From the NCBI GenBank assembly GCA_022712945.1, contig JAFLJP010000057.1:35449-99448 (forward strand): DNA of 64,000 bases. Direction: 5' to 3'. Position numbers and translations under genes: made by a program. The notes under the pieces are model-generated. The model ran no database searches. It was not told the DNA's origin and was given only the letters and a program-made list of their open reading frames with translations. The DNA is from Gammaproteobacteria bacterium (GTDB lineage: Bacteria; Pseudomonadota; Gammaproteobacteria; RBG-16-57-12). Positions within the stretch are counted from its first letter, which is position 1. Each line of letters starts with the position of its first letter. Positions 1 to 64,000 of this stretch are shown in pieces.

Positions 1-1
1 G

Positions 2-850
2 GGACAACTCATCGATGGTAAGGCGATCTCCGCTGGAATTCGCCAAAACATTAAAGTTCGCGTGCAACAGCGTGTTGCTCATGGTAAGCGTGCTCCGGGG
101 CTTGCGGTTATTCTGGTGGGTAGCAACCCTGCTTCTGAGATTTACGTTGGTGCGAAGCGCAAAGCGTGTGAAGAGGTCGGTTTTAAATCCATTGCCCATA
201 ACCTGCCGGCAGATACCACTCAAGAGACCCTGCTGACACTCATTGATGAACTCAATCATGATGAGACCATTGATGGCATTCTGGTTCAGCTGCCCCTGCC
301 CGAAGGGTTGTCAGTAGATGCCATTATCGAAGCTATTTCACCCCATAAAGATGTTGATGGTTTTCACCCTTGTAATATTGGTCGCCTGGCTCTGCGCCAA
401 CCCGCCTTACGCCCCTGTACCCCTAAAGGTATTATGACTCTGCTGGAAAAAACCGGCGAAGAGATCAGAGGCATGCACGCGATCATTGTGGGGGCTTCCA
501 ATATTGTTGGTCGACCCATGGGGCTTGAGCTGTTACTGGCGGGTGTCACTGTCACCACCACGCATCGCTTTACTAAAAACCTGGAGGGCTTTGTGCGCCA
601 GGCTGATATTTTGGTTGTTGCGGTGGGTAAGCCGGGCTTTATTCCTGGCGAGTGGGTTAAAGAAGGAGCGATTGTGATTGATGTGGGTATCAACCGCATG
701 GAGAATGGCAAGCTCTGTGGTGATGTGGATTTTGCCGGTGCTAAATTGCGTGCGGGCTGGATTACCCCAGTACCTGGCGGTGTTGGCCCAATGACCATCA
801 GTACGCTGCTGGAAAATACCCTGCAATCCGCCGATGAACGGCAGGCATGA
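2..850 (+). CDS. folD: Bifunctional methylenetetrahydrofolate dehydrogenase/cyclohydrolase FolD (5' end lies outside the window)
   Basis: The frame is open from nt 2 ([19 protein letters not shown]...). The translation has the FolD Rossmann core ([33 protein letters not shown]). Stop is at 848-850. Confidence 0.9.
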
Positions 851-874
851 GACACCATAATTTTCAGGACTTTC

Positions 875-2392
875 TTAGCGCATCTGTAAGGCGAGCTTGG
901 CATGGTTAACCAGCTGCTGGAAACTTTCAAATTGTGACTTGCTCACGGGCATGTTTGAGTCGTGCATGTCGGCATAAAACATCCCTAGTGGTTTTTTTCT
1001 GTCACCAAATGCGGCAACTACAAAGTTATTAACCCCGGTTTTTTGTTCAAAGTCCCGGGGTAAAAATGCACGCCACTTTGGTTCCATGGCGTCCACGACA
1101 TGCAGTGTTTTATCGGCAAAAATGACTTTTGAAAAGAGATCGGTATCGCGATTGACCGGGAATTTAATAAAGCCTTTAAGTGACTCACCCCCCTTGCCAA
1201 TCACAATGCGGGCGGCGTATTGATCTCGCTTTGGAGACAACAGGCAGAGCGCGACCCGGCAAAAACCGGCTCCTTGACATAGCCCTTCCATCAGCTTCAT
1301 AAATATCTGATTAATATCTGCCCGTTGCATCATCATTTCGGTCATTTCATTGACAGTTTGTAACAACAAGGTCGGGTCACCTTTTGCCATACTCATTTCG
1401 CGTTCATCGGCCAGATCTACGCTGTTTTCGATGCTCTGGGCATAATAGGCGAACTGCTTGGCAATTCGGTCCCGAGCCGAGTCGCCACTCTCCATCACCC
1501 GGGGGGATAGCAGTTTTTTATTCAGGTTGAACTCTTTAGCCAGATGACAGCCCATTTCAAATGCTTTATTCAGTGCTCCCCTAATGACATCGCTATCCAT
1601 TCCACTCACTTTTTTTAACTGCGCCAGCACCTCAGTCAGTGGCTGAGAGTGGCGATAGGGTTTTGCGTAGAGTGCACCCATTACTTGGCTGGCGAGGTTA
1701 GGGATAAACCGGTTGAATTCGGCAGAACTGCTCACCTCTTTGCTCGGCTGCTTTTGAATTCCAAGGGTGTTTTTGATCTCGGTGGGAAAGCCCCAGTCGG
1801 AGAGCAGATCCTGGGCAATGTCATCAAACCCACAGGATAATACCTCTCGCTGTGCGGCTGGCCAGCGCTTCCCCTTCTCTTCGCAGAGTCGAACCACTGC
1901 CATGTATTGATCCGGCATCGCATAAGCGACAATCATTTCACCCAGGTTGTGCATCAGGCCACAGAGGTAGCTCTGCTCGATATTGTCGACTCCCGCCTTG
2001 ATGGCCATTTCGCGCATGAAAGCGGCTGAAAGGTAGGCGTGAACCAGCATGCTGTTTATGTCCAGCTCATGATCTCCCTGGGAGAGTGAGTCGAGCAATT
2101 TCAGTGACAGGCTGATGTTTTTAATGGTATCAAAACCCAATACCATTACCGCCTGCGAAATAGAACCGATTTTAGCTTGCCCCCGGTTGTAATGTACCGA
2201 GTTAGAGAGGCGCAACATTTTCACACTCAGGCTGGCATCTTTCATCACCTCCATTGAGAGCTGCATGGCATCGGAGTCCGGGTTTTCGCTGATTTTTGAG
2301 ATGCGGTTGACACTGGCACTGAAGATTGGCAGGTCACCCAGTTCGTCAAGGTTATGCTGAAGTTGCTGGTAGCTCTTTTCATCGCTTTGCAT
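875..2392 (-). CDS. HDOD-domain signal-transduction protein with a C-terminal sensor-like (GAF-type) region
   Basis: 505 aa. The N-terminal half matches the HDOD pattern (MLRLSNSVHYNRGQAKIGSISQAVMVLGFDTIKNISLSL...HAYLSAAFMREMA). It is convergent with folD. Confidence 0.55.
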   Translation of the reverse strand: MQSDEKSYQQLQHNLDELGDLPIFSASVNRISKISENPDSDAMQLSMEVMKDASLSVKMLRLSNSVHYNRGQAKIGSISQAVMVLGFDTIKNISLSLKLLDSLSQGDHELDINSMLVHAYLSAAFMREMAIKAGVDNIEQSYLCGLMHNLGEMIVAYAMPDQYMAVVRLCEEKGKRWPAAQREVLSCGFDDIAQDLLSDWGFPTEIKNTLGIQKQPSKEVSSSAEFNRFIPNLASQVMGALYAKPYRHSQPLTEVLAQLKKVSGMDSDVIRGALNKAFEMGCHLAKEFNLNKKLLSPRVMESGDSARDRIAKQFAYYAQSIENSVDLADEREMSMAKGDPTLLLQTVNEMTEMMMQRADINQIFMKLMEGLCQGAGFCRVALCLLSPKRDQYAARIVIGKGGESLKGFIKFPVNRDTDLFSKVIFADKTLHVVDAMEPKWRAFLPRDFEQKTGVNNFVVAAFGDRKKPLGMFYADMHDSNMPVSKSQFESFQQLVNHAKLALQMR

Positions 2393-2432
2393 GGTCTGTT
2401 TGGAAACCTTTTTGGCTGGTGTGACAAAATCA

Positions 2433-2469
2433 ACAGAACAACTGATCCGTCAATATAAAGTGGTTGATG
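2433..2469. repeat. 37-bp repeat R (acagaacaacYgatccgtcaatataaagtggttgatg), copy 1, abutting the IS256-type end
   Basis: A near-identical copy lies at 24841-24877. Both copies sit 5-25 bp from a 'gcctgtccgagaatag' IS terminus. Confidence 0.6.
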
Positions 2470-2474
2470 CGCTA

Positions 2475-3045
2475 GAAGCCTGTCCGAGAATAGATAGGCC
2501 TACTGCGAAAGCGTGTTTTTTGCTCATTTTCCCGCCAAATTTTTAGACTGTAAGTCATTCTGTGTAACGGCCGGTTTTAAATCACTGAGGGTTCTATTCT
2601 CCGCAGCTTGCTGCGGGGTAGTTTATTGTAGTCCGTCAAACGCTCTTCAAACTCAATGATAAAACGATTCAGTGCGGGTTTCCAATTCCTAATTGGCATT
2701 GTCCATTTTTTAGCCGCCGCTTGTGTCGCCAAGTAGATCACTTTTTTGGCTGAGTCATCCGTCGGAAACAGTTTCCGTTTTTTAATCGCTTTGCGAATAA
2801 CACTGTTCAGCGATTCAATGGCGTTGGTGGTGTAGATGACTTTACGAATATCATCAGGATAGTTGAACAAGGTGTTGAAGTTATGCCAATGATTTCGCCA
2901 TGAACGGCTGATCTGCGGGTATTTGTCATCCCAGCGCTCGGCAAATTGTTCGAGTGCTAACAGGGCTTCTTCTTTAGTCACTGACTGATAAATTTTCTTC
3001 AGCTCAGCTGCCACAGTCTTAATAGTCTTTCCATGGCACATACTT
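2475..3045 (-). mobile_element. Truncated IS256-family element: terminal repeat plus transposase 3' fragment
   Basis: The terminus 'agcctgtccgagaatagataggcctactgcgaaagcgtgttttttgctcattttcccgcc' is the reverse complement of the right end of the 24901-25067 element. It is followed by a transposase C-terminal fragment. The N-terminal ~250 codons are missing. Confidence 0.75.
2577..3041 (-). pseudogene. IS256/mutator-family transposase, C-terminal 154-aa fragment
   Basis: The translation (YTTNAIESLNSVIRKAIKKRKLFPTDDSAKKVIYLATQAAAKKWTMPIRNWKPALNRF) matches the conserved C-terminal block of IS256 transposases. Full-length proteins are about 400 aa. Confidence 0.8.
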
Positions 3046-3290
3046 CATCGTGTTACGCACCATGTGAATGATACAGAACTGTATTTGGGCCTGTGGATAT
3101 ACGGCATGCTGGGGCTAATGATAGGCAATTACACAGATTTCAGTACAGTCTCAGCCAGAGTTCGCTACTCTATTTAGAGCTCGTACATAAGTACGCATTT
3201 ATTTTTTTATTGGAGCGGTTTTATTGTTGACAACGGGGGAGTCCACATAAGTTACAAACTATCTTTCGTGCAAAGGTCTCAATACAACCT

Positions 3291-3388
3291 AGGAGGCTGT
3301 CCGAGAATAGAGGTTGTAGCGAGAGAGTGTGATTTTTAGTTCATTTTTTCGATAATTTGAGGCGAATGGTTGTTCTCTTTAACGAAAA
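3291..3388 (+). mobile_element. Solo IS256-type left-end fragment
   Basis: 'taggaggctgtccgagaatagaggttgtagcgagagagtgtgatttttagttcattttttcgataatttgaggcgaatggttgttctctttaacgaaaa' is about 95% identical to 24901-25000 and to 61731-61808. No adjacent transposase ORF. Confidence 0.7.
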
Positions 3389-3575
3389 CAGGATTTCTGC
3401 TGATCTCTCTGGGTGCCCTGTTTTCCATTGCCTCGGCACTTTATTCAGCGCGAGCTGATACTACTTAAAAAGGCGAAAAGAATTTTAAAGGTGAGTTGGA
3501 GAGAGAGCTTTCCCGCCTGCTGCCACACCAACACCCTGACATGAAAGATACATCCTCAAAAGGGGGATCTATGCA

Positions 3576-6035
3576 ATGAATGATGTTAACGAAACAGCTG
3601 ATAAAACGACCAGCAACCAGGGACTCTCCAGCGATGAGGCAGCGCGTCGTCTAACACAATATGGCCCCAATGCTCTGGAAGATAAGCAGGTTTCTGTTCT
3701 AAGACGCCTGCTCGGTTATTTCTGGGGACCTATTCCGTGGATGATTGAAATCGCGGCGATACTCTCTGCGCTGGTGCAGCACTGGGCCGATTTCTGGATC
3801 ATTATCACACTGCTGATCTTTAATGCAGCAGTGGGTTTCTGGCAAGAGTACACCGCTGGTAATGCGGTGGCCGCATTGATGAAGCAGCTGGCGATGAGGG
3901 CGCGTGTACGGCGCGATAAACAGTGGCAAGAGATCGATGCACAGAGACTGGTGCCGGGCGATATCGTGCGCATTCGCCTCGGCGATGTCATTCCCGCTGA
4001 TGTTAAATTGATAGAGGGTGATTATCTGAGCGTGGATCAGTCGGCACTCACCGGCGAATCACTGCCCACCACCAAGCGCACAGGCGATGATGCCTTTTCG
4101 GGAACGGTAGTCAAACAAGGCGAGGTCGTTGCACAAGTGATGGCAACAGGGGCCAATACCCGTTTTGGTAAAACAGCCAGCCTAGTGCAGCAGGCAAAAA
4201 CCGTCTCTCACTTTCAGAAGGCGGTTCTCTCCATCGGTGATTACCTGATCTACGTCAGCCTAGCACTGGTGGCCATCCTGATTATCGTTGGCTTACACCG
4301 GGGTTCCGACTGGCTGGAGCTGGTGCAATTTGCACTGATCCTTACCGTTGCCTCCATTCCCGTTGCCATGCCGGCGGTGCTCTCCATGACCATGGCGATG
4401 GGGGCCATGGCGCTGTCGAAACGCAAGGCGATCGTTACCCGTCTGGAGTCGATCGAAGAGATGGCCAGCATGGATGTTTTATGCTCGGATAAAACAGGTA
4501 CCTTGACGCAAAATCGCCTGACATTAGGTGAGATCGAAATTTTTCATGCCAAGGATGAGCAGGAGGTCTTGTTAGCGGCGGCACAAGCCTCGCGTGAAGA
4601 GGACAGGGATGCCATCGATGATGCCGTGCTGGAAGGACTGAAAGATAAAAGTCAGCTCACGGCCTTTCGCCAAACCGATTTCATCCCCTTTGACCCCGTA
4701 CACAAGCGCACGGAAGCCACCTTACAGGATGCCAGCGGCAGCACCTTTCAAACCGTCAAAGGCGCACCGCAGGTTGTTATGGAAATGGCGGGACTTGAGG
4801 GGGAGGGGCTGACACGCGCCCAGCAAATCATCGATGACTTCGCGCAGCAGGGCTATCGCGCCCTCGGGGTTGCGCACCGGGAAAGTGGCTCCGCCAGTTG
4901 GACCTTTCTTGGCATTCTATCTCTGTTTGATCCACCACGCGAAGACTCTGCGACAACCATTGCCGAGACACGCGCCTACGGCGTTAGCATGAAAATGGTG
5001 ACGGGCGACAACTTGTCTATCGCCAAACAGATTGCCACAAAATTGGGGTTGGGCAGCAATATTTTGCGTGCTGATGCCTTGCCCAGCGGAAACAGTGGCC
5101 TAGATCATCGAGAGAGCATAAAGGCGGTAGAGGGCGCGGATGGCTTTGCCGAGGTCTTTCCCGAGCATAAATTCGAAATTGTTAAAATCCTGCAAAATCG
5201 CAATCACATTACCGGCATGACCGGCGACGGCGTCAACGATGCCCCAGCTTTAAAGCAGGCCGACGTGGGGATCGCCGTCAGTGGCGCAACCGATGCCGCA
5301 CGCGCCGCCGCAGATCTAGTACTGACCGGGCCGGGGCTATCAGTGATCACCCATGCCATCGAGGAGGCACGACGCATTTTCGAGCGTATGAATGCCTACG
5401 CTATTTACCGCATCAGCGAAACCATTCGCATCATGTTCTTCGTGGTGCTGGCGATGATTTTTTTCGACTTCTATCCCATCACCGCAATCATGATCATCCT
5501 GCTCGCCTTCTTCAACGACCTGCCCATCATGACCATCGCGTACGATCGCACCGGACTGGAGAAAGGCCCGGTGAGATGGAACATGCGCCAAGTCATTACC
5601 GTGGCCACCGTCATGGGTATCGTCGGCGTGGTGGGCAGCTTTGGTATGTTGCTGATTGCTATGGACTGGCTGCACCTGGACGTGGCGCAAATTCAGACCT
5701 ATGTATTCCTGAAAATGGCCATTGCCGGGCACCTGGTGTTGTTCGTTGCACGAACCAAAGGGCATTTCTGGGAGCGTCCCTGGCCCGCCCCGATCATGAT
5801 CTGGTCTGCGCTAATCACCAAACTGGCCGCAACACTGTTGGCGGCCTACGGCTTCGGACTCATCACCCCCATTACCTGGCCAGAAATCGCACTCATCTGG
5901 AGTTATTCGTTCGCCTCCGCCTTGCTCACCGACTGGGTCAAGGTTCAGGTCTATCGCCACATGTCACAGGAGGCACCTCGCCATCGTGGTTTTCTGGCGC
6001 GGCTGAAAAAATCCCTGCATGTTTTTGGACGTTAG
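3576..6035 (+). CDS. P-type ATPase, type IIIA (plasma-membrane H+-ATPase family)
   Basis: 819 aa with DKTGTLT, TGD and [10 protein letters not shown] motifs. The N-terminus resembles plant and fungal PMA/AHA proton pumps (GLSSDEAARRLTQYGPNALEDKQVSVLRRLLGYFWGPIPWMIEIAAI). This is not the MgtA or Kdp signature. Confidence 0.85.
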   Translation: MNDVNETADKTTSNQGLSSDEAARRLTQYGPNALEDKQVSVLRRLLGYFWGPIPWMIEIAAILSALVQHWADFWIIITLLIFNAAVGFWQEYTAGNAVAALMKQLAMRARVRRDKQWQEIDAQRLVPGDIVRIRLGDVIPADVKLIEGDYLSVDQSALTGESLPTTKRTGDDAFSGTVVKQGEVVAQVMATGANTRFGKTASLVQQAKTVSHFQKAVLSIGDYLIYVSLALVAILIIVGLHRGSDWLELVQFALILTVASIPVAMPAVLSMTMAMGAMALSKRKAIVTRLESIEEMASMDVLCSDKTGTLTQNRLTLGEIEIFHAKDEQEVLLAAAQASREEDRDAIDDAVLEGLKDKSQLTAFRQTDFIPFDPVHKRTEATLQDASGSTFQTVKGAPQVVMEMAGLEGEGLTRAQQIIDDFAQQGYRALGVAHRESGSASWTFLGILSLFDPPREDSATTIAETRAYGVSMKMVTGDNLSIAKQIATKLGLGSNILRADALPSGNSGLDHRESIKAVEGADGFAEVFPEHKFEIVKILQNRNHITGMTGDGVNDAPALKQADVGIAVSGATDAARAAADLVLTGPGLSVITHAIEEARRIFERMNAYAIYRISETIRIMFFVVLAMIFFDFYPITAIMIILLAFFNDLPIMTIAYDRTGLEKGPVRWNMRQVITVATVMGIVGVVGSFGMLLIAMDWLHLDVAQIQTYVFLKMAIAGHLVLFVARTKGHFWERPWPAPIMIWSALITKLAATLLAAYGFGLITPITWPEIALIWSYSFASALLTDWVKVQVYRHMSQEAPRHRGFLARLKKSLHVFGR

Positions 6036-6193
6036 GGATGTAGAAGAAGTTAACGTACCGTTATTACGCCGAATTGTTGTTCACCCTATCTAGGCCGGTA
6101 TTGGGCGCATAGTGAGCTACGCAACGAATACCGGCCTAGAGAGGGTGGGCGAAAAGAGAAGTAAGCGCGGTATTTTAATAAATTCTACATCCC
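6036..6193. mobile_element. MITE1 copy (158 bp). TIR is gggatgtagaa...ttctacatccc, 3-bp TSD is TTA, with an internal 13-bp palindrome
   Basis: The element is about 95% identical to 11083-11241. The target-site duplication TTA lies at 6032-6034 and 6194-6196. The ATPase stop codon TAG (6033-6035) straddles the TSD and element boundary. Confidence 0.85.
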
Positions 6194-6869
6194 TTAACAA
6201 TGAGAAGTTCAACTGTGACTACAACGCATTCCGCATGGAAACCTTTGAAAATACGACAGACCCTCTTGCTCATCGTACGGTCATTTTTTATCGCGTTCCC
6301 CGCCATGGCAACTGAGAATGTATCAATGCCCGTAACGGGGAAGCTCACGCTCTCCGGCATTGTCCAACTTGGTCACCCTGTGGGCCGGCCTTTCATGACA
6401 ATCATTCAGTCGTTGTCACCGCAGTGAAATGTTTCTCCAAAAACATCCATTTCAAGGCAACGAATATTTGGTAGGCTCAAGTCCGAGGCCTGAATCCCAT
6501 TCACAGTCGAATGCTGTATAGACTCAGCAGCAACGCCCTGGGAGGCTATGAATAGGTCTGGTTGGGCTTAATCAGAGTTTCTTTGAGTAATGCTCAATAA
6601 GCCTGTCCGCAAGGTCAGAAGATCATTGGTGGTGGTGATTTTGTGAGGTAGTATGTGCATAGGTCTTGTCTGTATCACCGATTGGGCACGGGTTTGTTTG
6701 GTCGCTAACCATTGTACAGCCAAGGTTTTTTGCGTTTTAGATATTTAAATCGGCTTCTTTGATGAGGCTGTTCTAAACTATTCAAGTTACGGTGTGGATG
6801 TGCGATAACCTCCTTCCACAGCATGCCCTGTAAATGGGTGGTAAAATGCCACCGTTGATGCCGACATAG

Positions 6870-9389
6870 ATGGAAAAAACCATGCCAAAATCGAATGCCA
6901 AATCTGCTCCCTGTGCCGCCAAGTTAATTACACTGCCGCCTTTGGCGATGGATGAGAAGGCGATATCTGAAGATCTGATTCGCTATTACAGCCGCACCTT
7001 GGGGCGTGAGCTTAAAAACTGCACCCCGCACTATCTCTATGAGGCGTTGGCCTACACGGTGCGCGATCGCCTGATGGAGCGCTGGAAAAATACCCGCGCA
7101 ACCTATGAAAATCTCGATGCCCGTCGTACCTGCTATCTCTCATTGGAGTTTTTGATGGGGCGTGCGCTGGGCAATGCGATGTTGAATCTCGGCATCGATG
7201 ATGCGGCTCATCGGGCACTGTATGATTACGGTATCGACCAGGAGCAGGTGGCGGAGAGTGAGCCAGATGCAGGTTTGGGTAATGGTGGTTTGGGCCGTTT
7301 GGCAGCCTGTTTTTTGGATAGCTGTGCCACCTTGCAGTTGCCGGTGCTGGGTTATGGTCTGCGTTATGAATATGGCATGTTTCGTCAGCAGTTGGAAAAT
7401 GGTCATCAACTGGAAGAGCCAGACCACTGGCTGCGTGATGGCCACCCCTGGGAGCTGGAGCGGCCGGAGTTTACCCAGCGCATTCATTTTGGTGGTCGCA
7501 CCGAGCACTACACCGATTATGCGGGTGTTACACGGGTTCGCTGGGTTGACGCTCTTGATGTTTTGGCGGTGCCTTACGATGTGCCGATTCCCGGTTTTGA
7601 GAACGATACGGTCAATAGCCTGCGTTTGTGGAAGTCGACTGCGACGGATGAGTTTAATTTGAGTGAGTTTAACGCCGGTGACTACGTTGAAGCGGTGGCC
7701 TCGAAAAATAAGGCTGAGCACATCACCATGGTGCTCTACCCGAACGATGCCAGTGAGAATGGCAAAGAGCTGCGGCTGCGCCAGCAATATTTTCTTGCCT
7801 CTGCCTCACTGAAAGATGTACTGCGTCGCTGGGTGCTTCTGCATGGCAATGACTTCAGCACCTTTGTGGATAAAAACTGTTTTCAACTGAATGATACTCA
7901 CCCCAGTATCGCGGTTGCTGAGCTGATGCGGCTATTGGTCGACGAACATCATATGGATTGGGATGGGGCGTGGGCGATTGTCACCAAAGTGATGGCTTAC
8001 ACCAATCACACTCTGCTTCCGGAAGCACTGGAGCGCTGGTCGGTACCGATGTTTGCCTACTTGTTGCCCCGTCTGTTAGAAGTGATTTATGAAATTAATG
8101 CCCGCTTTATGAAGCAGATTGCCCAACGCTGGCCGGGCGATACAGCGCGCCAGCAGCGGATGTCGATTATCGAAGAGGGGCCTTGCCAGATGATACGCAT
8201 GGCAAACCTGGCGATTGTTGGTAGCTTCTCGGTGAATGGGGTTGCTGAATTGCACTCCAAACTGTTGGTTGAAGGTCTGTTTAAAGATTTCAATGAGATG
8301 TGGCCAGAGAAATTTAATAACAAGACTAACGGTGTTACCCAGCGCCGCTGGTTGGCGATGTGCAACCCCGGTCTGAACAAATTGATCACTCAGACCATTG
8401 GTAGTGGCTGGATTACCGAGTTGGAGCAACTGCGCAAGTTGATTCCCTATGCGGCTAAAACACAATTTCGCAAGCAGTGGGCCGATGTAAAACTGGCCAA
8501 CAAACAGCGCCTTGCCGCACTGGTGGAGAGAGAGTGTGGAGTGAAATTTGATACCTCGGCACTGTTTGATGTGCAGGTGAAGCGTATTCATGAGTACAAA
8601 CGCCAGTTGTTGAATATCCTGCATGTGATTCACCTTTATGATCGCATCAAACGGGGGGATACCCAAAACTGGACCAAACGCTGTGTGCTGATCGGTGGCA
8701 AGGCGGCCCCGGGTTATGCGATGGCAAAGTCGATTATCAAGCTGGTTGGTAATGTGGCTGAAGTGGTTAACAACGACCCGGATGTGGGTGATCTGTTGAA
8801 AGTGGTCTTCTTCCCGAATTATCGTGTTTCGGCGATGGAGGTAATTGCCCCAGGCTCTGACCTATCGGAGCAGATCTCTACCGCCGGTAAAGAGGCTTCT
8901 GGTACTGGCAACATGAAGTTCATGATGAATGGTGCGGTGACTATCGGTACGCTGGATGGAGCCAATATCGAGATCCGGGAAGAGGTGGGGGATGATAACT
9001 TCTTCCTGTTCGGTTTGACGGCACCAGAGGTTGATGCGTTGCGCCGCGATTACCGCCCCTGGGATTATATCAATCACGATGCCGATTTCAGCGCCGTCAT
9101 GAGCCTGCTGCAAAGTGGTCACTTCTGTCAGTTTGAGGCGGGTATATTTGATGACATCATCAATAGTATTACCAACCCCCACGATCCTTGGCTGACCGCC
9201 GCAGATTTTCGCAGTTTCGTGGATGCGCAGACGCAGGCCGCTGCCGCCTACCGTGATCAAAAACGTTGGGTACGGATGAGTATTTTAAATACAGCCACCA
9301 GTGGTAAATTTTCCACTGACCGTACTATGCGTGATTACAATGAAGAGATCTGGAAGCTTGAAGCGGTAAAACCGGCTGTGGTGGGCTAA
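6870..9389 (+). CDS. glgP: Glycogen/maltodextrin phosphorylase
   Basis: 839 aa. Carries the pyridoxal-phosphate site EASGTGNMKFMMNGA and the typical phosphorylase N-terminal region. Confidence 0.95.
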   Translation: MEKTMPKSNAKSAPCAAKLITLPPLAMDEKAISEDLIRYYSRTLGRELKNCTPHYLYEALAYTVRDRLMERWKNTRATYENLDARRTCYLSLEFLMGRALGNAMLNLGIDDAAHRALYDYGIDQEQVAESEPDAGLGNGGLGRLAACFLDSCATLQLPVLGYGLRYEYGMFRQQLENGHQLEEPDHWLRDGHPWELERPEFTQRIHFGGRTEHYTDYAGVTRVRWVDALDVLAVPYDVPIPGFENDTVNSLRLWKSTATDEFNLSEFNAGDYVEAVASKNKAEHITMVLYPNDASENGKELRLRQQYFLASASLKDVLRRWVLLHGNDFSTFVDKNCFQLNDTHPSIAVAELMRLLVDEHHMDWDGAWAIVTKVMAYTNHTLLPEALERWSVPMFAYLLPRLLEVIYEINARFMKQIAQRWPGDTARQQRMSIIEEGPCQMIRMANLAIVGSFSVNGVAELHSKLLVEGLFKDFNEMWPEKFNNKTNGVTQRRWLAMCNPGLNKLITQTIGSGWITELEQLRKLIPYAAKTQFRKQWADVKLANKQRLAALVERECGVKFDTSALFDVQVKRIHEYKRQLLNILHVIHLYDRIKRGDTQNWTKRCVLIGGKAAPGYAMAKSIIKLVGNVAEVVNNDPDVGDLLKVVFFPNYRVSAMEVIAPGSDLSEQISTAGKEASGTGNMKFMMNGAVTIGTLDGANIEIREEVGDDNFFLFGLTAPEVDALRRDYRPWDYINHDADFSAVMSLLQSGHFCQFEAGIFDDIINSITNPHDPWLTAADFRSFVDAQTQAAAAYRDQKRWVRMSILNTATSGKFSTDRTMRDYNEEIWKLEAVKPAVVG

Positions 9390-9396
9390 GGTTTTT

Positions 9397-11070
9397 TTAG
9401 TTCCTCAACAAACCGAGATCATCCGAGGCCAGTACCAGGGCACGAAGCCCTTCCCGGGTGCCGCTGTCCCAGGTGTCTAGTGGATTGAAATCGTCTGTTA
9501 GAACAATCGGCGTACGCTGGGGCGGGGCGATCGGTTTCGGTGAAAGAATACTGTTGATTACCCGCTCTCTGATGGGCGGGTAGATACGGGAACCAGCGAA
9601 TACTTCGTTGTTCAACTCTCTTTTTGCCCCGTTATAGGCCACCACGATGACATTGGAGATGTTGTTTTCATTCTCCTTGTGAATGGGGTAATACGCCACA
9701 TGCTTAAACAATGGGCGCAATGTTTTGAGAATGGAGTGGATGCCTGCGGTCTCATTTTGGATGTCAGCAATCAGGTTGATGGCAAAAATACCCTCATCAC
9801 TCAGCGCTTTTTTAACTAGACCAAACGCTTCGTAACTGAGCAGTAGCGTCGGGGTCAGGTCACCATTGAATACATCCATGATAACGTAGTCATAGCGCTT
9901 CTGGTTGGTGGCCAGAAAGTAACGGGCATCATTAACGTAAATCTCTCCACTCACTTTCAGATCAAAAAACTCTTTAGCCACATCGACAATCACTGGATCA
10001 ATATCAATCGCATCCACACTGACACCTCGCGCCTCGTAGCGCATGGGCACCACGCCCGCACCCAAACCGATAACCAACGCCTGGCTACCATTGGGGTTCA
10101 GACCATAGGGGATGAATTCCAGTAGGTAGGAGTACTCATAGAGCGACACCCGGTTAACCATGTCAAAGCCCCCCTGGGTGAAGCCATCAATTAGCAGGTC
10201 TCTGACATGCTGATCTCCATAGGTGTAATCAATTACCTTGGTGAGTCCATAATAGCTGCTGAGATTAGCAATCTCCTGAACTCGTGTACCATCCGCTAAT
10301 ACCATATCGACGGGTTTATAGGTCGGCCAGAAAATAACCGGTAACAGCATCAGCAGCAGCATGAGGTAGCGCTTGCGAAACACCACAAAGTAGATGACAG
10401 AAATGCCGATCAATACCGCAGCAGTGAGCATGAACACACTGTCTACGCGAAAGTAAGAGATCAGAAAAAAGCCGGTTGCGGTGGTGCCCACCATGCTGCC
10501 CAGTGTCGACAGGGCATAAAAGCGCCCCACGGTACGTCCAATGAGGTGAAACTCTTTGGTGGCTATTTTAATCAGGTAGGGGGAGACACAGCCCAATACA
10601 AACAGGGGTGGTCCAAATAGAAGGAAGGTGCTAGCAAAAGCGCCCCAGCGTAACCCCAGCGGTATGCACAATTCAATAACGGCTGTTTTGATGAAGGGGA
10701 TCAGCATGACCAGCAGGCCGCTGACCAGGACAATGCCGTAAAGGTTGTCAGGGTGTTCACGTTTATCTGCCCAGTAACCGGCTATCCAGTATCCCAGTGC
10801 CAGACTTAACAGCGCCACTGCAATCAGTGAAGTCCAGACAAACAGGCCCACACCAAAAAAGGGGCCGATGATCCGTGAACCCATCACTTCCACTACCATG
10901 ACAAAGCCACCACATAACACGGCGGTCAGCATTAAATACCTTAAAAACCAAGGGGAATGGATGTTGTTATTATCATCATTCATGGTGTTTCTTATACTCC
11001 GATAGTCAGTCCGCCCATGATATACCGCTGAGCGGATGCTTGACAGTATGCTGGAACGACTTTTTAACAA
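9397..11070 (-). CDS. Fused polytopic membrane domain/spermidine synthase-like aminopropyltransferase
   Basis: The N-terminus has about 8 TM helices. The C-terminal domain has a class-I SAM-fold SpeE-like block (ALVIGLGAGVVPMRY...YDYVIMDVFNGD). The true start may be the downstream Met (MNDDNNN, about nt 10986). Confidence 0.7.
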   Translation of the reverse strand: MLKSRSSILSSIRSAVYHGRTDYRSIRNTMNDDNNNIHSPWFLRYLMLTAVLCGGFVMVVEVMGSRIIGPFFGVGLFVWTSLIAVALLSLALGYWIAGYWADKREHPDNLYGIVLVSGLLVMLIPFIKTAVIELCIPLGLRWGAFASTFLLFGPPLFVLGCVSPYLIKIATKEFHLIGRTVGRFYALSTLGSMVGTTATGFFLISYFRVDSVFMLTAAVLIGISVIYFVVFRKRYLMLLLMLLPVIFWPTYKPVDMVLADGTRVQEIANLSSYYGLTKVIDYTYGDQHVRDLLIDGFTQGGFDMVNRVSLYEYSYLLEFIPYGLNPNGSQALVIGLGAGVVPMRYEARGVSVDAIDIDPVIVDVAKEFFDLKVSGEIYVNDARYFLATNQKRYDYVIMDVFNGDLTPTLLLSYEAFGLVKKALSDEGIFAINLIADIQNETAGIHSILKTLRPLFKHVAYYPIHKENENNISNVIVVAYNGAKRELNNEVFAGSRIYPPIRERVINSILSPKPIAPPQRTPIVLTDDFNPLDTWDSGTREGLRALVLASDDLGLLRN

Positions 11071-11082
11071 TTTTTCAGATTA

Positions 11083-11241
11083 GGGATGTAGAAGAAGTTA
11101 AAGTACCGTTATTACGCCGAATTTTTGTTCACCCTATCTAGGCCGGTATTGGGCGCATAGTGAGCTACGCAACGAATACCGGCCTAGATAGGGTGGGCGA
11201 AAAGACAAGTAAGAGCGGTATTTTAATAAATTCTACATCCC
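11083..11241. mobile_element. MITE1 copy (159 bp), TSD TTA
   Basis: Same TIRs and internal sequence as 6036-6193. TTA lies at 11080-11082 and 11242-11244. The element fills the 177-bp gap between the upstream gene's stop (11248) and the downstream gene's start (11070). Confidence 0.85.
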
Positions 11242-11247
11242 TTAGGC

Positions 11248-11670
11248 TCAATAGAGTAGCCCGTAGTTGGCGATGCCGCCTACGTGGGTAAACAGCCAGA
11301 GGGGAATGAAGATGCGCCCCATTCGTCGGTGTTTCTGGTTGATACGCCGTGCGAGCGGGGATTCCCCCTTATGAAATCGTGCCCAGAGCATCAGTGTGCT
11401 GCCCACTAATGGAATCAGGGCGATTGAGCCGTGGATGATAAGCCAGGTGAGCATGAGCGGGTCGGGCAGTTGGGGCATCTCACCAGGGATCAGGTAGCGA
11501 AGCAGGTAGCTGATAACAAAGGTCCAAGAGCCGACAACCATCAAAATCATGATGATACGGTGGCGCTGGGTGCGGGAATTGACCGCATCACGCCAGGCCA
11601 GTAGCAGCAGCCCGATGGCCAGGATGCTCCAGAGAAGGCCGAAATTTACTGAGAGTTGAGTGAAAGTCAC
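11248..11670 (-). CDS. Small 4-TM membrane protein (DUF420-like), function unknown
   Basis: 140 aa with four hydrophobic helices. The family assignment is tentative. Confidence 0.4.
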   Translation of the reverse strand: MTFTQLSVNFGLLWSILAIGLLLLAWRDAVNSRTQRHRIIMILMVVGSWTFVISYLLRYLIPGEMPQLPDPLMLTWLIIHGSIALIPLVGSTLMLWARFHKGESPLARRINQKHRRMGRIFIPLWLFTHVGGIANYGLLY

Positions 11671-11725
11671 GTTGCTGATGATCCTCTGTTGTCACATGGT
11701 TTGAGAGTGTGGTTGGTCTAATGAA

Positions 11726-12364
11726 TCACTGTTGACCATTCAGAAAGGGGTTGAACTGCCGTTCGTGGCCAAATGTCGAGCAGGGGCCGTGGCCAGGCAC
11801 AAAGGTGACATCATCCCCCAGCGGCAGCAGTTTTTGGGTGATGCTCTTAATCAGGGTGTTGTGGTCGCCCTTGGGAAAGTCGCTTCGGCCAACCGAGCCT
11901 TGAAACAACACATCACCCACAAAGGCGAGCTGATCGCCGGGGTGGTAGAAGACAAGGTGTCCTGGGGTGTGCCCTGGGCAGTGCAACACCTGAAGCTGCT
12001 GTTCGCCGATCGCTACACTCATTCCCTCTTCAAGCCACTGGTCGGGCTGAAAAACGGTGATTGGCGGAAAGCCGAACATCTCCGCCTGTTGTGGCAAGGC
12101 TTGCAGCCAGAACAGGTCTGACTTATGTGGGCCAATGATTGGTATACCCAGCTGTTTTGCAAGCGCTTCGGCACCACCCACATGGTCCAAGTGGCCGTGG
12201 GTGAGCAGCAGTTTATCGGGGATCACTTGCTCTTCTTCAACGGCAGCAAGTAGTTGCTCAATATTACCGCCGGGATCAATTAATGCTGCTTTTTTACTCT
12301 GTTCACACCAGACCAAAGAGCAGTTTTGCTGGTAAGAGGTGACAGGGATTATTCGATATTTCAT
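11726..12364 (-). CDS. MBL-fold metallo-hydrolase (glyoxalase-II-like)
   Basis: Carries the THGHLDHVGG metal-binding motif and the HCPGHTPGH block. 212 aa. Confidence 0.8.
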   Translation of the reverse strand: MKYRIIPVTSYQQNCSLVWCEQSKKAALIDPGGNIEQLLAAVEEEQVIPDKLLLTHGHLDHVGGAEALAKQLGIPIIGPHKSDLFWLQALPQQAEMFGFPPITVFQPDQWLEEGMSVAIGEQQLQVLHCPGHTPGHLVFYHPGDQLAFVGDVLFQGSVGRSDFPKGDHNTLIKSITQKLLPLGDDVTFVPGHGPCSTFGHERQFNPFLNGQQ

Positions 12365-12392
12365 AACGGTTTGTTAACTCTTTGAGCCTAAA

Positions 12393-12550
12393 GGAAGCTC
12401 TGAATAAGCGGGGTTAGAATTAGGCTGAGCGGGAATTGTTCTCATTTGTTTCGAAATGCGCAGTAATAGTCGCTCTATTGGAGCAATTTTCGGGACAAAT
12501 GAGGGCGATTTCAGCCAGTATAAAATAATCATGACTTGTTCAGAGCTTCC
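12393..12550. mobile_element. MITE2 copy (158 bp). TIR is ggaagctctgaataag...cttgttcagagcttcc, 4-bp TSD is TAAA
   Basis: TAAA lies at 12389-12392 and 12551-12554. The element is about 90% identical, inverted, to 15104-15261. The stop codon (TAG, minus strand) of the downstream ORF overlaps the last base plus the TSD. Confidence 0.85.
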
Positions 12551-13074
12551 TAAAGGGTAATGTTGATCTGCTGTTCGTCATCGTTGATCCACAGCTCACC
12601 ATCCTGAAGTGTACATTGCAGCGACATAGTACGTTTTACCAATGAGCTGAGATTGTCAACATTGGCTTGGTCTAGATGTTTGATGGTGAGGTTGTCAAAG
12701 CGCGCCAGTGTGCTCTGTATCTGTTTCAACCAAGGGGCTGTGGCGCGGGGCTGGTAGGTGTAGATAATCACCTGTTTTGCGCGGTGACAAGCGTGGCGAA
12801 TGCGCTTCTCATCGGGCTGGCCCAGATCAATCCACAGCAAAATTTCATCAATATCACTCTTTTTCCACAGTGCCGGTTCATCTTGAGATGAAAGCCCTTT
12901 GCCGAATTGAAGCGCTGGATCGGCATTAAGGATAAAAGCGAGCAGTCGCACCATCATCCGCTGTTCACTCTCTGATGGGTGACAGGCGATAGTGAGCGGG
13001 TGCTGCGCATAGTAGTTGCGATCCATATCAGTGATATTGATATCCGCTTTATAAATAGTCGAGCTGTTGGCCAT
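12550..13074 (-). CDS. yaeQ: YaeQ family protein
   Basis: The N-terminus (MANSSTIYKADINITDMDRNYYAQHPLTIACHPSESEQRMMVRLLAF) closely matches E. coli YaeQ. Confidence 0.85.
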   Translation of the reverse strand: MANSSTIYKADINITDMDRNYYAQHPLTIACHPSESEQRMMVRLLAFILNADPALQFGKGLSSQDEPALWKKSDIDEILLWIDLGQPDEKRIRHACHRAKQVIIYTYQPRATAPWLKQIQSTLARFDNLTIKHLDQANVDNLSSLVKRTMSLQCTLQDGELWINDDEQQINITL

Positions 13075-13155
13075 TCGGCACTTCCTTCAAATAGAGACCT
13101 TTGCACGATTCATATTTCCCTTGCTGGAACAAAAACTATTTTCCATGCAAAGCTT

Positions 13156-13710
13156 TCAAATAGTATAAATGCCAAATTCCCAGTATTTTTCCCCCGGGTT
13201 ACTTGGGCCGCTCCAGTCATTAGCGATAAGGACCTTTGAGATGTAGCGATTCATGAATCCGTGCCCGACATGAAGAACCGAGCCGCTATCTTTTGCAATG
13301 GCTATCAACTTGTTTGCAGCCTGCAGTGCTCTCTCTTTAGTGAATGCCATCGACTCACCATGGGATGAATAGCCACAAAACCACAGTAATCTGAATAGTG
13401 CCACCCAAAAGAGTGGTGAGGCATTCGGGGTGCGCCACTCTCCGTAGGGCAGCGCCACCTCTCTGAATAGTGGATCAATGTGGGTGATCTTCACACCCAG
13501 CCGTTCAGCCGATGCCACAGAGCGGCACAAATCACTACAGACCACCGCCTTACATGCCTGCGCCATGTTCATGGTCTCGGTTGATGGCTGACTTTTATGG
13601 TCAATTCCGGCGGCATTATAGGCATCAATCCACTGATGAAGCTCACTCGCCTTTAATTTTCCCGAGTAGCCGACGCTAGAAGCTCCGTGCCGAAGCAGGG
13701 TGATTTCCAC
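13156..13710 (-). CDS. Histidine phosphatase family (phosphoglycerate-mutase-like) protein
   Basis: Carries the RHG catalytic motif (ITLLRHGASS). The ORF track starts at 13851, overlapping the upstream gene by 134 nt. An in-frame GTG at 13708-13710 lies immediately before the RHG block, 8 nt after the upstream stop. I take that as the likelier start, by inference. Confidence 0.55.
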   Translation of the reverse strand: MEITLLRHGASSVGYSGKLKASELHQWIDAYNAAGIDHKSQPSTETMNMAQACKAVVCSDLCRSVASAERLGVKITHIDPLFREVALPYGEWRTPNASPLFWVALFRLLWFCGYSSHGESMAFTKERALQAANKLIAIAKDSGSVLHVGHGFMNRYISKVLIANDWSGPSNPGEKYWEFGIYTI

Positions 13711-13717
13711 TGGTGGC

Positions 13718-14635
13718 CTAACTTTTTGGCATGGTGGAGTGCAATACCCGTAAAAAAGCCTCAGGATCAAGAAAGCCCTTACCCCATGTCTCATCCAGGT
13801 CGACATTGGGCAGCATTGAAATGATCTCCTCAAGTGTCTTACCCTGGTCAATCAAATTCTGCATTCGTTCCTTCACCGTCACTAGCATATTACGGTAGAT
13901 CAGTAGCGCTTTTTTATCACCTAATGGGCCGTGTCCGGGGATGATTTTTGTATTGTCATCGGTGATCTTGAGAATATGATCCACGGTGTTAATGATGCCC
14001 GCTATATTTCCGTTACTGGAGGCATCAATAAAGGGGTACAGGCCGTTAAAGAAGATGTCGCCCATGTGAATGATGTTAGCATCTTTGAAAAAGATGATGC
14101 TGTCGCCATCGGTGTGAGCATTGGGCTGGTGGACGACGTGTATCTCTTCATTGTTAAGATGAAAGGTTACTTCGTCATTAAAGGTGATCAGTGGCAGTGC
14201 GGCTTTGGGTGATGCCGGTATCTCCATATTGAATGCTGCTATCACGTTGTCTCGGCTCATGCGCTCACGAACATTGTCGTGGGCAACGATAATCACATTC
14301 TCTTTAGCCAGATTTTCATTGCCACCGGTGTGGTCAAAATGCCAGTGGGTATTGATAGCGAAGCGGATCGGCTGATCAGACAGCTCGGCTATTGCTGCTT
14401 TAATTCTTTCAGTCAATGGTGCGAATTGATCGTCGATAATAAAGACACCATCCTCGCCAACAGAGAGGCCAATATTGCCACCCTCTCCCGTTAACATGTA
14501 GATGCCACTGCCAAGTGGGATTGTTTCGATGGTTGTCTCGCTGAACGAGCCATCACTCTTACCGGCAAATGCGCTGTTAAAAACTGAAAAAAGTATCAGG
14601 CACAGGCCGAATGCCACACGGTATAAATTGTTCAT
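13718..14635 (-). CDS. Periplasmic MBL-fold metallo-hydrolase (subclass-B3-like)
   Basis: Has a signal peptide (MNNLYRVAFGLCLILFSVFNSAFA), the HWHFDHTGG motif, and further His and Asp ligands. Confidence 0.75.
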   Translation of the reverse strand: MNNLYRVAFGLCLILFSVFNSAFAGKSDGSFSETTIETIPLGSGIYMLTGEGGNIGLSVGEDGVFIIDDQFAPLTERIKAAIAELSDQPIRFAINTHWHFDHTGGNENLAKENVIIVAHDNVRERMSRDNVIAAFNMEIPASPKAALPLITFNDEVTFHLNNEEIHVVHQPNAHTDGDSIIFFKDANIIHMGDIFFNGLYPFIDASSNGNIAGIINTVDHILKITDDNTKIIPGHGPLGDKKALLIYRNMLVTVKERMQNLIDQGKTLEEIISMLPNVDLDETWGKGFLDPEAFLRVLHSTMPKS

Positions 14636-14676
14636 CTTAATTATCCTTAAGCTTACAAAAAGTTCTTAACACCATC

Positions 14677-15090
14677 TTAATCAAAGACTTTACGACGTAA
14701 CGCCTTCTGTTTTCCATGACGTGTTTTGCTATCCATACGTTTGCGCTGTGAGTTGCGGCTGGGCTTGGTAGCACGCCGGGTTTTCTGTATGACAGTGGCA
14801 CTTTTTATCAGTTCGGTCAATCGTTGCAGTGCCTCTTCCCGGTTTTGCTCCTGGCTGCGGCTGCTCTGCGCCTTGATGACGATGACGCCCTCTTTATTGA
14901 TGCGCCGATCAGAGAGGGCCAGCAGACGCTCTTTGTAGTATTCGGGGAGTGATGAGGCACGAATATCAAAACGCAGATGAATCGCAGTGGAGACCTTGTT
15001 GACATTTTGCCCGCCACTGCCCTGGGCACGAATAGCACTCCATTCGATCTCATGGTTGGGGATCGCCACATTGTTGGAGATGATTAACAT
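14677..15090 (-). CDS. arfB: Alternative ribosome-rescue factor ArfB (peptidyl-tRNA hydrolase YaeJ)
   Basis: Carries the GGQ motif ([20 protein letters not shown]) and a basic C-terminal tail. 137 aa. Confidence 0.9.
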
Positions 15091-15103
15091 CGCGTTATCT
15101 TAA

Positions 15104-15261
15104 GAAAGCTCTGAATAAGTCATGATTATTTTAGGCTGGCTGAAATCGCCCTCATTTATCCCGAAAATTGCACCAATAGAGCGACTATTACTGCACATTT
15201 CGAAACAAATGAGAACAATTTCCTCTCAGCCTAAATTTAACCAGACTTATTCAGAGCTTCC
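15104..15261. mobile_element. MITE2 copy (158 bp), inverted orientation, TSD TTAA
   Basis: TTAA lies at 15100-15103 and 15262-15265. The stop codon of the upstream gene at 15262-15264 lies inside the TSD. The element ends 14 bp before the arfB ATG. Confidence 0.85.
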
Positions 15262-17316
15262 TTAACAACGAAAACGTCTGACTGCCTGAATAAATGCACG
15301 CGGCTCCCCCGGTTTCTGCTGCGTGGTATAGCGTAGTTGAATGTAGTGATTAAAGAGTGACTTTATCTCTTGGCGCTGTTTGGGTAGTTTGAACATCGCC
15401 TGCTGACAGCGCTGTTTTGGCCCGATCCAGGGGGCGTTATCCACTCCGCATTTGGCGAGCTGATGGCAGAGGGTTTGGTAGGCTTGTTGCAGTGGGTCCT
15501 GCACTCTCTGCCGTTGGTATAACAGGTAGAGTGATAGCAGCGCTAAAAAGCCCAGTATGATAAGCGTCATAAGGCCCACAAGGGTAGATATGTTCAGCTC
15601 ACCCATGCCCAACCGTTCAAACAGCTGTTGCTGTTTTTTCTGATTAAAACCGACCACCCACTGATTCCATTGGTGGTTGGCAGCATCCCAACTGCGCAGG
15701 GTTTGTAACCAGGCGCGAGCCATCCAGCGGGTATCGGGGTTGAACAGCGCATCGTTACGGGTTTCACTAAAGCGGTACTGATCCTCAAAGGCTTCGATGC
15801 GATCGGGTGCGATGGCGCGGGTGGGGTCAACCCGTACCCAACCCTCACCTTGCAACCACACTTCTGCCCATGCGTGAGCATCGGACTGGCGCACCAGCAG
15901 GTAGTCACCCAGCTCATTGTATTCACCACCTTGGTAACCGGTCACAACCCGAGCAGGAATCCCGGCCGCCCGCATCAGGGTGACAAATGCAGCAGCGTAG
16001 TGCTCACAAAAGCCTTTTTTTGCCTCAAACAGAAACTGGTCGATGGGATCGTCACTCTCCAATCGTGGTGGTGTTCGGGAGTAGTAGAAGGGTTGCTGGC
16101 GAAAATAGTCTAGCGCCAGGGAGACCCGCCCCCGGTCACTGGCAGCCTGTTGTCGCCACTGTTGGGCAAGTGCACGGGTTTGCGGATTGCGATGACTGGG
16201 CAGCTGAATTGCCCGTTCGTACTCCTGCATCAGCAGTTGATCGTTCCGGTAGTTGAGTGCAGAGCGGGTGGTGTAGCGGTACACCTCATTAACGCTCTGC
16301 TCACTCAGTAGCAGGAACTCTCTGCGCAATACGCTGTTATCCGGTTGTTCGGTGATAAGGTCCAGCGCAAACAGCCAGCGTCGGTGGTGTGGTTGCAGGG
16401 TCACGGTGTATTCAATCGGCTCACTGAGTGGGGCGACCTCGGGGGCCGCCAGACTATTGAGCAGGTCATTTTTGTTCAGTGCACTCCAGCGGCGGCCATC
16501 GGTTTGCCAAAGCACCGGGCCACGCCAGTAGAGCTGCTCGGCAGCGGGTATTTCACCGCTAAAGGTGACACGAAAGGCCACCTTGTCGGAATCGGCCAGA
16601 TGGCTGATATCACCAATACTCATCTCATCACTAAGGCCGGTTTTACCCGCGCTGCTGCTATTGGGCAGTGCCCACAGCGGCCCCGGTATGCGAGGCACCA
16701 GGATAAACAATATCAGCATCAACGGCAGGGCTTGCAGTAGCAGTGTGCTGGCACTTTTGAGGTATCGGCTCCGCTGCATCTCTCTGTTGTCATCGGGGTG
16801 GTTGAGCACCAGCAGTGCCGCAGTGAGCAGCACCACCACGGCGAGCAGATAGAGGCCGGATAAAATTGATTGGTCGTAAAGAAAGCCGCTGAGCACTAAA
16901 AAATAGCCGAGCAGTATGGTAATGGTGGCATCCCGCAGGGTGCGTAGTTCAAGCAGTTTAAGGCAGAGCATCAGCGTCAGTAGCGTGGTGCCGGCATCCA
17001 GACCATTCAGGGTATGGTATTGGAGATAGGTGCCGGATAGCAGCGCTGCCGCCAGCGTTAGCCTGAAAACGGTGTGGGGCAGCGACCACCTGTTCAGTTC
17101 GCTGAGCAGTCGCCAGCCCAATATTATCAGGCAGATCGTCACCACCCAGCCGGGCTGTCGCAACAGGTGGGGGATGAGGACCAGTAGCAGCGCACCGAGC
17201 AGCCAGATGATTCCGTTGCTCGGAGCCACCTGTTGCTCCTCCCGATAGTGGGCAGGTTTCTGTTTGCGCCACCAGATCATCCGTTTTTCCCGTACAGCGC
17301 CAGCGCACTCAGACAC
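15262..17316 (-). CDS. Transglutaminase-domain membrane protein (TgpA-like, DUF3488 plus transglutaminase core)
   Basis: 684 aa. The N-terminus has multiple TM helices. The transglutaminase core is GFCEHYAAAFVTLMRAAGIPARVVTGY...DAHAWAEVW. It is the third gene of a moxR-DUF58-tgpA arrangement. Confidence 0.8.
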   Translation of the reverse strand: MSECAGAVREKRMIWWRKQKPAHYREEQQVAPSNGIIWLLGALLLVLIPHLLRQPGWVVTICLIILGWRLLSELNRWSLPHTVFRLTLAAALLSGTYLQYHTLNGLDAGTTLLTLMLCLKLLELRTLRDATITILLGYFLVLSGFLYDQSILSGLYLLAVVVLLTAALLVLNHPDDNREMQRSRYLKSASTLLLQALPLMLILFILVPRIPGPLWALPNSSSAGKTGLSDEMSIGDISHLADSDKVAFRVTFSGEIPAAEQLYWRGPVLWQTDGRRWSALNKNDLLNSLAAPEVAPLSEPIEYTVTLQPHHRRWLFALDLITEQPDNSVLRREFLLLSEQSVNEVYRYTTRSALNYRNDQLLMQEYERAIQLPSHRNPQTRALAQQWRQQAASDRGRVSLALDYFRQQPFYYSRTPPRLESDDPIDQFLFEAKKGFCEHYAAAFVTLMRAAGIPARVVTGYQGGEYNELGDYLLVRQSDAHAWAEVWLQGEGWVRVDPTRAIAPDRIEAFEDQYRFSETRNDALFNPDTRWMARAWLQTLRSWDAANHQWNQWVVGFNQKKQQQLFERLGMGELNISTLVGLMTLIILGFLALLSLYLLYQRQRVQDPLQQAYQTLCHQLAKCGVDNAPWIGPKQRCQQAMFKLPKQRQEIKSLFNHYIQLRYTTQQKPGEPRAFIQAVRRFRC

Positions 17317-18230
17317 CGCTCATAATGTTGTTGACCCTGGCCGACCGGAATCTGCGAACCCGGAATCTCCAAACCATAACGAAGGTGATTCTGTTCCGCC
17401 TGCATGACCCAGTAGCACAACTGACTCAATTTACTCTCAACAGGCTGTGCCTCTACCATCTGCCAGTCGAGCTTCAACTCATCTGAACGGTCGCCACCAA
17501 ATTGCTTGGTCAACAGCCCGCGCTCCCGTGCCAATGCCTTCCAGTTGAGGTGGTGAAGTGAATCACCGGGGTGATAGGGGCGCTGGCCGACAAAATCATC
17601 ACTGCCACGCCCCCGGTCACCCTCTCCCCCTTGCTGCTGAAAGGGTACATCAGGCAGACGATGCTGGCCGGATGGCTGGGGGTAAACCAGTGCCGATGCC
17701 TCAAACTGAAGGTGGCTCCAGGCGTGGAAAAGGCCCAAAGGAAAACGGGTGTAGAGGGTGATCCGCTCCATGGGGTGTCGCCCACGGGTAGTTGTCGGGG
17801 CATCGAGATAGATCCATTTGCCTTCTCGGGGTTGCAGGTCGAGCCGCTGCGGCTCTTGTTTTGGCCAGCCTAATTTAATCGCTAGCCGTTGCCGGGGGGA
17901 TGGATTGTAGAGATGAACGGGAAACTTGAGCGGCTCGCCAGCAAAGACCGCTTGTGGGGTGCCACTCCGTAGCTGCAACCCCTGTAGATTTCGAAAACAG
18001 TGCAAAATGGAGATGATAACCACACTGGTGAGCAAAAAGACCAGAAGGTAGGCGAGGCTGTTGTTGTAATTAACGGCAGCTAAAAACATCGCCAGCAGAA
18101 TCATGCCAAAGCTGACTCCGGTCTGGGTGGGGAGAATATAGATACGCCGCTGGGTCAGAGTAATGGTGCCGGACTCCGGCCCCTCGCCGGTAAAAAAACG
18201 GGCCAGATTGAGACGGGCTGAAAGCGACAT
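17277..18230 (-). CDS. DUF58 (vWA-like) protein
   Basis: 317 aa. It sits between the MoxR ATPase and the transglutaminase, with 4-nt overlaps at both ends. Confidence 0.75.
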   Translation of the reverse strand: MSLSARLNLARFFTGEGPESGTITLTQRRIYILPTQTGVSFGMILLAMFLAAVNYNNSLAYLLVFLLTSVVIISILHCFRNLQGLQLRSGTPQAVFAGEPLKFPVHLYNPSPRQRLAIKLGWPKQEPQRLDLQPREGKWIYLDAPTTTRGRHPMERITLYTRFPLGLFHAWSHLQFEASALVYPQPSGQHRLPDVPFQQQGGEGDRGRGSDDFVGQRPYHPGDSLHHLNWKALARERGLLTKQFGGDRSDELKLDWQMVEAQPVESKLSQLCYWVMQAEQNHLRYGLEIPGSQIPVGQGQQHYERCLSALALYGKNG

Positions 18231-19168
18231 CAGGGAATGGCAACCTCGTGGAACAGCTTGAGCAGCGCCTCCCCACCGTAGTGCTCACCCGACTGCGGAT
18301 TGGCCAGGCGGTGGCCTGCAACGTAGGGGAGTGTCTGTTGCAAATCCTCGGGTAGCAGATAATCACGCCCCTCAATAAAAGCCCACGCCTTGGCCGCCTG
18401 TAGCAGTCCCAGCCCCGAACGCGGTGACAAGCCACTGGCGAAGTGGGGAGCCTCGCGGCTGAAACCGAGCAGCGCCTGAAGGTAGTCGAGCAGTGCCTCG
18501 GAACACTGCACCTCACTCACCTGCTGCTGTAGGGTCAACAACTGCGCCGTGGTGATCACCGCAGAGAGTGTATTGAGGCGCTCACGACCACTGTTACCCG
18601 CCAGCAGTTGCCGTTCGGCAGCGGCATTCGGATAACCCAATTGAATACACATCAAAAAACGATCCAGCTGTGACTCGGGTAGTGGAAAAGTACCAATCTG
18701 AAATGAGGGGTTCTGGGTGGCGATAACGAAAAAAGGATTGGGCAGCGGGCGTGTCTTACCCTCAATGCTCACCTGTTGCTCCTCCATCGCCTCCAGTAGT
18801 GCGCTCTGGGTTTTGGGTGTGGCGCGGTTAACCTCATCCGCCAGCAGCAGCTGCGAAAAAATCGGCCCCGGATGAAAATGAAACTCGCCACTCTCCCGTT
18901 CATAAACCGCACTGCCAAGAATGTCAGCGGGTAATAGATCACTGGTAAATTGAATGCGGCTGTACTTCAAGCCAAGCGTAGTCGCCAGCGCGTGGGAAAG
19001 GGTGGTTTTACCCACCCCAGGAATATCCTCAATCAGCAGATGCCCCCGAGCTAACAGGCAGGAGAGCGCCAGCTTAAGAGGAACCTCTTTGCCAAGAATA
19101 ACCGTATTAAGCTGCTGTAAGATGGAGCGAATCGTGGTTTGCATGGTTGATACCTGAGTTATTGCCAT
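18230..19168 (-). CDS. MoxR-family AAA+ ATPase
   Basis: Carries the Walker A motif GVGKTT, the LLADEVNRATPKTQSALLEAMEE block, and a sensor region. 312 aa. Confidence 0.9.
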   Translation of the reverse strand: MAITQVSTMQTTIRSILQQLNTVILGKEVPLKLALSCLLARGHLLIEDIPGVGKTTLSHALATTLGLKYSRIQFTSDLLPADILGSAVYERESGEFHFHPGPIFSQLLLADEVNRATPKTQSALLEAMEEQQVSIEGKTRPLPNPFFVIATQNPSFQIGTFPLPESQLDRFLMCIQLGYPNAAAERQLLAGNSGRERLNTLSAVITTAQLLTLQQQVSEVQCSEALLDYLQALLGFSREAPHFASGLSPRSGLGLLQAAKAWAFIEGRDYLLPEDLQQTLPYVAGHRLANPQSGEHYGGEALLKLFHEVAIP

Positions 19169-19375
19169 GTGATCGGCTGATCATTCCATAGTTTTAGTCA
19201 GGGCGGGGCACCAAACTTAATAGCCACCAGATTTGGCTGGTGGTGGTTGAGCGCATTGGTGTCACAGGGGAATTTATGGGGAAGTCCCGTACCCGTGATT
19301 ACGGGTGGCTGAATAAATATTTCCTGTGGAATCAAGAGGCAAGTGAGATTGTACATAATTTATGAATGATCCGGG

Positions 19376-19711
19376 CTAAATGTGTGACGCTTGATCTAAA
19401 ACTTCAGATGCCCACTGATTAATGCTCTTTCCACGTATTTGAGCAGCGGTTGCAACAGCCGCGTGCACATCAGGAGGTACCCTCAGCATCAGCTTGCCAG
19501 AATAGGTTTTTTGTGCCGCTCTACCCGTCTCTTCGCTAATCGAAATATAGTTATCAACAGACTCATGGAAAGCGCTCTCTAGCTCATCGACGGTGGTGCC
19601 ATGAAAACCGACAATATCTTTAATGCCTGCCAAATGGCCAACAAAAATACGGTCATCTTCATCGTATTCATAATGTGATACCAGCCTGTTCCAGGAATTT
19701 TCGAGCATCTT
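19376..19711 (-). CDS. hicB: HicB-family antitoxin (RHH C-terminus)
   Basis: Has the HicB N-domain (YEYDEDDRIFVGHLAGIKDIVGFHGTTVDELESAF) and a C-terminal ribbon-helix-helix (YSGKLMLRVPPDVHAAVATAAQIRGKSINQWASEVL). The start is uncertain. The longest ORF, to 19774, would overlap hicA by 107 nt. Confidence 0.7.
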   Translation of the reverse strand, partial: KMLENSWNRLVSHYEYDEDDRIFVGHLAGIKDIVGFHGTTVDELESAFHESVDNYISISEETGRAAQKTYSGKLMLRVPPDVHAAVATAAQIRGKSINQWASEVLDQASHI

Positions 19712-19922
19712 TAACTCGGTAGCGTACTGCTTCTTTATCAGGGTGAGGTCGATGGAAATCGACTCGAATATCATTCAAAACAAAACTAACAGCAGAACCC
19801 GCCCTCTCCGTGCGAATGGCTCCCAAAGAGAGGAACAACGCCTCTATTTTACGCGATTCGATATTCCCATTAACAGGGTCATCAAATATCGCTTTGAGCG
19901 TCTTTCTGATTTTACTGTTCAT
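19668..19922 (-). CDS. hicA: HicA-family toxin (YcfA-like mRNA interferase)
   Basis: MNSKIRKTLKAIFDDPVNGNIESRKIEALFLSLG...VSFVLNDIRVDFHRPHP is a HicA signature. It lies upstream of and overlaps hicB. The start may instead be the Met at 19952. Confidence 0.7.
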   Translation of the reverse strand: MNSKIRKTLKAIFDDPVNGNIESRKIEALFLSLGAIRTERAGSAVSFVLNDIRVDFHRPHPDKEAVRYRVKDARKFLEQAGITL

Positions 19923-20274
19923 GCCCTTAATGATAGCTGTTTTTGATGCCACAGTAAGCTAAAAGTGATATCAATAATTAAAATGCAAAAAGGACTCAAA
20001 TATTACATTGACTCTTTGTCTTTTTGGTTGGCCCAGTTAAGTTTTTATCGGGTGCTGTGTTGTAATATTTGACCCTTGAAACTCTAATGAATGCCCCCCC
20101 CAAAAACGAGCGTCAAAAAGCGATTCAATTTGGGGAGGGCAACTACTCTGACACAGAGAGTACACACCAAGTACCAGCAAAAGCCGGTTCTATTGAAAAT
20201 AAGGCTACACCACCTTCCCAATCGCATCGATTTCTGGCAAAGTAGAGGCCGATTTTAAATGATGGAGAGTCAAC

Positions 20275-20556
20275 GTGGCAAAAGCGAGTGCGCGACATAT
20301 TTTGGTAAATGGCGAAGAGCAGTGTAATGATTTAAAGGCACAGATTACAGCGGGGGCTGATTTTGCTGAGTTGGCAAAGCAGCATTCGGGGTGTCCTTCA
20401 GGGCGTGATGGCGGGAGCCTGGGTGAGTTTGGCCCCGGTATGATGGTGCCTGAGTTTGATCAAGTGGTTTTCAGTGCGCCGATTGGTGAGGTGCAGGGGC
20501 CGGTAAAGACTCAGTTTGGTTACCATTTGCTGGAAGTAACTGAGCGCACTGATTAG
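20275..20556 (+). CDS. ppiC: Parvulin-type peptidyl-prolyl isomerase PpiC
   Basis: 93 aa and near-colinear with E. coli PpiC (HILV...ADFAELAKQHSGCPSGRDGGSLGEFGPGMMVPEFDQVVFS...FGYHLLEV). It uses a GTG start after a GGAGAG RBS. Confidence 0.9.
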   Translation: MAKASARHILVNGEEQCNDLKAQITAGADFAELAKQHSGCPSGRDGGSLGEFGPGMMVPEFDQVVFSAPIGEVQGPVKTQFGYHLLEVTERTD

Positions 20557-20582
20557 ATCGTCTGCTGAATTGAACAGAATCA

Positions 20583-20616
20583 GGCCCGCAAGGTTTAACC
20601 TTGCGGGCCTTTTTTA
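20583..20616 (+). terminator. Rho-independent terminator after ppiC
   Basis: 'ggcccgcaagg tttaa ccttgcgggcc' forms an 11-bp GC-rich stem followed by TTTTTT. Confidence 0.8.
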
Positions 20617-20651
20617 TTCGTCAAAACGATGCGTTTTAGTGAAAGGCTTTA

Positions 20652-20684
20652 GGGTGGGGGGAAAGACAAGTAAGAGCGGTATGC
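20652..20684. repeat. MITE1 internal fragment (about 33 bp)
   Basis: 'agggtggggggaaagacaagtaagagcggtat' matches the MITE1 interior ('agggtgggcgaaaagacaagtaagagcggtat'). It has no TIRs. Confidence 0.4.
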
Positions 20685-20725
20685 TTTTCGGGGGTATCCA
20701 TAGTGGTTGAGTGGCTGTTTCTGGT

Positions 20726-22495
20726 TTAGAACGGCCAAACGATGGGGATGATGGTCAGTGCCATCGCGGCCAATATCACGGTAATCGGCAGGCCGAAGCG
20801 GAGGTAGTCGGAAAAGTGATAGCCGCCGGGGCCGTAGACCATGAGGTTGGTTTGATAGCCGATGGGGGTGGCGAAGCTACAGGATGCGGCGAACATGATC
20901 GAGATAATAAAGGGCATCATGCTGACATCCAGCTGTTGTGAGGTCATCAGTGCAATCGGGAACATCAACACGGCGGCGGCGTTGTTGGTGATCAGCTCGG
21001 TGCAGAGCACGGTCATCAGGTAGATGAGTATGAGTGCCAGCATTGGTTCTGCCCCGGCGGTTGCTACCAATTGGTGGGCGATGGCGCTGGCAGCACCACT
21101 TTTGGTGAGTGCCGCGCCAATGCCGATGGATGCGGCAATGACGATCAGCACTTGCCAGTCGACACTGCGTCGGGCGCTGCTGCTGCTGATGCAGCGTGTC
21201 AGAATCATCACCCCGGCTGCCAGAAAAGCGGCTTTGAACATGGTGAGCCAGCCGAGGGTAACAGCGCCGATCATAGCAACCATAATCGTCATCGCCAGGG
21301 CGGCTTTGTCGTGGTTGGGGCGCTTGGAACCGGCAACGGTACTGACCAGAAAGAAGTCACGTGAGTTCTTTTGTTGTTCGAGAAAGCTGGGGGAGGCTTC
21401 CAGCAGTAGGGTGTCGCCTGCGGAGAGATTGATGTCTCCAATTTTTTGATTCAAATGCTCACCATTACGGGCGACCGCAATGACGGCGGCATTGTAGTGG
21501 GCACGGAATTTTCCATCACGAATGGTTTTTCCCAGTAGTGGGCAGCTGTTGGAGACCACCACTTCTACCATGGTGCGGATATGGCGTGGTGAGTTGAGTT
21601 CTTCATGCTGTTCTGACGGGGGTTGCAGGCCACGAATTTTTTGCAGATCAACCACCGATTCGGTGACCCCGGCAAACACGAGAATATCATTGGCCAGTAG
21701 TTTGGTGCGTGGTGAGACGGCGGGTATTAGGTTGCCATCCCGCTCGATGGCGGAGAGAAACAGGCCGGGGAGTTGACGCAATCCGGCTTGTTCGATGTTT
21801 TTGCCAGCCAGTGGGCCGTTGGGTTCTATCTCCATTTCAATGGTGTATTGGCGCATGTTGTCGAATTGACTGATGGCGGGAATGCGTTCTTTGAGTAACC
21901 ACTTGCTGGTGATCAGGGTATAGGCCAGGACGATCAATGCGGCGGGCAGGCCAAGGTAGGCCAGCTCCCACATGCCAAGCCCGCCTGAGCCACTCTCTTC
22001 AATATAGAGACCATTGATAATCAGGTTGGTGCTGGTGCCAATGAGGGTCATGGTGCCGCCGACAATCGCCGCATAGCTGAGTGGCATCATCAATTTTGAG
22101 ACCGATATTTGCTGGCGTTTGGCCCACTCATTGACGGCGGGGATCAACATCGCTACCACTGGGGTGTTGTTGAGCAAGGCGCTCATGGCCATCACTGGGG
22201 CCATCAGTCGAAACTGAGCCCACATAATATTTTTAGGGCGTCCCAGCATACTCTGGCTGAGCCAACTGATGGCACCGGTATCTTTTAGCCCGGCGGCGAT
22301 GATGAACAGCAGTGCAACGGTGGCCATCCCTTCGTTGGCCATGCCCGCCAGCGCCTCTTGTGGTGTGAGAATGCCGACTAGCAGCAAAATCATCAGGCCG
22401 CCGACAATCACCACATCGGCTGCCACTTTGCTCAATAACAAGGCGCTGAAACAGCTGCCGATAACCGCTAGGGTAAACCACGCTTCCCAACCCAT
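20726..22495 (-). CDS. SLC13/DASS-family anion permease with two central TrkA-C (RCK_C) domains
   Basis: 589 aa. Polytopic N- and C-halves flank two regions typical of RCK_C regulatory domains. Confidence 0.8.
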   Translation of the reverse strand: MGWEAWFTLAVIGSCFSALLLSKVAADVVIVGGLMILLLVGILTPQEALAGMANEGMATVALLFIIAAGLKDTGAISWLSQSMLGRPKNIMWAQFRLMAPVMAMSALLNNTPVVAMLIPAVNEWAKRQQISVSKLMMPLSYAAIVGGTMTLIGTSTNLIINGLYIEESGSGGLGMWELAYLGLPAALIVLAYTLITSKWLLKERIPAISQFDNMRQYTIEMEIEPNGPLAGKNIEQAGLRQLPGLFLSAIERDGNLIPAVSPRTKLLANDILVFAGVTESVVDLQKIRGLQPPSEQHEELNSPRHIRTMVEVVVSNSCPLLGKTIRDGKFRAHYNAAVIAVARNGEHLNQKIGDINLSAGDTLLLEASPSFLEQQKNSRDFFLVSTVAGSKRPNHDKAALAMTIMVAMIGAVTLGWLTMFKAAFLAAGVMILTRCISSSSARRSVDWQVLIVIAASIGIGAALTKSGAASAIAHQLVATAGAEPMLALILIYLMTVLCTELITNNAAAVLMFPIALMTSQQLDVSMMPFIISIMFAASCSFATPIGYQTNLMVYGPGGYHFSDYLRFGLPITVILAAMALTIIPIVWPF

Positions 22496-22574
22496 GAATG
22501 ATGCCTATTCCTTCGTTGATCTATTTGACGGATTCTACTGATAAAACAGGGGTGTCGCTACTCTCCAGCCCATT

Positions 22575-23519
22575 TTATTCGTGTAGCAGTCGCTGCACCT
22601 GGTGTGGATCGTTGAGGGTGCGGATGTTATCGAACAGCCGTTGGGCTTCGTGGTAGTGGCTTTTTAGATAGCGAAGCCACTGTTTAAGGCGTGAAACAAT
22701 GTGGCAGTCGGCCACCCCGGCAGTGATACCGTCAAGCAACATGGTCTCAATCAGTGGAATAACGCAAGCCCAGGTTACGCTGCTGTGGCTGGCTCCCATT
22801 TGAAACTGGCGGATCTGTTGCACCAGGCCTGGGTTGATGATCACCCCTCGACCGATCATCACATCATCACAGCCGCTGATTTCTCGGCAGCGCAGGTAAT
22901 CATCCAGCGAGTTGATATCCCCATTGGCGACCACTGGAATGGTCAGTGATGCGCGGATACGGGCGATCCACTGCCAGTCGGCAGGTGGGCGATAACCCTC
23001 TTTTTTGGTGCGTCCGTGTACCACGATGCTATCGGCCCCGCCCGCTTCAACCGCGTGGGCGTTCTCTAGCGTGAGGGAGGTGTCGTCATAACCGAGGCGG
23101 ATTTTTGCGCTGAAGGGGATATTGTCGGGAACAACCTCACGCACCGCCGCCACAATCTGCTGAACCCGCTTTGGCTCTTTGAGCAAAACAGCCCCGCCTG
23201 CTTTGCGGTTGACGAATTTGGAGGGACAGCCGAAGTTAATGTCGATGCCTTTCGCACCCATCTCGATAGCTCGTTGTGCATTGATGGCGACAATTTCTGG
23301 CACGCCACCGAGTAACTGTATGGTGACGGGTGTGCCTGCCGGGGTGCATCCGTCATTGAGTAGCTCCGGGCAGGTGCGACGAAAGACGCGGCGCGGCAAC
23401 AGCCGATCGGTGACACGGATAAATTCGCTGACACAGAGATCAAGCCCTCCGATATCGGTCAAAAACCGGCGCATCTGCTGGTCGACTACGCCTTGCATTG
23501 GGGCGAGCAGGATCTTCAT
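22575..23519 (-). CDS. dusC: tRNA-dihydrouridine synthase (DusC-like)
   Basis: The Dus TIM-barrel motifs are present (LAPMQGVVD..., INFGCPSKFVNRKAGGAVLL, VVHGRTKKEGYRPPADW, VVANGDI). Its length and lack of extensions fit DusC. Confidence 0.75.
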   Translation of the reverse strand: MKILLAPMQGVVDQQMRRFLTDIGGLDLCVSEFIRVTDRLLPRRVFRRTCPELLNDGCTPAGTPVTIQLLGGVPEIVAINAQRAIEMGAKGIDINFGCPSKFVNRKAGGAVLLKEPKRVQQIVAAVREVVPDNIPFSAKIRLGYDDTSLTLENAHAVEAGGADSIVVHGRTKKEGYRPPADWQWIARIRASLTIPVVANGDINSLDDYLRCREISGCDDVMIGRGVIINPGLVQQIRQFQMGASHSSVTWACVIPLIETMLLDGITAGVADCHIVSRLKQWLRYLKSHYHEAQRLFDNIRTLNDPHQVQRLLHE

Positions 23520-24697
23520 GCACTCAATTCAACTACACCGTCGCAGATCTGCAACGTTGATTCACCATTAAGTACCGAGAGCAGTGGTTTGCCCAGTAAC
23601 TCACCACGCCACCCTTGCAGCAGCGCTTGTTCATGATCGCCCATCACCAGGGCCTCAATCTCTTTGCGGTTCGCAAGTGATGCCATGGCAATACGGCTTT
23701 TTGCCGCTACCATCCGCACCACAGACATCAGTAGATCCGCCTGCGCCTCTTGGTCGACGGTCGGCGCACGTTTTCTGGGGAAGGAGGGGCACGCCTCTTT
23801 TTCCACCGCCTTCCCCTTGGCAACCAGTGCCAACAGCTGATCACCATGGTGACTAACCGTGCGTTCATTGAGCCCCCGAATACGGGCCAGGCGTGTCACA
23901 TCCGCTGGCCCATGGCGAGCCACATCCAGCATCACCTCATCGGCCAAAATCCACTTGCGTGGTCTGTTTTTTTCACGGGCTGTCTGCTCTCGCCAGGCGG
24001 CTACTTCACGTAAAATGGCCAACTGGGGTGGTTTGAGTCGATTGGCACCCCGCACTCGCTGCCAGAATTGATGGTCATCTTTCTGATAACGAGAGTCATC
24101 CGCTAGGGCGGCAAAGTCGTTTTCTAGCCAGCTGCTGCGCCCCAGTGAGTCCAGTTCATCCACCAGGCGATGGTAGAGCGGCAATAGATAGCGCACGTCA
24201 TCGGCGGCGTATTCCAGCTGAGCGTCATCCAGTGGGCGCAGTGTCCAGTCGGTGCGACTGTGTGATTTGTCCAACTCAACTTCCAATACTGCTTGTACTA
24301 AATTACCGTAACCAATCTGACTTCCATGCCCCAGCAACGCGGCGGCAATTTGGGTGTCAAACAGTGGCTTCGGTAATTTCCCGTAGGCATCAAAGAAGAG
24401 CTCCAGGTCTTGGCCTGCGGCGTGAAATACTTTGATGATTTGTTCATCGTAAAGCAGTTCCATTAGGGGGCTGAGATCTTCAATTGCTAGCGGGTCGACA
24501 CAGGCAATCACATCCTCAGTGGCCAGTTGCAGCAAGCAGAACTGCGAGTAGTAGTGCTTTTCGCGCATAAACTCGGTGTCTAATGCCACCACCGAAGCCC
24601 CTTTGAGCTGCTGGCATAATTGCTGAAGTGATTCTGCGCTATCTATATAGTGTGCCTGCATGGCAAGGTTATCCTCTCTGTTTCGGTTAATTCGCAC
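23516..24697 (-). CDS. rnd: Ribonuclease D
   Basis: Has a DEDDy 3'-5' exonuclease domain (VVALDTEFMREKHYYSQFCLLQL...YAADDVRYL) and an HRDC region. 393 aa. Confidence 0.9.
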   Translation of the reverse strand: MRINRNREDNLAMQAHYIDSAESLQQLCQQLKGASVVALDTEFMREKHYYSQFCLLQLATEDVIACVDPLAIEDLSPLMELLYDEQIIKVFHAAGQDLELFFDAYGKLPKPLFDTQIAAALLGHGSQIGYGNLVQAVLEVELDKSHSRTDWTLRPLDDAQLEYAADDVRYLLPLYHRLVDELDSLGRSSWLENDFAALADDSRYQKDDHQFWQRVRGANRLKPPQLAILREVAAWREQTAREKNRPRKWILADEVMLDVARHGPADVTRLARIRGLNERTVSHHGDQLLALVAKGKAVEKEACPSFPRKRAPTVDQEAQADLLMSVVRMVAAKSRIAMASLANRKEIEALVMGDHEQALLQGWRGELLGKPLLSVLNGESTLQICDGVVELSA

Positions 24698-24840
24698 ACT
24701 GCTAGTACAGCAACCACTTTATATTGGCGGAATGCCACAGGGTCGCCCGAAGAGTTGCTCTGTCTGCTTCCATGGCGGCGTTGTGCTTCTTGTGAAGGGA
24801 ACAACCATTACCTGCAAAGCACGCCTTGCCACGAAAACAG

Positions 24841-24877
24841 ACAGAACAACGGATCCGTCAATATAAAGTGGTTGATG
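24841..24877. repeat. 37-bp repeat R, copy 2
   Basis: Matches 2433-2469 at 36 of 37 positions. It lies 23 bp from the MITE-like IS derivative. Confidence 0.6.
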
Positions 24878-24900
24878 TACTAGTTTCAGTTAGCTACTTT

Positions 24901-25067
24901 TCTAGGAGCCTGTCCGAGAATAGAGGTCGTAGCGAGAGAGTGTGATTTTTAGTTCATTTTTTCGACAATTTGAGACGAATGGTTGTTCCCTTTAACGAAA
25001 ATTGGCGGGAAAATGAGCAAAAAACACGCTTTCGCAGTAGACCTATCTATTTTCGGACAGGCTCCTA
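24901..25067. mobile_element. MITE-like IS256-derived element (167 bp) with 22-bp perfect TIRs (ctaggagcctgtccgagaatag)
   Basis: The left 100 bp match the solo ends at 3291-3388 and 61731-61808. The right 65 bp match the IS end at 2475-2540 in reverse complement. No coding capacity. Confidence 0.8.
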
Positions 25068-25101
25068 GGTTACTATGACGCCATTATAACAGAGGCCGTG
25101 G

Positions 25102-25605
25102 TTGTTAATTTCCTGTATGAACCCATTATTTAAAGCCTTTCTCGACCTGTGTCTGTTTCGGAGTGGCCCCCAGGACCTACCCACCTCAATCTGGCTGCGT
25201 AACGCTACTCTGGTGGGCTATTTTTTAGTCTCTGCTGCACTCTCCATGTCGATAGCGCCCGAGCTCAACTCTCTACTGGCGGCACTGCTGGACACTTTTT
25301 TCCTTGCGCTGCTGGTTGTCGGCTCTCTGTGGTTGGTGAGTAAGCGTGAGCGGATTAACCAGACGTTGGCCGCCATCTATGGTAGCGGAGTTCTGTTTAA
25401 TCTTGCGATTGCGCCATTGGCGATTATTTATCTCTCAATGGACAAACAGGCCGGGCCGTTACTCGCCACCGGAATTACAGCCCTTGGCCTGTGGAACCTT
25501 GCGGTACTCGGTAATATTTTACGTTACGCCCTTAACTTGCCACTGATCGCCGGTATGGCCATCGCTATCACGTATCTAGCTCTTTCATCGCTACTTGTGC
25601 GTTAA
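25102..25605 (+). CDS. Polytopic inner-membrane protein, function unknown
   Basis: 167 aa with 4-5 hydrophobic helices. It lies immediately upstream of mpl, with a 12-nt gap. Confidence 0.4.
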   Translation: MLISCMNPLFKAFLDLCLFRSGPQDLPTSIWLRNATLVGYFLVSAALSMSIAPELNSLLAALLDTFFLALLVVGSLWLVSKRERINQTLAAIYGSGVLFNLAIAPLAIIYLSMDKQAGPLLATGITALGLWNLAVLGNILRYALNLPLIAGMAIAITYLALSSLLVR

Positions 25606-25617
25606 ATAGGACAGATT

Positions 25618-26988
25618 ATGCATATTCACATACTCGGCATCTGCGGAACCTTCATGGGTGGTATCGCCCAGCTAGCACGGCAGATGGGTTACACCGTCAG
25701 CGGTTCTGATACCAACGTTTACCCGCCGATGAGTACTCAGCTTGAACAGGCGGGCATTCAGATTAAAGAGGGCTTTCACCCTACTCACTTAGAGCCAGAG
25801 CCAGATCTGGTGGTGATTGGCAATGCGATGTCCAGAGGGAATTCATTAGTCGAGCTGGTACTTAACCGTGGCATGCGCTACTGCTCTGGCCCCGCTTTTT
25901 TAGCGGAGTATATTCTGCCCCAGCGCTGGGTGATTGGTGTATCAGGCACCCACGGAAAAACCACCACCAGCGCCATGGTTGCCTGGATTCTGGAGCATGC
26001 GGGTTTTAATCCGGGCTTTCTTATCGGTGGTGTGCCGAACAATTTTGATCTCTCTGCCCGCCTGGGCTCAGCACCTTTTTTTGTGGTTGAGGCCGATGAA
26101 TATGATACCGCTTTTTTTGATAAGCGCTCCAAGTTTGTCCACTATCAACCTCGCACTCTGGTGATCAATAATCTGGAGTTTGACCATGCCGATATCTTTG
26201 CCAACCTGGATGAGATCAAGCGCCAGTTCCACCACTTGATCCGTACCGTGCCCAGTAACGGGCGCATTATTTTCCCTGATAATGAGCAAGAGATTCACCA
26301 GATGCTCAAAATAGGCTGCTGGACGCCACAGGAGCTGATCGCTTCTCCCGCAGGCTGGGAGGCACGCAACCAGACAGCGGATGGATCGGCCTTTGATGTC
26401 TATTTTGAAGAGAAGCTGGTGGGTCACCTGAGCTGGCCACTGATTGGCCAACACAATGTGTTCAACGCCTTGGCCGCTATTGCCGCAGCACGCCATGCGG
26501 GGATTCGCAGTGCCGATGCGGTGGCTGCTCTGTGTGAGTTTAGCGGTGTTAAGCGCCGTCTTGAGCTGCGCGGGGTGGTTAACAATATCTCGATTTATGA
26601 TGATTTTGCTCACCACCCCACGGCGATTGCCACCACACTGGATGGATTGCGACAACGGGTAGGCCCACAGGCGCGTATTATTGCGGTGATGGAGCCGCGA
26701 TCCAACACTATGCGGATGGGGGTGCATAAAGAGAGCTTGGCCAATAGCCTGCGGGAGGCTAATCAGGTTTTAATTTTACAATCCAAAGCGATCGACTGGT
26801 GTGTGGATGAGATGATTGCCCAGCTCGCAGGGGAGGGAACGGTATTTGACCAAGTCTCCTCAATCATTGAACACTTACACCAGCACGCCCAGGCGGGTGA
26901 TCATATTCTGATGATGAGCAATGGGGGGTTCGGTGATATTCATACCCGGCTGTTGGAGGCGCTGGGGAGCGATGAAAAACCAGAATAA
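25618..26988 (+). CDS. mpl: UDP-N-acetylmuramate:L-alanyl-gamma-D-glutamyl-meso-DAP ligase
   Basis: Carries the Mur-ligase motifs (GICGTFMGG, VSGTHGKTTT, the DEYDTAFFDKRSKF block). 456 aa. Confidence 0.9.
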   Translation: MHIHILGICGTFMGGIAQLARQMGYTVSGSDTNVYPPMSTQLEQAGIQIKEGFHPTHLEPEPDLVVIGNAMSRGNSLVELVLNRGMRYCSGPAFLAEYILPQRWVIGVSGTHGKTTTSAMVAWILEHAGFNPGFLIGGVPNNFDLSARLGSAPFFVVEADEYDTAFFDKRSKFVHYQPRTLVINNLEFDHADIFANLDEIKRQFHHLIRTVPSNGRIIFPDNEQEIHQMLKIGCWTPQELIASPAGWEARNQTADGSAFDVYFEEKLVGHLSWPLIGQHNVFNALAAIAAARHAGIRSADAVAALCEFSGVKRRLELRGVVNNISIYDDFAHHPTAIATTLDGLRQRVGPQARIIAVMEPRSNTMRMGVHKESLANSLREANQVLILQSKAIDWCVDEMIAQLAGEGTVFDQVSSIIEHLHQHAQAGDHILMMSNGGFGDIHTRLLEALGSDEKPE

Positions 26989-27169
26989 ATAAAAAGGATT
27001 GAAAGGTTCAGGTCGATGATCTACGAACCCAATGGCCTGTCGAATCGATCACAACAATAAAAGAGAAAAAACCGGACAATGAAGCCAGAGTATTTGCAAC
27101 ATGCATTCAGAGTAGCGCGGATGATAAAAGCAGTGGAGTCCACCCCCATGAGTATCGGTTTCTAATTAA

Positions 27170-28237
27170 ATGCCCCGCATCTACCTCTTGATCATATTAC
27201 TGCTGAGCAGCACGCCGATCTATGCACTGGAAAGCTATCTCGATATGGAGGGCTTTGTTTATACCGGGCCGGTTCCCTACAGTGAATTTGTCAGTGACTG
27301 GTCATCTGGTTTTCAAAAAAATAACAACGTGATTGGCTATTCATGGTTAGAGGCGGGTGTCCACAACCAACGCTGGGGGCTTGCCATTGTGCAGCAGCAA
27401 TATATGCAGATGGAGCTCTCTGATGATGCCGCTGAATTTTATTACCTCACACAAAACAGACTGCCGCTTGACGCGGGCAGACAGTACCAGATTGACTACC
27501 GGGTGGATGCTTATACAACCGAAGGGGTTCGTCTGTTTCACCGGACAAATCCTTTTCAGAACCTGTCATTGCAGATAGGTGCGCATATCATGAAGGGTAG
27601 CGAGTTACAGTCGGGATATACCAAAGGTAATATTACTGCCAGCAGTCGCAGTGACTACGATTTTGATAACCTGCAAGTTGACTATCACTACTCTGAAGAT
27701 AGATTATTCAATGGGGTGGTTGAATCGATAACGGGAGAAGGTATCGCGCTTGATCTAACGGCCCATTGGGCGATCAGCCGTAATAACCAACTCTCACTCC
27801 AGGTTCGAAATCTGGGTGGCTACATCAAGTGGAAAGATAACCCCCGCAGCAGCGGCACCATCGAATCGAGCGATAAAGAGTACGATGATAATGGCTATAC
27901 CACGGTTAATTCAACACTGAATGGCATCACACAAACTGAAAACTATCGCCAGCAGTTGCCACTGTTGTGGCAGAGTGAATTTGAGCACCACTACAGTTCA
28001 CGTGGTCGATTACATGCTCAACTAATGGGCAGTGAGGTACAGAGCTTCTATCGTGTCGGCATGAGTTATCGGGTGTTTGGCAAGCAGAGTCTGACGCTTC
28101 TCTACACACTCAACACCCAATCCTTCAGCTTCGGTTACCAAAATGAGTGGTTGAGCCTGCAGATGCAGTTTGATGCAACAAAGCCCAATGAGAGCCACAC
28201 GCTGGGCCTGTGGTTACAGGCCAACTACGGTTTTTAA
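27170..28237 (+). CDS. Secreted or outer-membrane protein, function unknown
   Basis: Has an N-terminal signal peptide and alternating amphipathic beta-like segments. The C-terminus ...LQANYGF ends in an aromatic residue. Confidence 0.4.
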   Translation: MPRIYLLIILLLSSTPIYALESYLDMEGFVYTGPVPYSEFVSDWSSGFQKNNNVIGYSWLEAGVHNQRWGLAIVQQQYMQMELSDDAAEFYYLTQNRLPLDAGRQYQIDYRVDAYTTEGVRLFHRTNPFQNLSLQIGAHIMKGSELQSGYTKGNITASSRSDYDFDNLQVDYHYSEDRLFNGVVESITGEGIALDLTAHWAISRNNQLSLQVRNLGGYIKWKDNPRSSGTIESSDKEYDDNGYTTVNSTLNGITQTENYRQQLPLLWQSEFEHHYSSRGRLHAQLMGSEVQSFYRVGMSYRVFGKQSLTLLYTLNTQSFSFGYQNEWLSLQMQFDATKPNESHTLGLWLQANYGF

Positions 28238-28403
28238 GGGCGAGGCTTTATCCCCAAAAATTGCCCAATAGCTTGCTATTACTCTTATTTTTTCCCTCCC
28301 CATCTGTCTTATACAAGGCTCTTCCAAAGAGTAAAAAGCGTGTACTCAACGCTGAACTCGACTATATTCATTCAGCGATGAATAGAGATGGTTCACTTAA
28401 TCA

Positions 28404-29021
28404 ATGGTAAATAACAGCAATCAGAGTATATCCCTCGCCATAACGGGTGCCTCCGGCGTACTGTATGGCTTGCGTCTGCTGGAGTGCCTGATCCAGGCGG
28501 GTGAGCCGGTCTTGTTAATGATTTCCCAAGCAGCACAGGTGGTTATTGCCACCGAAACAGATCTTAAACTCACCTCTCGCCCGGCAGAGATTCAACAACA
28601 GCTGGGTGCCCGTTATGGTGCCAAAGAGGGGCAGCTTCAGGTGTTTGGGAAAACGCAGTGGATGGCATCCGTTGCCAGCGGATCGAATGCGCCACGGGCG
28701 ATGGTGGTCTGCCCTTGCTCTACTGGCACTCTCTCCGCTATTGCCACCGGTGCCAGTAATAATCTGATTGAACGGGCGGCTGATGTGATGCTCAAAGAGC
28801 AGAAGAAGCTGATTTTGGTTGTGCGAGAGATGCCACTCTCTGCCATCCATTTAGAGAATATGCTAAAGCTATCACGTCTGGGGTGTGTGATTATGCCAGC
28901 CAGTCCGGGCTTTTATCACCGGCCAACTGAAATCAATGGCTTGATTGACTTTGTGGTTGCTCGCATACTGGATCAACTGCATATTCAACAAAAACTGATG
29001 CCCCGCTGGAGTGATTCATAA
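28404..29021 (+). CDS. ubiX: Flavin prenyltransferase UbiX
   Basis: ISLAITGASGVLYGLRLLE ... MVVCPCSTGTLSAIATGASNNLIERAADVMLKE is the UbiX/Pad1 fold. Confidence 0.9.
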   Translation: MVNNSNQSISLAITGASGVLYGLRLLECLIQAGEPVLLMISQAAQVVIATETDLKLTSRPAEIQQQLGARYGAKEGQLQVFGKTQWMASVASGSNAPRAMVVCPCSTGTLSAIATGASNNLIERAADVMLKEQKKLILVVREMPLSAIHLENMLKLSRLGCVIMPASPGFYHRPTEINGLIDFVVARILDQLHIQQKLMPRWSDS

Positions 29022-29264
29022 TCCTGGATTCCCCAGTTGACCGCTTCATTTTGGTGCCAATGAGTTAAATATGGAAATAATAGACTTTGATTTATCTATT
29101 CACCTAGTGGATAAGTTACGCTACGGTGCGAATTGCACGCTTGCGAGGGCGCATGGCCGCGTTACAACGCCTTGGAATAGAACCGGCTATTCCGCGTTGT
29201 TGTGCCTTGCCCTGCACCCCCGCAAACGCACACTTCGCTCCGTCCAACTGAGGATTCCAGGATA

Positions 29265-29843
29265 ATGGATAAATTACGCATACCACTTTTTCCACTTCAC
29301 TCGGTACTCTTCCCTGGCGGCGCTCTGCCACTGCGTGTTTTTGAAAGCCGTTACCTTGATATGATCAGCCAGTGCATGCGTAGCCAAAGTGGCTTCGGTA
29401 TCTGCCTGATTAGCGATGGTTCGGAAGTGGGTGATGCGGCGACCCCCTTCAACGTGGGTACTCTGGTTGAAATCAGCTATTTTCAGCAGCTTAAAGATGG
29501 CTGTCTTGGCATCACCGCTCGGGGTAAACAGCGTTTTCGTATTCTCTCCAGTGAAGTGCAGCCCAATCAACTGACCCTGGCCGATATTGAGCTGTTACCT
29601 TTCATCGACGAGCTTGCACTGCCCGAGGAGTTCAGCGATTTTTGCGGCATACTCAGTAATATATTTGAGGAGCTGGGGCACCCCTACACCAGCCTGCCAA
29701 AGAGTTATCACAGTGCCACCTGGGTGAGTGCAAGATTGGCAGAGCTACTGCCGATCGGCCTGCAAGAGAAGCAGACCATGCTGGAGATGGATGATCCGAT
29801 TCAGCGCCTGATCCGGATTCGTGAGATTATTGAAGATAAATAA
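29265..29843 (+). CDS. Lon N-terminal (substrate-binding) domain protein
   Basis: IPLFPLHSVLFPGGALPLRVFESRYLDMI is the LON-N PUA-like signature. The ORF track starts at 29202, but the Met at 29265 fits the domain start. Confidence 0.7.
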   Translation: MDKLRIPLFPLHSVLFPGGALPLRVFESRYLDMISQCMRSQSGFGICLISDGSEVGDAATPFNVGTLVEISYFQQLKDGCLGITARGKQRFRILSSEVQPNQLTLADIELLPFIDELALPEEFSDFCGILSNIFEELGHPYTSLPKSYHSATWVSARLAELLPIGLQEKQTMLEMDDPIQRLIRIREIIEDK

Positions 29844-29850
29844 CAGTCTG

Positions 29851-30207
29851 CTACAGGGTATCCAAAACCATACAGATGGTCACCACAACGGCCGCCACAC
29901 TCAGTAGTAGTACCGCCCCTGCGGCACAATCCTTCGCCACCTTGATGCTGGGATGAATCTCCGGGTGCAGGTGGTCAATCATCCGTTCCAGTGCCGTATT
30001 GAACAGCTCTGCCGCAAGAATTAGTGCGCCCATCATTATCATCACCCCCCACCACAACAGCGTTGGCTGTAACCAAAACATAACCGGCAACATTACAAGT
30101 GCCAAAATAAGCTGGCTACGAAAGCTTCGTTCACCTCGCCACGCCGCCACAATACCGGAAAAGGCAAAAGCAAAGCGCTCACTGAATCGGCGGTTTTTCA
30201 TATCCAT
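29851..30207 (-). CDS. dgkA: Diacylglycerol kinase
   Basis: 118 aa with three TM helices. Carries the conserved DgkA motif FRSQLILALVM ... AELFNTALE. Confidence 0.9.
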   Translation of the reverse strand: MDMKNRRFSERFAFAFSGIVAAWRGERSFRSQLILALVMLPVMFWLQPTLLWWGVMIMMGALILAAELFNTALERMIDHLHPEIHPSIKVAKDCAAGAVLLLSVAAVVVTICMVLDTL

Positions 30208-32365
30208 CCTCCGGTAGCAAGTCTAGTAAGCAGCGTGTTACCTCCCTCAGTGCCAGAATCAACGGCTTGCGCCCCGTGAAATCACCCCGTTTCAGGCATT
30301 CATCCACAGGTTTTTGCTGCAATACCCGCTGCAATAACAGGCTGCATTGTGAGTGGTTCAGTTCTGCTTGGTGATTTACCACTCCCCAGCACGCCAGTGG
30401 CCGCAGTGCATGCAGGGTCAGTTCATAGCCACGTTGATGATCAGCAAAGTGGTATAAATCCAGTAAATCTAAACTCTCTAACGGCGGCAGCGGTAGATTC
30501 GGCTGTTGTCGCAAGAGCAGCAGTGCTACCTCAACGTCCAAACCGGCCAACGGCTCGGCGAGCTGAGCCAGTAAAAACTGCCGACCTCGCTGTCGTGCTT
30601 GCTGGAATAGTAACTCACCGGCACCACTCAATGGCTGTAACACCAGTGTTGCGTGAGCACCACTGCTCGATTCACGTCCGATCCCTAATAATACTGGCTC
30701 TAAGCCTTCATGTTGCCAGAAGTGTAAAAGCTCCGTTGTGGCACCAAAACTGGCCCCCAATAGATCCAGCTGGCGTTCACCACACGCTACTTTGACTGCT
30801 GACAACAGGTGGTGACCAAACCCTTGACGCTGCAATTGTGGGTGAATCGCAATACGCATCACCCGGCCGCTGTTCAGTTGTGCCCCGGTTGGCAACCCCA
30901 GCTGTGCTGTTAACGTTTGTGCTAGCAGATGTCCGGGTGGGCGTCGTCGGCCCTGTTGAATTTTTGTTGCCATTTCAGCATCAAAACCTCCTTCATCAGC
31001 AAGCAGCAGCACACCAACGACCTGCGCCCCCATCTTCTGTGGCGTCTGCATCAAATAGAGGGATAAAGCCGGATCATCAAGAAGATGTTGGAGATCAGAA
31101 GGAGAGGTGCGGTAGTGGGCGCTCACTAATAGGCCAAACAGTGCCTTCAGCAGTGAGTGGTTTTCCAGCAGCTCTTGTTGGGTAACCAGGCGAACGCAGC
31201 ACTGCTCAGGGCGAAGAGCTGGCATATCGTCCAGTTTGTCCGCCTCGGCATCCAGGCAGAGGGCACTAAATAGCAGTGCCTCAAGCGGGTCGTTATCCGA
31301 CCAGCGAATCGGTTGTTTCAGATGTAACGCCTGCCAGCCCGGTGCCGCCTCATCAAGGTGTTGCTGAAAGCGAATCGCAAAGCCACGTCCACTGCCTTCA
31401 TAGCCGTGAATAGTGGAGGCAAAGACAACTCGACTATAGCGTGCCAACAAAGCCTGCAATATCGCCACCGGGATTGCCGCCGCTTCATCCACCAATAGCA
31501 AGTCAGCCTTCTCTTTGGATGCCAGCAGCTGATCGGGAGCAATAAACTGAAGCACCGCTCCCTGCCAGCAGAGAGCACTACCGCTCACCTCAATTGCCAA
31601 TAGTCGTGCTGCCTGCTCAAAAATCGGGCGAACTGCTTCACGACTTGGTGCGGTGACTAAAACCCGCTTCGCGCCCTGCTGCAATAACTGCGCGGCGGCC
31701 AAGCCGAGGGCGCTGCTCTTTCCCCTGCCACGGTCAGAGGTGATTACCAGCGGTCGACGCCGGTGCCCTCGCCGTACATGGTGTATGGCCTCCACGGCCT
31801 GTTGTTGATCTTGAGTGAGATAAGGTGGTTGAGGTGGCGCTGTTCTAGCAACCGCAACGGACAATGGTGATAATGACGGCAGCGGGCCCCCTTGGGTGCA
31901 AAATATAACCCCTTCGGCAGCGCGTAATTGATGAATAAAGTACGGGATAAACCGCCCGCCATTCGTTACTCGCCGGTGGAGAGAGCAGGGGGCATCAAAA
32001 GTGGGCCACTCTGAAAGCGGTGGTGTGAGCAGCAACAACAGGCCGCCACCACAAATTGTCCCCGCCACGGCACCAAAGGCATCAGGGTCAAAACCCGTGT
32101 GAGCATCATAAACAAGCAAAGTGCACTCGCTACCCAGCAACCCTCTGGCTTGTGAATTGGTTACCGAATCAATATCACACTGAGGCTCGCCTACCCAGCA
32201 ATGATTTGTCTCGGCGAATGAGCTGCTAATAGCCAGAGCCACAGAGCGACACCATGCTGCCTCACCCGATAAAACCAGTGTCCGGCGATGATGTTGCTGG
32301 CGTGCCTGATCACGTAGTGCTTGGGCAAGTTGAAGATAATCACTCCCGTTCTGTTCGGCTATCAT
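30179..32365 (-). CDS. tmcA: tRNA(Met) cytidine acetyltransferase
   Basis: Has the helicase-like ATPase core (VITSDRGRGKSSALGLAAA; DLLLVDEAAAIP) followed by a GNAT domain (RIAIHPQLQRQGFGHHLL). 728 aa. Confidence 0.85.
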   Translation of the reverse strand: MIAEQNGSDYLQLAQALRDQARQQHHRRTLVLSGEAAWCRSVALAISSSFAETNHCWVGEPQCDIDSVTNSQARGLLGSECTLLVYDAHTGFDPDAFGAVAGTICGGGLLLLLTPPLSEWPTFDAPCSLHRRVTNGGRFIPYFIHQLRAAEGVIFCTQGGPLPSLSPLSVAVARTAPPQPPYLTQDQQQAVEAIHHVRRGHRRRPLVITSDRGRGKSSALGLAAAQLLQQGAKRVLVTAPSREAVRPIFEQAARLLAIEVSGSALCWQGAVLQFIAPDQLLASKEKADLLLVDEAAAIPVAILQALLARYSRVVFASTIHGYEGSGRGFAIRFQQHLDEAAPGWQALHLKQPIRWSDNDPLEALLFSALCLDAEADKLDDMPALRPEQCCVRLVTQQELLENHSLLKALFGLLVSAHYRTSPSDLQHLLDDPALSLYLMQTPQKMGAQVVGVLLLADEGGFDAEMATKIQQGRRRPPGHLLAQTLTAQLGLPTGAQLNSGRVMRIAIHPQLQRQGFGHHLLSAVKVACGERQLDLLGASFGATTELLHFWQHEGLEPVLLGIGRESSSGAHATLVLQPLSGAGELLFQQARQRGRQFLLAQLAEPLAGLDVEVALLLLRQQPNLPLPPLESLDLLDLYHFADHQRGYELTLHALRPLACWGVVNHQAELNHSQCSLLLQRVLQQKPVDECLKRGDFTGRKPLILALREVTRCLLDLLPEDGYEKPPIQ

Positions 32366-32377
32366 CCCAATACGGCC

Positions 32378-32998
32378 TTAACCCACCACATCCAGCTCAC
32401 GCTGGCGAAATTGAACCCCGATTTGCTGCTCCGCAATGTGGCGGCAAGCGTCAATATCGACCCCCTCAAGCCCGTTAATTGCACTCATGCTGACCTCGGG
32501 AACGTACGGTTTAACCGCAGCAGAAAAATCAAGCATCGCCTGGAAAGCACCGTCAAGTTTGGGTCGGGTGTGCTGATTGTAAATGGCCTCATTCTGCGCA
32601 TTCATAGAGATCGATAGCGCATCCACTTTACCGGCCAGCTCGGGTGCCACATCACGAGCATGCACCAAAGAGGCAAGACCATCGGTATTGAGCCGAATCG
32701 TCGCTCCTTGCTGTTTTAACTTATCAGCAACGGCCAGCAACACATCAAGGCGCAGAGTCGGCTCGCCTAAGCCACAAAATACAATCTGCTGATAGCGCGA
32801 AGGGTTACCCACCGCCGCGAGAATTTCATCAATAGCAGGCTCGCGCCTGATCAGAAGATCATAGCCCTGCACCTCCCAACAGCCGTTAAACTTAGGGCAA
32901 AAACCGCAGCGCAAAGTACAATGATAAGTGATATTCAGATAACAGTTACCATGTAGCTCATAAGCCAGTACATCATCTTCGTTATTCTTCGACATCAA
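32378..32998 (-). CDS. Small radical-SAM protein, function unknown
   Basis: Carries a CX3CX2C motif (CTLRCGFC) near the N-terminus of a 206-aa protein. It ends 13 nt before tmcA. Confidence 0.6.
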   Translation of the reverse strand: MMSKNNEDDVLAYELHGNCYLNITYHCTLRCGFCPKFNGCWEVQGYDLLIRREPAIDEILAAVGNPSRYQQIVFCGLGEPTLRLDVLLAVADKLKQQGATIRLNTDGLASLVHARDVAPELAGKVDALSISMNAQNEAIYNQHTRPKLDGAFQAMLDFSAAVKPYVPEVSMSAINGLEGVDIDACRHIAEQQIGVQFRQRELDVVG

Positions 32999-33210
32999 GC
33001 ACCTTGAGTAGGGAGTTCATTAGTCTGTGGAGATAAACACGCCATAAAACAGCCGTTTGATCTTGATGGTACTATTATTGGTGCGTAAAACGCACCCTAC
33101 GTTTGGGTGATTGGATTTCATGCACCATAAAAGTGGGCTTTAGTGGCGATGCGCTGCTTTGTTTGAAGGTCATTGTCGAGCTGTTTGAGAGCTGAACACT
33201 GCTTGGCTTA

Positions 33211-33282
33211 GGGATGTAGAATTTATTAAAATACCGCTCGGACTTGTCTTTTTTCCCACTCTATCTAGACCGGTATTCGTTC
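33211..33282. mobile_element. MITE1 truncated copy (about 72 bp of one end)
   Basis: Starts with the TSD-like TTA (33208-33210) plus 'gggatgtagaatttattaaaataccgc...ctatctagaccggtattcg', then diverges ('ttcagagcttg'). Confidence 0.55.
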
Positions 33283-33342
33283 AGAGCTTGATGAAAGATC
33301 TGAAGCAGTCAACCAAGCAGCGTTTCCTGAAACTGCCTCAAT

Positions 33343-33951
33343 TCAACTCGATTTCCCCAGCGCTTTTTTAAGTGTGATCATGCGAAACCAACCACCCAGC
33401 AGTGCCGGTCGATTATCGATCACCTGTAGTGCAGGGCAGTGGGGCAGTAGCGTTTCAAATACCACATCAAGGCGCGTTGCAATCATGCCAGTTATCGGGC
33501 TGAGCAGACGACGCAGTGGGGCAGAGCGGCCTGGGGTGAGGAATTTATCGAGGATGATAATGGTTCCTCCGGGCTTGAGTACTCGCTCGGCCTCTTTTAG
33601 CGCCTGTGATGGCTCGGGCACTACCGCCAGGATAAGGTGCATGACCACGTGATCAAACTGCTGCGCTGGAAAGGGGAGCTGCATAACATCCCCTTGATAG
33701 AGTTTAATGTTGTCACGTGGGTAATACTGTGCACGTTTGAGCATGGCGCGGGTGAGGTCGATGCCGTGATAGTAAGGGCCGCTTGGTAGCAGGGGAATAT
33801 CCAAGCCGCTACCAATACCACTGATCAATATGTTTTGTTTTGGTGTAGTCGTCAGCCGTTGCAGGCTGCGCTGGCGCACAGCTGTTGATGCGCGGGCAAC
33901 CAAAAAGTCATAGATTGGGGCTAGCAGGGTATAGCTTTGTTGAAGTCCCAT
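33343..33951 (-). CDS. Class I SAM-dependent methyltransferase
   Basis: Motif I is ILISGIGSGLD and the post-I acidic residue is present. 202 aa. Confidence 0.7.
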   Translation of the reverse strand: MGLQQSYTLLAPIYDFLVARASTAVRQRSLQRLTTTPKQNILISGIGSGLDIPLLPSGPYYHGIDLTRAMLKRAQYYPRDNIKLYQGDVMQLPFPAQQFDHVVMHLILAVVPEPSQALKEAERVLKPGGTIIILDKFLTPGRSAPLRRLLSPITGMIATRLDVVFETLLPHCPALQVIDNRPALLGGWFRMITLKKALGKSS

Positions 33952-33958
33952 TTTAGTG

Positions 33959-34342
33959 TCAATGGAGTTGGTTGGGCTGTGATAGGGTGAAGGGGGTGAT
34001 CAGGGTTTTAAAGGGTGTCCCGTCTTCACTTATCATCTGGTAGTGGCCTCGCATATAGCCCACGGGTGTCTCCAATACGGTGCCGCTGGTATATTCAAAT
34101 TGTTCGCCTGGGCGCAGGTAGGGCTGTTTCCCTACCACGCCTTCACCAAAGACCTCCTGTTCGTTACCATCAGCATCGGTAATCACCCAGTGCCGGGTGA
34201 TTAGCTTGGCTGCGACACGACCATGATTCTGAATGCAGATGGTATAAGAGAAGACAAAATGACCCTCTGTTGGGATGGAGTGCTCACCGATGTAAGCACT
34301 CTTTACTTCGACATTGATTTTGTGAGGTGGCTCTTTTGGCAT
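33959..34342 (-). CDS. apaG: ApaG (DUF525) protein
   Basis: 127 aa. IGEHSIPTEGHFVFSYTICIQNHG...GEGVVGKQPYLRPGEQFEYTSG is the ApaG fold. Confidence 0.9.
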   Translation of the reverse strand: MPKEPPHKINVEVKSAYIGEHSIPTEGHFVFSYTICIQNHGRVAAKLITRHWVITDADGNEQEVFGEGVVGKQPYLRPGEQFEYTSGTVLETPVGYMRGHYQMISEDGTPFKTLITPFTLSQPNQLH

Positions 34343-34368
34343 ATGATTATCTGTCTGAAAATTATTTA

Positions 34369-34527
34369 GGAACGAGCGCGGAATAACTTATGCAGTTATG
34401 ACGCAGAAATTTTTCTCCAGTTCAAACGATCTCAAGAGGCGCATAGCTGGCTTACGTAACGATTGAGATCGTTTGAACTGGGGTGAAAGAGCAAGTCAGA
34501 ATGTAGGCGTTATTTCGTGATCGTTCC
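34369..34527. mobile_element. MITE3 copy (159 bp). TIR is ggaacgagc...gatcgttcc, TSD is TTA, with an internal 15-bp palindrome
   Basis: About 93% identical to 42036-42194. TTA lies at 34366-34368 and 34528-34530. The internal perfect inverted repeat is ttcaaacgatctcaa / ttgagatcgtttgaa. It sits in the divergent promoter region, 27 bp from the apaG ATG. Confidence 0.85.
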
Positions 34528-34603
34528 TTAGGGAAACTTTGAGCAAACGGCTCAGAGCTACCCCAATTATAACCGAACACCATCCGAGGGGAAGGGGAGT
34601 TAA

Positions 34604-36577
34604 ATGAAAAGTCTCTGGAATGATGCTGAGGCAGCGGAGTATTCATCAGATTTGGGGTTGCGTGTCTATACGTCGAGATTGCTGGGGCGTGATGAGAGTC
34701 TGGTGCTGCATGGCGGTGGCAATACCTCGGTAAAAATTTGTGAAACCAACCTGGTAGGGGATCCTCAGGAGATTCTCTATGTCAAAGGATCTGGCTGGGA
34801 CTTGGTCAGTATCGAAGAAGGTGGTTTTGCACCGGTTCGCATGGATCATCTGCTAAAGCTGGCTATGCTCTCTTCATTGAGCGATGCCGAAATGGTTAAT
34901 GAGCTAAAAACCCAGTGCACCGTGGCCAGTGCGCCTTCACCATCGGTTGAGACGATTCTTCACGCGACCTTACCTTATAAATATGTGGATCACACCCATG
35001 CAGATGCGGTGTTGAGTCTTTGTAATACCCCGGATGGAGAGCAAGCCATCCGTGATATTTATGGTCAGGATACGGTGATTATTCCTTACATTATGCCAGG
35101 TTTTGATCTGGCCCGTGTTTGTGCAGAACGTTTTGCGGCGGAGGCGAATGAGAAGACGATCGGTATGGTGTTGATGAATCACGGTGTCTTCTCTTTTGCC
35201 GACAATGCCCGTGAGTCGTATGAGCGAATGATTGAGCTGGTGGGGCGTGCCGAGAGTTCTCTCGCCGCTAAAGGGGCGTGGCAGCTTGATGCTGTCAGAG
35301 CTGAGCCGATAACAGGCCCAAAGCATCTCGCCCATGCACGGCTGCGGGCAGCGCTCTCCCAGGCGGCGGGTAAGGCTCAGTTGCTGAGCCATCAAGATGA
35401 TGCGACGAGTGAGGCGTTTTCCCGGCGTAGTGATTTGCAGGCGATTACCCAGCAAGGGCCAGCCACACCGGATCACGTGATTCGAACCAAGCAGCTTCCA
35501 CTGCTCGGTGATGATGTCGGCAGTTATGTGGCGGCGTACCAGCATTACTTCGATAAACACTCTGCCGGGGCCAAGGCTCCCGTTACGATGTTAAACCCGG
35601 CACCCAAGGTGATTATCGATAAAACACTGGGGCTCTGTACCGTTGGAAGCAGCGCCAAAGAGACATCGATCATTGGCGATATCTACCGCCACACTATTTC
35701 GATTATTCTAAGAGCCGAAGCGTGGAGTCGCTGGCAGGCACTGCCGAGCAAAGATATTTTTGATATGGAGTATTGGGAGCTGGAGCAGGCTAAATTGAAA
35801 AAATCGAGTGTCGTTCTCTCCTTCTGCGGAGAGGTGGCATTGGTGACTGGTGCTGCTTCCGGCATCGGCAAGGCGTGTGTTGATTCGATGTTGTCACGTG
35901 GTGCGGCAGTTATCGCTCTGGATATTAATGAAGGTGTAAAAAGTAATTGGGATCGGGCCGATGTTTTGGCGCTGGTTTGCGATGTGACCAAAGAGCAAGC
36001 TTTAGCAAATGCTGTGGAGCAGGGGGTGCGATGCTTTGGTGGTCTGGATATATTGGTTGTCAATGCGGGTATTTTTCCCGGCGGTCGTCGTATCAGTGAG
36101 TTTGATATGGATGAGTGGCGAAAGGTACAACAGGTCAATATCGATGCCAATATGCAGCTGCTCAAAATAGTTCATCCATTATTAAAGTTGGCTCCCAATG
36201 GTGGTCGGGTGGTTGTTATGGCTTCAAAGAATGTGACCGCGCCGGGCCCTGGGGCGAGTGCTTACTCTGCCTCCAAGGCGGCGTTGACGCAGGTTGCACG
36301 TATTGCGGCGCTTGAATGGGGTGGTGATAATATTCGTGTCAACACTCTGCATCCGGATTGCGTCTTTGATACCGGCATTTGGACAGATGCGGTGTTGCAG
36401 GCGCGAGCGGCTCACTATGGCGTAACGGTTGATCGGTACAAACGTAAAAATATTTTGCAGGTGGAGGTGACAAGCCAGAATGTGGCTGAACTTGTTGCTG
36501 AGTGTTGTGGGCCATTGTTTGCCAAAACAACAGGGGCACAAATACCGATCGATGGGGGGAATGACCGGGTTATCTAA
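34604..36577 (+). CDS. Bifunctional class-II-aldolase-like/short-chain dehydrogenase protein
   Basis: 657 aa. The C-terminal SDR region has TGAASGIGKA and YSASKAAL (YxxxK). The N-terminal 400 aa is typical of the rhamnulose-1-phosphate aldolase/alcohol dehydrogenase fusion family. Confidence 0.75.
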   Translation: MKSLWNDAEAAEYSSDLGLRVYTSRLLGRDESLVLHGGGNTSVKICETNLVGDPQEILYVKGSGWDLVSIEEGGFAPVRMDHLLKLAMLSSLSDAEMVNELKTQCTVASAPSPSVETILHATLPYKYVDHTHADAVLSLCNTPDGEQAIRDIYGQDTVIIPYIMPGFDLARVCAERFAAEANEKTIGMVLMNHGVFSFADNARESYERMIELVGRAESSLAAKGAWQLDAVRAEPITGPKHLAHARLRAALSQAAGKAQLLSHQDDATSEAFSRRSDLQAITQQGPATPDHVIRTKQLPLLGDDVGSYVAAYQHYFDKHSAGAKAPVTMLNPAPKVIIDKTLGLCTVGSSAKETSIIGDIYRHTISIILRAEAWSRWQALPSKDIFDMEYWELEQAKLKKSSVVLSFCGEVALVTGAASGIGKACVDSMLSRGAAVIALDINEGVKSNWDRADVLALVCDVTKEQALANAVEQGVRCFGGLDILVVNAGIFPGGRRISEFDMDEWRKVQQVNIDANMQLLKIVHPLLKLAPNGGRVVVMASKNVTAPGPGASAYSASKAALTQVARIAALEWGGDNIRVNTLHPDCVFDTGIWTDAVLQARAAHYGVTVDRYKRKNILQVEVTSQNVAELVAECCGPLFAKTTGAQIPIDGGNDRVI

Positions 36578-37124
36578 TCTGATATTTTTTTGTCCGCTTC
36601 GCTGTTCTGTTTCAGCGGCGTTAAACAGTTTTCATATTTCCTGAAAGCACATGGATTGTGCTTGTTTTCCTGTCAGTGCCGACCATTGCTGTTGGGGTGA
36701 AGTTATTATCTGGCAGCAATCTTGATTTATTGGTTCCGGCGATAGATGGCGGTTTATCTGCGCCTGCAATGACTGCCGTGGTTACCCAAAAATCAGGGTT
36801 GCTATGGAACTAAGCAATAGCTATTTTGTCGCTTGCGCATTGATCGAAATATTCCTTCCACCTGAGCCCCCTACTCACTGGATTAAAAACCCACTATAAC
36901 ACTCTGATTTTATCCGTAAATTTATTATTGAAAAGTGACCGAAAACAGGCTTGCTTAGCAGTATGAAATCAAGTAGGCTGCGGTTAACACCCAGTCAGCT
37001 CATTCAGCTATCAGCTGAAAGTGTTGGCCCGGAGGAGACTCTGGGTTTGGGAGTAATAAAAAAAGGTCGCAAGTCAGTCCATGGCAGTATTTTGGAGCGA
37101 TGAAGCGGAATTTTCTAACAAAGT

Positions 37125-38564
37125 ATGGAGGGAGGCCTCGTGTCTGCAATAACAACCGATGATAAGACATACAATTTTGATGTCGTGCGGGCATTCACCA
37201 TCTGTGCAGTCGTCTACCTAGTAGTCGGTGCAACGGTTGGTGTTTACATCGCATCAGAACTGGCTTGGCCTGTTCTGAATTTCGACATTCCTTATATTAC
37301 CTTTGGGCGTTTACGTCCGCTTCACACTAATGTCGTTATTTTTGCTTTTGGTGGTTGTACACTGATGGCAACATCATTTTATATTGCACAACGTACATGT
37401 CATGTGCGCTTGTGGAGCGATAAAATGGCATGGTTCACTTTTTGGGGTTGGAACCTTGTAATGGTGTTGGCTGTGATAACACTTCCCTTAGGCATGACCA
37501 GTGGTAAAGAGTACGCCGAGCTGGAATGGTGGATTGACATCATCCTTGCGGTGGTGTGGTTATCCTACATGTTCAATTTCATTATGACCCTGGCGATCCG
37601 TAAAACGTCACATATCTATGTGGCGAACTGGTTCTTCCTAGGCATGATGATCATGATTACCTATCTTCACGTTGGTAACTCACTCGCTATTCCTGTTGAC
37701 TTCACTAAATCATATTCAATGTTTCCTGGTGTTCAGGATGCAATGATTCAATGGTGGTACGGTCACAATGCGGTAGGTTATTTCTTAACGGCAGGTTTCT
37801 TGGGGATTATGTATTACTTCATTCCTAAGCAATCAGGTCTTCCAATCTTCTCATATCGTCTGTCAGTTCTTCACTTCTGGGCACTGATGTTCGGTTATGC
37901 TTGGTTGGGTGCTCACCATCTGCAATATACGGCACTTCCAGATTGGACTGGTTCACTGGGCGCGGCAGTCTCTATTGCGATGATTATCCCATCTTGGGGT
38001 GGTGCTTTGAATGGTCTGTTGACCCTGTCAGGTGCATGGCACAAGCTGCGTGATGATTACATTCTGCGTTTCCTTATCGTCTCTTTGGCGTTCTACGCAA
38101 TGTCTACCTTCGAAGGTCCTGTTATGTCGGTTAAGACAGTTAATGCACTGTCTCACTACACTGACTGGACGATTGGTCACGTACACTCAGGTGCGCTTGG
38201 CTGGGTAGCGATGGTCTCGATTGGCGCGATTTACCACATGGTAGAGCGTATGTGGAATACTAAGATCTACTCCACAGCAATGGTGGCCGCCCACTTCTGG
38301 CTCGCAACAATTGGTGCTGTAATCTACGTCTGTGCGATGTGGGTATCGGGTATCATGCAAGGTTTGATGTGGCGTGCTACAGATGACTACGGCAACTTGA
38401 CCTATACATTTGTTGAGTCTGTTGCGGCGATGCACCCATTCTATGCAATGCGTGCCATCGGTGGAATGATCTTCCTGCTTGGTGCCATCATCATGCTCTA
38501 CAATATCGTCATGACGATTCGTAGTGCCGATAAGCAACCCAGCATGGCTACCGCTAAGGCGTAA
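37125..38564 (+). CDS. ccoN: cbb3-type cytochrome c oxidase subunit I
   Basis: 12 TM helices with the conserved His ligands of the CcoN family. First gene of ccoNOQP. GTG at 37140, after GGAGGG, is an alternative start. Confidence 0.95.
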
Positions 38565-38578
38565 GGAGGAGAAAGATA

Positions 38579-39244
38579 ATGTCTTCTAATAATGAAAAAA
38601 TGTCTTTCCAGGAAAAGACAGAAACAAACGTATGGCTATTAGTGGCAACACTGGCACTTGGTCTTACTGTTGCGGGTATTGTGGAAATTGTTCCACTGTT
38701 CTATCTCCCGCAGACGATGGATGCTGGCTTGACCGAGGAAGAGGATAATATTCGTCCTTATACCGCGCTTGAGCTGGAAGGTCGTGACGTCTATATTCGT
38801 GAAGGCTGTTACTTATGCCACTCACAAATGATTCGTCCTTTCCGTGACGAGAAAGAGCGTTATGGTCACTACTCGATTGCAGCTGAATCGAAGTATGATC
38901 ATCCGTTCCAGTGGGGTTCAAAGCGTACCGGTCCTGACTTGGCACGTGTTGGTGGCAAATACTCAGATGAGTGGCATTTTCAGCACATGATGTGTCCAAA
39001 GTGTGTTGTGCCTGATTCTGTTATGCCTAATTACCCCTGGTTAGCAGATGCTCTTGTTGATCATGATACGACAGCCAAGAAAATGGCTGCTCTGAGAATG
39101 GTTGGCGTACCTTACACTGATGCAGATGAGGCGGGTGCCGCCGATGCAGTGAAGGGTAAAACAGAGATGGAAGCGATGATCGCTTATCTGCAAGTTCTTG
39201 GGACTATGGTGAATTTCCAGGAAGGTAAGGACTATCGTAAATGA
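38579..39244 (+). CDS. ccoO: cbb3 oxidase subunit II (monoheme c)
   Basis: An N-terminal TM helix, a single CYLCH heme site, and CcoO-typical length. An RBS GGAGGAG lies upstream. Confidence 0.95.
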
Positions 39245-39459
39245 TTGATTCGCTGAGGGAACACTTTGCAACAGACTGGGCTTCGTTAACCTTGATTGAC
39301 TGGTTTGGGATGTTGGCGGCTGTTTCCTTGGCGATCCTTATGTTCATTCTCTATGTCTACGTGTTTGCACCAGGCAATAAAGAGAAGCTGGAATCACACA
39401 GAGATCTTGTCCTTAAAGATGATTTGACCGATGGGGAGAATAACCATGGCAGAAACTAA
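39241..39459 (+). CDS. ccoQ: cbb3 oxidase subunit CcoQ
   Basis: 72-aa single-TM protein. Its start overlaps the ccoO stop (ATGA) and its end overlaps ccoP. Confidence 0.7.
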
Positions 39460-40300
39460 TCAAAATAAAGTTCCTGATACCGGGCATGAGTGGGATGGTA
39501 TCCGCGAACTGACAAACCCACCGCCACGCTGGTGGAATATTGCATTCATTATGAGCTTTGTATGGTTGGTGGCATATATCATCATCTATCCATCCATTCC
39601 TCTAGTGAATGATTACACCAAAGGCGTCACTGGCTGGACCGCGCTGCAAGAGTATAAAGATGCCGTTGCTGCGAATGATGCTATTCGTGCGCCATACATC
39701 GCAAAGTTAGAGAAGATGAGTGCTGAAGAGATCCTTGGGGATCAAGAGATGAAAAACTTCGCCAACTCTTATACTAATGCGTTGTTTGGTGATCGGTGTG
39801 CATCGTGTCACGGTTCAAATGGACAGGGCGTTGAGAAAATGTTCCCTGTGCTGAATGACGATGACTGGTTGTACGGTGGCACCTTGCAGGATATAACAGA
39901 CACCATCGTAGATGGTCGTGTTGGTTTTATGTCTGCATTTCAGGGGCAACTTGATGAAGCAGAGATAGGTCAGCTTGCTGATTTTGTAATGAATGTTTCA
40001 TCTGGTAGCGCGACTCAAGCTGGTTGGGATGCATATAACAATGCAGGTTGCTCAGGTTGTCACGGTGAAGATGCGAAAGGGAACAAGTGGGTTGGCGCTG
40101 CTAACCTGACCGATGGTATCTGGCGCTTCGGCAGCAGCCGTGATGACGTTCTTAAGACTATCAAATTTGGTGTAAACCAAGATGGTGTTAAAGGTACTCA
40201 GAGTGGCGTAATGCCCGGCTTTGGTGAGATGTTGTCAGCGAACGACATCAAACTTCTAACCATTAGAGTTTGGTCTCTAGGTGGCGGTCAAACTGAGTGA
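39446..40300 (+). CDS. ccoP: cbb3 oxidase subunit III (diheme c)
   Basis: Has an N-terminal TM helix and two CXXCH sites (CASCHG, CSGCHG). The start at 39446 follows a GGGAG RBS. The ORF track alternative is 39431. Confidence 0.9.
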   Translation: MAETNQNKVPDTGHEWDGIRELTNPPPRWWNIAFIMSFVWLVAYIIIYPSIPLVNDYTKGVTGWTALQEYKDAVAANDAIRAPYIAKLEKMSAEEILGDQEMKNFANSYTNALFGDRCASCHGSNGQGVEKMFPVLNDDDWLYGGTLQDITDTIVDGRVGFMSAFQGQLDEAEIGQLADFVMNVSSGSATQAGWDAYNNAGCSGCHGEDAKGNKWVGAANLTDGIWRFGSSRDDVLKTIKFGVNQDGVKGTQSGVMPGFGEMLSANDIKLLTIRVWSLGGGQTE

Positions 40301-40355
40301 TCTCTTGTTGAGAGGGGCTTGTCTCCTCTCATTTCTATGAAATAAGGAGATAGAA

Positions 40356-40472
40356 ATGGATGCAGTAGCAATTTTAGCAATACTGAGTGCAGTCGTATCT
40401 GCCATTATTTTCGTTGTCATGATTATTAAAGGCATTGCCTTGGTTAATCAGGATCCACCCGAAGAGAAATGA
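40356..40472 (+). CDS. Unannotated 38-aa single-TM ORF between ccoP and ccoG
   Basis: MDAVAILAILSAVVSAIIFVVMIIKGIALVNQDPPEEK. AGGAGA lies 6 nt upstream and a strong terminator follows. It is below the ORF-track size cut-off. Confidence 0.35.
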   Translation: MDAVAILAILSAVVSAIIFVVMIIKGIALVNQDPPEEK

Positions 40473-40493
40473 AGATTGATTGCAGTGATGAAT

Positions 40494-40526
40494 AAAGGGG
40501 CTTTTAAAGCCCCTTTATTTTTTATA
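40494..40526 (+). terminator. Rho-independent terminator
   Basis: 'aaaggggcttttaaagcccctttatttttt' forms a GC-rich stem plus T-run. Confidence 0.7.
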
Positions 40527-40598
40527 GCTATATAAAAAAACTGACCGAGTATAGTATTGGCGCATAGATTAACGGCTATGTGATGAGTGGGGGTTTAG

Positions 40599-42020
40599 GT
40601 GAGCGAGCAAAACAAGTCGAATCAAAGGAGTGAGGGTTTAGGTGAGCTTTACGAAGAGTCTCATCACGTTAATGTGGGGGGGGAGACGATTCATGCTAAA
40701 CGTATGGGTGGCCGTTTTCGTCAATATAAAGATCTAGTCTGGCTCTTTTGGATCGGCTATCTTGTGTTACCTTTTTTGCGTGTGAATGGTGAGCAGATTG
40801 TTCTATTCGATATTCCCGCACGGCAGTTTCATTTCTTTGGCGCTACCATCTATCCTCAGGATATCTGGATGCTCTCCTTTGTTCTTGTTCTTTTAGCGAT
40901 GATGCTCTTTGGTATTACCGCTATCGCAGGCCGCGTCTTCTGTGGTTTTTTCTGCTTTCAAACTGTATGGACAGATTGGTTTGTCTGGATCGAAGAGAAA
41001 ATTGAAGGCACGCCACGACAGCGACGTAAATTAGATGAGTCATCATGGAACAGTGAAAAAATAACCAAACGTGGTACGAAGTACGCAATATGGTCTTTGA
41101 TCTCTCTGGTTACCGGTATCAGCTTTGCTGCTTATTTTATGGATTCCTATGAGTTGCTAAAAGACTTAGTGACCTTTGATGCCCATATTGCCGCCTGGAC
41201 AACGCTGATATTGTTTTTTCTGGGTACCTTTATCCTTGCTGGTTTTATGCGTGAGCAGGTCTGTTTTTGGTTATGCCCTTACGCACGAATCCAGTCTGTT
41301 ATGGTGGATCGTGACTCTATTATCCCCTCTTATGATATTGCCCGTGGAGAGCCGCGTGGTAAGCTTAAAAAGGGTGTAAATGATGACCGAAAAGGTGATT
41401 GTGTCGATTGCAATCAGTGTGTAGTTGTCTGCCCGACAGGTGTTGATATTCGTGAAAGTGCTTTGCAGGAAGGCTGCATTATGTGTGGCCTCTGTGTTGA
41501 TGCTTGCGATACGGTGATGGAAAAAATTGGCAAGCCAAAAGAGTTAATTCGTTACGCATCGGACAATGAGATGCAGGGCCAAGCTCAACCTGCACTGCTG
41601 AAGCGCCCCAGAGTCATCATCTACCTGGCTATCTCTCTCGCATCAATATTGGCGATTATTTATGGTTTGGCCAGCATCCCGGCATTGGAGCTGCACGTCG
41701 TACACGAACGTCAACCGCTCTATGTGAAAATGTCTGATGGCTCGATACAAAATACCTATACCATCAAGATCTTAAATAAATTACCCGAAGCGCTTGATGT
41801 TAAGGTGACCATTGAAGGTGTTGCGGGTGCTGATATTATTGATTTGCCCGACGTGTTGACCCTGGATACGGCCAAGGTGGTTCCTTATACTATCCGTATT
41901 AAAGCGCAACAGGCGGGTATGGCAGGGGATAATGTGCCAGTTATATTCAAAGTTGAGGCACTGAATGATCCCAGTATAAACGAAGAGTATGAAAGCTTTT
42001 TTATTGGCCCATCTCGATAG
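40599..42020 (+). CDS. ccoG: Cytochrome c oxidase accessory protein CcoG (polyferredoxin)
   Basis: Has several TM helices, two 4Fe-4S motifs (CVDCNQCVVVCP; CIMCGLCVDAC), and a C-terminal FixG-like domain. Confidence 0.9.
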   Translation: MSEQNKSNQRSEGLGELYEESHHVNVGGETIHAKRMGGRFRQYKDLVWLFWIGYLVLPFLRVNGEQIVLFDIPARQFHFFGATIYPQDIWMLSFVLVLLAMMLFGITAIAGRVFCGFFCFQTVWTDWFVWIEEKIEGTPRQRRKLDESSWNSEKITKRGTKYAIWSLISLVTGISFAAYFMDSYELLKDLVTFDAHIAAWTTLILFFLGTFILAGFMREQVCFWLCPYARIQSVMVDRDSIIPSYDIARGEPRGKLKKGVNDDRKGDCVDCNQCVVVCPTGVDIRESALQEGCIMCGLCVDACDTVMEKIGKPKELIRYASDNEMQGQAQPALLKRPRVIIYLAISLASILAIIYGLASIPALELHVVHERQPLYVKMSDGSIQNTYTIKILNKLPEALDVKVTIEGVAGADIIDLPDVLTLDTAKVVPYTIRIKAQQAGMAGDNVPVIFKVEALNDPSINEEYESFFIGPSR

Positions 42021-42220
42021 GAAAGTTCTGAATAAGGAACGAGCACGGAATAACTTATGCAATTATGACGTAGAAATTTTGCTCCCGTTCAAACCAACTC
42101 AAGAGGCGCATAGCTGGCCTACGTAACGATTGAGATCGTTTGAACTGGGGTAAAAGAGCAAGTCAGAATGTAGAAGTTATTTCGTGATCGTTCCTAAGTC
42201 ATGATTTATTCAGAGCTTCC
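42021..42220. mobile_element. Composite: a 38-bp MITE2 mini-variant (TSD ATAG) carrying a nested MITE3 (42036-42194, TSD TAA)
   Basis: 'gaaagttctgaataa | MITE3 | taagtcatgatttattcagagcttcc' is flanked by ATAG at 42017-42020 and 42221-42224. MITE3 duplicated the TAA of 'ctgaaTAAgtcatg', which is seen intact in MITE2 at 15104-15261. The ccoG stop TAG lies inside the ATAG TSD. Confidence 0.85.
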
Positions 42221-42234
42221 ATAGGTAGGGTATA

Positions 42235-42783
42235 GTGAATAAAGGTAATAAGGGTGTATCTGTGAAAGAGAACGAAACTGACGATGTAATACGTGTGCCA
42301 GCGTGGAAAAGCCCTTGGGTTTGGGGGATGGCGATACTGGTGACAACGATGCTTGTTGTCAACTTTACCATGATCACTATTGGTCTAAATACGCATACCG
42401 GCTTGGTTGTAGATGACTTTTACGCGAAGGGAAAGGCTTACCTGCATGAGGAGGTAAAGCACAACGAAGCTGAGCAACGTCTGCAATGGCGTATGGTTTT
42501 AAAAGAGCCCAGTACACCAAAGCTTAATCAACTACAGCAGTACCAGTTTATTTTGAAAGATAAGCAGGGTGAGCCGATTAGTGATGCAGCGGTTGAGCTG
42601 TACGTTTATCGGGTAAATGATGCGAGCAAAGATTTTTCGATGCGGATGAAGGAAATTAGGGCCGGTGTTTATGTGGCCGAAGCTGAGTTTAAACTGCCGG
42701 GGCATTGGGATTTGATTGTGTCGGCAGTTAAAAGTGAGGAAGATCAACTTGATCTTGCGCGACGTATCTTTGTCCAGGATTGA
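42235..42783 (+). CDS. ccoH: FixH/CcoH family protein
   Basis: 182 aa with a single N-terminal TM helix and a periplasmic domain. It sits between ccoG and ccoI, as in canonical clusters. GTG start. Confidence 0.75.
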
Positions 42784-45269
42784 GTGCTCACAGCAGAATG
42801 GGTAGTCAGGTTGATAGCTGCTTTCACTGTAGCCTGGAGATCAAGTCGGGTTCGCTGGAGCAAGTTGAGATTAATGACCAGCTTGAGCGTTTCTGCTGCT
42901 CGGGTTGTGCACTGGTTTGCCAAGCCATCCACGACTCGGGTCTGGATGGCTTTTATCAGCGTGTTAGGGAGAGGGAGCTGGCACCACCTCCTGAGCTTCT
43001 TGGTAATCTTGCACAGTATGATCTTGAAGATATTCAACAGGACTTTGTTAAGGTAAATGGTACTCGGCGTGAGGCGATTCTGCTTGTTGAGGGGATCCAC
43101 TGTGCGGCTTGTGTCTGGCTGATTGAGCGTGCACTGGCCCCTCTGGAGGGTGTGCTTGAGGCTGAGGTCAATCTAGCTCACCACCGTCTTCGTCTCCGTT
43201 GGGACGATGCAAAAGTAAAACTCTCCGTGGTTCTAAAGCGACTGGCAGCTATCGGCTATTCCGCTGTTCCTTTTGACATGGAAAAACTGGAAGGGCAACA
43301 GCAAAAAGAGAACCGCGCCTTACTCTATCGCATGGCCTTTGCCGGTTTTGGTGCGATGAATATGATGTGGCTCTCTATCTCGATCTATGCCGCTGATATG
43401 TCGGCATCAGGTATGGATCTGGATCATCGTCACTTCTTGCAATGGATAAGTCTGCTGCTTGCAACACCGGTTTTACTCTATTCTGGCTGGCCTTTCTTGA
43501 AAGGTGCGCTGAGCGGTCTCCGTTACCGACAAATGACCATGGATCTACCCATCGCCATCGGTGTGGTGGTGACCTATCTCTATTCCGCATGGGCGACCAT
43601 TAATAATCACGTCGATGTCTATTTTGAAACCGTGGTGAGCTTCCTGTTTATCATTCTGGTGGGGCGATATATTGAAAGGGTAACCCGCCGCAACGCCACA
43701 TCAGCCACCAGCCGCCTGATGGAGTTGCAGCCTCGCTCGGCAACACTATTGGTTGATGGCGAAGAGACGCTGGTGGCGGTGCGCCAGTTACAGGTTGGCG
43801 ACAGAGTGATTATTCGTCCAGGTGAACGAATTCCTGTTGATGGTGTAGTGACCGAGGGTGCCAGCGATGTGAATGAATCGATGCTGACAGGTGAGGCGCT
43901 GCCAGTGAAAAAGTCGATTGGTGGCAAGGTGGTTGCGGGCAGTGTTAATAGCCAGGGAACGCTGGTGGTTGAGGTGGTGGGTATTGGTCAGCAGACCGCG
44001 CTCTCGAAAATTATTCATCTTGTCGAAGCGGCGCAAGGGTCAAAAGCGCCGATTCAAAGTATGACCGACCGGGTTGTTCCCTGGTTTGTTCTCACCACGC
44101 TATTGTTGGCTAGTGGAACCTTTATCTATTGGGCATCTACGGCTGACTATGATGTGGCTATGTTGGCGGCGGTCTCTGTGCTGATTATCACCTGCCCCTG
44201 CGCATTTGGCTTGGCCACGCCGATGAGTATTGCGGTGAGCGTTGGCCATGGTGCAAAAAATGGCCTACTGATTCGCAATGGTGCGGCACTGGAGACACTG
44301 GCGGGTGTTGATCATGTGGTTTTTGATAAAACCGGGACAATCACCCAAGGCCGCATGAGTGTTGGTGAAGTGATTCTTAATCAAGTGGCTGGGGTTAATC
44401 GTGAGCAGTTGTTGAGTTATGCGCTACTGGCAGAATCCCGTTCTGAGCATCTGGTTGCACGGGCGATTGTTCAATATGCAAAGGATCAAGGTATCTCCAC
44501 GCAAAGTGCTTCACCAGATAGTTTTACCAGTCTGCCTGGGCTTGGTGTGGTGGTTGAGGCTGACGGGCGGATTATTCAACTGGGTAGTCGGCGTCTGCTT
44601 GATCACTTAAATATTGTTTTCCCCCGAGACCTGCTGAGTACCTACGATGAAATAGAATCCTCAATGGGCGTGGCAGTGGTGGTAATGGTTGATGGTGTTG
44701 TGCTCGGCATTATCAGTGTGTTTGATCAAATTCGTGATAGTGCGGCTGCCTTAATCTGCGCGCTTAACGAACGAAATATTGGTGTGACTCTGCTGACTGG
44801 GGATAGCCAAGCGGCGGCGGATGCCGTAGCTAAAAAATTGGGCGGCACGTTGGAGGTCATCGCCGAGGTATTGCCGCAGGATAAAGACCAAGTTATCGAT
44901 ACATTGCAAAAACAGGGAAAGTCGGTGGTAATGGTTGGTGATGGGGTGAATGATGCGCCTGCATTGGCACGGGCAGATGTGGGTATTGCCATGGGCTCAG
45001 GCACGGATGTCTCGCTGGAGTGCGCTGACATGGTGTTGATGAGCAATCAATTGATGCGCCTCTTGTTTGCATTGGATCTGGCTCAGCAGACGATTAGAAC
45101 CATAAAACAAAATATCAACCTATCACTGGGATATAATGTTATCGTGGTGCCCACGGCGATGAGTGCCAGCTTGACCCCAGTGTTTGCTTCAATTGCGATG
45201 CCGATAAGCTCATTGCTGGTTATCGGCAATGCTATTTTAATCAAACGCCGTGCCAAGCTTAAAGAATAG
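42780..45269 (+). CDS. ccoI: Copper-translocating P1B-type ATPase CcoI/FixI
   Basis: Has an N-terminal CxxC metal-binding region, the CPC motif ([12 protein letters not shown]), DKTGTIT and [10 protein letters not shown]. It overlaps fixH by 4 nt. Confidence 0.9.
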
Positions 45270-45278
45270 GAGAGAAGT

Positions 45279-45470
45279 ATGGATGTTATCTATGCATTAT
45301 TGCCCGCGATGATTATGCTTGCACTGGTGAGTGTGGTGGTCTTTTTCTGGGCAGCTCGGGCTGGGCAGTATGATGATCTTGAAGGGCCTGCTCATCGAAT
45401 TCTCGATGATGATGATGACCCGCTGCTTCCGGTTTACAAACGACGCGATGAAAAGAAAGAAGCAGAGTAG
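45279..45470 (+). CDS. ccoS: cbb3 oxidase maturation protein CcoS/FixS
   Basis: 63 aa. MDVIYALLPAMIMLALVSVVVFFWAARAGQYDDLEGPAHRILDDDDD is the CcoS signature. Confidence 0.85.
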   Translation: MDVIYALLPAMIMLALVSVVVFFWAARAGQYDDLEGPAHRILDDDDDPLLPVYKRRDEKKEAE

Positions 45471-45512
45471 CGACGACGCAACATACGTTATTCGACAACA
45501 ACCTGGGGGTAA

Positions 45513-46025
45513 ATGATGTCAGAATCAGAATATAGTCAGCAGGAACTGAAGGCCGCACAACTTCCGCATCAACTATTTTTGTTTAATATGGTGGGGAATC
45601 ATATTCTTTTAACCATTATTGCACTGAGCAACTCGACCATTCCCTGGTTGGCGCTGGGTGTCCCTGTTATCTCCCTGTTTATTGTTGGTTATACCTTTAT
45701 TCGTGGTATGAGCCAAAAAAATCATGAAAGTGAGTTTGTGCGCTGTCACTGGCGCATGGTGATAAAACGCACCAAACTGTTCATGATTGCTTACGCGTTG
45801 CTGGGTACCGCCATTGCTATCGCCTGGCTTGTTCACAACTCTATCGCCATAAAAGAGATGGCCTATGCCATTGTTGGTGGGTTGGGTATTTTGCCTACGA
45901 TGGTTTTGGTGCTTGTTTTGACGGTGATGGAGTCAGAGTCACTGAATAAAGCAACGAAGGGTATTCTGGATGATAGTGATCGTAAAAAGTTTTTAGGTGA
46001 AACACCGGTAGCGGAGGCTGAATAG
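45513..46025 (+). CDS. Membrane protein, function unknown (downstream of ccoS)
   Basis: 170 aa with 4 predicted TM helices. No recognisable motif. Confidence 0.4.
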   Translation: MMSESEYSQQELKAAQLPHQLFLFNMVGNHILLTIIALSNSTIPWLALGVPVISLFIVGYTFIRGMSQKNHESEFVRCHWRMVIKRTKLFMIAYALLGTAIAIAWLVHNSIAIKEMAYAIVGGLGILPTMVLVLVLTVMESESLNKATKGILDDSDRKKFLGETPVAEAE

Positions 46026-46048
46026 CCTCCCTTCATATCGCCGTTGTT

Positions 46049-46159
46049 TTAATCCGGACTACGTTTGTCGCCATCGCTACGGTCTGGTTTTTTACGAAGA
46101 GCCCAATAAACCAAGCCTAGCAGCCCGAAAATGATGGCTAATTCAATAAAAGCGCCCAT
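46049..46159 (-). CDS. Unannotated 36-aa single-TM ORF
   Basis: MGAFIELAIIFGLLGLVYWALRKKPDRSDGDKRSPD. AGGAGA lies 6 nt upstream of the ATG. It sits just upstream of ycgN on the same strand. Confidence 0.3.
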   Translation of the reverse strand: MGAFIELAIIFGLLGLVYWALRKKPDRSDGDKRSPD

Positions 46160-46192
46160 GTTATTCTCCTGATAAATTAGTCTCCTGTTATG

Positions 46193-46681
46193 TTAACAGG
46201 AGCATTCTACCTCGTGCAGCTTTAATTTTTGCAATAGCTCCTCTTCAGTAATAATGAAGTCTGCATGTTCCCAGTCACCCAGTTCACTTTCATGAATTAC
46301 CTTGCCACTGATCGATCTGTTAGCCTCATGGAGGCTCTCTTCTTTTCCACTGACAAGTGGGTGCCATGGCAGCAGCGGTTCACCGTACGCCAGTCGTTTG
46401 TAAGCGCAGGTGCTTGGTAGCCACTCTGCTGTCTCAGCCAGTTCGGGTGTAATTTGAATGCAATCGGGTGCCAATGAAAAGCGGTTTTCATAATCACTGC
46501 ACCGTGCAGTGCATTTGTCCAATAAGTTACAGGCAACGCGGGTTAGGTAGATATCACCGGTATCCTCATCTTCAAGTTTGTTAAGGCAGCAAAGCCCACA
46601 ACCATCACAAAGCTGCTCCCACTGTGCCGCATTCATCTCTCTGAGTGGCGTTTGTCGCCAAAAATGGAGTGTATGACTCAT
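46193..46681 (-). CDS. ycgN: YcgN-family cysteine-cluster protein (UPF0260)
   Basis: FWRQTPLREMNAAQWEQLCDGCGLCCLNKLED... is colinear with E. coli YcgN. Confidence 0.85.
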   Translation of the reverse strand: MSHTLHFWRQTPLREMNAAQWEQLCDGCGLCCLNKLEDEDTGDIYLTRVACNLLDKCTARCSDYENRFSLAPDCIQITPELAETAEWLPSTCAYKRLAYGEPLLPWHPLVSGKEESLHEANRSISGKVIHESELGDWEHADFIITEEELLQKLKLHEVECSC

Positions 46682-47109
46682 TTGCTTGAATTTTTCGGTG
46701 TGAATTCGTCACCCAGTGTGTTGACTAGTTGCCGAATGACAAGTGCTTGTTCTTCAATTGTGTAGGGGTGAGCGCGGTGTCGGCCCCAAATGGGTGCGGG
46801 CCAGGATGGATCATCCTGATAACGTACCACATGGTGAATGTGCAGCTGTTTGACAATGTTACCTAAGGCCGCGATGTTGATTTTATCGCTATTAAACGTT
46901 GTGGCTAGAGATCTGGATAATTGGCTGGACTCACGGGTAAGCTGTTGTTGCTCTTTATCGCTGAGCTGAAAAATTTCGCTTACATCGTGTTTTTTCGGTA
47001 CCAGAATAAACCAAGGATAGTTTGCATCATTCATCAGTAGCAACAGACTGAGCTGAAATGTACCGACAATGATGCAATCTTTATTAAGTGTTGGGTCAAG
47101 CTGAAACAC
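46678..47109 (-). CDS. HIT-family hydrolase
   Basis: Carries the histidine triad LHIHHVV. 143 aa. It overlaps ycgN by 4 nt. Confidence 0.8.
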   Translation of the reverse strand: MFQLDPTLNKDCIIVGTFQLSLLLLMNDANYPWFILVPKKHDVSEIFQLSDKEQQQLTRESSQLSRSLATTFNSDKINIAALGNIVKQLHIHHVVRYQDDPSWPAPIWGRHRAHPYTIEEQALVIRQLVNTLGDEFTPKNSSK

Positions 47110-47300
47110 GTTGGATTCCTGTTTTTTGTGGCGAATTAAGTAGCGTCGGTGTTATTTTACGATGATCCTGTGAAATATAATAGCGACAACCCAAAGCCAC
47201 TAATAGTGGCAGCGATATCGGTATTGTTTGCGTGATCCTTTTTTTAGGCTTATTTTAATGAGATGGGTAGAACTTAAGTGAACAGAAAAGAGGGAGCGAT

Positions 47301-47960
47301 ATGCTATCACGTGCATTAAACTTAATGGTGGGTGCTAGCCTCAAAATTGAGCCAAAAAATGGTGATTCCTGCTATTTGGTTGAATTGATCGGTTATATGA
47401 CAGATCAGAGTTTGATGGTGACACCGGCATACGGTGATGACAGTGTCAGTATGCTTAAAGAGGGAGATAAACTGGCGGTGCGGTACCTAGGGAGTGACAA
47501 AAGTTATGCTTTCTACAGCAAGGTGATTTACGTGTGCGACAAACCCTACCCTTATTTGCACTTGGAGTACCCAAAGGGTGTTCAAGGGTTATCTGCACGG
47601 CGTGCCAGTCGAGTGCCCATTGAGGGCCCTGTCATGCGCTTGAATATCTGTGATGATGGTCGGCAGCTCTCTGTGACCATGGCGGACATCAGTACACATG
47701 GTGCTCGTTTTATCTCATCGAGTCGACTGGGCGGTCGAGGTGATGAATTTGTTATTGAAATGCCAGATATCGGGCAAGCTGTAGGGAAGGGGTTGTCTCT
47801 GCCTTGTGTTGTTCGGCATGTGTGTGAGCAGTACCCCGATGCGATGGGGGTTGCCACAACCTTCCACCATGGTGTTGAGTTTGACCATTTGGATGAAGCT
47901 GCGCAGCTTTTTATTGCTCGCTTTATCAAGGACAGCATTACCCGTACCGGGGTGCGTTAA
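47301..47960 (+). CDS. PilZ-domain c-di-GMP receptor (YcgR-like)
   Basis: Has an RxxxR motif (RRASRVP) and a D-x-S-x-x-G motif (DISTHGARF) about 30 aa apart. The N-terminal domain is YcgR-N-like. Confidence 0.7.
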   Translation: MLSRALNLMVGASLKIEPKNGDSCYLVELIGYMTDQSLMVTPAYGDDSVSMLKEGDKLAVRYLGSDKSYAFYSKVIYVCDKPYPYLHLEYPKGVQGLSARRASRVPIEGPVMRLNICDDGRQLSVTMADISTHGARFISSSRLGGRGDEFVIEMPDIGQAVGKGLSLPCVVRHVCEQYPDAMGVATTFHHGVEFDHLDEAAQLFIARFIKDSITRTGVR

Positions 47961-47974
47961 ATCGGAGGGAAGTT

Positions 47975-48415
47975 ATGCTTGTTGATATTATTATTGCGTT
48001 ATCTGCGGCTATTGCCGGGTTTTTAATTGGTCGCTCCTATAGCGGTGAGTCAAAGCAGGCTATGCAAGCGAATGAACAGCGATTGGCAGAGGCAGAGCAG
48101 GCATTGGCAGGCTATCGTGAAAAAGTGACCGAGCATTTTCAGGGGACGGCGCAACTTGTCGAGCGAATGAATGAGAATTATCGGGAGGTTTATCAGCACC
48201 TTGCCGAAGGTGCGCAGCAGTTAACCGATTGTGAAACAACCCTTAAGGCAGCGTATCCGCCTATGATTTCTGAACAATCAGCGGATGCGTTACCGGTAGG
48301 GGTGGCGGCATCTCACGAAGCACAGGCCGAGTCAGCTACAGAAACGCCGGAAAAAAGGGCGGATGAAAGTGAGCTGCGCGATCCGGCAGCCTCGGCGAGA
48401 CAGGCTGGCTTTTAA
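47975..48415 (+). CDS. yhcB: YhcB/ZapG (DUF1043) inner-membrane protein
   Basis: An N-terminal TM helix, then LAGYREKVTEHFQGTAQLVERMNENYREVYQHLAEGAQQL, matching the YhcB core. Confidence 0.8.
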   Translation: MLVDIIIALSAAIAGFLIGRSYSGESKQAMQANEQRLAEAEQALAGYREKVTEHFQGTAQLVERMNENYREVYQHLAEGAQQLTDCETTLKAAYPPMISEQSADALPVGVAASHEAQAESATETPEKRADESELRDPAASARQAGF

Positions 48416-48592
48416 CCATCTATTTGGGTAACTATTCAGCGTGTTTAGGTTTTGCCTCAAATCGAGGCATTTTCGCACGGAAAGAGGGAGCATATAGGGC
48501 ATATGTAACCGATTGAGTACGAAAATAACGAAGAGTTGAGGCAAAAAATGAATACGCTGAGTAGTTACCTATTTGGTTAACTTAATATTTCT

Positions 48593-48970
48593 TTACGTAT
48601 ACAGATCAATACCGAGAGTCCGTTTGTCAGCGGTATCATCACTTGCTGCGTCACTTTGATTGTTGCTTAGCTGACGGCGCTCGCTGCCACTTCGGGTGTC
48701 GAGTATAACGGGGGTTTGATGTTGTCGGCGCTCCACACGGCGATGTTCACCCCTCTCTTCATGGGCAGGTATCGGTTTTATTTCATTGTCTGTGGTGCCC
48801 TTCAAGGTAGTTGCTTCAGGCTGAATCATTTCGTGCAGGCCAACCTTAACGGGTTGAACTTCTGGGTAGGGGTCAATTGCCGTTGCGGGTTTGGTTGCTC
48901 GGGGCTTCAGATTGTCGCTTCGCAGGTTTCGAATGCCAACGTCATCGGGCCTAATATTAAAAGAAGTCAT
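48593..48970 (-). CDS. Hypothetical low-complexity, probably disordered protein
   Basis: 125 aa counted from the second Met (GGTGGAGAG RBS). Charged and polar sequence with no motif. Confidence 0.35.
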   Translation of the reverse strand: MTSFNIRPDDVGIRNLRSDNLKPRATKPATAIDPYPEVQPVKVGLHEMIQPEATTLKGTTDNEIKPIPAHEERGEHRRVERRQHQTPVILDTRSGSERRQLSNNQSDAASDDTADKRTLGIDLYT

Positions 48971-49191
48971 ACTACTCTCCACCTATACATCACTCTCATT
49001 TTCGGGTTAGCGTCCACAAAGCCGATTTTTTCCAATAGATATTTCATATTTTAGCTATAAATCCAGTTTATCGCCAACCGTTATGATGCTTATGCCCATC
49101 CTCTCATTTTGATTAAACCCTTATTCGGGTTTGCCGATAAATTGTACAGTCCATGATTATTTTCTGGGCATTGTAAATAATGAGAGCTACC

Positions 49192-49605
49192 ATGCGAACA
49201 AAAATCTATGAGATTCCTGCCTGCTTCATAGAGACGATAGAGGTTGGTGCTGAACGTTATAACTTGATTCAATTGGCATTAAGTCGGTTGGGTGGCCCTC
49301 TGTGTTTTCCCCTGCTGGGATTGCGTCACCTGGATATGGTGCTTGAAAAAGAGAGCTGGGTTTGTATTGATCGTGGTGCACTGGATCTGCCTGTGGCCGC
49401 TTGGCATTTGTTTGAAAAAGAGAGTCACCTGAACCTTCAGTCAACGGTATTGTGTGAACTACGTCACTATCAAGCCAATACTGATATCCTGCTGCCTTAT
49501 ATCTGGATGAGCATGGAAAGCATTCTTAAAGGGTATTTATCCAACGGACACTCTCATCGTGGCGCATCAGTCGTGCCAATGTTTTCTAAAAAAACGCCAG
49601 ATTGA
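49192..49605 (+). CDS. Hypothetical protein
   Basis: 137-141 aa (start at 49180 or 49192). No recognisable motif. Confidence 0.35.
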   Translation: MRTKIYEIPACFIETIEVGAERYNLIQLALSRLGGPLCFPLLGLRHLDMVLEKESWVCIDRGALDLPVAAWHLFEKESHLNLQSTVLCELRHYQANTDILLPYIWMSMESILKGYLSNGHSHRGASVVPMFSKKTPD

Positions 49606-49694
49606 ATTCGCTCCTTTAGAACACTACGTTGTCAGCCAATGCTTGGGATGAATTGGGTCGATAAGTTGTCGTAGTGAGCGTAGAATGGTGGCGA

Positions 49695-49740
49695 TTTCAA
49701 CGGGTGTAAAACAATCATGACTTATTCTCCGTTCCTTTGG
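49695..49740. repeat. Degraded MITE2 end remnant
   Basis: 'ggcgatttcaacgggtgtaaaacaatcatgacttattctccgttcc' aligns with the MITE2 right end 'gggcgatttcagccagtataaaataatcatgacttgttcagagcttcc'. Confidence 0.4.
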
Positions 49741-49866
49741 CTCTTTGCGGATTATTAAAGTGCTCGCACCTTCTATCTGATTTTTAAAATAAATAAATTC
49801 GACATCCACTTAAGTAGTGGAGAGGCATCAGACGTTCTTTAGACCACAGCCATGAGGTAGTATTAG

Positions 49867-50322
49867 GTGCGAGTTGTTTTTTTAGTGGTTTTAACCACGT
49901 TGTTGTTGGCCTGCGACAGCGTTGATACATCAATTAATATTCAGGTGGAAGCCCCCCCCAGAAACCTGGATACTGAGCTTTTAACCGCAGGGAAGATGGT
50001 TTACGATAAACACTGTCAACGGTGTCATGGTGTTGAGGGCGTCGGCTCAAAAAACTGGCAGGTGCAGGGACCGGATGGCAAATATCCAGCACCGCCACTG
50101 AATGGGGCGGGACATACCTGGCATCACCCAAAAGCTATCTTAATCAGTGTCATTAAAGATGGCAGCCCCGGTGGCATGGGGAACATGCCGAGAATGCGTG
50201 ATAAGGTCAATGATGCTGAAATAGAGGCACTGATCGCCTGGATGCAATCACTCTGGAGTGAGAAAGCGTATCAAACCTGGTATCGACACGATCTTGCTTA
50301 TCGGGATAATCAACCCGAATAA
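49867..50322 (+). CDS. Monoheme c-type cytochrome, lipoprotein
   Basis: Has a lipobox (LLLAC) in the signal peptide and a single CQRCHG heme site. 151 aa. Confidence 0.8.
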   Translation: MRVVFLVVLTTLLLACDSVDTSINIQVEAPPRNLDTELLTAGKMVYDKHCQRCHGVEGVGSKNWQVQGPDGKYPAPPLNGAGHTWHHPKAILISVIKDGSPGGMGNMPRMRDKVNDAEIEALIAWMQSLWSEKAYQTWYRHDLAYRDNQPE

Positions 50323-50479
50323 TTTATTAAGTGCAATCTTGCTGCTTCCTTATTTTATGTCACAAAAAATAGTGATTCAGCCAGTGTGATTGTGGTCTGT
50401 TTTTCTGTTAAATCAGTGCGCCTTCGATTTTTTCCAATCTTGTAAAATATCAAGGCTATGTCGTTATTGAGGAGAGATA

Positions 50480-50872
50480 ATGTACGGTTTTCATGCGAGA
50501 AATATTTCGGGTTGTTTTGATGGCGTGGTTGATAGTGTCATCGCTGCGTTGGCGAAAGAGGGCTTCGGTATCATCACTGATATCGACTTTCAGGCGACGA
50601 TGAAAAAGAAGCTTGATCATGATCGCCTCCCTTATCGTATCCTCGGGGCTTGTAATCCTTCACTGGCTAAAATGGCAATTGAAGCAGATGCTGACATCGG
50701 CCTGCTGCTACCTTGTAATGTGGTGGTTCGTACCGAGGAGAATGGCTCTATTACGGTTGCCTTTATGGATCCGGTTGCTGTTTTAGGTCTGGTTGATCAG
50801 CCGGGGGTTGAGGCATTGGCCGCAGAAGTGAGAGAGAAGTTGATGAATGTACGAGATAGCATCACCAATTAG
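50480..50872 (+). CDS. DUF302 domain protein
   Basis: [37 protein letters not shown] ... [11 protein letters not shown] is the DUF302 signature. Confidence 0.85.
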
Positions 50873-50919
50873 TTTCACGCCTTCACCCTATTTAATCAAG
50901 ATTTGATAGAGGATTTTTT

Positions 50920-52773
50920 ATGCCCGATTATCGTTCTAAAACCAGTACCCACGGTCGTAATATGGCTGGTGCCCGCTCACTGTGGCGTGCCACCGGGATG
51001 AAGGATGGTGATTTTGGCAAACCCATTATTGCGGTTGCCAACTCCTTTACTCAATTTGTACCTGGTCATGTGCACTTAAAGGATATGGGGCAACTGGTCG
51101 CCCGTGAAATTGAGAAAGCGGGCGGTGTGGCAAAAGAGTTTAATACCATTGCTATTGATGACGGCATCGCCATGGGCCACAGTGGCATGCTCTATTCGCT
51201 ACCTTCCCGCGATTTGATTGCAGACTCGGTGGAGTATATGTGTAACGCCCACTGTGCCGATGCGCTGGTTTGCATCTCCAACTGTGACAAAATTACTCCA
51301 GGCATGCTGATGGCGGCGATGCGCCTGAATATCCCGGCAATCTTTGTCTCTGGTGGGCCCATGGAGGCGGGTAAGGCAACCATTAAAGGCAAGACGATTG
51401 CGCTGGATCTGGTGGATGCAATGGTGTCGGCTGCTGATCCAAACGAGACAGATGAGGATGTGATGACCCTGGAGCGTTCAGCATGCCCAACCTGTGGCTC
51501 CTGCTCTGGCATGTTCACCGCCAACTCGATGAATTGCCTTACCGAAGCGTTGGGATTATCACTGCCCGGTAATGGTTCACTGCTGGCAACTCATGCTGAT
51601 CGAAAAGCGCTATTTTTACGTGCCGGTCGTGAAATTGTCAGCCTGGCTAAGCGTTACTACGAACAGGATGACCATACGGTATTACCTCGCTCGGTGGCTG
51701 GCTTTAAGGCGTTTGAGAACGCGATGAGTCTGGATATTGCCATGGGTGGCTCTACCAATACGATTCTTCACCTGCTGGCGGCAACACAAGAAGCGGGTAT
51801 TGATTTTACCGTTGCAGACATTGATCGTCTCTCTCGCAAGGTGCCACAGCTCTGTAAAGTGGCACCCAGTACCCAGGAGTATCACATGGAGGACGTGCAC
51901 CGCGCGGGTGGTGTCTTCGGTATTCTGGGTGAGCTGGATCGAGCCGGGCTGTTGCACACCGATATTCCAACGGTACATAGCGCCACCATGGGAGATGCTT
52001 TGGCAGCGTGGGATGTGATGCGCAGTGATGATGAGCAGGTCAATACCTTCTACCGTGCTGCTCCCGGTGGTGTGCCTACTCAGCAAGCGTTCAGCCAGGC
52101 TGAACGTTTTGATCAACTGGATGATGATCGACAATCAGGTTGTATTCGTGATAATGCACACGCTTTCAGCCAAGAAGGCGGTCTGGCGGTACTGTTTGGT
52201 AATATTGCCGAAGAGAGTTGTATTGTTAAAACTGCGGGTGTTGATGAGAATAGCCTGAAATTCAGTGGCCCGGCCCGTATTTTTGAAAGTCAGGATGATG
52301 CCGTTGCTGCGATTCTTGCGGATCAAATCGTCGAGGGTGATGTGCTGATTATTCGCTACGAAGGGCCAAAAGGTGGCCCAGGCATGCAGGAGATGCTCTA
52401 TCCAACCTCATACCTGAAATCAAAAGGGCTGGGCAAAGCTTGTGCCCTACTGACCGATGGCCGCTTCTCCGGTGGCACTTCAGGCCTGTCGATTGGACAT
52501 GCCTCGCCCGAAGCGGCGGAAGGGGGTGCCATCGGCTTGGTAGAAGAGGGCGATAACATTGAAATTGATATTCCTAACCGAACCATTAATCTGGATATCA
52601 GTGATGATGAATTAGCCAGTCGTCGCGTGGCGATGGATGCAAAAGGTGAGGATGCTTGGAAGCCAGTTAACCGTAACCGCCAAGTGAGCGTAGCGTTACA
52701 GGCATATGCTGCGTTGACCACCAGTGCATCACGGGGTGCCACTCGGGATATCTCTCAGCTTGGTCGAAAATAA
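50920..52773 (+). CDS. ilvD: Dihydroxy-acid dehydratase
   Basis: 617 aa. Has the IlvD/EDD family motifs, including the [16 protein letters not shown] Fe-S cluster cysteines. Confidence 0.95.
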
Positions 52774-52915
52774 AAAAGCATATTTTTTAATAGAATGTAT
52801 CGGGTATTTTGACCCGCTTATATTAGTTGGGTATATTGGATCTTCTTTACAGCTTGGGGACGGGGCTGGCTGAAGATAGAATAAATTAAAAATGTCTACT
52901 GAGGGTGGAGAGAGA

Positions 52916-53506
52916 ATGAAAAAGCGAAGTGTATTGGGTTTGATGGGGGCGGCTCTGTTGTCGTTATCAACTATGGCAAGTGCCGCTGGTAATGCAGAAA
53001 ATGGTGCGGAACTGGCTGCGGGTTGTTTTGGTTGTCACGGTGAAGATGGCCACAGTGTGGTGCCAAGTTTTCCAAAACTGGCAGGATTACAAGCTGACTA
53101 CACGGCCAAGCAGATTTTCGATTTTCAAGGCGGCAAACGAACGGATGAGACCATGGTGGGCATGTCTTACATGGTTGCCAGTAAACAAGATGCGCTGGAT
53201 ATTGGTGCTTATTTTGAATCACAAAGCCCTATGAAAGGTGAGGCAACAGGTAGCAAGATAACCCAGAAAGGGGCTAAGGCCTACGCTGATTTGGGCTGTG
53301 CAACTTGTCATGGGATAGGGGGCGAGGGAAAAGGTAACCTGTTCCCACGAATCGGTGGTCAACATCTCGATTATCTGGCTAAAACACTGCAAGACTTCCG
53401 CTCTGGTGAGCGCACTTCAGACCGTAGCGGTATGATGGCACCACTGGCTAAAAAGCTGACTGATGATCAAATTGAATCATTAGCAGATTACATTAGCGGC
53501 CTGTAA
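52916..53506 (+). CDS. Cytochrome c4 (diheme)
   Basis: A signal peptide plus two CXXCH sites (CFGCHG, CATCHG) in two homologous halves. Confidence 0.9.
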   Translation: MKKRSVLGLMGAALLSLSTMASAAGNAENGAELAAGCFGCHGEDGHSVVPSFPKLAGLQADYTAKQIFDFQGGKRTDETMVGMSYMVASKQDALDIGAYFESQSPMKGEATGSKITQKGAKAYADLGCATCHGIGGEGKGNLFPRIGGQHLDYLAKTLQDFRSGERTSDRSGMMAPLAKKLTDDQIESLADYISGL

Positions 53507-53525
53507 TTACTCTTTCTGGCTACTA

Positions 53526-53638
53526 AGGGATGTAGGATTTATTAAAATACCGCACTTACTTGTCTTTTTGCCCACCCTATCTAGATAGGGTGAACAACAA
53601 TTCGGCGTAATAACGGTACTTTAACTTCTTCCACATCC
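53526..53638. mobile_element. MITE1 short variant (113 bp, lacking the internal palindrome), TSD TAA
   Basis: TAA lies at 53523-53525 and 53639-53641. The TIRs are intact, and the central 'ggccggtatt...aataccggcc' segment is deleted. It sits 20 bp after the cytochrome c4 stop. Confidence 0.8.
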
Positions 53639-53714
53639 CTAAGGGCACACCGCCTACTGGCGGCGTGCCTTTTTTATGTGGGTTAATATTTAGTAGTAGG
53701 TAGTGGTGCCTTGC

Positions 53715-55328
53715 CTACCCAGCAACCCGGTAGCTGAACTGCTGGAAATCTGGCCCCTGCTTTAAGCTCTTTATCAGCTCGACTTTAACCTGGGCATGGG
53801 CGGTAATGCACTGTATTGTTTCTCCCTCTTGGAGGCCATCAGGCAATATAAGTGTGGCTAACGGGTTATTGAAATCACCCCGAGGCAGTAATAAGCCACC
53901 GTTTGTTTCAGTTTTGGTTTCTGCGTGGGTGATGATCAACGGTGCCGCATCTACTGCCAGCAAGGAGACGCCGACGATGGCCTCTGAATCAGCCTCATAG
54001 AGCTGTTTCCAGCAGGTTTGGGCAATGCTCCAAGGCTTTTCCAAATCGTTAGCATTTCGGATTAACAGTAAACTTCCCTTTAAAAACTTCTCGTAGTATT
54101 GCAGTGGGCAGCTTAAGCCATAACCACCGATCCCGACATCGACCTGTTGAATTTTATCTATTATCCACTCTTGGGAGTCAACTTCGGCTTCCAGCCACTG
54201 GTTGGCAAGATGAAGGGTCCAGGTGGGGCTGTGATTGCTTGATAGTTGAACTTCCTCTTCGATGAGTAGCTGATGGCAATTTTTTAGACCAACTGAAAGT
54301 GTCATCTCCTGAGAGTGGCTGCGGCGTTCATAGCTCCGGGGTGGTGTTGTTATCCAGCCATTGCGTAGTCGTTCCAGCAGTGTCTGTTTCAGTTGTGTAT
54401 GTTCGGTATCGCTACTTTCTTCTGTACTCCTTTGGCCCAGCAGTACATCTTTTTCCAGTATGGTATCGATATTGATTCTTAACAGGCCATCTGCTTCGTC
54501 GGGTTGTTGTTCTGCGGGTAGATATTCTGGCGGGCGACCTGAGTTAAGGCAGATGACCCACTCGCCGCCAGAGCGCCATTCACTATCGCATGGCTCGAAG
54601 TGACAGTGATGAGCCCATTGGCTGAGGATATGGTAACTACTGACAATTTCACTTCTTTTTAAACGGAATGGGTTGATGGCTGCAAACAGTAGCACAGCGA
54701 CAAATGCCTCTTCAATTGTCTCTACCGCACCGGTTTTATCGTAAAGTGGCATATTAATGAGTTTGAGCTGTTGTGCACGATGATAAAGCCGTTTTATCTT
54801 ATTCCAAATGTCGTTGCTAATCGGTTCGTAGCTAAGGTAATGCTCCATTAAATAGCGAGACTCCAGCCGCAACGCATGGCAAAAACTCTGGGCGAGCAGC
54901 TCTTGTTGCTGTTGTGGATCTTCGCTTTCTATAAACTCGCTGATGATGATCTCGTAGCTGGCGATGCTCTCTTGAAGCAGGTGACGGGTTAACTTAACCG
55001 ACACGGTATTGCGTGCCTTTTTAGCATCACGTTTCGAGTCGTCGATTAAAATCTGACTCTGTTTGTAGAGCTTGATCATTAGCTGGTAGCGATAGGATGT
55101 TGCCAGTACGGCTTTATTGAGATAGCGCAGGCTCTTGATTAAATGTGTCTTTGCCTGATCTGTCTTCAGTGAGTCGATGTTGTCCAGCCATGATAGCTGC
55201 TCCTCAACGTAGCGTTTGTCGGTTGTCATTTGTTGAATGGCTTCATTTTTTTCTGCACACATGAACACTCTGCCTTTTAACCGCTTTTGGATAACGACCC
55301 TGGCATATTTATACCTTGTGATACGCAT
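53715..55328 (-). CDS. Large hypothetical protein (537 aa), function unknown
   Basis: A long ORF with coding-like composition and no transmembrane segments or known motifs. The start is uncertain (alternative Met at MCAEKNEA). Confidence 0.5.
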   Translation of the reverse strand: MRITRYKYARVVIQKRLKGRVFMCAEKNEAIQQMTTDKRYVEEQLSWLDNIDSLKTDQAKTHLIKSLRYLNKAVLATSYRYQLMIKLYKQSQILIDDSKRDAKKARNTVSVKLTRHLLQESIASYEIIISEFIESEDPQQQQELLAQSFCHALRLESRYLMEHYLSYEPISNDIWNKIKRLYHRAQQLKLINMPLYDKTGAVETIEEAFVAVLLFAAINPFRLKRSEIVSSYHILSQWAHHCHFEPCDSEWRSGGEWVICLNSGRPPEYLPAEQQPDEADGLLRINIDTILEKDVLLGQRSTEESSDTEHTQLKQTLLERLRNGWITTPPRSYERRSHSQEMTLSVGLKNCHQLLIEEEVQLSSNHSPTWTLHLANQWLEAEVDSQEWIIDKIQQVDVGIGGYGLSCPLQYYEKFLKGSLLLIRNANDLEKPWSIAQTCWKQLYEADSEAIVGVSLLAVDAAPLIITHAETKTETNGGLLLPRGDFNNPLATLILPDGLQEGETIQCITAHAQVKVELIKSLKQGPDFQQFSYRVAG

Positions 55329-55444
55329 TGGCTTGAGGAGGTAGGCCTGCGGAGTCGTTTCTTGTTTTTTATTAGTTGGGGTTGCGTATTTGAATGAACC
55401 TCTTGCTATGCTAGCGGCATGTTTTTGTTGTTTGTAAATTAAAT

Positions 55445-56368
55445 CTAATCAGACTTGTTCAGCGCCTCCTCAAGTAAGAATTCCATTAATGCCTTCTGTG
55501 CATGAAGGCGGTTTTCCGCTTCATTCCACACCACGCTTTGGGAGCCATCGATAACGGCGGCACTGACCTCTTCACCACGGTGGGCGGGTAGGCAGTGCAT
55601 AAACAGCGCATCCGGCTTGGCCAATTGCATTAATGCTTCGTTGACCTGGAAGTCTGCAAAGGCTGCTTCGCGTGCTTTTTGCTCCTCCTCTTGTCCCATG
55701 CTTGCCCAAACATCGGTCACAATCAAGTCACTATCGGTTGCTGCAATCCGGGGGTCGTGGCTCAGAGTGACGGCATTTCCAGCGGCGGCAACCAGTGTAC
55801 CGTCAGGTTCATAACCCACCGGTGTGGCAATGTTGAGTTTAAAGCCAAACTGACGTGCGGCATTGATGTAGGAGTGGCACATATTGTTGCCATCGCCAAT
55901 CCAAGTGACGGTGCCTCCCTTGATAGAGCCTCGTTGTTCAACGTAGGCCTGCATGTCAGCCAGTAGCTGGCAAGGGTGATACATATCGGTCAGCGCGTTG
56001 ATTACCGGGACTTGTGAATACTCGGCAAAACGCTCGATTTTTTCATGCTCAAAGGTGCGGATCATGATGATGTCAACCATGCTCGATAGAACGCGTGAGG
56101 AGTCCTCTATGGGCTCACCACGGCCCAGCTGGGTATCCCTGGACGATAAAAAAATCGCATGGCCGCCAAGCTGTGCGGTACCGGCTTCAAATGAGACTCG
56201 AGTACGGGTGGATGATTTTTCAAAAATCATCCCCAGTACCTTGTTTTTCATCGGTTCATAGATTTCACCACGACGATGCATCGTTTTTAACTCAATGGCA
56301 CGACTGATCAAGCCATTGAGTTCATCCGCAGTGAAGTCCATCAGGGTCAGGAAGTGACGAAGTGCCAT
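55445..56368 (-). CDS. argF: Ornithine carbamoyltransferase
   Basis: Carries the STRTR carbamoyl-phosphate motif, HCLP, and OTCase-typical length. Confidence 0.9.
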
Positions 56369-56389
56369 CTCTGCATCCTCGAATAGGGT

Positions 56390-57562
56390 TTAACTTAAAA
56401 AACTCTTTACCAGCGTACTCACTCTGGTGACGAGTTGATCTATTTCGCTATCGCTCAACAGCAATACCGGTAGTAAACGTATAACATTATTGCTGGTGAC
56501 GTTGATCAGGAGTCTTTGCTCTAGAGCCTGCTTGACCAATTCAGCACAGGGCCGGTCAAGCTGGATGCCGATCATCATGCCATGGTGGCGGATCTCGACA
56601 ACCCCGGTTGTGGTATCAAATTCAGACTTGAATCCATTAACAATCTGCTGGCTACTTTCCGCTGCCCGCTGTGCGGCATGGCTCTGTTCCATCACCTCAA
56701 TAACTGCCAAAGCCGCATGGCAAACCAGCGGGTTGCCGCCAAAGGTAGAGCCGTGACTGCCAGCACCCATCAATCCGGTTGCTCTGCCGTTGGTAAGGCA
56801 GGCACCAATGGGTACGCCGTTACCCAACGCTTTTGCCAAGGTCATTACATCGGGGGTGATATCACAATGCTGGAACGCAAACCACTTGCCGGTTCGGCAC
56901 ATGCCGGTTTGAATTTCATCCAGCATCATCAGCCACTCATGCTGATCGCAGATTGCCCGCAATTTTCTCAGGTAGTCAGCAGCGGGAATATTAACCCCCC
57001 CTTCACCCTGAACAGGCTCAATCAGCACCGCAACAACATTAGGATTACTAGCAGCGACGGCTGCAATCGCATCAATATCGTCATAGGCGACCCGCACGAA
57101 ACCTTCGGTCAGCGGGGCAAAGCCCTCTTGCACTTTCGGGTTGCCGGTTGCTGAAAGGGTGGCCATGGTCCGGCCATGAAAACTGTTACTGGCAACAATA
57201 ACAGCAGGTTTGTCGATCCCCTTTTTATGGCCGTAGCGGCGGGCGATTTTAATCGCCGCTTCATTGGCTTCTGCACCCGAGTTAGAAAAAAACACCTGCT
57301 GCATACCCGAGAGTGAAACAAGCTTGTCGGCCAAGCGTTGCTGGGCCGGAATACCATAGAGATTTGAGGTGTGTAGCAAGCGGCCCGCCTGCTCAGTAAT
57401 GGCCTTGGTCACTTGCGGGTGGGCATGGCCAAGACTGCAAACCGCGATACCGCTGATGGCATCAAAATATTGTTTGCCCTTGCTGTCCCACAGCCACGAC
57501 CCCTCCCCCCGCTCAAAGCAGACCGGTAGCCGCGCATAGGTTGGCATGATTGAATCTGACAT
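56390..57562 (-). CDS. argD: Acetylornithine aminotransferase
   Basis: A class-III PLP aminotransferase (SGAEANEAAIKIARRY; DEIQTGMCRTGKWFAF; lysine in TLAKALGNG). It lies upstream of argF on the same strand. Confidence 0.9.
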   Translation of the reverse strand: MSDSIMPTYARLPVCFERGEGSWLWDSKGKQYFDAISGIAVCSLGHAHPQVTKAITEQAGRLLHTSNLYGIPAQQRLADKLVSLSGMQQVFFSNSGAEANEAAIKIARRYGHKKGIDKPAVIVASNSFHGRTMATLSATGNPKVQEGFAPLTEGFVRVAYDDIDAIAAVAASNPNVVAVLIEPVQGEGGVNIPAADYLRKLRAICDQHEWLMMLDEIQTGMCRTGKWFAFQHCDITPDVMTLAKALGNGVPIGACLTNGRATGLMGAGSHGSTFGGNPLVCHAALAVIEVMEQSHAAQRAAESSQQIVNGFKSEFDTTTGVVEIRHHGMMIGIQLDRPCAELVKQALEQRLLINVTSNNVIRLLPVLLLSDSEIDQLVTRVSTLVKSFLS

Positions 57563-57758
57563 GCTGTTCTTAATTCCCTAAAATGACAAAAGGCAGCACT
57601 AAGCGCTGCCTATCAATTAATCTGCCATCTTATCCCGGTTGCCACAATGATGTAAATAGCGATATTAGATGCAAGGAAAGCCGGGTGTTGAATCTGTTGG
57701 AAAAGGAGTAAAGCGAAGAGCTGATATGAAGGTGCCGGTGTCGAAGGTTATCAGGGAG

Positions 57759-58508
57759 TTACAAATCCCCGTCAGCGTGCTCATTATGGCAAAAGTTGAT
57801 TGCCGATTCATGCCTGAACTTCCCGTAAGCCAGGAAGTTAATCACTTCGCTGATCACCTGGTCATTCTGCATCAAAAATGGGTGACTCACCGGCAGGGTA
57901 ACAAACCCACACATGCCATCAACCTTGGTGCTCTCAACGGAGACTTTTCCATCATCCGGGTTGGGCAAAAAGGTGGAGAGTATTAGATTGATCGATCGGG
58001 TGCCCGCAATCACTCCCAGTTCAAAGTTGACTGCACCAAGATGTTTGGGAAGATCATCATCCCCGGTGCCGAGCTGCTGGCCTGCCGGGCCATTTAATAG
58101 ATCATACCCAGGCAGATTTTTTAACGTGTCAACAATCTCACTTCCATTGTTGGGCGGGCCGAGCATAATGACCCGCTTAACACCCTCGGGGGGGTGGTTT
58201 TTGTAATATTGACGAACCAGAATGCCGCCCAGAGAGTGGGTGACAAAATTTACCGGGTTTGATGCGTGTTCATGGCATCGAGATAAACCTTCATTGATCG
58301 CTATTTCAGAGAGCTTGATTATCTCTTTTTTCCGGGAAGGATAATCAACGTTAGCTACATAATAACCTTCGTTAGTCAGTCTCTGTTCGAGTTCATTCAT
58401 TGAGCTTGATGTTCTCGCTAGCCCGTGAAGCAATACAACGCATTCAGCGGATAGGGCGGATGCAGAGTACAGCAGCATTGAAATCAGCATTATGATTTGT
58501 CTGTTCAT
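57759..58508 (-). CDS. Secreted alpha/beta-hydrolase (lipase/esterase-like)
   Basis: Has a signal peptide and the GxSxG nucleophile elbow (THSLGG). 249 aa. Confidence 0.7.
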   Translation of the reverse strand: MNRQIIMLISMLLYSASALSAECVVLLHGLARTSSSMNELEQRLTNEGYYVANVDYPSRKKEIIKLSEIAINEGLSRCHEHASNPVNFVTHSLGGILVRQYYKNHPPEGVKRVIMLGPPNNGSEIVDTLKNLPGYDLLNGPAGQQLGTGDDDLPKHLGAVNFELGVIAGTRSINLILSTFLPNPDDGKVSVESTKVDGMCGFVTLPVSHPFLMQNDQVISEVINFLAYGKFRHESAINFCHNEHADGDL

Positions 58509-58565
58509 TTCAGTCAGTATAAAGTAGTCATGGTTTGCTTAGGAATTCCTTGAGGAGGGGGTGAG

Positions 58566-58961
58566 ATGAAACGTAAATTTTATATAGTGATATTAGCTTT
58601 TTCCGGTCTGGTGATTTATCTCGGGCTGGATAATTTGATGGTCGAGCACCCCTCGGTGGCACTAACCCCGCATGATCAACTGATTATGTATTCACTTACC
58701 GGTTGCAGTGCCTGTGAAATGAAGCGGGGTGAATTGCAGCGGGCAAACATTCCTTACGTTGAATATGTGGTGGATCGTCAGCAAGCTGCTAGCGATGATT
58801 TAACCCGCAAGCTGAATCAGGCGGGTTTTCCGGTAGGTGGAACCGGCTTCCCTAGCTTTGATGTTAAAGGTACGCTCATACCTAATAATCCGCCACTGTT
58901 TCAGATTATCAAAAACCTGGAAAATAGCGAAGCAAAAAAAGAGGCCAGCCTCTCTGGTTGA
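58566..58961 (+). CDS. Membrane-anchored glutaredoxin-like protein
   Basis: An N-terminal TM helix plus a thioredoxin-fold CxxC (TGCSAC). 131 aa. Confidence 0.55.
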   Translation: MKRKFYIVILAFSGLVIYLGLDNLMVEHPSVALTPHDQLIMYSLTGCSACEMKRGELQRANIPYVEYVVDRQQAASDDLTRKLNQAGFPVGGTGFPSFDVKGTLIPNNPPLFQIIKNLENSEAKKEASLSG

Positions 58962-59066
58962 TGAGAATCAACTCCTGCGCTGTTGTGTTTCTCTACGGGG
59001 CGGGATACAAATCCTTTGGGATGCCCTATCTTTTGTAGGTTGTCGTCAAAATTTCAAGGAGTAACA

Positions 59067-59675
59067 ATGAAAAACAATTTTTTTGAATGGATGTTGATGT
59101 TAGCACTTGTTCTGGGCTTTTCGTCCACCGTTACTGCTGCTCTAATCGATCGTGGCAACGGTATGATTTACGATTCAGACCAGAATCTTACTTGGCTTCA
59201 GGATGCCAGTATGAGTGATTTTGATGCTGAGGATTGGCATGCGGCTATGAGTTGGGTGGATAACCTGAATCATGGTGGTTTCTCTGATTGGCGCTTGCCG
59301 AGTGCAGACCTTACCTGCGCCTCTTTTTCCTGGATCAGTGCGAATACCTGCACTGGTAATGAATTGGGTCGTCTGTTTGTGGAATTAGGCGCTCCCGTTG
59401 ATTTTGGTTCTAGTAGCTCTTGGGGGCCATTTAATGATGTTCAGTATTTCATGTATTGGTCAAATACAGAGTACGGAAGTGAGCTAGCGTCGCTGTTTCT
59501 GATTGATGTCGGTGTGCAGATTGAATTCAATAAAAGTTTCAGAGCAGGTTATGTTTGGGCTGTACGCTCTGGTGATGTCACCGTAGCAGAGCCTGGTGCC
59601 TTGTTGTTACTTCTCACGGGTTTTGCCGGCATGTTAACTGCCAAGTACCGTCGTCGTTCACCAATTTTGGTGTGA
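59067..59675 (+). CDS. PEP-CTERM-anchored DUF1566 (Lcl C-terminal-like) protein
   Basis: A signal peptide, then the DUF1566-like core (LTWLQDAS...DWRLPS..EL..LF). The C-terminus VAEPGALLLLLTGFAGMLTAKYRRRS is a PEP-CTERM sorting signal. Start taken as the ATG after AAGGAG. Confidence 0.7.
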   Translation: MKNNFFEWMLMLALVLGFSSTVTAALIDRGNGMIYDSDQNLTWLQDASMSDFDAEDWHAAMSWVDNLNHGGFSDWRLPSADLTCASFSWISANTCTGNELGRLFVELGAPVDFGSSSSWGPFNDVQYFMYWSNTEYGSELASLFLIDVGVQIEFNKSFRAGYVWAVRSGDVTVAEPGALLLLLTGFAGMLTAKYRRRSPILV

Positions 59676-59824
59676 ATGTCTTTCTCCAGCTGGATTTTCA
59701 GATCAATGGTGGAATGGATGCGGATATCTACTGGGACCCTCTGAGGGTTGGATTAAACAATGTCGTTTCTGTTCCTAGGCCTCTATCATTCTGATCATGG
59801 AAATCGGCCTTTCTTCTATATCCC

Positions 59825-61141
59825 TTAGTTTAGTGGTTTGTTGAAGATTTTTGATTTGCGTTGATAGTTGTATAGCGTCTGCTTTTCGAGTGGTAATTTG
59901 CCAATATTTGTCTCGGCAAAACCACGCTCAATAAACCAGTGGGCGGTGTGTGTGGTGAGTACAAACAGGGTGTTCAGCCCCTGCTGCTTTGCCTGCTGTG
60001 TAATGTAGTTGACCAGCGTGTCACCCCGGCCGCTGTTGCGATACTCCGGGTGAATCGCTACGCAGGCCAGCTCGGCAATGTGATGTTCGGGGTAGGGGTA
60101 GAGTGCGGCACAGCCGATAATGGTGCCGTCACGCTCTACTACCGTGAATTGCGAGATCTCCTGCTCCAGCCGCTCCCGGGAGCGACGTACCAATATTCCC
60201 TGTTGTTCCAGCGGTTCCAGTAGTTCAATAATGCCACCGACATCCTCTATTTTTGCCTGACGAGTGCCCTCAAAGTGATCATTGGATATGAGTGTGCCAA
60301 TGCCGTCGCGGGTGAACAGCTCCTGTATTAATGCGCCATCGACGTGGCGGGGAATCAGGTGTGCACGGTGTAAGCCGTCTTGGCAAAGTGTAGCAGCATC
60401 ATATAGATAGCGCTTTGTCTCATCGGTTAGACTCTCATTGCAGTGGATCAGTTGCTGCGCCTCCGTGGGTCCCAGCTCTCTGATGAGTTTGCCCTGTTCG
60501 TCGACCAGCTCACTGCTCTCGGTAAGATAGATCAGTTTATCTGCTTTTAATGCACGGCAGGTTGATACCGCCACATCTTCTGCCAGCAGATTAAACACTT
60601 CGCCGGTTGGTGAGTAGCCCATGGGTGAGAGCAGTACAATCCACCCTTGGTCGAGCAGTTGTTGAATCGCCTCGTGATCCACACGGCGAACTTCACCGGT
60701 ATGGCAGTGGTCGATACCCTCGCGTACCCCCATCGGCTTTGCGGTGATAAAATTGCCCGAGGCAACCCGCAGCTGTGCACCCGCCATCGGAGAGTTGGCA
60801 ATACCCATGGTGAGTAGTGCCTCGATCTCCATACGCACGGCACCAACAGACTGTTTGACATAAGGGAGTGCATCACTATCGGTAATGCGAATGCCGTTAT
60901 GGGTTTGCGGGGTGATGTGATGCTGGGAGAGAGCGTGTTCGATCTGCGGGCGTGCACCGTGCACCAAAATCAGTTTGACCCCGAGACTGTTGAGTAGTGC
61001 AATATCGTGGATCAGATGGGCAAACTCCTCATCTGCCACACACTCGCCACCGAATGCGAGCACAAAGGTGCGCTCACGGAAGGCGTTAATGTAGGGTGCG
61101 GCATTGCGAAACCACTGAACAAAGGCATAGGGATCGTGCAC
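59825..61141 (-). CDS. argA: Amino-acid N-acetyltransferase (N-acetylglutamate synthase)
   Basis: An N-terminal amino-acid-kinase fold (FVLAFGGE...LILVHGARPQI) plus a C-terminal GNAT. Colinear with E. coli ArgA. Confidence 0.9.
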   Translation of the reverse strand: MHDPYAFVQWFRNAAPYINAFRERTFVLAFGGECVADEEFAHLIHDIALLNSLGVKLILVHGARPQIEHALSQHHITPQTHNGIRITDSDALPYVKQSVGAVRMEIEALLTMGIANSPMAGAQLRVASGNFITAKPMGVREGIDHCHTGEVRRVDHEAIQQLLDQGWIVLLSPMGYSPTGEVFNLLAEDVAVSTCRALKADKLIYLTESSELVDEQGKLIRELGPTEAQQLIHCNESLTDETKRYLYDAATLCQDGLHRAHLIPRHVDGALIQELFTRDGIGTLISNDHFEGTRQAKIEDVGGIIELLEPLEQQGILVRRSRERLEQEISQFTVVERDGTIIGCAALYPYPEHHIAELACVAIHPEYRNSGRGDTLVNYITQQAKQQGLNTLFVLTTHTAHWFIERGFAETNIGKLPLEKQTLYNYQRKSKIFNKPLN

Positions 61142-61188
61142 GTTGATATCCTGGCTGATTCGATTATATTTTCCGCCTCAGCGGCGTC

Positions 61189-61246
61189 AAAAGTGGTCTA
61201 AAAGTACTCATTTACACCTGTAAACTCCGTTTTTTAGACCACTTTT
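61189..61246. repeat. Perfect 15-bp inverted repeat (aaaagtggtctaaaa / ttttagaccactttt) with a 28-nt spacer, between yajD and argA
   Basis: Exact reverse complements. It lies 48 bp upstream of the argA start codon on the minus strand. Confidence 0.6.
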
Positions 61247-61288
61247 TCCTTGCTGAGACAAAAAATATTTTTTATGCAGAGGTCTCTA

Positions 61289-61639
61289 TTACTTACCCTT
61301 AAGCATATTTTGCAAATCGGCAAAAGGGTTGTGAGTGGCGGCATCGCGGCTGAGCTGCTCTTCTGCGCTGGTTTGTTCCGCTTCGAGCTGGCGTTGGTGC
61401 TCGTTATCGTGGCAATAGAGGCAGAGTAGCTCCCAGTTGCTGCCATCTCCAGGGTTGTTATCGTGGTTGTGGTCACGGTGGTGGACGGTCAGCTCCTGCA
61501 AATTTGAGCGGTCAAACTCACGGCAGCAGCGGCCACAGATCCACGGGTAGAGTTTTAATGACTTTTCACGGTACCCTTGTTCACGTTGTTGGCGATTGTT
61601 ATGGGCATTGGCCACAATCTGGTCAAGTTTGTTACTCAT
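61289..61639 (-). CDS. yajD: YajD-family HNH nuclease
   Basis: CGRCCREFDRSNLQELTVHHRDHNHDNNPGDGSNWELLCLYCHDNEH is the HNH zinc-finger signature. 116 aa. Confidence 0.85.
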   Translation of the reverse strand: MSNKLDQIVANAHNNRQQREQGYREKSLKLYPWICGRCCREFDRSNLQELTVHHRDHNHDNNPGDGSNWELLCLYCHDNEHQRQLEAEQTSAEEQLSRDAATHNPFADLQNMLKGK

Positions 61640-61730
61640 GATCCTAGAATCCTCAGATCGAAGTTAATTATTATCTACCGCCCGCTCATTATATACACAG
61701 ATTTCAACGAGCCACTGACAAAATTCATAA

Positions 61731-61808
61731 GGAGCTTGTCCGAGAATAGAGGTCGTAGCGAGAGAGTGTAATTTTTAGTTCATTTTTTCGACAATTTGAG
61801 GCGAATGG
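61731..61808 (+). mobile_element. Solo IS256-type left-end fragment (78 bp)
   Basis: 'ggagcttgtccgagaatagaggtcgtagcgagagagtgtaatttttagttcattttttcgacaatttgaggcgaatgg' matches 24903-24980 with 2 mismatches. Confidence 0.65.
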
Positions 61809-61947
61809 GCACCTTGAAAAAAGGTACTATTTTTAGAGGCGCGTTTATGTTGGCAGTACACCGGGAGAGGTTATTCCAGTATAGGTAATGGCGACAATAG
61901 GCTCTGCTTTTTCCTCGCCATTATCCCGTGCAAAATCCCCAAAGCAT

Positions 61948-62022
61948 TCAGGACTTATTCAACCAGAACCACCAGATGATGAACAGGATAAAAAAGCCAC
62001 CCGCTAAATTTAGCCATATCAT
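61948..62022 (-). CDS. 24-codon hydrophobic ORF translationally coupled to the Cu-ATPase stop
   Basis: [24 protein letters not shown]. Its ATG overlaps the ATPase TGA as ATGA. Confidence 0.25.
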
Positions 62023-64000
62023 GAGCTTTCCCCTCTGCGTGGTTTGAATAGCCGCAATCGATTAGCATTGCTCACCACAGTTACCGATGAGAGTGCCATC
62101 GCCGCTCCAGCAACCACCGGGTTTAGCATCACCCCCATCAGTGGGTAAAAGAGGCCGGCGGCAACCGGAATGCCTAGCGTGTTGTAGATAAAGGCCCCGA
62201 ACAGATTCTGTTTGATATTACTCAGGGTGGCTTGTGAGATCTCAATCGCATCGGCGACGCTGTGCAGTGAGCCACGCATCAGGGTGATGTCGGCGCTCTC
62301 CATCGCCACATCGGTGCCACTGGCGAGGGCAAAGCCCACATCTGCCTGGGCCAGCGCCGGGGCATCATTGATGCCATCCCCCACCATCGCCACCCGGCGG
62401 CCCTCATTTTGGTAACGTTCGATCAGCTGTGCTTTCTCTGAGGGCAGCACTTCGGCCACCACCTCTTCGATGCCGACCTCCTTGGCGACACGCTCTGCGC
62501 TAAGGCGTTGGTCACCAGAGAGCATAACCACCTGCAACCCCATCACTTGCAGTCGTGCCACAGCAGCGGCTGAGTCACTCTTTACCGTATCGTGCAGGGC
62601 CAGCACACCCAACAGCTCTCCTTCGTGGGCGACAAAAACCGGGGTCTCCCCTTGTTGAATCAGAGCTGAAACGGGCTCTCTGAGAGGGGTGAGGTCGACA
62701 CTGTTTTTTTGCATCAGTGCCGAATTACCGATCAATACCGGCAGGCCATCCACTTTTGCCGCCACACCAAAGCCACTCAGTGAATGAAACTCATCGAGAG
62801 GGAGAAGGGATAACTCACTCTCACTCGCCCGGGCCATAATTGCCTTCGCTAGCGGATGGTCGGAGCCTTGCTCGGCACTGGCGGCAATTTGCAACAACTG
62901 CGCCTCATCACAGCCGTGGGAGAGCACAACATTGCTGACTACTGGCCGTCCTTCGGTGAGGGTGCCGGTTTTGTCGAATACCACCGTCTCTATTGTTGCC
63001 GCCGCCTGCAACGCTTCACCATTGCGAATCAGCACCCCGTATTCAGCCGCTTTGCCCACACCCACCATAATCGACATCGGTGTTGCCAAGCCCAACGCGC
63101 AGGGACAGGCGATAATCAATACGGTCACCATGGCGACCAGTGCATGGTTCAAGGCAGGCGCTGGGCCAACGTTCATCCAAGCCAAAAAAGTGATCACCGC
63201 AATAATCAGCACCGTGGGGACAAATAGTGAGGCGATGCGATCCACTAGGCGACCAATAGCCGGTTTGCTCGACTGGGCACAGCGCACCATCTCAATAACT
63301 TGTGCCAGAACACTCTGTTCGCCAATCGCGGTGGCACGGCAGAGAAAGCTACCTGATAGATTAATCGTGCCGCCCACCACCAAATCGTCCGGCTGCTTAT
63401 CCACTGGCAGTGGCTCCCCGGTCAACATCGACTCATCAACCGATGAACTACCCTCGGTGAGGGCGCCGTCCACAGGCACTCTCTCACCTGCCCGCACTCT
63501 TAAAGTTTCATCCAATTTCACCTGTGAAATGGGAATATCCTGTTCGCGGCCATCACGCACCACCCGCGCAACTTGGGGGCGTAGATCCAGCAATCGATGA
63601 ATTGCCGCCGAGGTTTTACCCCGCGCACGCATCTCCATTGCCGCACCAAAGTTCACCAGGGAAATAATCATCATTGCCGCTTCAAAGTAGACGTGGCGCG
63701 CCTCGGCGGGCACCCAGTGTGGCAGTGCCAGAACAACCATCGAAAAGAGCCAGGCGCTGCCAGTGCCCAATGCAATCAGGGTATCCATATTGGCATCATG
63801 GTGTTTAAAGCTGCTCCAGGCACCACGAAAAAAGTGGCCGCCTGAGTAGATCATAACCCCCAAACAGAGCAGGCCGCCCAGCAGCCAGCCACCACGTTCC
63901 AACGGGCTATCAATACCCGGCATCACCCCAAACAGCATCGCAAACATCAGCGGAAAACCGGCCAGTGCTGCCGCCCCAGCTTGTTGAAGCCGCCGCCGAT
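62019..64000 (-). CDS. Copper-translocating P1B-type ATPase (CopA-like). The N-terminus lies beyond the window edge
   Basis: Carries the CPC ([13 protein letters not shown]), DKTGTLT and [10 protein letters not shown] motifs and a C-terminus typical of CopA. The frame is open to nt 64000. Confidence 0.9.

Follow-up and report, generated by a model that had tools for sequence, protein, structure and literature searches.

Stop codons as insertion sites of IS5-type MITEs in a hydrothermal-vent bacterium: a probable joint effect of stop-like targets and persistence at gene 3′ ends

PIF/Harbinger transposons duplicate a TWA target. The IS1031 group is described as duplicating a three-nucleotide target (PMC2516522), and IS5 inserts at Py-T-A-Pu with a duplication of 4 bp (PMC5493358). 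In Coxiella burnetii, QMITE1 and QMITE2 extend into functional genes at their 3′ ends, covering 2 bp of ubiB, 1 bp of kdgK and 3 bp of CBU_2020; it is the 3′ end that is hit in all affected functional genes, protein length is unaltered, and the cause was given as unknown (PMC5896051). Elements of the Correia/NEMIS, ERIC/RU-1 and RUP types are found downstream of genes and are co-transcribed with them, occasionally fusing with or replacing a C-terminus or stop codon (PMC2229807, PMC2759123).

The stretch of DNA analysed here, 64,000 nt from a hydrothermal-vent bacterium (the window), contains at least eight families of palindromic MITEs of about 159 bp each. Terminal inverted repeats of 11–39 nt are present in families A, B, C, D, E, F and H, and lengths of 141–182 bp leave no room for a transposase gene; no autonomous partner was found for any family in the window or the relatives searched. 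Each family has 2–5 copies within the 64 kb and more in relatives. Exact empty sites in relatives prove the target duplications (TSDs) of B2 (TTAA), B1 (TTTA) and A2 (TAA), all read on the gene strand, and those of C1 (TTA), C2 (TAA) and F (CTATTTGG), and each element in a nested insertion has its own TSD. For B1, B2, A2, C1 and F, transposition with TSDs is thus demonstrated by the unoccupied loci of related strains. Families B and H belong to the IS5 group, and D and E probably do; these families duplicate 4 bp of a Py-T-A-Pu target (YTAR: CTAG, CTAA, TTAG or TTAA). The duplication in families A and C is 3 bp, TTA/TAA, like that of IS1031-like IS5-family groups and eukaryotic PIF/Harbinger, which suggests a placement in an IS5 subgroup. 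All of these IS5-type or TTA/TAA targets include a TAA or TAG triplet.

The placement of these MITEs resembles that of the Coxiella elements, which also overlap gene 3′ ends by 1–3 bp or more, except that QMITE2 makes direct repeats of 7–9 bp that are not a stop-like target, whereas in the window the cause is traceable to the sequence of the TSD. The Correia/NEMIS, ERIC/RU-1 and RUP elements are like the window MITEs in having a target with TA in it and in being transcribed into long hairpins (PMC2229807, PMC2759123), but they belong to an IS630/Tc1-like lineage with a 2-bp TA TSD, and their target alone spells no stop. Placement on stop codons is a largely expected outcome of known transposon biology, and the stop-codon MITEs reveal no new mechanism.

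An earlier reading of this DNA without database searches (the sequence-only reading) had noted that, in 5 of 7 full-length MITEs, the insertion coincides with or adjoins the stop codon of an upstream gene. Such positions are real: the TSD contains or splits the stop at the H+-ATPase gene (A1), yaeQ (B1), tgpA (B2) and ccoG (B3), with gene identities confirmed with Pfam. The tally itself was incomplete, as the window holds about 11 independent TA-targeting insertions (A1–A4, B1–B3, C1, D, E and H, with F, whose TSD is 8 bp, counted apart), and two further on-stop candidates were added, an H remnant at the stop of a HicB-family gene and an A remnant at the stop of an argA-like gene.

The H+-ATPase reading frame (3576–6035) ends in a TAG at 6033–6035. 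Base by base, this stop consists of the TA of a TSD and the first G of A1 (6035–6193, plus strand; 159 bp, terminal repeats GGGATGTAGAA...TTCTACATCCC), which is flanked by TTA at 6032–6034 and 6194–6196. The evidence for the A1 TSD is the alignment of its reconstructed empty site, GGACGT-TAA-CAATGAGAAG, to the C-terminal region of a diverged orthologue in L013, GGACAT-CGA-CAATGAAGAAG; a search for an exact empty site of A1 gave none, as orthologues of 90–93% protein identity differ in their downstream DNA. The predicted RNA hairpin of A1 has an energy of −88 kcal/mol (z = −11.5). A2 (11083–11241, plus strand), 97% identical to A1, has the TSD TTA (11080–11082 and 11242–11244), which reads as an in-frame TAA on the gene strand, and its empty site is preserved in L006 as ACC-TAA-CCTGAATAATTTG. 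The TGA stop of the neighbouring DUF420 gene (11248–11250, minus strand) had been put 3 bp from this element; that distance holds for the TSD (11242–11244), but the stop lies 6 bp from the MITE end at 11241.

The remaining copies of family A are more varied. A3 (33211–33281, minus strand) is truncated, has TTA on its left flank and lies away from stop codons. A4 (53527–53639, minus strand; 113 bp) has an internal deletion and the TSD TAA (53524–53526 and 53640–53642), and starts 17 bp past the TAA (53504–53506) of a cytochrome c gene; a hairpin and T-run downstream of it, judged by eye, form the putative intrinsic terminator of that gene. A 15-bp sequence at 59810–59824 (minus strand; CTTCTATATCCC) is a putative remnant of a family A terminus, a weak, short match, and adjoins the TTA (59825–59827) with which the argA-like gene (59825–61141, minus strand) ends, read there as TAA. 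Together, families A and C resemble IS1031-like elements and PIF/Harbinger-Tourist in that they duplicate TTA/TAA in 14/14 copies (11/11 family A copies with readable flanks, 3/3 family C copies) and are short and palindromic with ends that start with GG. They differ in that no transposase or autonomous copy was found for A and C. Searches with the A left end in GTDB representative genomes returned a chance match in a coding region of an unrelated MAG, and neither a degenerate pattern for both A ends in JGI metagenomes nor blastn with A1 against plasmids gave any match, so that no autonomous relative of family A was found in these three collections.

Family B supplies three on-stop insertions. 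The yaeQ gene (12550–13074, minus strand) has a TAG stop, the reverse complement of 12550–12552, which base by base comprises the last C of B1 (12393–12550, minus strand; 158 bp) and the TA of its TSD, TAAA (12389–12392 and 12551–12554). Its empty sites in L005 and L006, CTC-TTTAAGAGACCGTTATG, have a TAA stop and a 9-bp spacer. B2 (15104–15261, minus strand; 158 bp) lies between copies of TTAA at 15100–15103 and 15262–15265, the latter containing the tgpA TAA (reverse complement of 15262–15264, coordinates checked); the ATG of arfB follows 9 bp past the other copy, and L006 and L007 retain the empty site GTTG-TTAA-GATAACGCGATG. The B2 hairpin is predicted at −99 kcal/mol (z = −16). The third, B3 (42021–42220, plus strand), is a composite of two IS5-type terminal repeats that form a 38-bp ‘mini-B’ (42021–42035 and 42198–42220), with MITE C2 (42036–42194) nested inside and flanked by its own TSD, TAA (42033–42035 and 42195–42197). 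The TSD of B3 is ATAG (42017–42020 and 42221–42224), and we checked that its left copy includes the ccoG TAG (42018–42020). Because L136 and L137 have mini-B without C2 at the same place, and L138 has a degenerate form of it, the B insertion is old and the C2 insertion specific to the lineage of the window; a fully empty ccoG–ccoH junction was not found, mini-B being common to all relatives examined.

The ends of B1 match the IRL and IRR of IS5. In a direct comparison of family B ends GGAAGCTCTGAATAAGCGGGG and GGAAGCTCTGAACAAGTC with the IRL (GGAAGGTGCGAATAAGCGGGG) and IRR (GGAAGGTGCGAACAAGTC) of IS5A from Escherichia coli K-12, 18 of 21 and 15 of 18 bases, respectively, are identical, and the family B terminal repeat is of the GGAAGGTGCGAATAAG type. 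Family B thereby keeps the IRL/IRR distinction of IS5, along with its 4-bp TSD and a Py-T-A-Pu consensus from the 138 termini described below. It differs from IS5 in being non-autonomous, in its length of 158 bp (38 bp in the mini form), and in that one of the three window copies has a strict YTAR target and the other two the near-variants TTTA and ATAG. Neither the window nor its close relatives yielded an autonomous element carrying the family B terminal repeat. A 1172-bp autonomous element in L016 has this repeat and encodes a transposase with DDE_Tnp_1 and DUF772 domains, an example of the IS5-group enzymes that go with the GGAAGCTCTGAA repeat; a transposase of this kind may be the one that acts on these MITEs.

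Outside families A and B, the insertions fall both on and away from stop codons. C1 (34369–34527, plus strand; 159 bp, GGAACGAGC...GATCGTTCC), with the TSD TTA at 34366–34368 and 34528–34530 and an empty site in L136 (GAAATTATTTAGGGAAACTTTGAGC), lies between divergent apaG and aldolase genes, away from stop codons. So do MITE E (24702–24883, plus strand; 182 bp, ends bounded by CTAG), which sits in a divergent promoter region, and MITE D (24902–25068, plus strand; 159-bp core at 24906–25064, GAGCCTGTCCGAGAATAGA.., CTAG on both flanks), which shares that region; fragments of D occur at 2472–2545, 3289–3388 and 61728–61808. Of a family H element, about 120 bp remain from its right-hand side (19255–19375, plus strand), and these could be aligned with full copies in L136, L006 and L110, which are 161 bp long with terminal repeats CCCGGGCAATTCAT.. 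and 4-bp TSDs. The terminus of the remnant, ..CCGGG, is followed by CTAA (19376–19379), which contains the TAG stop of the HicB-family gene (reverse complement of 19376–19378; HicB by Pfam); no empty site was found for this remnant. MITE F (48428–48568, plus strand; 141 bp) is a different type of transposon that has no TA target, with an 8-bp TSD at 48420–48427 and 48569–48576 and an empty site in L138 (TTTTAACCATCTGTTTAGTTAGC). It begins 4 bp past the TAA (48413–48415) of a zapG-like gene, between convergent genes, and is an internal control for a 3′-end position without a stop-like target.

Overall, the TSD falls on a stop codon in 5 of the 11 TA-targeting insertions, with the A-like remnant at 59810–59824 a possible sixth. 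A random non-disruptive position in the window would be on a stop with a probability of 0.014, and the observed frequency is far beyond this positional chance. When chance is matched to the target motif, the probability rises to 0.13 for a random non-disruptive TTA/TAA site and 0.16 for a YTAR site, and by a binomial estimate (about p = 0.02) the observed frequency is only marginally beyond it.

A larger sample came from a metagenome scan with the family B terminal repeat, which gave 120 loci with 138 termini, mostly of MITEs of 158–160 bp. YTAR flanks 91 of the 138 termini (66%; TTAG 32, TTAA 24, CTAG 18, CTAA 17). Exact abutment on a stop was seen in 26 of 119 YTAR-flanked termini, compared with 6.9 expected from the non-disruptive YTAR sites of the same loci (p = 4 × 10⁻⁹), and all 26 are independent loci. 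The distance between stop and element end has a spike at 0 (26 termini), with 3 termini at −1 and 1 at −2; none of the metagenome termini falls in the class in which a terminal G rebuilds TAG (d = +1), which occurs only where the TSD ends in TA, as it does for A1 and B1 of the window. The null model uses crude ORF calls, in which uncalled small genes inflate the count of ‘free’ sites; the excess holds at ORF cut-offs of 50, 100 and 150 aa (p ≤ 2 × 10⁻⁶ each) and is still 2.6-fold at the 50-aa threshold, where 91% of the sequence is coding. The occupied fraction of YTAR sites reaches 0.16 at the stop, 0.087 at 1–20 nt after it and 0.02–0.05 elsewhere (p = 2 × 10⁻⁹), so that enrichment is limited to within 20 nt of the stop. 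Since the stop is not significantly preferred over YTAR sites 1–20 nt downstream (p = 0.14), the effect is one of proximity to the 3′ end and not of the stop as such.

These counts separate the two families. If the pattern were a local coincidence, copies elsewhere would lie at random distances from stop codons; family B-type termini do not, and their excess among metagenome loci shows that the pattern is more than local. For family A the suspicion of coincidence is not overturned, as the seven additional copies seen in relatives all lie away from stops. With 1–2 of about 12 copies on stops, the family matches the motif expectation and has no extra enrichment, and because of those seven copies the position of A1 fits what the target motif alone would give by chance.

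We consider it very probable that MITEs come to lie on stop codons through IS5-type T-A-rich targets (YTAR, TTA/TAA) that spell stops, combined with the persistence of insertions at gene 3′ ends. The sequence-only reading had posed targeting of AT-rich oligomers containing TAA or TAG and survival of insertions at 3′ ends as alternatives, and both contribute. Targeting is evident in the TTA/TAA duplications of families A and C, in YTAR at two-thirds of the B-type termini and in the IS5 identity of the B repeat, and the 3′-end effect holds statistically in the YTAR occupancies; ‘AT-rich’ does not stand as a property of the target beyond the TSD. Inside genes, TAA and TAG triplets occur only out of frame, where an insertion destroys the gene, and for this reason stop codons make up a large part of the targets that a compact genome can lose without harm (13–16% in this window). 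An insertion on the stop itself is harmless: the duplication leaves an intact stop on the gene side (B2, B3), or, where a staggered cut splits TA|A, the terminal 5′-G of the element rebuilds TAG (A1, B1), and the other copy of the duplication preserves the downstream spacer unchanged. Close to a gene 3′ end, within about 20 nt, insertions would persist 3–5 times more often than at equal non-coding targets elsewhere, the likeliest cause being that other sites disturb promoters, leaders or terminators.

We infer that selection accounts for this additional enrichment, and the readings that do without it, or that give the elements another role, fare less well. Random choice among YTAR or TTA/TAA sites that break no gene, with no further 3′-end effect, is an unlikely account: it would serve for the marginal excess in the window, with stops at 13–16% of the harmless motifs, and for family A, but it leaves unexplained both the 26 of 119 B-type termini on stops, in excess at every ORF threshold, and the drop in occupancy from 0.16 at the stop to 0.02–0.05 past 20 nt. 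Alternatively, the excess could arise at insertion, with the transposase drawn to a feature of gene ends such as readily melted AT-rich DNA, transcription termination zones or nucleoid-protein sites. A proposal based on SIDD connects the IS5 hot spots of E. coli with destabilised DNA (PMC5493358), and the gradient toward the stop is compatible with such a bias, which might also come from transcription, replication or nucleoid proteins. Yet over 40 nt of context, occupied YTAR sites do not exceed free non-coding ones in AT content (+0.059 and +0.055, p = 0.69), and occupied sites show no base preference outside the 4-mer. This comparison of flanks led us to reject an AT-rich or SIDD-type context for insertion; we read it as favouring a selection filter and consider an integration bias very unlikely.

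Elements on stops might instead have been kept for a function, as co-transcribed 3′ hairpins that serve as stabilisers, RNase III sites, attenuators or operon decouplers. This mode of action has been reported for Correia/NEMIS and ERIC elements, the predicted hairpins of A1 and B2 are very stable, the 38-bp mini-B at the ccoG stop has been kept in three lineages (CcoG 92–94% identical to that of the window), and three family B copies occupy operon spacers of ~9–10 bp with no evident loss of the downstream genes. Set against this, close relatives vary in whether they carry B1, B2, A2 and C1, which are therefore recent and dispensable, and unrelated families, including F with its different target, are placed alike. 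The hairpins are followed by no U-tract, A4 lies upstream of what appears by eye to be the gene’s own terminator, promoter and terminator scans over the MITEs score no higher than shuffled controls, and no Rfam covariance model matched anywhere in the window at gathering score; we regard such exaptation as highly improbable. The repeats are also palindromic, intergenic and highly structured, as would be expected of REP/REPIN-like or other structured intergenic repeats that gather after genes and are not transposons. The exact TSDs with matching empty sites in six insertions, the IS5 terminal repeats at the ends and the nested insertions with their own TSDs contradict this, and we judge it almost certainly wrong. 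The comparison of empty and filled sites refuted a non-transposon origin.

The joint account of stop-like targets and 3′-end persistence offers a testable reason for the frequent contact of bacterial MITEs with the last bases of genes: the IS5-type target is itself a stop codon, preserved by the duplication or by the terminal G of the element. The dataset of about 120 loci points to a 3–5-fold survival advantage within 20 nt of the gene end. More speculatively, and in our view with only a small chance of being right, IS5-type MITEs in general might have stop codons as their evolved ‘safe harbours’, with termini shaped for harmless landing, as in the 5′-G that rebuilds a split TA|A to TAG, and 3′ hairpins sometimes kept as operon regulators; if true, this would give a general account of the unexplained 1–3-bp overlaps of MITEs with gene 3′ ends in Coxiella and elsewhere. 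Within 22 nt, the terminal repeat GGAAGCTCTGAATAAGTCATGA offers a stop in each of the three frames, and it is here that 11 metagenome ORFs terminate. For annotation, stops and C-termini beside such repeats can be trusted or reconstructed. For assembly, short-read contigs of the host break within these MITEs, and short contigs of the same strain end inside them.

The placement of MITEs on the stop codons of upstream genes is real, and both halves of the explanation proposed by the sequence-only reading, targeting of TAA/TAG-containing oligomers and survival of insertions at gene 3′ ends, prove right, with selection as the probable filter in the second. The H+-ATPase TAG (6033–6035) consists of the TA of the target-site duplication (TSD) TTA (6032–6034) and the first G of A1 (6035–6193). 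On the minus strand, the yaeQ TAG (12550–12552) joins the terminal base of B1 (12393–12550) to the TA of TSD TAAA (12551–12554), and the tgpA TAA (15262–15264) lies within TSD TTAA of B2 (15262–15265). The ccoG TAG (42018–42020) lies within TSD ATAG (42017–42020) of the composite B3. These four overlaps had been read correctly to the base. For the DUF420 gene the nearness stands but the distance does not: its TGA (11248–11250) is 3 bp from the TSD of A2 and 6 bp from the end of A2 itself. A candidate H remnant is flanked by CTAA (19376–19379) that includes the stop of a HicB-family gene, and, as a weak candidate, a 15-bp A-like remnant is followed by TTA (59825–59827), the triplet that ends an argA-like gene. 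Away from stops are the truncated A3 and, in divergent promoter regions, C1, D and E; A4 is 17 bp past a stop and not on it, upstream of the gene's apparent terminator as judged by eye.

The window (50% G+C) comes from an uncultured gammaproteobacterium from hydrothermal-vent metagenomes, and the nearest named proteins are in 'hydrothermal vent metagenome' records and in Gammaproteobacteria and Sedimenticola MAGs. Short palindromic repeats are numerous. Searching the window by BLAST with its intergenic repeats, and for inverted repeats, defined families A (159 bp, start GGGATGTAGAA), B (158 bp, start GGAAGCTCTGAATAAG), C (159 bp, start GGAACGAGC), D (159-bp core, CTAG at both sides), E (182 bp), F (141 bp) and H (161 bp, start CCCGGGCAATTCAT), besides at least one further small repeat family; Rfam gave no match anywhere in the window. 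The families are new, the kind of element already known. The unrelated families A, B, C, H and the D core are nearly equal in length (for example, window 6035–6193, 12393–12550, 34369–34527 and 24906–25064, and 8502–8662 in the related locus L136), which hints that IS5-type MITEs are mobilised best at about this size.

Compared with the ends of IS5A, taken directly from the annotated E. coli K-12 genome, the left end of B1 (GGAAGCTCTGAATAAGCGGGG) matches IRL (GGAAGGTGCGAATAAGCGGGG) at 18 of 21 bases and its right end (GGAAGCTCTGAACAAGTC) matches IRR (GGAAGGTGCGAACAAGTC) at 15 of 18; like IS5 of E. coli, family B keeps the IRL/IRR distinction. IS5 duplicates a Py-T-A-Pu (YTAR) tetranucleotide (PMC5493358). 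Scanning metagenomes with GRAAGYTCTGAAYAAGTCWKG recovered at least 120 loci with this terminal repeat (L016–L135), most of them MITEs and one a 1172-bp element (L016) that encodes a DDE_Tnp_1 and DUF772 transposase. Among the matches listed, 32 of 66 complete B-type elements were 158–160 bp and some 229 bp, and the 4-mers beside 138 termini were TTAG (32), TTAA (24), CTAG (18), CTAA (17) and, for the remainder, mostly one-base variants. Family H also has 4-bp TSDs (TTAA, CTAA and ATAG). All 14 copies of families A and C, seven of them A copies of 86% identity in vent-metagenome contigs, have TTA or TAA as their TSD. A three-nucleotide TSD of TTA/TAA type is also that of PIF/Harbinger elements, and no autonomous partner for family A was found in GTDB representative genomes, JGI metagenomes or plasmids. 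Within the IS5 family, the IS1031 group has a three-nucleotide target (PMC2516522).

Relatives, found as members of the YaeQ cluster at 90% identity or by homology to the ATPase and CcoG, contain the empty sites that the sequence-only reading had proposed looking for, at five junctions, and these identify A2, B1, B2, C1 and F as transposons. Between tgpA and arfB, GTTG-TTAA-GATAACGCGATG (L006/L007) corresponds to TTAA[B2]TTAA in the window. Between yaeQ and the MBL-fold gene, CTC-TTTAAGAGACCGTTATG, with a TAA stop (L005/L006), corresponds to CCC-TTTA[B1]TTTA-GG (TSD TTTA); here the stop codon itself was cut, and TAG was formed with the G of the element. Downstream of DUF420, ACC-TAA-CCTG (L006) corresponds to GCC-TAA[A2]TAA-TCTG (TSD TAA). 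At apaG–aldolase, ATTATTTAGGGAAAC (L136) lacks C1 (TSD TTA), and downstream of a zapG-like gene L138 lacks F (TSD CTATTTGG). No exact empty site for A1 was found among the ATPase-homologue relatives; the pre-insertion stop was probably TAA, split and rebuilt as TAG, because the reconstructed site GGACGT-TAA-CAATGAGAAG aligns with GGACAT-CGA-CAATGAAGAAG, the end of the L013 orthologue. At the ccoG–ccoH junction, a 38-bp element of two terminal repeats only (mini-B) is old, since it is common to the window, L136/L137 and, in degenerate form, L138. C2 entered its internal TAA later, in the window lineage only, and L136 gained an H element beside it.

How much of this placement does the target explain? 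Stops of the 64 window ORFs are TAA (31), TGA (19) and TAG (14), and the probability of being on a stop is 0.014 for a random non-disruptive position, 0.128 for a non-disruptive TTA/TAA site and 0.160 for a non-disruptive YTAR site. Against the motif-matched null, 5 of 11 TA-targeting insertions on stops gives only about p = 0.02 (our own binomial estimate); most of the effect in the window is therefore due to the target motif. The position of A1 is what a TTA/TAA target alone produces about once per eight insertions.

The metagenome set has the statistical power that the window lacks. Among the matches listed it comprises 183 unique termini, and for ORFs of 100 aa or longer that point at the element we recorded how far the stop lies from the element end. 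At distance 0 (the stop being the last three TSD bases) there are 26 termini, all independent loci, versus 3 at −1 and 1 at −2. On-stop termini make up 26 of the 119 flanked by YTAR (22%), where non-disruptive YTAR site-sides of these loci, 5.3% of them on a stop, would give 6.9 (p = 4e-9). The result held, among the matches listed, at ORF cut-offs of 50 aa (coding 0.91, null 0.090, observed 0.235, p = 2e-6), 100 aa (0.84, 0.053, 0.218, p = 8e-10) and 150 aa (0.78, 0.035, 0.193, p = 3e-11), and in 16 of the 66 complete elements one or both ends coincide exactly with a stop. Copies elsewhere, on which the sequence-only reading had let a local coincidence depend, thus follow the pattern for B-type ends and not for family A, with 0 of 7 extra copies at stops in vent-metagenome contigs.

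The additional effect is nearness to the gene 3′ end, not stop recognition. Among the matches listed, YTAR occupancy (observed/available) was 0.16 at stops, 0.087 at 1–20 nt past them and 0.017–0.053 in every other class, including upstream of starts; sites within and beyond 20 nt of a stop differ (p = 2e-9), and stops do not differ significantly from 1–20 nt past them (p = 0.14). A DNA-melting bias at integration is argued against, as occupied sites among the matches listed are no richer in AT than free ones (p = 0.69) and show no base preference outside the 4-mer. F has an unrelated 8-bp, non-TA target, yet begins 4 bp past a stop in the 26-bp spacer of convergent genes, which shows a positional filter at work without a stop-like target. 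Target choice followed by purifying selection, the latter step being the one we infer, is the best explanation. A regulatory role may hold for some copies, given very stable predicted RNA hairpins (−88 and −99 kcal/mol, z = −11 and −16) and the age of the ccoG mini-B. As a general account it is opposed by presence/absence variation among close relatives, the absence of a U-tract after the hairpins, promoter and terminator signal not above shuffled controls, and the same behaviour in unrelated families.

Coxiella QMITE1/2 overlap 3′ ends of functional genes by 1–3 bp, 'reason unknown' (PMC5896051), and Correia/NEMIS, ERIC/RU-1 and RUP are known to lie downstream of genes, to be co-transcribed and to form C-terminal fusions (PMC2229807, PMC2759123). 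We found no paper attributing such overlaps to the IS5-type target itself, an account to which the known YTAR specificity leads directly.

Such insertions are harmless. A stop that falls entirely within the TSD (TTAA, ATAG or CTAG, for example) survives in the copy on the gene side; a cut between TA and A is repaired to TAG by the element's 5′ G, as for A1 and B1, and all these families start with GG. The second TSD copy preserves the downstream spacer; the arfB ATG remains 9 bp from TTAA. The B-type terminal repeat stops entering ORFs at +11 (TGA), +15 (TAA) and +22 (TGA), one per frame, and among the matches listed 11 metagenome ORFs terminate inside it. In L006 (6258–6418) the MBL-fold gene enters an H element for 16 nt and ends at a TAA in its terminal repeat (213 aa versus 212 aa in the window), its C-terminus rewritten by the MITE. 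In L060 (655–813), both CTAG copies flanking a 158-bp MITE are TAG stops of two convergent genes, which before insertion overlapped in one CTAG.

The spacer 3′ of the zapG-like gene (26–50 bp) is a recurrent safe site, struck independently in different lineages: it holds F in the window (48413–48595), a 26-bp mini-H and a B-end fragment in L136 (14855–14940), and nothing in L138 (10634–10700). Nested or adjacent insertions use the elements' own target motifs, as with C2 in the mini-B TAA (42021–42220), D in an internal CTAG of an A copy (L009, 3472–3573), A directly adjoining B (L022, 950–1271) and H adjoining mini-B (L136, 8459–8667), with a further such locus in L138 (4356–4406). Short-read contigs of the window's strain (L001, L002, L003 and L008) end inside MITEs, examples being 50 bp beyond the ATPase stop and immediately past yaeQ; the lineage's MAGs are therefore expected to break at MITEs and to under-report them.

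A 14/15-nt inverted repeat, TTAGGCTCAATAGAG/CTCTTTGAGCCTAA (11242–11256 and 12376–12392), brackets the DUF420–MBL segment, with A2 adjoining one side and B1 the other; the B1 flank has two additional 7-bp blocks relative to relatives, GGCTCAA and TTAACAA. The extra small repeat (AATAGAGACCTNTGCA...CTTGCTG..ACAAAAA) has copies between the His_Phos and yaeQ genes (13085–13165) and upstream of the argA-like gene (61245–61295). On the minus strand at 2577–3041, an ORF of 154 aa carries a Transposase_mut (IS256-family) domain; it looks like a fragment and lies between pieces of D and E (2426–2545 and 3289–3388).

What the first reader, a model, noticed from the sequence alone, without database searches (positions are those of the whole stretch)
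3576..6196. Bacterial type IIIA (plant/fungal-like) plasma-membrane H+-ATPase
Type IIIA proton pumps are characteristic of plants and fungi and are sporadic in bacteria. This ORF shows the PMA-type N-terminus and full P-type catalytic motifs rather than MgtA or Kdp features. Its stop codon is embedded in a MITE junction.
Basis: partly seen in the sequence, partly recalled or inferred. Interest (0 to 1): 0.5.

Follow-up and report, generated by a model that had tools for sequence, protein, structure and literature searches.

The report
Bacterial P3A-type proton pump gene
The ORF is an intact bacterial member of the plant/fungal-type (P3A) proton-pump family, which is common and routinely annotated in vent bacteria, so the call is correct but fairly ordinary; here mobile elements have destroyed the genes on both sides of it.

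Summary
The gene is real and the classification holds. The ORF runs 3576-6035 (819 aa). The rest of the reported span, up to 6196, is a 159-bp MITE plus its target-site duplication. The protein matches NCBIfam TIGR01647 (P3A H+-ATPase) over its full length at 986 bits (cut-off 615). MgtA, KdpB and all other subfamily models fall below their cut-offs. The best solved structures are AHA2 (1e-195) and PMA1 (1e-170); MgtA scores 2e-89. An NJ tree places the protein in a bacterial clade next to archaeal P3A, inside AHA2+PMA1 and apart from MgtA. The proton-site residues are all present: Asn83, Arg618 and Asp648 (AHA2 N106, R655, D684). The fungal-position Arg612 is present too. The plant and fungal regulatory tails are absent. 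The family is not rare. Relatives at 75-93% identity occur in many vent Gammaproteobacteria and other phyla, and PGAP names them automatically. The stop-codon observation is correct: the MITE inserted at TTA and changed TAA to TAG without altering the protein. New here: the upstream permease and downstream PstS-like partners are pseudogene scars. In about 40% of related species the pump lies beside glycogen, glycolysis, phosphoketolase or polyphosphate genes and stress genes. That suggests ATP-driven proton export when respiration fails.

The parts
2480..3041 (-). Remnant of an IS256/Mutator-family insertion sequence. It has a terminal repeat CTGTCCGAGAATAGA at 2480-2494 and an ORF at 2577-3041 that encodes only the C-terminal ~110 aa of the transposase.
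   Evidence: Pfam PF00872 matches profile positions 268-377 of 379 only. The terminal-repeat pattern has 5 matches in the window against 0.12 expected.
3297..3388 (+). Truncated copy of a second MITE family. The full 151-bp copy lies at 24910-25060. This copy ends where homology to the relatives' operon begins.
   Evidence: Repeat family D1 is 95% identical to 24902-25001. The terminal repeats are at 24910(+) and 25046(-).
3379..3534 (+). Pseudogene scar of the APC-family permease that sits immediately upstream of the pump in 16 related species. It keeps a ~60-bp mid-gene piece (aa ~277-297) and the last ~35 codons. About 410 bp are deleted internally and everything 5' of the scar is lost.
   Evidence: tblastn gives several HSPs with E from 6e-7 to 1e-5. 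blastn aligns 3386-3444 to L001 5383-5441 and 3440-6022 to L001 5853-8447.
3562..3567 (+). Shine-Dalgarno sequence GGGGGA, 8 nt before the start codon.
   Evidence: Read directly from the sequence.
3576..6035 (+). P3A-type P-type ATPase gene, 819 aa, stop TAG at 6033-6035. Key codons: N83 3822-3824, TGES 4050-4061, DKTGT (D305) 4488-4502, GDGVNDAP 5223-5246, R612 5409-5411, R618 5427-5429, D648 5517-5519.
   Evidence: dN/dS is 0.03-0.08 against seven relatives.
6035..6193 (.). MITE of 159 bp (family A) with GGGATGTAGAA terminal inverted repeats and a long internal hairpin. The TTA target-site duplication lies at 6032-6034 and 6194-6196. Its first base completes the pump's stop codon.
   Evidence: The RNA fold is -88.1 kcal/mol with z = -12.6.
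6200..6427 (+). A 75-codon ORF that is probably the frameshifted 5' stump (about 6200-6386) of the PstS-family binding-protein gene. That gene follows the pump directly in 9 related species.
   Evidence: Residues 23-59 align collinearly with residues 23-63 of the L007 protein (E 2e-4 pairwise). A second tblastn HSP continues in another frame at 6351-6386. There is no Pfam hit. This evidence is weak.
6870..9389 (+). Glycogen/maltodextrin phosphorylase (GlgP type, 839 aa) on the same strand as the pump. It is the only neighbour in the window that echoes the storage-polymer context seen in relatives.
   Evidence: Pfam PF00343 scores 1088 bits. It is 24% identical to the alpha-glucan phosphorylases that lie next to the pump in 8 loci.
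11083..11241 (.). Second full-length copy of MITE family A, with TTA duplications. It is wedged between two co-directional genes, 3 bp after the DUF420 stop codon and 9 bp before the next start codon.

Best explanation
The ORF at 3576-6035 encodes an intact prokaryotic member of the P3A subfamily of P-type ATPases, the family of plant AHA and fungal PMA1 plasma-membrane H+-ATPases.

Inferred mechanism, by homology with AHA2 and PMA1:
- In the E1 state a cytoplasmic proton is held on Asp648 (TM6), paired with Asn83 (TM2).
- ATP phosphorylates Asp305 of the DKTGT motif.
- In the E1P to E2P transition Arg618 (TM5) moves onto Asp648 and the proton is released outside.
- The arginine then serves as a built-in counter-ion, so the TGES loop dephosphorylates the enzyme without counter-transport. 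This gives electrogenic export of about 1 H+ per ATP.
- There is no plant or fungal autoinhibitory tail, so control is presumably transcriptional.

Physiological role, inferred from gene neighbourhoods in related species: the pump uses ATP made by substrate-level routes (glycogen breakdown, lower glycolysis/PEP synthase, phosphoketolase plus acetate kinase, polyphosphate kinase 2). With that ATP it keeps membrane potential and cytoplasmic pH when respiration cannot, for example during anoxia or acid pulses in vent or redox-fluctuating habitats.

In this genome the ancestral permease-pump-PstS-like unit has been broken by mobile elements. An IS256 fragment plus a truncated MITE lie upstream and a MITE sits at the stop codon. 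Only the pump is intact, now followed by glgP.
For: Shown here:
- The TIGR01647 equivalog matches at full length with 986 bits, while every other subfamily model is below its cut-off.
- AHA2 scores 1e-195 and PMA1 1e-170, aligned over residues 12-786, against 2e-89 for MgtA.
- The NJ tree has 100% support for the bacterial clade, 100% for the prokaryotic clade, and 95-100% for grouping with AHA2 and PMA1 against MgtA.
- N83, D305, R612, R618, N647 and D648 align to AHA2 N106, D329, R655, N683, D684 and to PMA1 R695. D648, R612 and N83 are invariant in all 131 bacterial and 6 archaeal relatives; R618 and N647 are each replaced in one of the 131 bacterial sequences. TM4 reads PVAMP, without the Glu found in MgtA's PEMLP.
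- dN/dS is 0.03-0.08.
- The Shine-Dalgarno sequence is intact and the stop codon is preserved.

Gene context:
- 28 of 71 loci carry at least one alpha-glucan phosphorylase, PGAM, enolase, PEP synthase/PPDK, class-I aldolase or phosphoketolase gene within 5 kb. These are mostly co-directional with the pump.
- Acetate kinase, GAPDH, PPK2 and a CRP/FNR regulator also occur nearby.
- Independent gene calls show PpsA>DUF308>enolase>PGAM>pump in Sedimenticola thiotaurini. They show CRP/FNR, PpsA>DUF308>pump plus GAPDH and a glycogen-debranching enzyme in Methylothermaceae B42. In Methylohalobius crimeensis the order is nuoG-N>pump.

The roles of Asp684, Arg655 and Asn106 are taken from PMC10654040.
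Against: - No prokaryotic P3A ATPase has had its transported ion determined. PMC10654040 says so explicitly, so H+ specificity is inferred from conserved residues only.
- Both operon partners of this copy are pseudogene scars. The native upstream region has been replaced by IS/MITE fragments, and a simple sigma-70 scan found no +-strand promoter upstream. Expression is therefore unproven.
- The low dN/dS mostly reflects history before the decay.
- The neighbourhood association is correlative, varies between lineages, and is absent from the closest relatives L001-L003.
- In the window only glgP adjacency remains. That glgP is a different phosphorylase type from the one in relatives (24% identity), so the adjacency may be coincidence.
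- The tree is NJ with a single P3B outgroup.
Confidence: 0.75

Rival explanations
1. The protein is a genuine P3A-family member but pumps something other than protons, for example K+, Na+, NH4+ or Mg2+, or it exchanges H+ for a cation. The 'proton pump' label would then be wrong for the prokaryotic branch.
For: The transport function of prokaryotic P3A ATPases is stated to be undetermined (PMC10654040). Prokaryotic members carry two TM5 arginines (R612 and R618), whereas plants and fungi each carry one, so the site is not identical. In the closest relatives the immediate operon partners are an APC-family permease and a PstS-like binding protein. That pairing could point to a solute-linked role.
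Against: Every residue implicated in H+ handling in AHA2 and PMA1 is conserved: the TM6 Asp, TM2 Asn and TM5 Arg. TM4 lacks the cation-binding Glu of P2 and P3B pumps. The curated equivalog model is met at full length.
Confidence: 0.12
2. The gene is a stranded relic. It is intact only because the surrounding decay is recent. It is no longer transcribed from a proper promoter and does nothing useful in this organism.
For: The upstream permease and the downstream PstS-like gene are reduced to scars. Homology to relatives is confined to 3386-6032. IS and MITE fragments abut both ends. No +-strand sigma-70-like promoter was found between 2300 and 3576.
Against: The ORF has 819 codons with no frameshift or premature stop, although both neighbours have decayed. 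The Shine-Dalgarno sequence is retained and the stop codon was preserved through the MITE insertion. All catalytic and ion-site residues are intact. The promoter scan is a crude consensus match, and outward-reading promoters from IS ends are common (general knowledge).
Confidence: 0.12
3. The protein is a P3B (MgtA-like) Mg2+ ATPase or another bacterial subfamily (KdpB, P2A Ca2+, P1B) that has been misread as P3A.
For: All P-type ATPases share the core motifs. MgtA is the next-best family (378.7 bits; 2e-89). The closest database relative is labelled a heavy-metal ATPase by one source.
Against: Every one of these models scores below its curated cut-off: MgtA 378.7 against 610.75, PMR1 360.6 against 798.3, KdpB 148.8 against 527.9. 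The tree separates the protein from MgtA with 100% support. MgtA has S, E, G and Y where the query has N83, V263, R618 and N647. There is no HMA metal-binding domain.
Confidence: 0.01

Closest known systems
Arabidopsis thaliana AHA2 plasma-membrane H+-ATPase (P3A; PDB 5KSD)
   Same: It is the best solved-structure match, at E 1e-195 and aligned over query residues 12-786. The two share DKTGT, TGES and GDGVNDAP, the TM2 Asn (N106=N83), the TM5 Arg (R655=R618), the TM6 Asn-Asp pair (N683/D684=N647/D648) and a TM4 IP(I/V)AMP motif.
   Different: The query has no ~100-residue C-terminal autoinhibitory R domain. Only 33 basic residues follow TM10, and there is no terminal YTV-type 14-3-3 site. It carries an additional Arg at the fungal position (R612; AHA2 has Ala649). 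It is 819 aa, whereas AHA2 is about 948 aa (length from memory).
Fungal PMA1 (Neurospora crassa 1MHS/7NXF; Saccharomyces cerevisiae 7VH5)
   Same: E-values are 6e-170 and 1e-168. The two share the TM5 Arg at the fungal position (R695=R612), the TM6 Asp (D730=D648) and the TM2 Asn (N154=N83).
   Different: The query lacks the ~70-80-residue N-terminal extension and the fungal C-terminal regulatory tail. It has Arg where the fungi have His701, and Asn647 where they have Ala729. Hexamer formation is unknown.
Archaeal P3A ATPases (Methanosarcinales, Ethanoperedens, Bathyarchaeota, Aciduliprofundum; the characterised example is Methanocaldococcus jannaschii MJ1226, cited from memory)
   Same: They form the sister clade in the tree (prokaryotic clade 100%). 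They are 51-55% identical, of similar length (~820-840 aa), and have the same two TM5 arginines and the same Asn/Asp proton site.
   Different: TM4 reads PVALP or PAALP rather than PVAMP. They belong to a different domain of life. The 2023 review describes prokaryotic P3A as 'mainly found in methanogenic Archaea', whereas this clade is bacterial and spans several phyla.
MgtA/MgtB (P3B Mg2+ ATPases; PDB 8UY7)
   Same: This is the nearest other subfamily. It shares the TM6 Asp and the overall 10-TM P3 architecture.
   Different: It scores below the family cut-off. MgtA lacks both TM5 arginines (T and G) and the TM2 Asn (Ser), and it has Glu in TM4. It forms the outgroup in the tree.
Bacterial MITEs that insert at TWA/TA targets between genes (IS5- or IS630-derived elements, Correia/ERIC-type intergenic hairpins; comparison from memory)
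   Same: The element is short (159 bp), non-coding and multi-copy. It has terminal inverted repeats, a 3-bp TTA/TAA duplication and a very stable hairpin, and it sits between co-directional genes.
   Different: No parent IS with these terminal repeats was found in the window, so family assignment was not tested. Any effect on mRNA stability or termination is untested.

Membership tests
P3A plasma-membrane H+-ATPase (TIGR01647) | Full-length match to the curated equivalog profile above its cut-off, with other P-type subfamily profiles below theirs. | tested here: met
   986.3 bits against a cut-off of 615.5, covering model positions 1-755 of 755. All 14 other subfamily-specific P-type models with equivalog or subfamily cut-offs score below threshold.
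P3A plasma-membrane H+-ATPase (TIGR01647) | P-type catalytic core: phosphorylated Asp in DKTGT, TGES in the A domain, and the TGDN and GDGVNDAP hinge motifs. | tested here: met
   TGES at 159, DKTGT at 305, TGDN at 476 and GDGVNDAP at 550. Pfam finds the E1-E2_ATPase, Hydrolase and Cation_ATPase_N domains.
P3A plasma-membrane H+-ATPase (TIGR01647) | Proton site: TM6 Asp (AHA2 D684/PMA1 D730), TM2 Asn (N106/N154) and TM5 Arg (R655 or R695). | tested here: met
   D648, N83, R618 and R612 align to these positions. The numbering was checked against known AHA2 and PMA1 positions. D648, N83 and R612 are invariant in 137 prokaryotic relatives; R618 is replaced (by Asp) in one bacterial sequence.
P3A plasma-membrane H+-ATPase (TIGR01647) | Phylogenetic grouping with AHA and PMA1 to the exclusion of MgtA. 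| tested here: met
   NJ tree on 789 columns with 200 bootstraps: all P3A sequences separate from MgtA at 100%, and prokaryotes group with AHA2 at 95%. Caveats: distance method and a single outgroup sequence.
P3A plasma-membrane H+-ATPase (TIGR01647) | Ten transmembrane helices in a 2+2+6 arrangement. | tested here: inconclusive
   The alignment to AHA2 spans all ten helices. Hydropathy peaks cluster at 45-88, 220-270 and 623-768. No dedicated topology or structure prediction was run.
P3A plasma-membrane H+-ATPase (TIGR01647) | ATP-driven, vanadate-sensitive, electrogenic H+ export. | not testable with these tools
   This needs biochemistry. The literature states that the function of prokaryotic P3A is undetermined.
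Eukaryotic autoinhibited P3A (plant AHA / fungal PMA1 subtypes) | Extended regulatory N- and/or C-terminal domains (plant R domain of ~100 aa; fungal termini). | tested here: not met
   The query starts 11 residues before the conserved N-terminal helix and ends 33 residues after TM10. This is expected for prokaryotic members, so the query is P3A but belongs to neither the AHA nor the PMA1 subtype.
P3B Mg2+ ATPase (MgtA, TIGR01524) | Profile score above the cut-off, together with the MgtA-type TM4 PEMLP motif and absence of a TM5 Arg. | tested here: not met
   378.7 bits against a cut-off of 610.75. The query has PVAMP and both arginines.
KdpB (P1A, TIGR01497) | Profile score above the cut-off. 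| tested here: not met
   148.8 bits against a cut-off of 527.9.
MITE (non-autonomous transposable element) | Short and non-coding, with terminal inverted repeats, a target-site duplication and several copies per genome. | tested here: met
   The element is 159 bp. Its 11-bp perfect terminal repeat extends to 34 nt at 74% complementarity. TTA duplications flank both full copies. There are 8 terminal-repeat matches against 0.87 expected.

The most novel reading that the evidence does not exclude
Bacterial P3A pumps may be the output device of a conserved, horizontally mobile survival module in chemolithotrophs from redox-fluctuating habitats, probably regulated by CRP/FNR. In this module, storage polymers (glycogen, polyphosphate) and substrate-level ATP routes are wired at operon level to a 1 H+/ATP P-type pump. 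The routes are lower glycolysis with PEP synthase, and phosphoketolase with acetate kinase. The pump keeps membrane potential and pH when the respiratory chain stalls. That would give the first physiological role for prokaryotic P3A ATPases. It would also bear on the open question of whether P3A pumps were electrogenic membrane energisers before eukaryotes. The presence of both the 'plant' and the 'fungal' TM5 arginine in all but one of 137 prokaryotic sequences (one bacterial sequence lacks the plant-position Arg) would then mark the ancestral proton site. In that view each eukaryotic lineage kept one arginine.
Probability: 0.35. Interest if true: 0.6.

Novelty: new member of a known kind. 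Interest (0 to 1): 0.3.

Why it matters
As a gene call it adds little. The family has a curated NCBIfam equivalog, relatives are auto-annotated, and bacterial sequences are already used as outgroups in P3A phylogenies.

Two things give it modest value. First, a 2023 review still describes prokaryotic P3A pumps as mainly archaeal and of unknown transport function. This clade is abundant in vent bacteria from several phyla and keeps the complete proton site. That makes it a convenient system, free of regulatory domains, for testing H+ transport. Second, the recurrent operon-level linkage to glycogen, glycolysis, phosphoketolase, polyphosphate and stress genes gives a concrete, testable physiological hypothesis.

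The locus is also a clean example of operon decay by IS and MITE activity in which only the pump was spared. The MITE's TTA/TAA target let it land on a stop codon without changing the protein.

Tried and rejected
- An Rfam gathering scan of the whole window found nothing, so there is no riboswitch or leader upstream of the pump. No tRNA genes were found.
- The sigma-70/terminator consensus scan of 2300-7000 gave counts at shuffle level and no +-strand promoter before 3576. This is uninformative rather than negative.
- Naming the organism failed. The exact protein is in NCBI, ENA and Logan without a name or accession. Other assemblies of it are the same strain (99.96-100% nt) and give no polymorphism data. 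The single genome-contig scan found no genome closer than 90% aa identity.
- The Biopython bootstrap timed out and was replaced by a numpy NJ bootstrap. In that tree L061 (Cocleimonas) is an empty sequence, because its ORF is interrupted, and it should be ignored.
- Three literature searches for a described link between bacterial P-type H+-ATPases and phosphoketolase, glycogen or stress clusters found nothing relevant. The library covers open-access papers only.
- Eukaryotic contamination was rejected. The gene is flanked by bacterial genes (folD, an HDOD protein, glgP), has a Shine-Dalgarno sequence, and its nearest relatives are bacterial.
- Synteny beyond the pump was checked. None of folD, HDOD, the spermidine-synthase-like gene, DUF420 or the MBL gene occurs in any related locus.
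- Structure prediction and fold search were not run. Sequence matches to solved P3A structures at 1e-195 make them redundant.
Full report
**1. What is at the coordinates**

The + strand carries one long ORF, 3576-6035, of 819 codons ending in TAG. A GGGGGA Shine-Dalgarno lies 8 nt before the ATG. The reported end, 6196, is not the end of the gene. Positions 6035-6193 are a 159-bp MITE with terminal inverted repeats GGGATGTAGAA...TTCTACATCCC. It is flanked by TTA at 6032-6034 and 6194-6196.

The terminal repeat occurs 8 times in the window against 0.87 expected. A 95%-identical full copy, also flanked by TTA, lies at 11083-11241. Shorter relatives lie at 53527-53639 (flanked by TAA) and at 33211.

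The stop codon is built from the junction. T6033 and A6034 are the last two bases of the left TTA, and G6035 is the first base of the element. Removing the element and one TTA gives ...GGA CGT TAA CA ATG.... So the pre-insertion stop was TAA at the same codon and the protein was not changed. Close relatives end ...FGRQ...FGRR or ...FGHRQ, and the query ends ...FGR. As RNA the element folds into a -88 kcal/mol hairpin (z = -12.6) whose basal stem includes the stop codon.

**2. What the protein is**

- NCBIfam gives TIGR01647 'plasma-membrane proton-efflux P-type ATPase' (equivalog) at 986.3 bits against a cut-off of 615.5, covering the whole model.
- MgtA (378.7 against 610.75), PMR1, SERCA, PMCA, Na/K, heavy-metal and KdpB (148.8 against 527.9) models are all below cut-off.
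- Pfam finds only the generic Cation_ATPase_N, E1-E2_ATPase and Hydrolase domains.
- Among solved structures the order is AHA2 (1e-195), Neurospora PMA1 (6e-170), yeast PMA1 (1e-168), and then MgtA (2e-89).

I took the aligned AHA2, PMA1 and MgtA sequences; their lengths matched the reported coordinates. I combined them with 22 relatives from related loci and built an NJ tree with 200 bootstraps. The query falls in a bacterial clade (100%) that is sister to an archaeal clade (together 100%). AHA2 joins next (95%), then the fungal PMA1s, and all of these separate from MgtA.

The bacterial clade mixes Gammaproteobacteria, Desulfobulbaceae, Thermodesulfobacteriota, Gallionella and Planctomycetota on short branches (72-76% aa identity across phyla). 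That pattern points to horizontal spread.

**3. Ion site**

In an alignment of 137 prokaryotic relatives plus the references, numbering reproduced the known positions AHA2 N106, D329, R655 and D684 and PMA1 N154, D378, R695 and D730. This validates the mapping. The query has:

- N83 (= N106);
- D305 (= D329);
- R618 (= AHA2 R655);
- N647/D648 (= N683/D684);
- R612, at the position of fungal R695, where AHA2 has Ala. Fungi in turn have His at the plant Arg position.

D648, N83 and R612 are invariant across the 131 bacterial and 6 archaeal sequences. R618 and N647 are each replaced by Asp in one of the 131 bacterial sequences, the Zetaproteobacteria MAG in the printed alignment block. TM4 reads PVAMP, without the cation-binding Glu that MgtA has in PEMLP. 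The roles of these residues are taken from the 2023 review PMC10654040.

After TM10 only 33 basic residues remain. There is no plant R domain and no fungal extension, as the review describes for prokaryotic members.

**4. How common and how known**

The protein search listed 120 clusters at 75-93% identity. Several are named by NCBI 'plasma-membrane proton-efflux P-type ATPase' (Gammaproteobacteria, Sedimenticola, Methylohalobius, Pirellulales). A few are mislabelled as heavy-metal or calcium ATPases. The genome scan found relatives in 72 species-level genomes, mostly hydrothermal-vent MAGs.

PMC9708826 already uses eubacterial and archaeal P3A sequences as an outgroup. Acidithiobacillus papers mention the gene. 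[quoted passage not shown] The call is therefore a new member of a known kind. The open point is function, not existence.

**5. Surroundings in the window**

Nucleotide homology to the closest loci (about 80%) runs only from 3386 to 6022-6032 and stops at the MITE.

Upstream:
- Positions 3379-3534 hold two pieces of the APC-family permease gene that lies 34-47 bp upstream of the pump in most of the 16 related species that carry it. One is a mid-gene piece and the other is the last ~35 codons. About 410 bp are deleted between them and everything 5' is missing.
- The scar abuts a truncated copy (3297-3388) of a second MITE family whose full 151-bp copy is at 24910-25060.
- Beyond that lies a fragment of an IS256/Mutator transposase (2577-3041, - strand).

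Downstream:
- Three bases after the MITE's right TTA, a 75-codon ORF (6200-6427) aligns collinearly with the PstS-family binding protein that follows the pump by 6-21 bp in 9 species. Residues 23-59 match residues 23-63, and the match continues in another frame at 6351-6386. This match is weak, but its position is right.
- glgP follows at 6870-9389 on the same strand.

None of the window's other flanking genes occurs in any related locus. The ancestral permease-pump-PstS-like unit was therefore relocated or acquired and then eroded on both sides, and only the pump stayed intact. dN/dS against seven relatives is 0.03-0.08. This mostly reflects older history. Other assemblies carry the same strain with the same scars, so they give no information on recent selection. 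A crude consensus scan shows no +-strand promoter upstream, so expression is unproven.

**6. Context in relatives and the likely role**

I clustered ORFs within 5 kb of the pump in 71 loci and annotated the clusters. The recurrent neighbours, mostly co-directional, are:

| Neighbour | Loci |
|---|---|
| APC permease | 16 |
| Alpha-glucan phosphorylase (TIGR02094 type; count includes the window's own GlgP-type gene) | 10 |
| YflT-like stress protein | 10 |
| PstS-like protein | 9 |
| Phosphoglycerate mutase | 8 |
| Enolase | 7 |
| PEP synthase/PPDK | 7 |
| Class-I aldolase | 5 |
| Phosphoketolase | 5 |
| DUF308/HdeD-like | 5 |
| BON-domain protein | 4 |
| YfdX | 4 |
| Acetate kinase (next to phosphoketolase in two of the three) | 3 |
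| GAPDH | 3 |
| CRP/FNR regulator | 3 |
| PPK2 | 2 |

In total, 28 of 71 loci have at least one glycogen- or glycolysis-type neighbour. From general knowledge of genome content I would expect roughly 1 in 71 by chance: about 6 such genes in about 3000, with about 6.5 neighbours per locus. This is an estimate, not a computed control.

Independent gene calls confirm the pattern:
- Sedimenticola thiotaurini has PpsA>DUF308>enolase>PGAM>pump.
- Methylothermaceae B42 has CRP/FNR, PpsA>DUF308>pump, with GAPDH and a glycogen-debranching enzyme nearby.
- Methylohalobius crimeensis has nuoG...N>pump.

All these partners either make ATP without respiration or deal with acid or general stress. The most economical reading is an ATP-driven proton exporter that keeps membrane potential and cytoplasmic pH when respiration fails. 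I found no paper describing this linkage. In the window only the glgP adjacency survives. That glgP is of a different phosphorylase type (24% identity), so it is either a convergent association or a coincidence.

**7. Verdict**

Family membership is near certain. Outward H+ pumping is probable but inferred. The physiological role is a hypothesis. The finding is a new member of a known, auto-annotated family, and interest is modest at 0.3. Added value comes from the operon-decay picture, the stop-preserving MITE insertion, the dual TM5 arginines and the neighbourhood-based functional hypothesis.

Noticed in passing
window 5409-5411 and 5427-5429 (R612, R618); alignment: The 137 prokaryotic P3A sequences examined carry both the fungal-position TM5 arginine (PMA1 R695, invariant) and the plant-position one (AHA2 R655, replaced by Asp in one Zetaproteobacteria MAG). 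Plants have Ala at the fungal position and fungi have His at the plant position. This suggests a two-arginine ancestral proton site from which each eukaryotic lineage kept one.
   Followed up: partly
window 6035-6193 and 11083-11241: Both full-length copies of MITE family A sit in very short spacers between co-directional genes. One overlaps the pump's stop codon and ends 6 bp before the next ATG. The other starts 3 bp after the DUF420 stop codon and ends 9 bp before the next start codon. The TTA/TAA target makes stop codons natural landing sites, and the -88 kcal/mol hairpin could act as an intercistronic terminator or mRNA stabiliser.
   Followed up: partly
window 34368-34531 and 42035-42198: A third MITE-like family of 164 bp, with 93% identity between the two copies and terminal repeats AGGAACGAGC.../...GATCGTTCCT. 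Its central loop (GCGCATAGCTGGCTTACGTAACGA) resembles the centre of family A (GCGCATAGTGAGCTACGCAACGA), although the stems differ. This may be a shared core with swapped arms.
   Followed up: no
window 2480-2494, 3297-3388, 24910-25060, 61736-61827: A second MITE/IS family with terminal repeat CTGTCCGAGAATAGA. It has one complete 151-bp MITE (24910-25060), truncated copies, and one end next to an IS256-family transposase fragment (2577-3041). This suggests the MITE derives from that IS.
   Followed up: partly
window 42780-45269 (+) and 62019-63947 (-): The same window holds two more P-type ATPases, both heavy-metal P1B type. One has ATPase-cat_bd and HMA domains and lies a few kb downstream of a COX1-family oxidase subunit (37125-38564). 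It looks like a CcoI/FixI-type copper pump for a cbb3 oxidase. The other lacks an HMA domain.
   Followed up: no
L078 (Methylohalobius crimeensis) 1-11463: In this methanotroph the P3A gene directly follows nuoG-nuoN of complex I on the same strand, with a 52-bp gap. A SulP transporter and an Mrp/hydrogenase-4-like membrane complex come next. This is a different, respiratory-chain context for the pump.
   Followed up: no
L076 (Sedimenticola thiotaurini) 19475-20457: A second P-type ATPase with a Cation_ATPase_N domain lies about 8 kb downstream of the P3A gene in the same stress-gene neighbourhood (YfdX, CRP/FNR, DUF308).
   Followed up: no
window 3576-6035 compared with its flanks: The pump gene has higher GC (0.55, GC3 0.64) than the window average (0.50) and most neighbours (GC3 0.49-0.59). 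Together with the absence of flank synteny and the cross-phylum similarity of the family, this fits horizontal acquisition.
   Followed up: partly
hits P0001, P0077, P0091, P0065, P0089: Several close homologues in public databases carry wrong names: 'Lead, cadmium, zinc and mercury transporting ATPase; Copper-translocating P-type ATPase', 'calcium-transporting ATPase' and 'metal-transporting ATPase'. Their sequences are clearly P3A.
   Followed up: no

Follow-up and report, generated by a model that had tools for sequence, protein, structure and literature searches.

Short non-autonomous elements with different ends in a gammaproteobacterial contig probably belong to one hairpin superfamily of about 160 bp

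The window analyzed here is a 64,000-nt stretch of a gammaproteobacterial contig, and all coordinates of the original prediction lie within it. It contains dispersed copies of four families, MITE1, MITE2, MITE3 and M4, together with a single palindromic element, M5 (Table 1). Each family is represented by 2–5 copies or fragments in 64 kb, with sizes of 113–159 bp that are too small for a transposase gene. The elements are intergenic, often right behind stop codons, and their flanks differ from copy to copy. Nesting is also seen; specifically, MITE3 copy b is inserted at the GAATAAG of the mini-MITE2 end, and TAA is duplicated inside that end. The nested copy and the differing flanks are indirect evidence of mobility; no empty site was recovered. 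The six copies first listed for MITE1, MITE2 and MITE3 all exist, with inverted ends and target duplications (TSDs), and the pairwise identity within these families is 91–95% among the window copies. MITE1, MITE2, MITE3 and M4 all have inverted ends, fixed-length TSDs and dispersed non-coding copies, and are thus MITEs. The fourth family, of 159 bp with a CTAG duplication, had been missed in the earlier count of three. The rule that every full-length copy measures 158 or 159 bp holds for the six copies, the first of which is 159 rather than 158 bp long because it starts one base earlier than first given, at 6035. It does not extend to the 113-bp MITE1 derivative, whose internal deletion comprises the apical 46 bp between CTAG repeats, nor to the 38-bp mini-MITE2, the half copies and the 141-bp M5. 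Half copies that stop exactly at the centre of the palindrome are frequent in the window, evidence that breakage or rearrangement directed at the centre takes place.

Table 1 Elements and fragments in the 64,000-nt window.
Feature	Coordinates	Strand	Length (bp)	TSD	Details
MITE1 copy a	6035..6193	+	159	TTA (6032-6034 / 6194-6196)	ends GGGATGTAGAA...TTCTACATCCC; conserved apex 6104-6127; R1 68 bits; MFE -83.9 on + vs -70.5 on -
MITE1 copy b	11083..11241	+	159	TTA	apex 11152-11175; R1 77.2 bits
MITE1 derivative	53527..53639	-	113	TTA	R1 25.8 bits, apex skipped
MITE1 3' half copy	33211..33282	-			truncated inside apex; first bases ..GAACGAATACC
MITE1 fragment	20650..20682	+	33
MITE2 copy a	12393..12550	+	158	TAAA	IS5-type ends GGAAGCTCTGAATAAGCGGGG...GACTTGTTCAGAGCTTCC; stable fold on +, MFE -79.2 vs -49.3; R1 13.7 bits, not significant
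MITE2 copy b	15104..15261	-	158	TTAA	inverted relative to copy a; stable fold on -, MFE -93.1 on - vs -60.9 on +
mini-MITE2	42021..42220	+	38	ATAG	two ends only; interrupted by nested MITE3 copy b
MITE3 copy a	34369..34527	+	159	TTA	ends GGAACGAGCGCGGAATAAC...CGTGATCGTTCC; apex 34438-34462; R1 82.9 bits
MITE3 copy b	42036..42194	+	159	TAA	apex 42105-42129; R1 79.4 bits
M4	24906..25064	+	159	CTAG	ends GAGCCTGTCCGAG...CTCGGACAGGCTC; variant apex TTTGAGACGAATGG-TTGTT-CCCTTTAACGAAAA
M4 5' half copy	3289..3388	+			stops at apex
M4 5' half copy	61728..61808	+			truncated in apical loop
M4 3' half copy	2472..2542	-			inverted
M5	48428..48568	+	141	CTATTTGG (8 bp)	single palindromic element; apex GAGGGAGCATAT-AGGGC-ATATGTAACCGA

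The families had been described as unrelated, with no similarity beyond their termini. The sequences contradict this description. MITE1 and MITE3 share a core of 24–25 nt, GGCGCATAG-N4-6-TACGYAACGA, at the element centre, which is the tip of a hairpin spanning the full element; the comparison gave 4 matches versus 0 expected in shuffles, and further similar patches were found besides. A covariance (structure) model built on the conserved apex region, R1, scored MITE1, MITE3 and M4 with E values of 1e-14 to 1e-24. M4 was found by R1 though it lies outside the seed (53.6 bits, E 1e-14), as was a Pseudomonas plasmid element (E 4e-14). MITE2 itself reached 13.7 bits (E 0.16). A 158-bp relative with the exact ends of MITE2 was matched on its more stable strand (E 8.5e-6), and the central hairpin 15-mer of MITE2, AATAGTCGCTCTATT, is identical in the Pseudomonas element. 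MITE2 is more distantly related to the others, linked through the 158-bp relative, the identical 15-mer, and the common length and polarity. The M5 apex has a design similar to that of the other elements and scored 10.1 bits (E 2.5) with R1, so that its membership is only suggestive.

At least three types of ends and duplications carry the core, namely 3-bp TWA, 4-bp CTAG and IS5-type 4-bp, and the TSDs flanking the elements include TTA, TAA, CTAG, CCAG, TTTA and TAAA. As originally predicted, MITE1 and MITE3 make 3-bp TNA duplications in the IS5/Harbinger style, with TTA or TAA at all five of their window copies and also at class-A relatives. The AT-rich 4-bp duplications of MITE2 were likewise confirmed (TAAA, TTAA), and ATAG is a further one of this type. 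The TSDs of M4 and class B are 4 bp long and mostly CTAG. All six window copies of MITE1, MITE2 and MITE3 begin with G(G) and end with CC, as had been stated, but relatives elsewhere also have GAG..., CAG... or GTG... ends. The MITE2 ends (GGAAG..GAAYAAG) are identical to E. coli IS5 at 18 of the first 21 bases, and the IS5 ends were verified in E. coli.

Consistent with the earlier claim that no cognate transposase is present, tblastn found no IS5- or IS1182-type transposase in the window, where an IS256/Mutator-type fragment (2577–3041) is the sole transposase trace. Searching by matched TIRs, as had been suggested, was productive for MITE2 and M4. IS5-group ISs with the ends of MITE2 and 4-bp TSDs occur at loci L134, L136, L208 and L218. 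An element at L120 (2505–4098), which we take to be IS1182-like from its domain content and general knowledge of this family, has CAGCCTGTCGGACT ends matching M4/class B and a CTAG TSD. In both pairs, the ends of the MITE and the autonomous element are identical over 14–16 nt. An autonomous partner for MITE1/MITE3 was found neither in the window nor in plasmids or 1.5 Mb of retrieved loci. Both cognate transposases have a DUF772 + DDE_Tnp_1 architecture (DUF772 + DDE_Tnp_1_6 in the L120 type) and, judged by the matching ends, should mobilize the corresponding elements in trans. Additionally, an IS remnant adjoins the Pseudomonas MITE. R1 finds nothing in any autonomous IS, indicating that the hairpin module is absent from them.

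The core pattern was located at more than 115 loci in genomes of many taxa, every time at the hairpin tip. The carriers include Methylococcales, Thiotrichales/Leucothrix, Chromatiales relatives, Endozoicomonas, Mariprofundus, Bacteroidota and Kofleriaceae, among others, although part of this breadth may stem from mis-binned MAG contigs, such as an Aquificaceae match with a Thiotrichaceae-type end. Loci L004–L118 were picked by the core pattern, and the core is invariant among them because the search demanded it; independent support for the core is limited to the window, the stems and ~30 model matches with variant cores. The length is equally recurrent. Among TIR pairs less than 260 bp apart, 78 of 90 span 157–163 bp, in ten end families, and 54 of 79 automatically delimited elements measure 158–161 bp. 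In a second contig from a related organism (L195), MITE2 and MITE1 are 158 and 159 bp long, respectively. The window holds just two full copies per family, for which the agreement at 158/159 bp might have been chance; this reading fails against the census of related loci, in which the narrow length recurs in ten end families, dozens of genomes and the L195 contig.

Could one transposase, or one type of transposase, impose an optimal size on which unrelated families converged? Both cognate groups have DUF772 and DDE_Tnp_1, and every family has G-starting IS5-like ends, as such an enzyme would suggest. However, the families have a common apex and significant covariance-model scores between them, their ends and TSDs fall into three types, and the 38-bp mini-MITE2 and the 113-bp MITE1 derivative both have TSDs. 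Furthermore, IS5-ended MITEs without an R1 match are 229 and 272 bp long, and therefore the transposase does not set the length. This reading is improbable and largely refuted; the uniform length of ~159 bp is a property of the hairpin module, not of an enzyme. Among the causes first offered for the shared length, a structural constraint rather than chance stands, while a common size-setting enzyme is at odds with the three end/TSD types and two transposase groups.

All members follow one design. The TIRs measure 16–20 bp, and ends of 14–19 nt pair in every family. Two complementary arms of ~50 nt each follow, which include a loosely paired middle zone. The conserved apex consists of a 6-bp helix (GCAUAG/CUAYGY) under a variable loop of 4–7 nt, below which lie an RC/AA 2x2 internal loop, a G-C pair and tandem GA/GA. 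In 29 non-redundant elements, compensatory changes were present in 25 of 31 pairs. By MFE, the sense strand was stabler than the antisense strand in 27 of 29 elements. Over 133 sequences, the paired cells amount to 91.6%, compared with 62% in shuffles and 35–44% in slid controls; double changes occur at 26 of the 27 pairs. These compensatory changes keep pairing over the whole stem, into the termini. The mismatches on the core strand are strongly biased towards G·T (284 versus 117 A·C, p 4e-17), also within families (256 versus 108, plus 339 compensatory cells), with G·T:A·C ratios of 34:4 in the TIR, 66:10 in the inner zone and 33:33 in the middle zone. The strong covariation together with the G·T-biased mismatches points to a selected fold that is single-stranded and polar and extends as far as the termini; we infer that selection maintains the ability of each element to fold as one strand, always with the same polarity.

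Palindromy could alternatively be a by-product of birth by fold-back duplication of one end, with neutral decay of the arms, no selection on a fold and simply inherited length, and the common centre-truncated half copies would fit such an origin. Neutral decay nevertheless predicts equal numbers of G·T and A·C, contrary to the counts both overall and within families, and the 339 compensatory cells within families also speak against it. Moreover, fold-back duplication would erase an asymmetric apex, yet the apex is conserved. We consider this origin very unlikely. Together, these data favor, with a probability of roughly 0.7, that MITE1, MITE3 and M4 are lineages of one widespread non-autonomous hairpin superfamily of ~160 bp whose fold keeps the length.

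The chief alternative is that the hairpin module works at the RNA level. It would be a functional RNA, such as a hairpin for protein binding or processing, that is transcribed through the element and whose strand-specific fold is selected once the element has inserted. Hairpins of the Correia, ERIC and REP type have such a role in mRNAs. The pairing here is strand-specific and G·U-tolerant, the sites are intergenic and often directly behind stop codons, and the apex is like protein-binding RNA hairpins in combining a variable loop on a 6-bp helix of conserved sequence with a 2x2 internal loop and tandem G·A. On the other hand, the orientation shows no preference relative to the gene ending beside the element (sense 27 versus antisense 21, and 12 versus 8 where the stop codon is within the TSD) or in flanking-gene contexts (19 versus 13). 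Neither a sigma-70-type promoter nor an intrinsic terminator was found inside the three elements examined, and pairing selection extends to the outermost bases, out of reach of transcription from an internal promoter. At the gathering thresholds of its families, Rfam gave 0 matches over the whole window; matches below threshold were only generic hairpins of miRNA type. It is also difficult to envisage host-level selection acting on hundreds of selfish copies in different phyla. An RNA function is a rather unlikely explanation.

Among known systems, bacterial IS5-/IS1182-family MITEs and their counterpart in eukaryotes, the Tourist MITEs of PIF/Harbinger, resemble the present elements in that they are short and non-coding, with TIRs, 3-bp TNA (here TTA/TAA) or 4-bp TSDs, many copies and nesting, and with ends that match autonomous DDE elements exactly. 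Unlike these, the present elements contain as their interior a conserved strand-specific hairpin with a near-invariant apex rather than a remnant of the parent IS, and this module spans different end types across phyla at a length fixed at ~160 bp. The Correia elements of Neisseria (CREE/NEMIS) are ~155 bp long, lack their own transposase and have inverted ends; their transcripts form a hairpin over the full length, and the conserved functional site at their centre is an IHF site. They are alike in size, inverted ends, lack of transposase, hairpin and conserved central site, but their sequences are dissimilar, and they make TA duplications and occur in Neisseria only, whereas the fold of the present elements is polar and the apex is common across phyla. 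Assignment to the Correia elements was rejected, since the TSDs and ends differ and no IHF consensus was seen by inspection in the conserved centre. REP/REPIN with RAYT and the IS200/IS605-derived PATEs are also high-copy intergenic, strand-specific hairpins that conserve structure over sequence. However, they depend on HUH single-strand transposases, insert beside a fixed short motif and have no inverted ends or TSDs, whereas the present elements have DDE partners and are flanked by true, variable-sequence duplications, and this candidate was rejected as well. The attC sites of integrons and the attP hairpin of CTX phage, ~60–150 nt long, are folded single strands of one polarity that conserve structure and little sequence, in which they resemble the polar fold deduced here from sequence. 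They are substrates of tyrosine recombinases, with conserved sites at the hairpin base and no inverted ends or TSDs, in contrast to the conserved tip of the present elements.

The superfamily reading suggests how the length could stay fixed while the sequence drifts, since an indel in one arm would disrupt the fold. A single-stranded foldback would also pair both ends of an element too short for duplex looping, and the apex may serve as a folding nucleus or a protein-recognition site. Within this explanation, the module may act in cis for the spread of the element itself, a tentative view at somewhat less than even odds, because it is kept in selfish copies across phyla, absent from autonomous elements and indifferent to gene direction. 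DDE transposition is based on duplex DNA and is strand-symmetric, and therefore a requirement for a polar single strand has, to our knowledge, no precedent in IS5/IS1182. The core strand is also unbiased with respect to GC skew (50:51), which is a weak test. With similar reserve, the ~125-nt module is possibly an entity in its own right, a strand-specific structured ssDNA or RNA with a near-invariant GA-motif apex. It would have been carried by the ends of at least three different DDE systems, or have captured these ends, and have spread in this way over several phyla, and very short transposons would need it in cis for their spread. Such a need would mean that IS5/IS1182-type transposition includes a single-stranded or fold-back step, or that the apex is recognized by an unknown protein of the host or the transposon.

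In practice, these repeats break short-read assemblies, with contigs ending inside a repeat, and the annotation of gene ends is affected where elements sit exactly on stop codons. MITEs are usually viewed as deletion remnants whose interiors drift freely. In the present elements it is the interior that is conserved, as a polar fold with a fixed length and an almost invariant tip, common to elements with different transposases in many lineages. Some carriers, for example Endozoicomonas ascidiicola AVMART05, are in culture, and autonomous elements with matching ends have been identified, which makes the finding directly testable. If the module is needed for movement, an unrecognized single-strand or fold-back step would exist in a very common transposase superfamily, which would account for the joining of ends in elements below the persistence length of DNA. 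If it acts as RNA instead, it would be a structured RNA that is mobile, widespread and absent from every database.

All six copies of MITE1, MITE2 and MITE3, three inverted-end families of about 158–159 bp, are present in the window, except that MITE1 copy a begins one base earlier than originally reported, so it is 159 bp long. Copies of one family are 91–95% identical in a self-comparison of the window, and the TNA 3-bp duplications described for MITE1 and MITE3 (TTA, TAA) and the AT-rich 4-bp duplications described for MITE2 (TAAA, TTAA) were both seen. The MITE1 termini read GGGATGTAGAA...TTCTACATCCC, while the ends of the TWA-duplicating MITE1 and MITE3 take the form GGAACG..GGAATAAC or GGGATGTAGAA. 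Additionally, the window holds a fourth 159-bp family (M4), a single palindromic element (M5) and several derivatives, with MITE3 copy b nested in the GAATAAG end of mini-MITE2, where TAA is duplicated. Each of the four half copies keeps one terminal repeat and breaks at or inside the palindrome apex, which suggests that the hairpin tip is a site of breakage or deletion. In the 113-bp MITE1 derivative the deletion runs between CTAG repeats and has removed precisely the apical 46 bp. The two inverted ~1.2-kb stretches are probably parts of paralogous genes. As originally stated, a cognate transposase is absent: no IS5- or IS1182-type transposase was found in the window. For a 154-aa ORF flanked by two M4 half copies, the match to a Mutator/IS256-type transposase is limited to the C-terminal part.

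Elements and related features of the window, with scores of R1, the covariance model of the hairpin
Feature	Position	Length (bp)	Duplication	Remarks	R1 score
MITE1 copy a	6035-6193	159	TTA		68 bits, E 1.6e-19, in seed
MITE1 copy b	11083-11241	159	TTA		77.2 bits, E 1.4e-22, not in seed
MITE1 derivative	53527-53639	113	TTA		
MITE1 half copy	33211-33282			from self-comparison	
MITE1 fragment	20650-20682			from self-comparison	
MITE2 copy a	12393-12550	158	TAAA		
MITE2 copy b	15104-15261	158	TTAA	inverted relative to copy a	
Mini-MITE2	42021-42220	38	ATAG		
MITE3 copy a	34369-34527	159	TTA		82.9 bits, E 1.9e-24, in seed
MITE3 copy b	42036-42194	159	TAA		79.4 bits, E 2.8e-23, not in seed
M4 full copy	24906-25064	159	CTAG	ends GAGCCTGTCCGAG	
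M4 half copies	3289-3388, 61728-61808, 2472-2542				
M5	48428-48568	141	8 bp		
Further MITE-like element	24702-24883	~182		inverted ends CTAGTACAGCAACCACTTTATATTGGCGGA; adjoins M4 copy	
Piece related to the ~182-bp element	2426-2475	50		adjoins M4 copy	
Imperfect palindrome	61166-61268	103		74% self-complementary; between two convergent genes; sequence unlike other families	not significant
Inverted similar stretches	43819-45031, 62287-63490	~1.2 kb each		57% identical; within long ORFs 42780-45269 and 62019-63947	
Transposase fragment	2577-3041 (-)			Mutator/IS256-type	

The families were originally regarded as unrelated, a view contradicted by their centres. Both MITE1 and MITE3 carry GGCGCATAG-N4-6-TACGYAACGA at the exact centre, a pattern matched 4 times in the window versus 0 in 100 shuffles, and they share further patches such as GTTATKACGC. 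This conserved stretch, the core, is the tip of a hairpin spanning the entire element. When one genome per species was scanned with the core pattern, at least 115 stretches matched, the source genome not being among them. Among the matches listed, carriers include Methylococcales (Methylomonas, Methylomarinum, Methyloprofundus), Leucothrix, Thiothrix and other Thiotrichales, Sedimenticola, Thiohalobacter, Thioalkalivibrio, Granulosicoccaceae, Salinisphaera, the isolate Endozoicomonas ascidiicola, Mariprofundus, Kofleriaceae and one Aquificaceae MAG, as well as the Bacteroidota Phaeodactylibacter, Saprospiraceae and others; the closest core variants among them, with 24-nt spacing, are from Methylomonas MAGs, which makes a related gammaproteobacterium the probable source of the window. 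By our own arithmetic about 40 chance matches are expected in 596 Gb. The listed matches with enough flank have complementary arms on both sides, which is not as expected of chance matches. The core identity among the scanned loci is itself a consequence of the search pattern, and mis-binning may affect some MAG contigs: the ends of the Aquificaceae element are those of Thiotrichaceae elements. Viral contigs searched with the core gave no match, nor did plasmid and E. coli searches with MITE3, the class-A end (defined below) and MITE2.

We then examined the fold by alignment and covariance. With RNAalifold, a MAFFT alignment of 29 non-redundant full elements (A2) yields one long hairpin, in which 25 of 31 pairs stay paired through two-sided changes. 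R1, built from the central 101 nt, scores both copies of MITE1 and of MITE3, and also two elements outside its seed that lack the exact core, M4 (53.6 bits, E 1e-14) and an element of a Pseudomonas sp. MPC6 plasmid (51.8 bits, E 4e-14); the scores of MITE2 (13.7 bits, E 0.16) and M5 (10.1 bits, E 2.5), neither in the seed, are not significant. Over 100 sources R1 gave 139 matches, with double changes in 26 of 27 pairs and 91.6% of cells paired, versus 62% in shuffled controls and 35–44% with partners slid; because this alignment was fitted to the model, more weight belongs to the slid controls and to the MAFFT result, which is independent of it, than to the 91.6% itself. About 30 matches without the exact core define the apex further. 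Specifically, a 6-bp helix, GCAUAG/CUAYGY with covarying forms GAAUAG/CUAUUU, GAAUAC/GUAUUU and AAUGG/CC.UU, carries a variable loop of 4–7 nt and stands on an RC/AA 2x2 internal loop, a G-C pair and a tandem GA/GA, the last replaced in one subfamily by Watson-Crick CA/UG.

The hairpin is polar. Each element was oriented from the core alone and its arms were then compared with each other, which gave 284 G·T versus 117 A·C transition mismatches on the core strand in 58 non-redundant elements (p 4e-17, a value that overstates the case, the counts not being phylogenetically independent). Comparison with family consensus gave 256 G·T, 108 A·C and 339 compensatory cells, and the excess has the same direction in all six families tested. 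By zone, G·T:A·C is 34:4 in the terminal repeats, 66:10 in the inner stem and 33:33 in the middle, where the equal counts and many transversions point to an internal-loop region. In 27 of 29 elements the core strand folds more stably than the opposite strand; the mean energies are -83.7 and -68.7 kcal/mol, respectively. A palindrome under neutral decay, or under selection as duplex DNA or cruciform, predicts symmetric mismatches, whereas a G·T excess was observed. The data thus point to selection on the folding of a single strand, including the outermost bases of the element.

This module is combined with different ends. Class A, which includes MITE1 and MITE3, has GG........GGAATAA ends and 3-bp TTA/TAA duplications; class B, which includes M4, has GAGCCTGTCGGACTTAGG-type ends and duplications mainly of CTAG, also of CCAG and TTTA, the latter two establishing that 4 bp are duplicated. 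Inverted pairs of ten end families were sought in the loci fetched from other genomes; 90 pairs lie less than 260 bp apart, and 78 of them span 157–163 bp. For GAGCCTGTCGGAC pairs the span is 160 bp in 17 of 29, for GGTGGTTTGACGG pairs 158–160 bp in all eight, and a second, model-based delimitation gave 158–161 bp in 54 of 79 elements. Long pairs of terminal repeats, considered as insertion sequences, proved to be two MITEs around ordinary genes, e.g. glutathione synthetase and NagZ.

The search for transposases with matching ends succeeded for the MITE2 type and for class B; no autonomous partner of class A was found in plasmids or the fetched loci. For class B, a 1594-bp element on a Mesorhizobium plasmid has ends CAGCCTGTCGGACT and a CTAG duplication, and its 457-aa transposase contains DUF772, DDE_Tnp_1 and DDE_Tnp_1_6; the same ends occur on three class-B MITEs (L078, L102, L113). 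On the Pseudomonas plasmid (L119:6005-6500), the class-B MITE directly adjoins what remains of an IS1182-like element (ends CAGCCTGTCGAAC). The first 21 bases of MITE2 match E. coli IS5 (K-12 sequence) at 18 positions, and GACTTGTTC matches on the other side. A metagenome scan with the MITE2 end motif, in which most single matches are due to chance, found autonomous IS5-group elements of 1155–1172 bp with MITE2's 16-nt ends and 4-bp duplications; their transposases (DUF772 + DDE_Tnp_1) are 43–52% identical to InsH. The enzymes are thus related in architecture and belong to separate groups with different duplications. The same scan gave 229- and 272-bp MITEs with IS5 ends and no R1 match. Since enzyme groups and duplications differ and elements of other lengths carry the same IS5 ends, the 159-bp length is not set by the transposase. 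The common mobilising enzyme proposed to account for equal size is accordingly not supported, and the proposed structural constraint is borne out by the polar, fixed-length hairpin common to families with differing ends. R1 did not find the module in any autonomous element tested.

MITE2 is treated as a diverged member, on weaker evidence than for the other families: its 158-bp length, a polar fold, an IS5-ended relative and a common 15-mer. The relative, L156, is like L138 (duplication CTAA) a 158-bp MITE with MITE2 ends and another interior, and is matched by R1 on its more stable strand (26.3 bits, E 8.5e-6). The central 15-mer of MITE2, AATAGTCGCTCTATT, is identical to the apex of the class-B Pseudomonas element (chance about 5e-5 by our own arithmetic). 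An AAUAG-N4-5-CUAUU apex and a fold of strong polarity are common to every 158-bp element with IS5 ends; MITE2 copy a folds at -79.2 kcal/mol on the + strand versus -49.3 on the - strand, reversed in the inverted copy. Additionally, a contig of a related organism carries a 158-bp copy of MITE2 at 90%, and a 159-bp copy of MITE1 lies 4 bp away (L195:951-1271); this pair, like the class-B MITE and IS remnant of the Pseudomonas plasmid, shows clustering of the elements.

We propose, at a probability of about 0.4, that the fold serves the element's own propagation as an end-joining fold-back. The element is about one DNA persistence length long; fold-back would bring its ends together, and the apex would act as a folding nucleus or protein site. 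This proposal draws on the conservation of the module in selfish copies across phyla, its absence from autonomous elements, whose length permits looping, its indifference to the direction of host transcription, and pairing that extends to the first and last bases. To our knowledge, such a role has no precedent among DDE enzymes of the IS5/IS1182 type. The main alternative, a role of the fold at the RNA level, is rated somewhat less probable. The core strand has no bias relative to flanking gene direction (19 vs 13), to genes with an abutting 3' end (27 vs 21) or to those with the stop codon in the duplication (12 vs 8); no promoter-like or terminator-like sites were found inside three elements examined, and no Rfam family matched in gathering-threshold or E-value mode. 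In the window all eight apex-bearing copies (6104-48545) have the core on the + strand, the G-rich strand throughout. A replication-strand bias was rejected, as core strand versus local GC skew is 50:51 in 101 loci, and the preference in the window may be due to chance or specific to this genome.

Insertions often lie at gene ends. In the window, the stop codons of four gene ends are formed by or within the duplication (6033-6035, 12550-12552, 15262-15264, 42018-20), for example as TAG from the TA of the duplication and the element's first G. In loci L004–L102, an element boundary is found no more than 60 nt from 55 ORF ends, with the stop codon directly before the element's first base in 17 and within one base in 3 more; this fits TAA/TTA/CTAG targets together with purging of within-gene insertions. 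Three short-read metagenome contigs (L001, which ends at window position 6085, L002 and L003) carry the window's ATPase gene and end inside or directly at MITE1; the repeats thus break assemblies.

Likenesses to known sites were compared by eye and rejected: the XerC arm of dif (8/11, one arm only), the IHF consensus, boxA (matched by a 9-mer in just one M4 half copy), and ssoA CS-6 and RCR nick sites are weak, and a canonical K-turn mismatches in register. Integron attC was also set aside, its conserved sites lying at the base of the hairpin and not at the tip. By every tested criterion the elements are MITEs of the IS5/IS1182 world. Tourist/Harbinger elements parallel the TNA-duplicating branch; Correia elements are of comparable size and likewise have a central site, but differ in sequence, duplication and host range. 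REPINs, attC sites and the CTX attP hairpin are alike as polar folded strands, whereas inverted ends, true duplications and DDE partners set the elements here apart. The Thiomargarita MITEs, with TATA ends and 10-bp repeats (PMC4853749), are not the same element. We found no description of the element in the literature searched, an absence that is no proof. The novelty lies in a conserved, polar hairpin module of fixed length, common to MITEs with differing ends across phyla.
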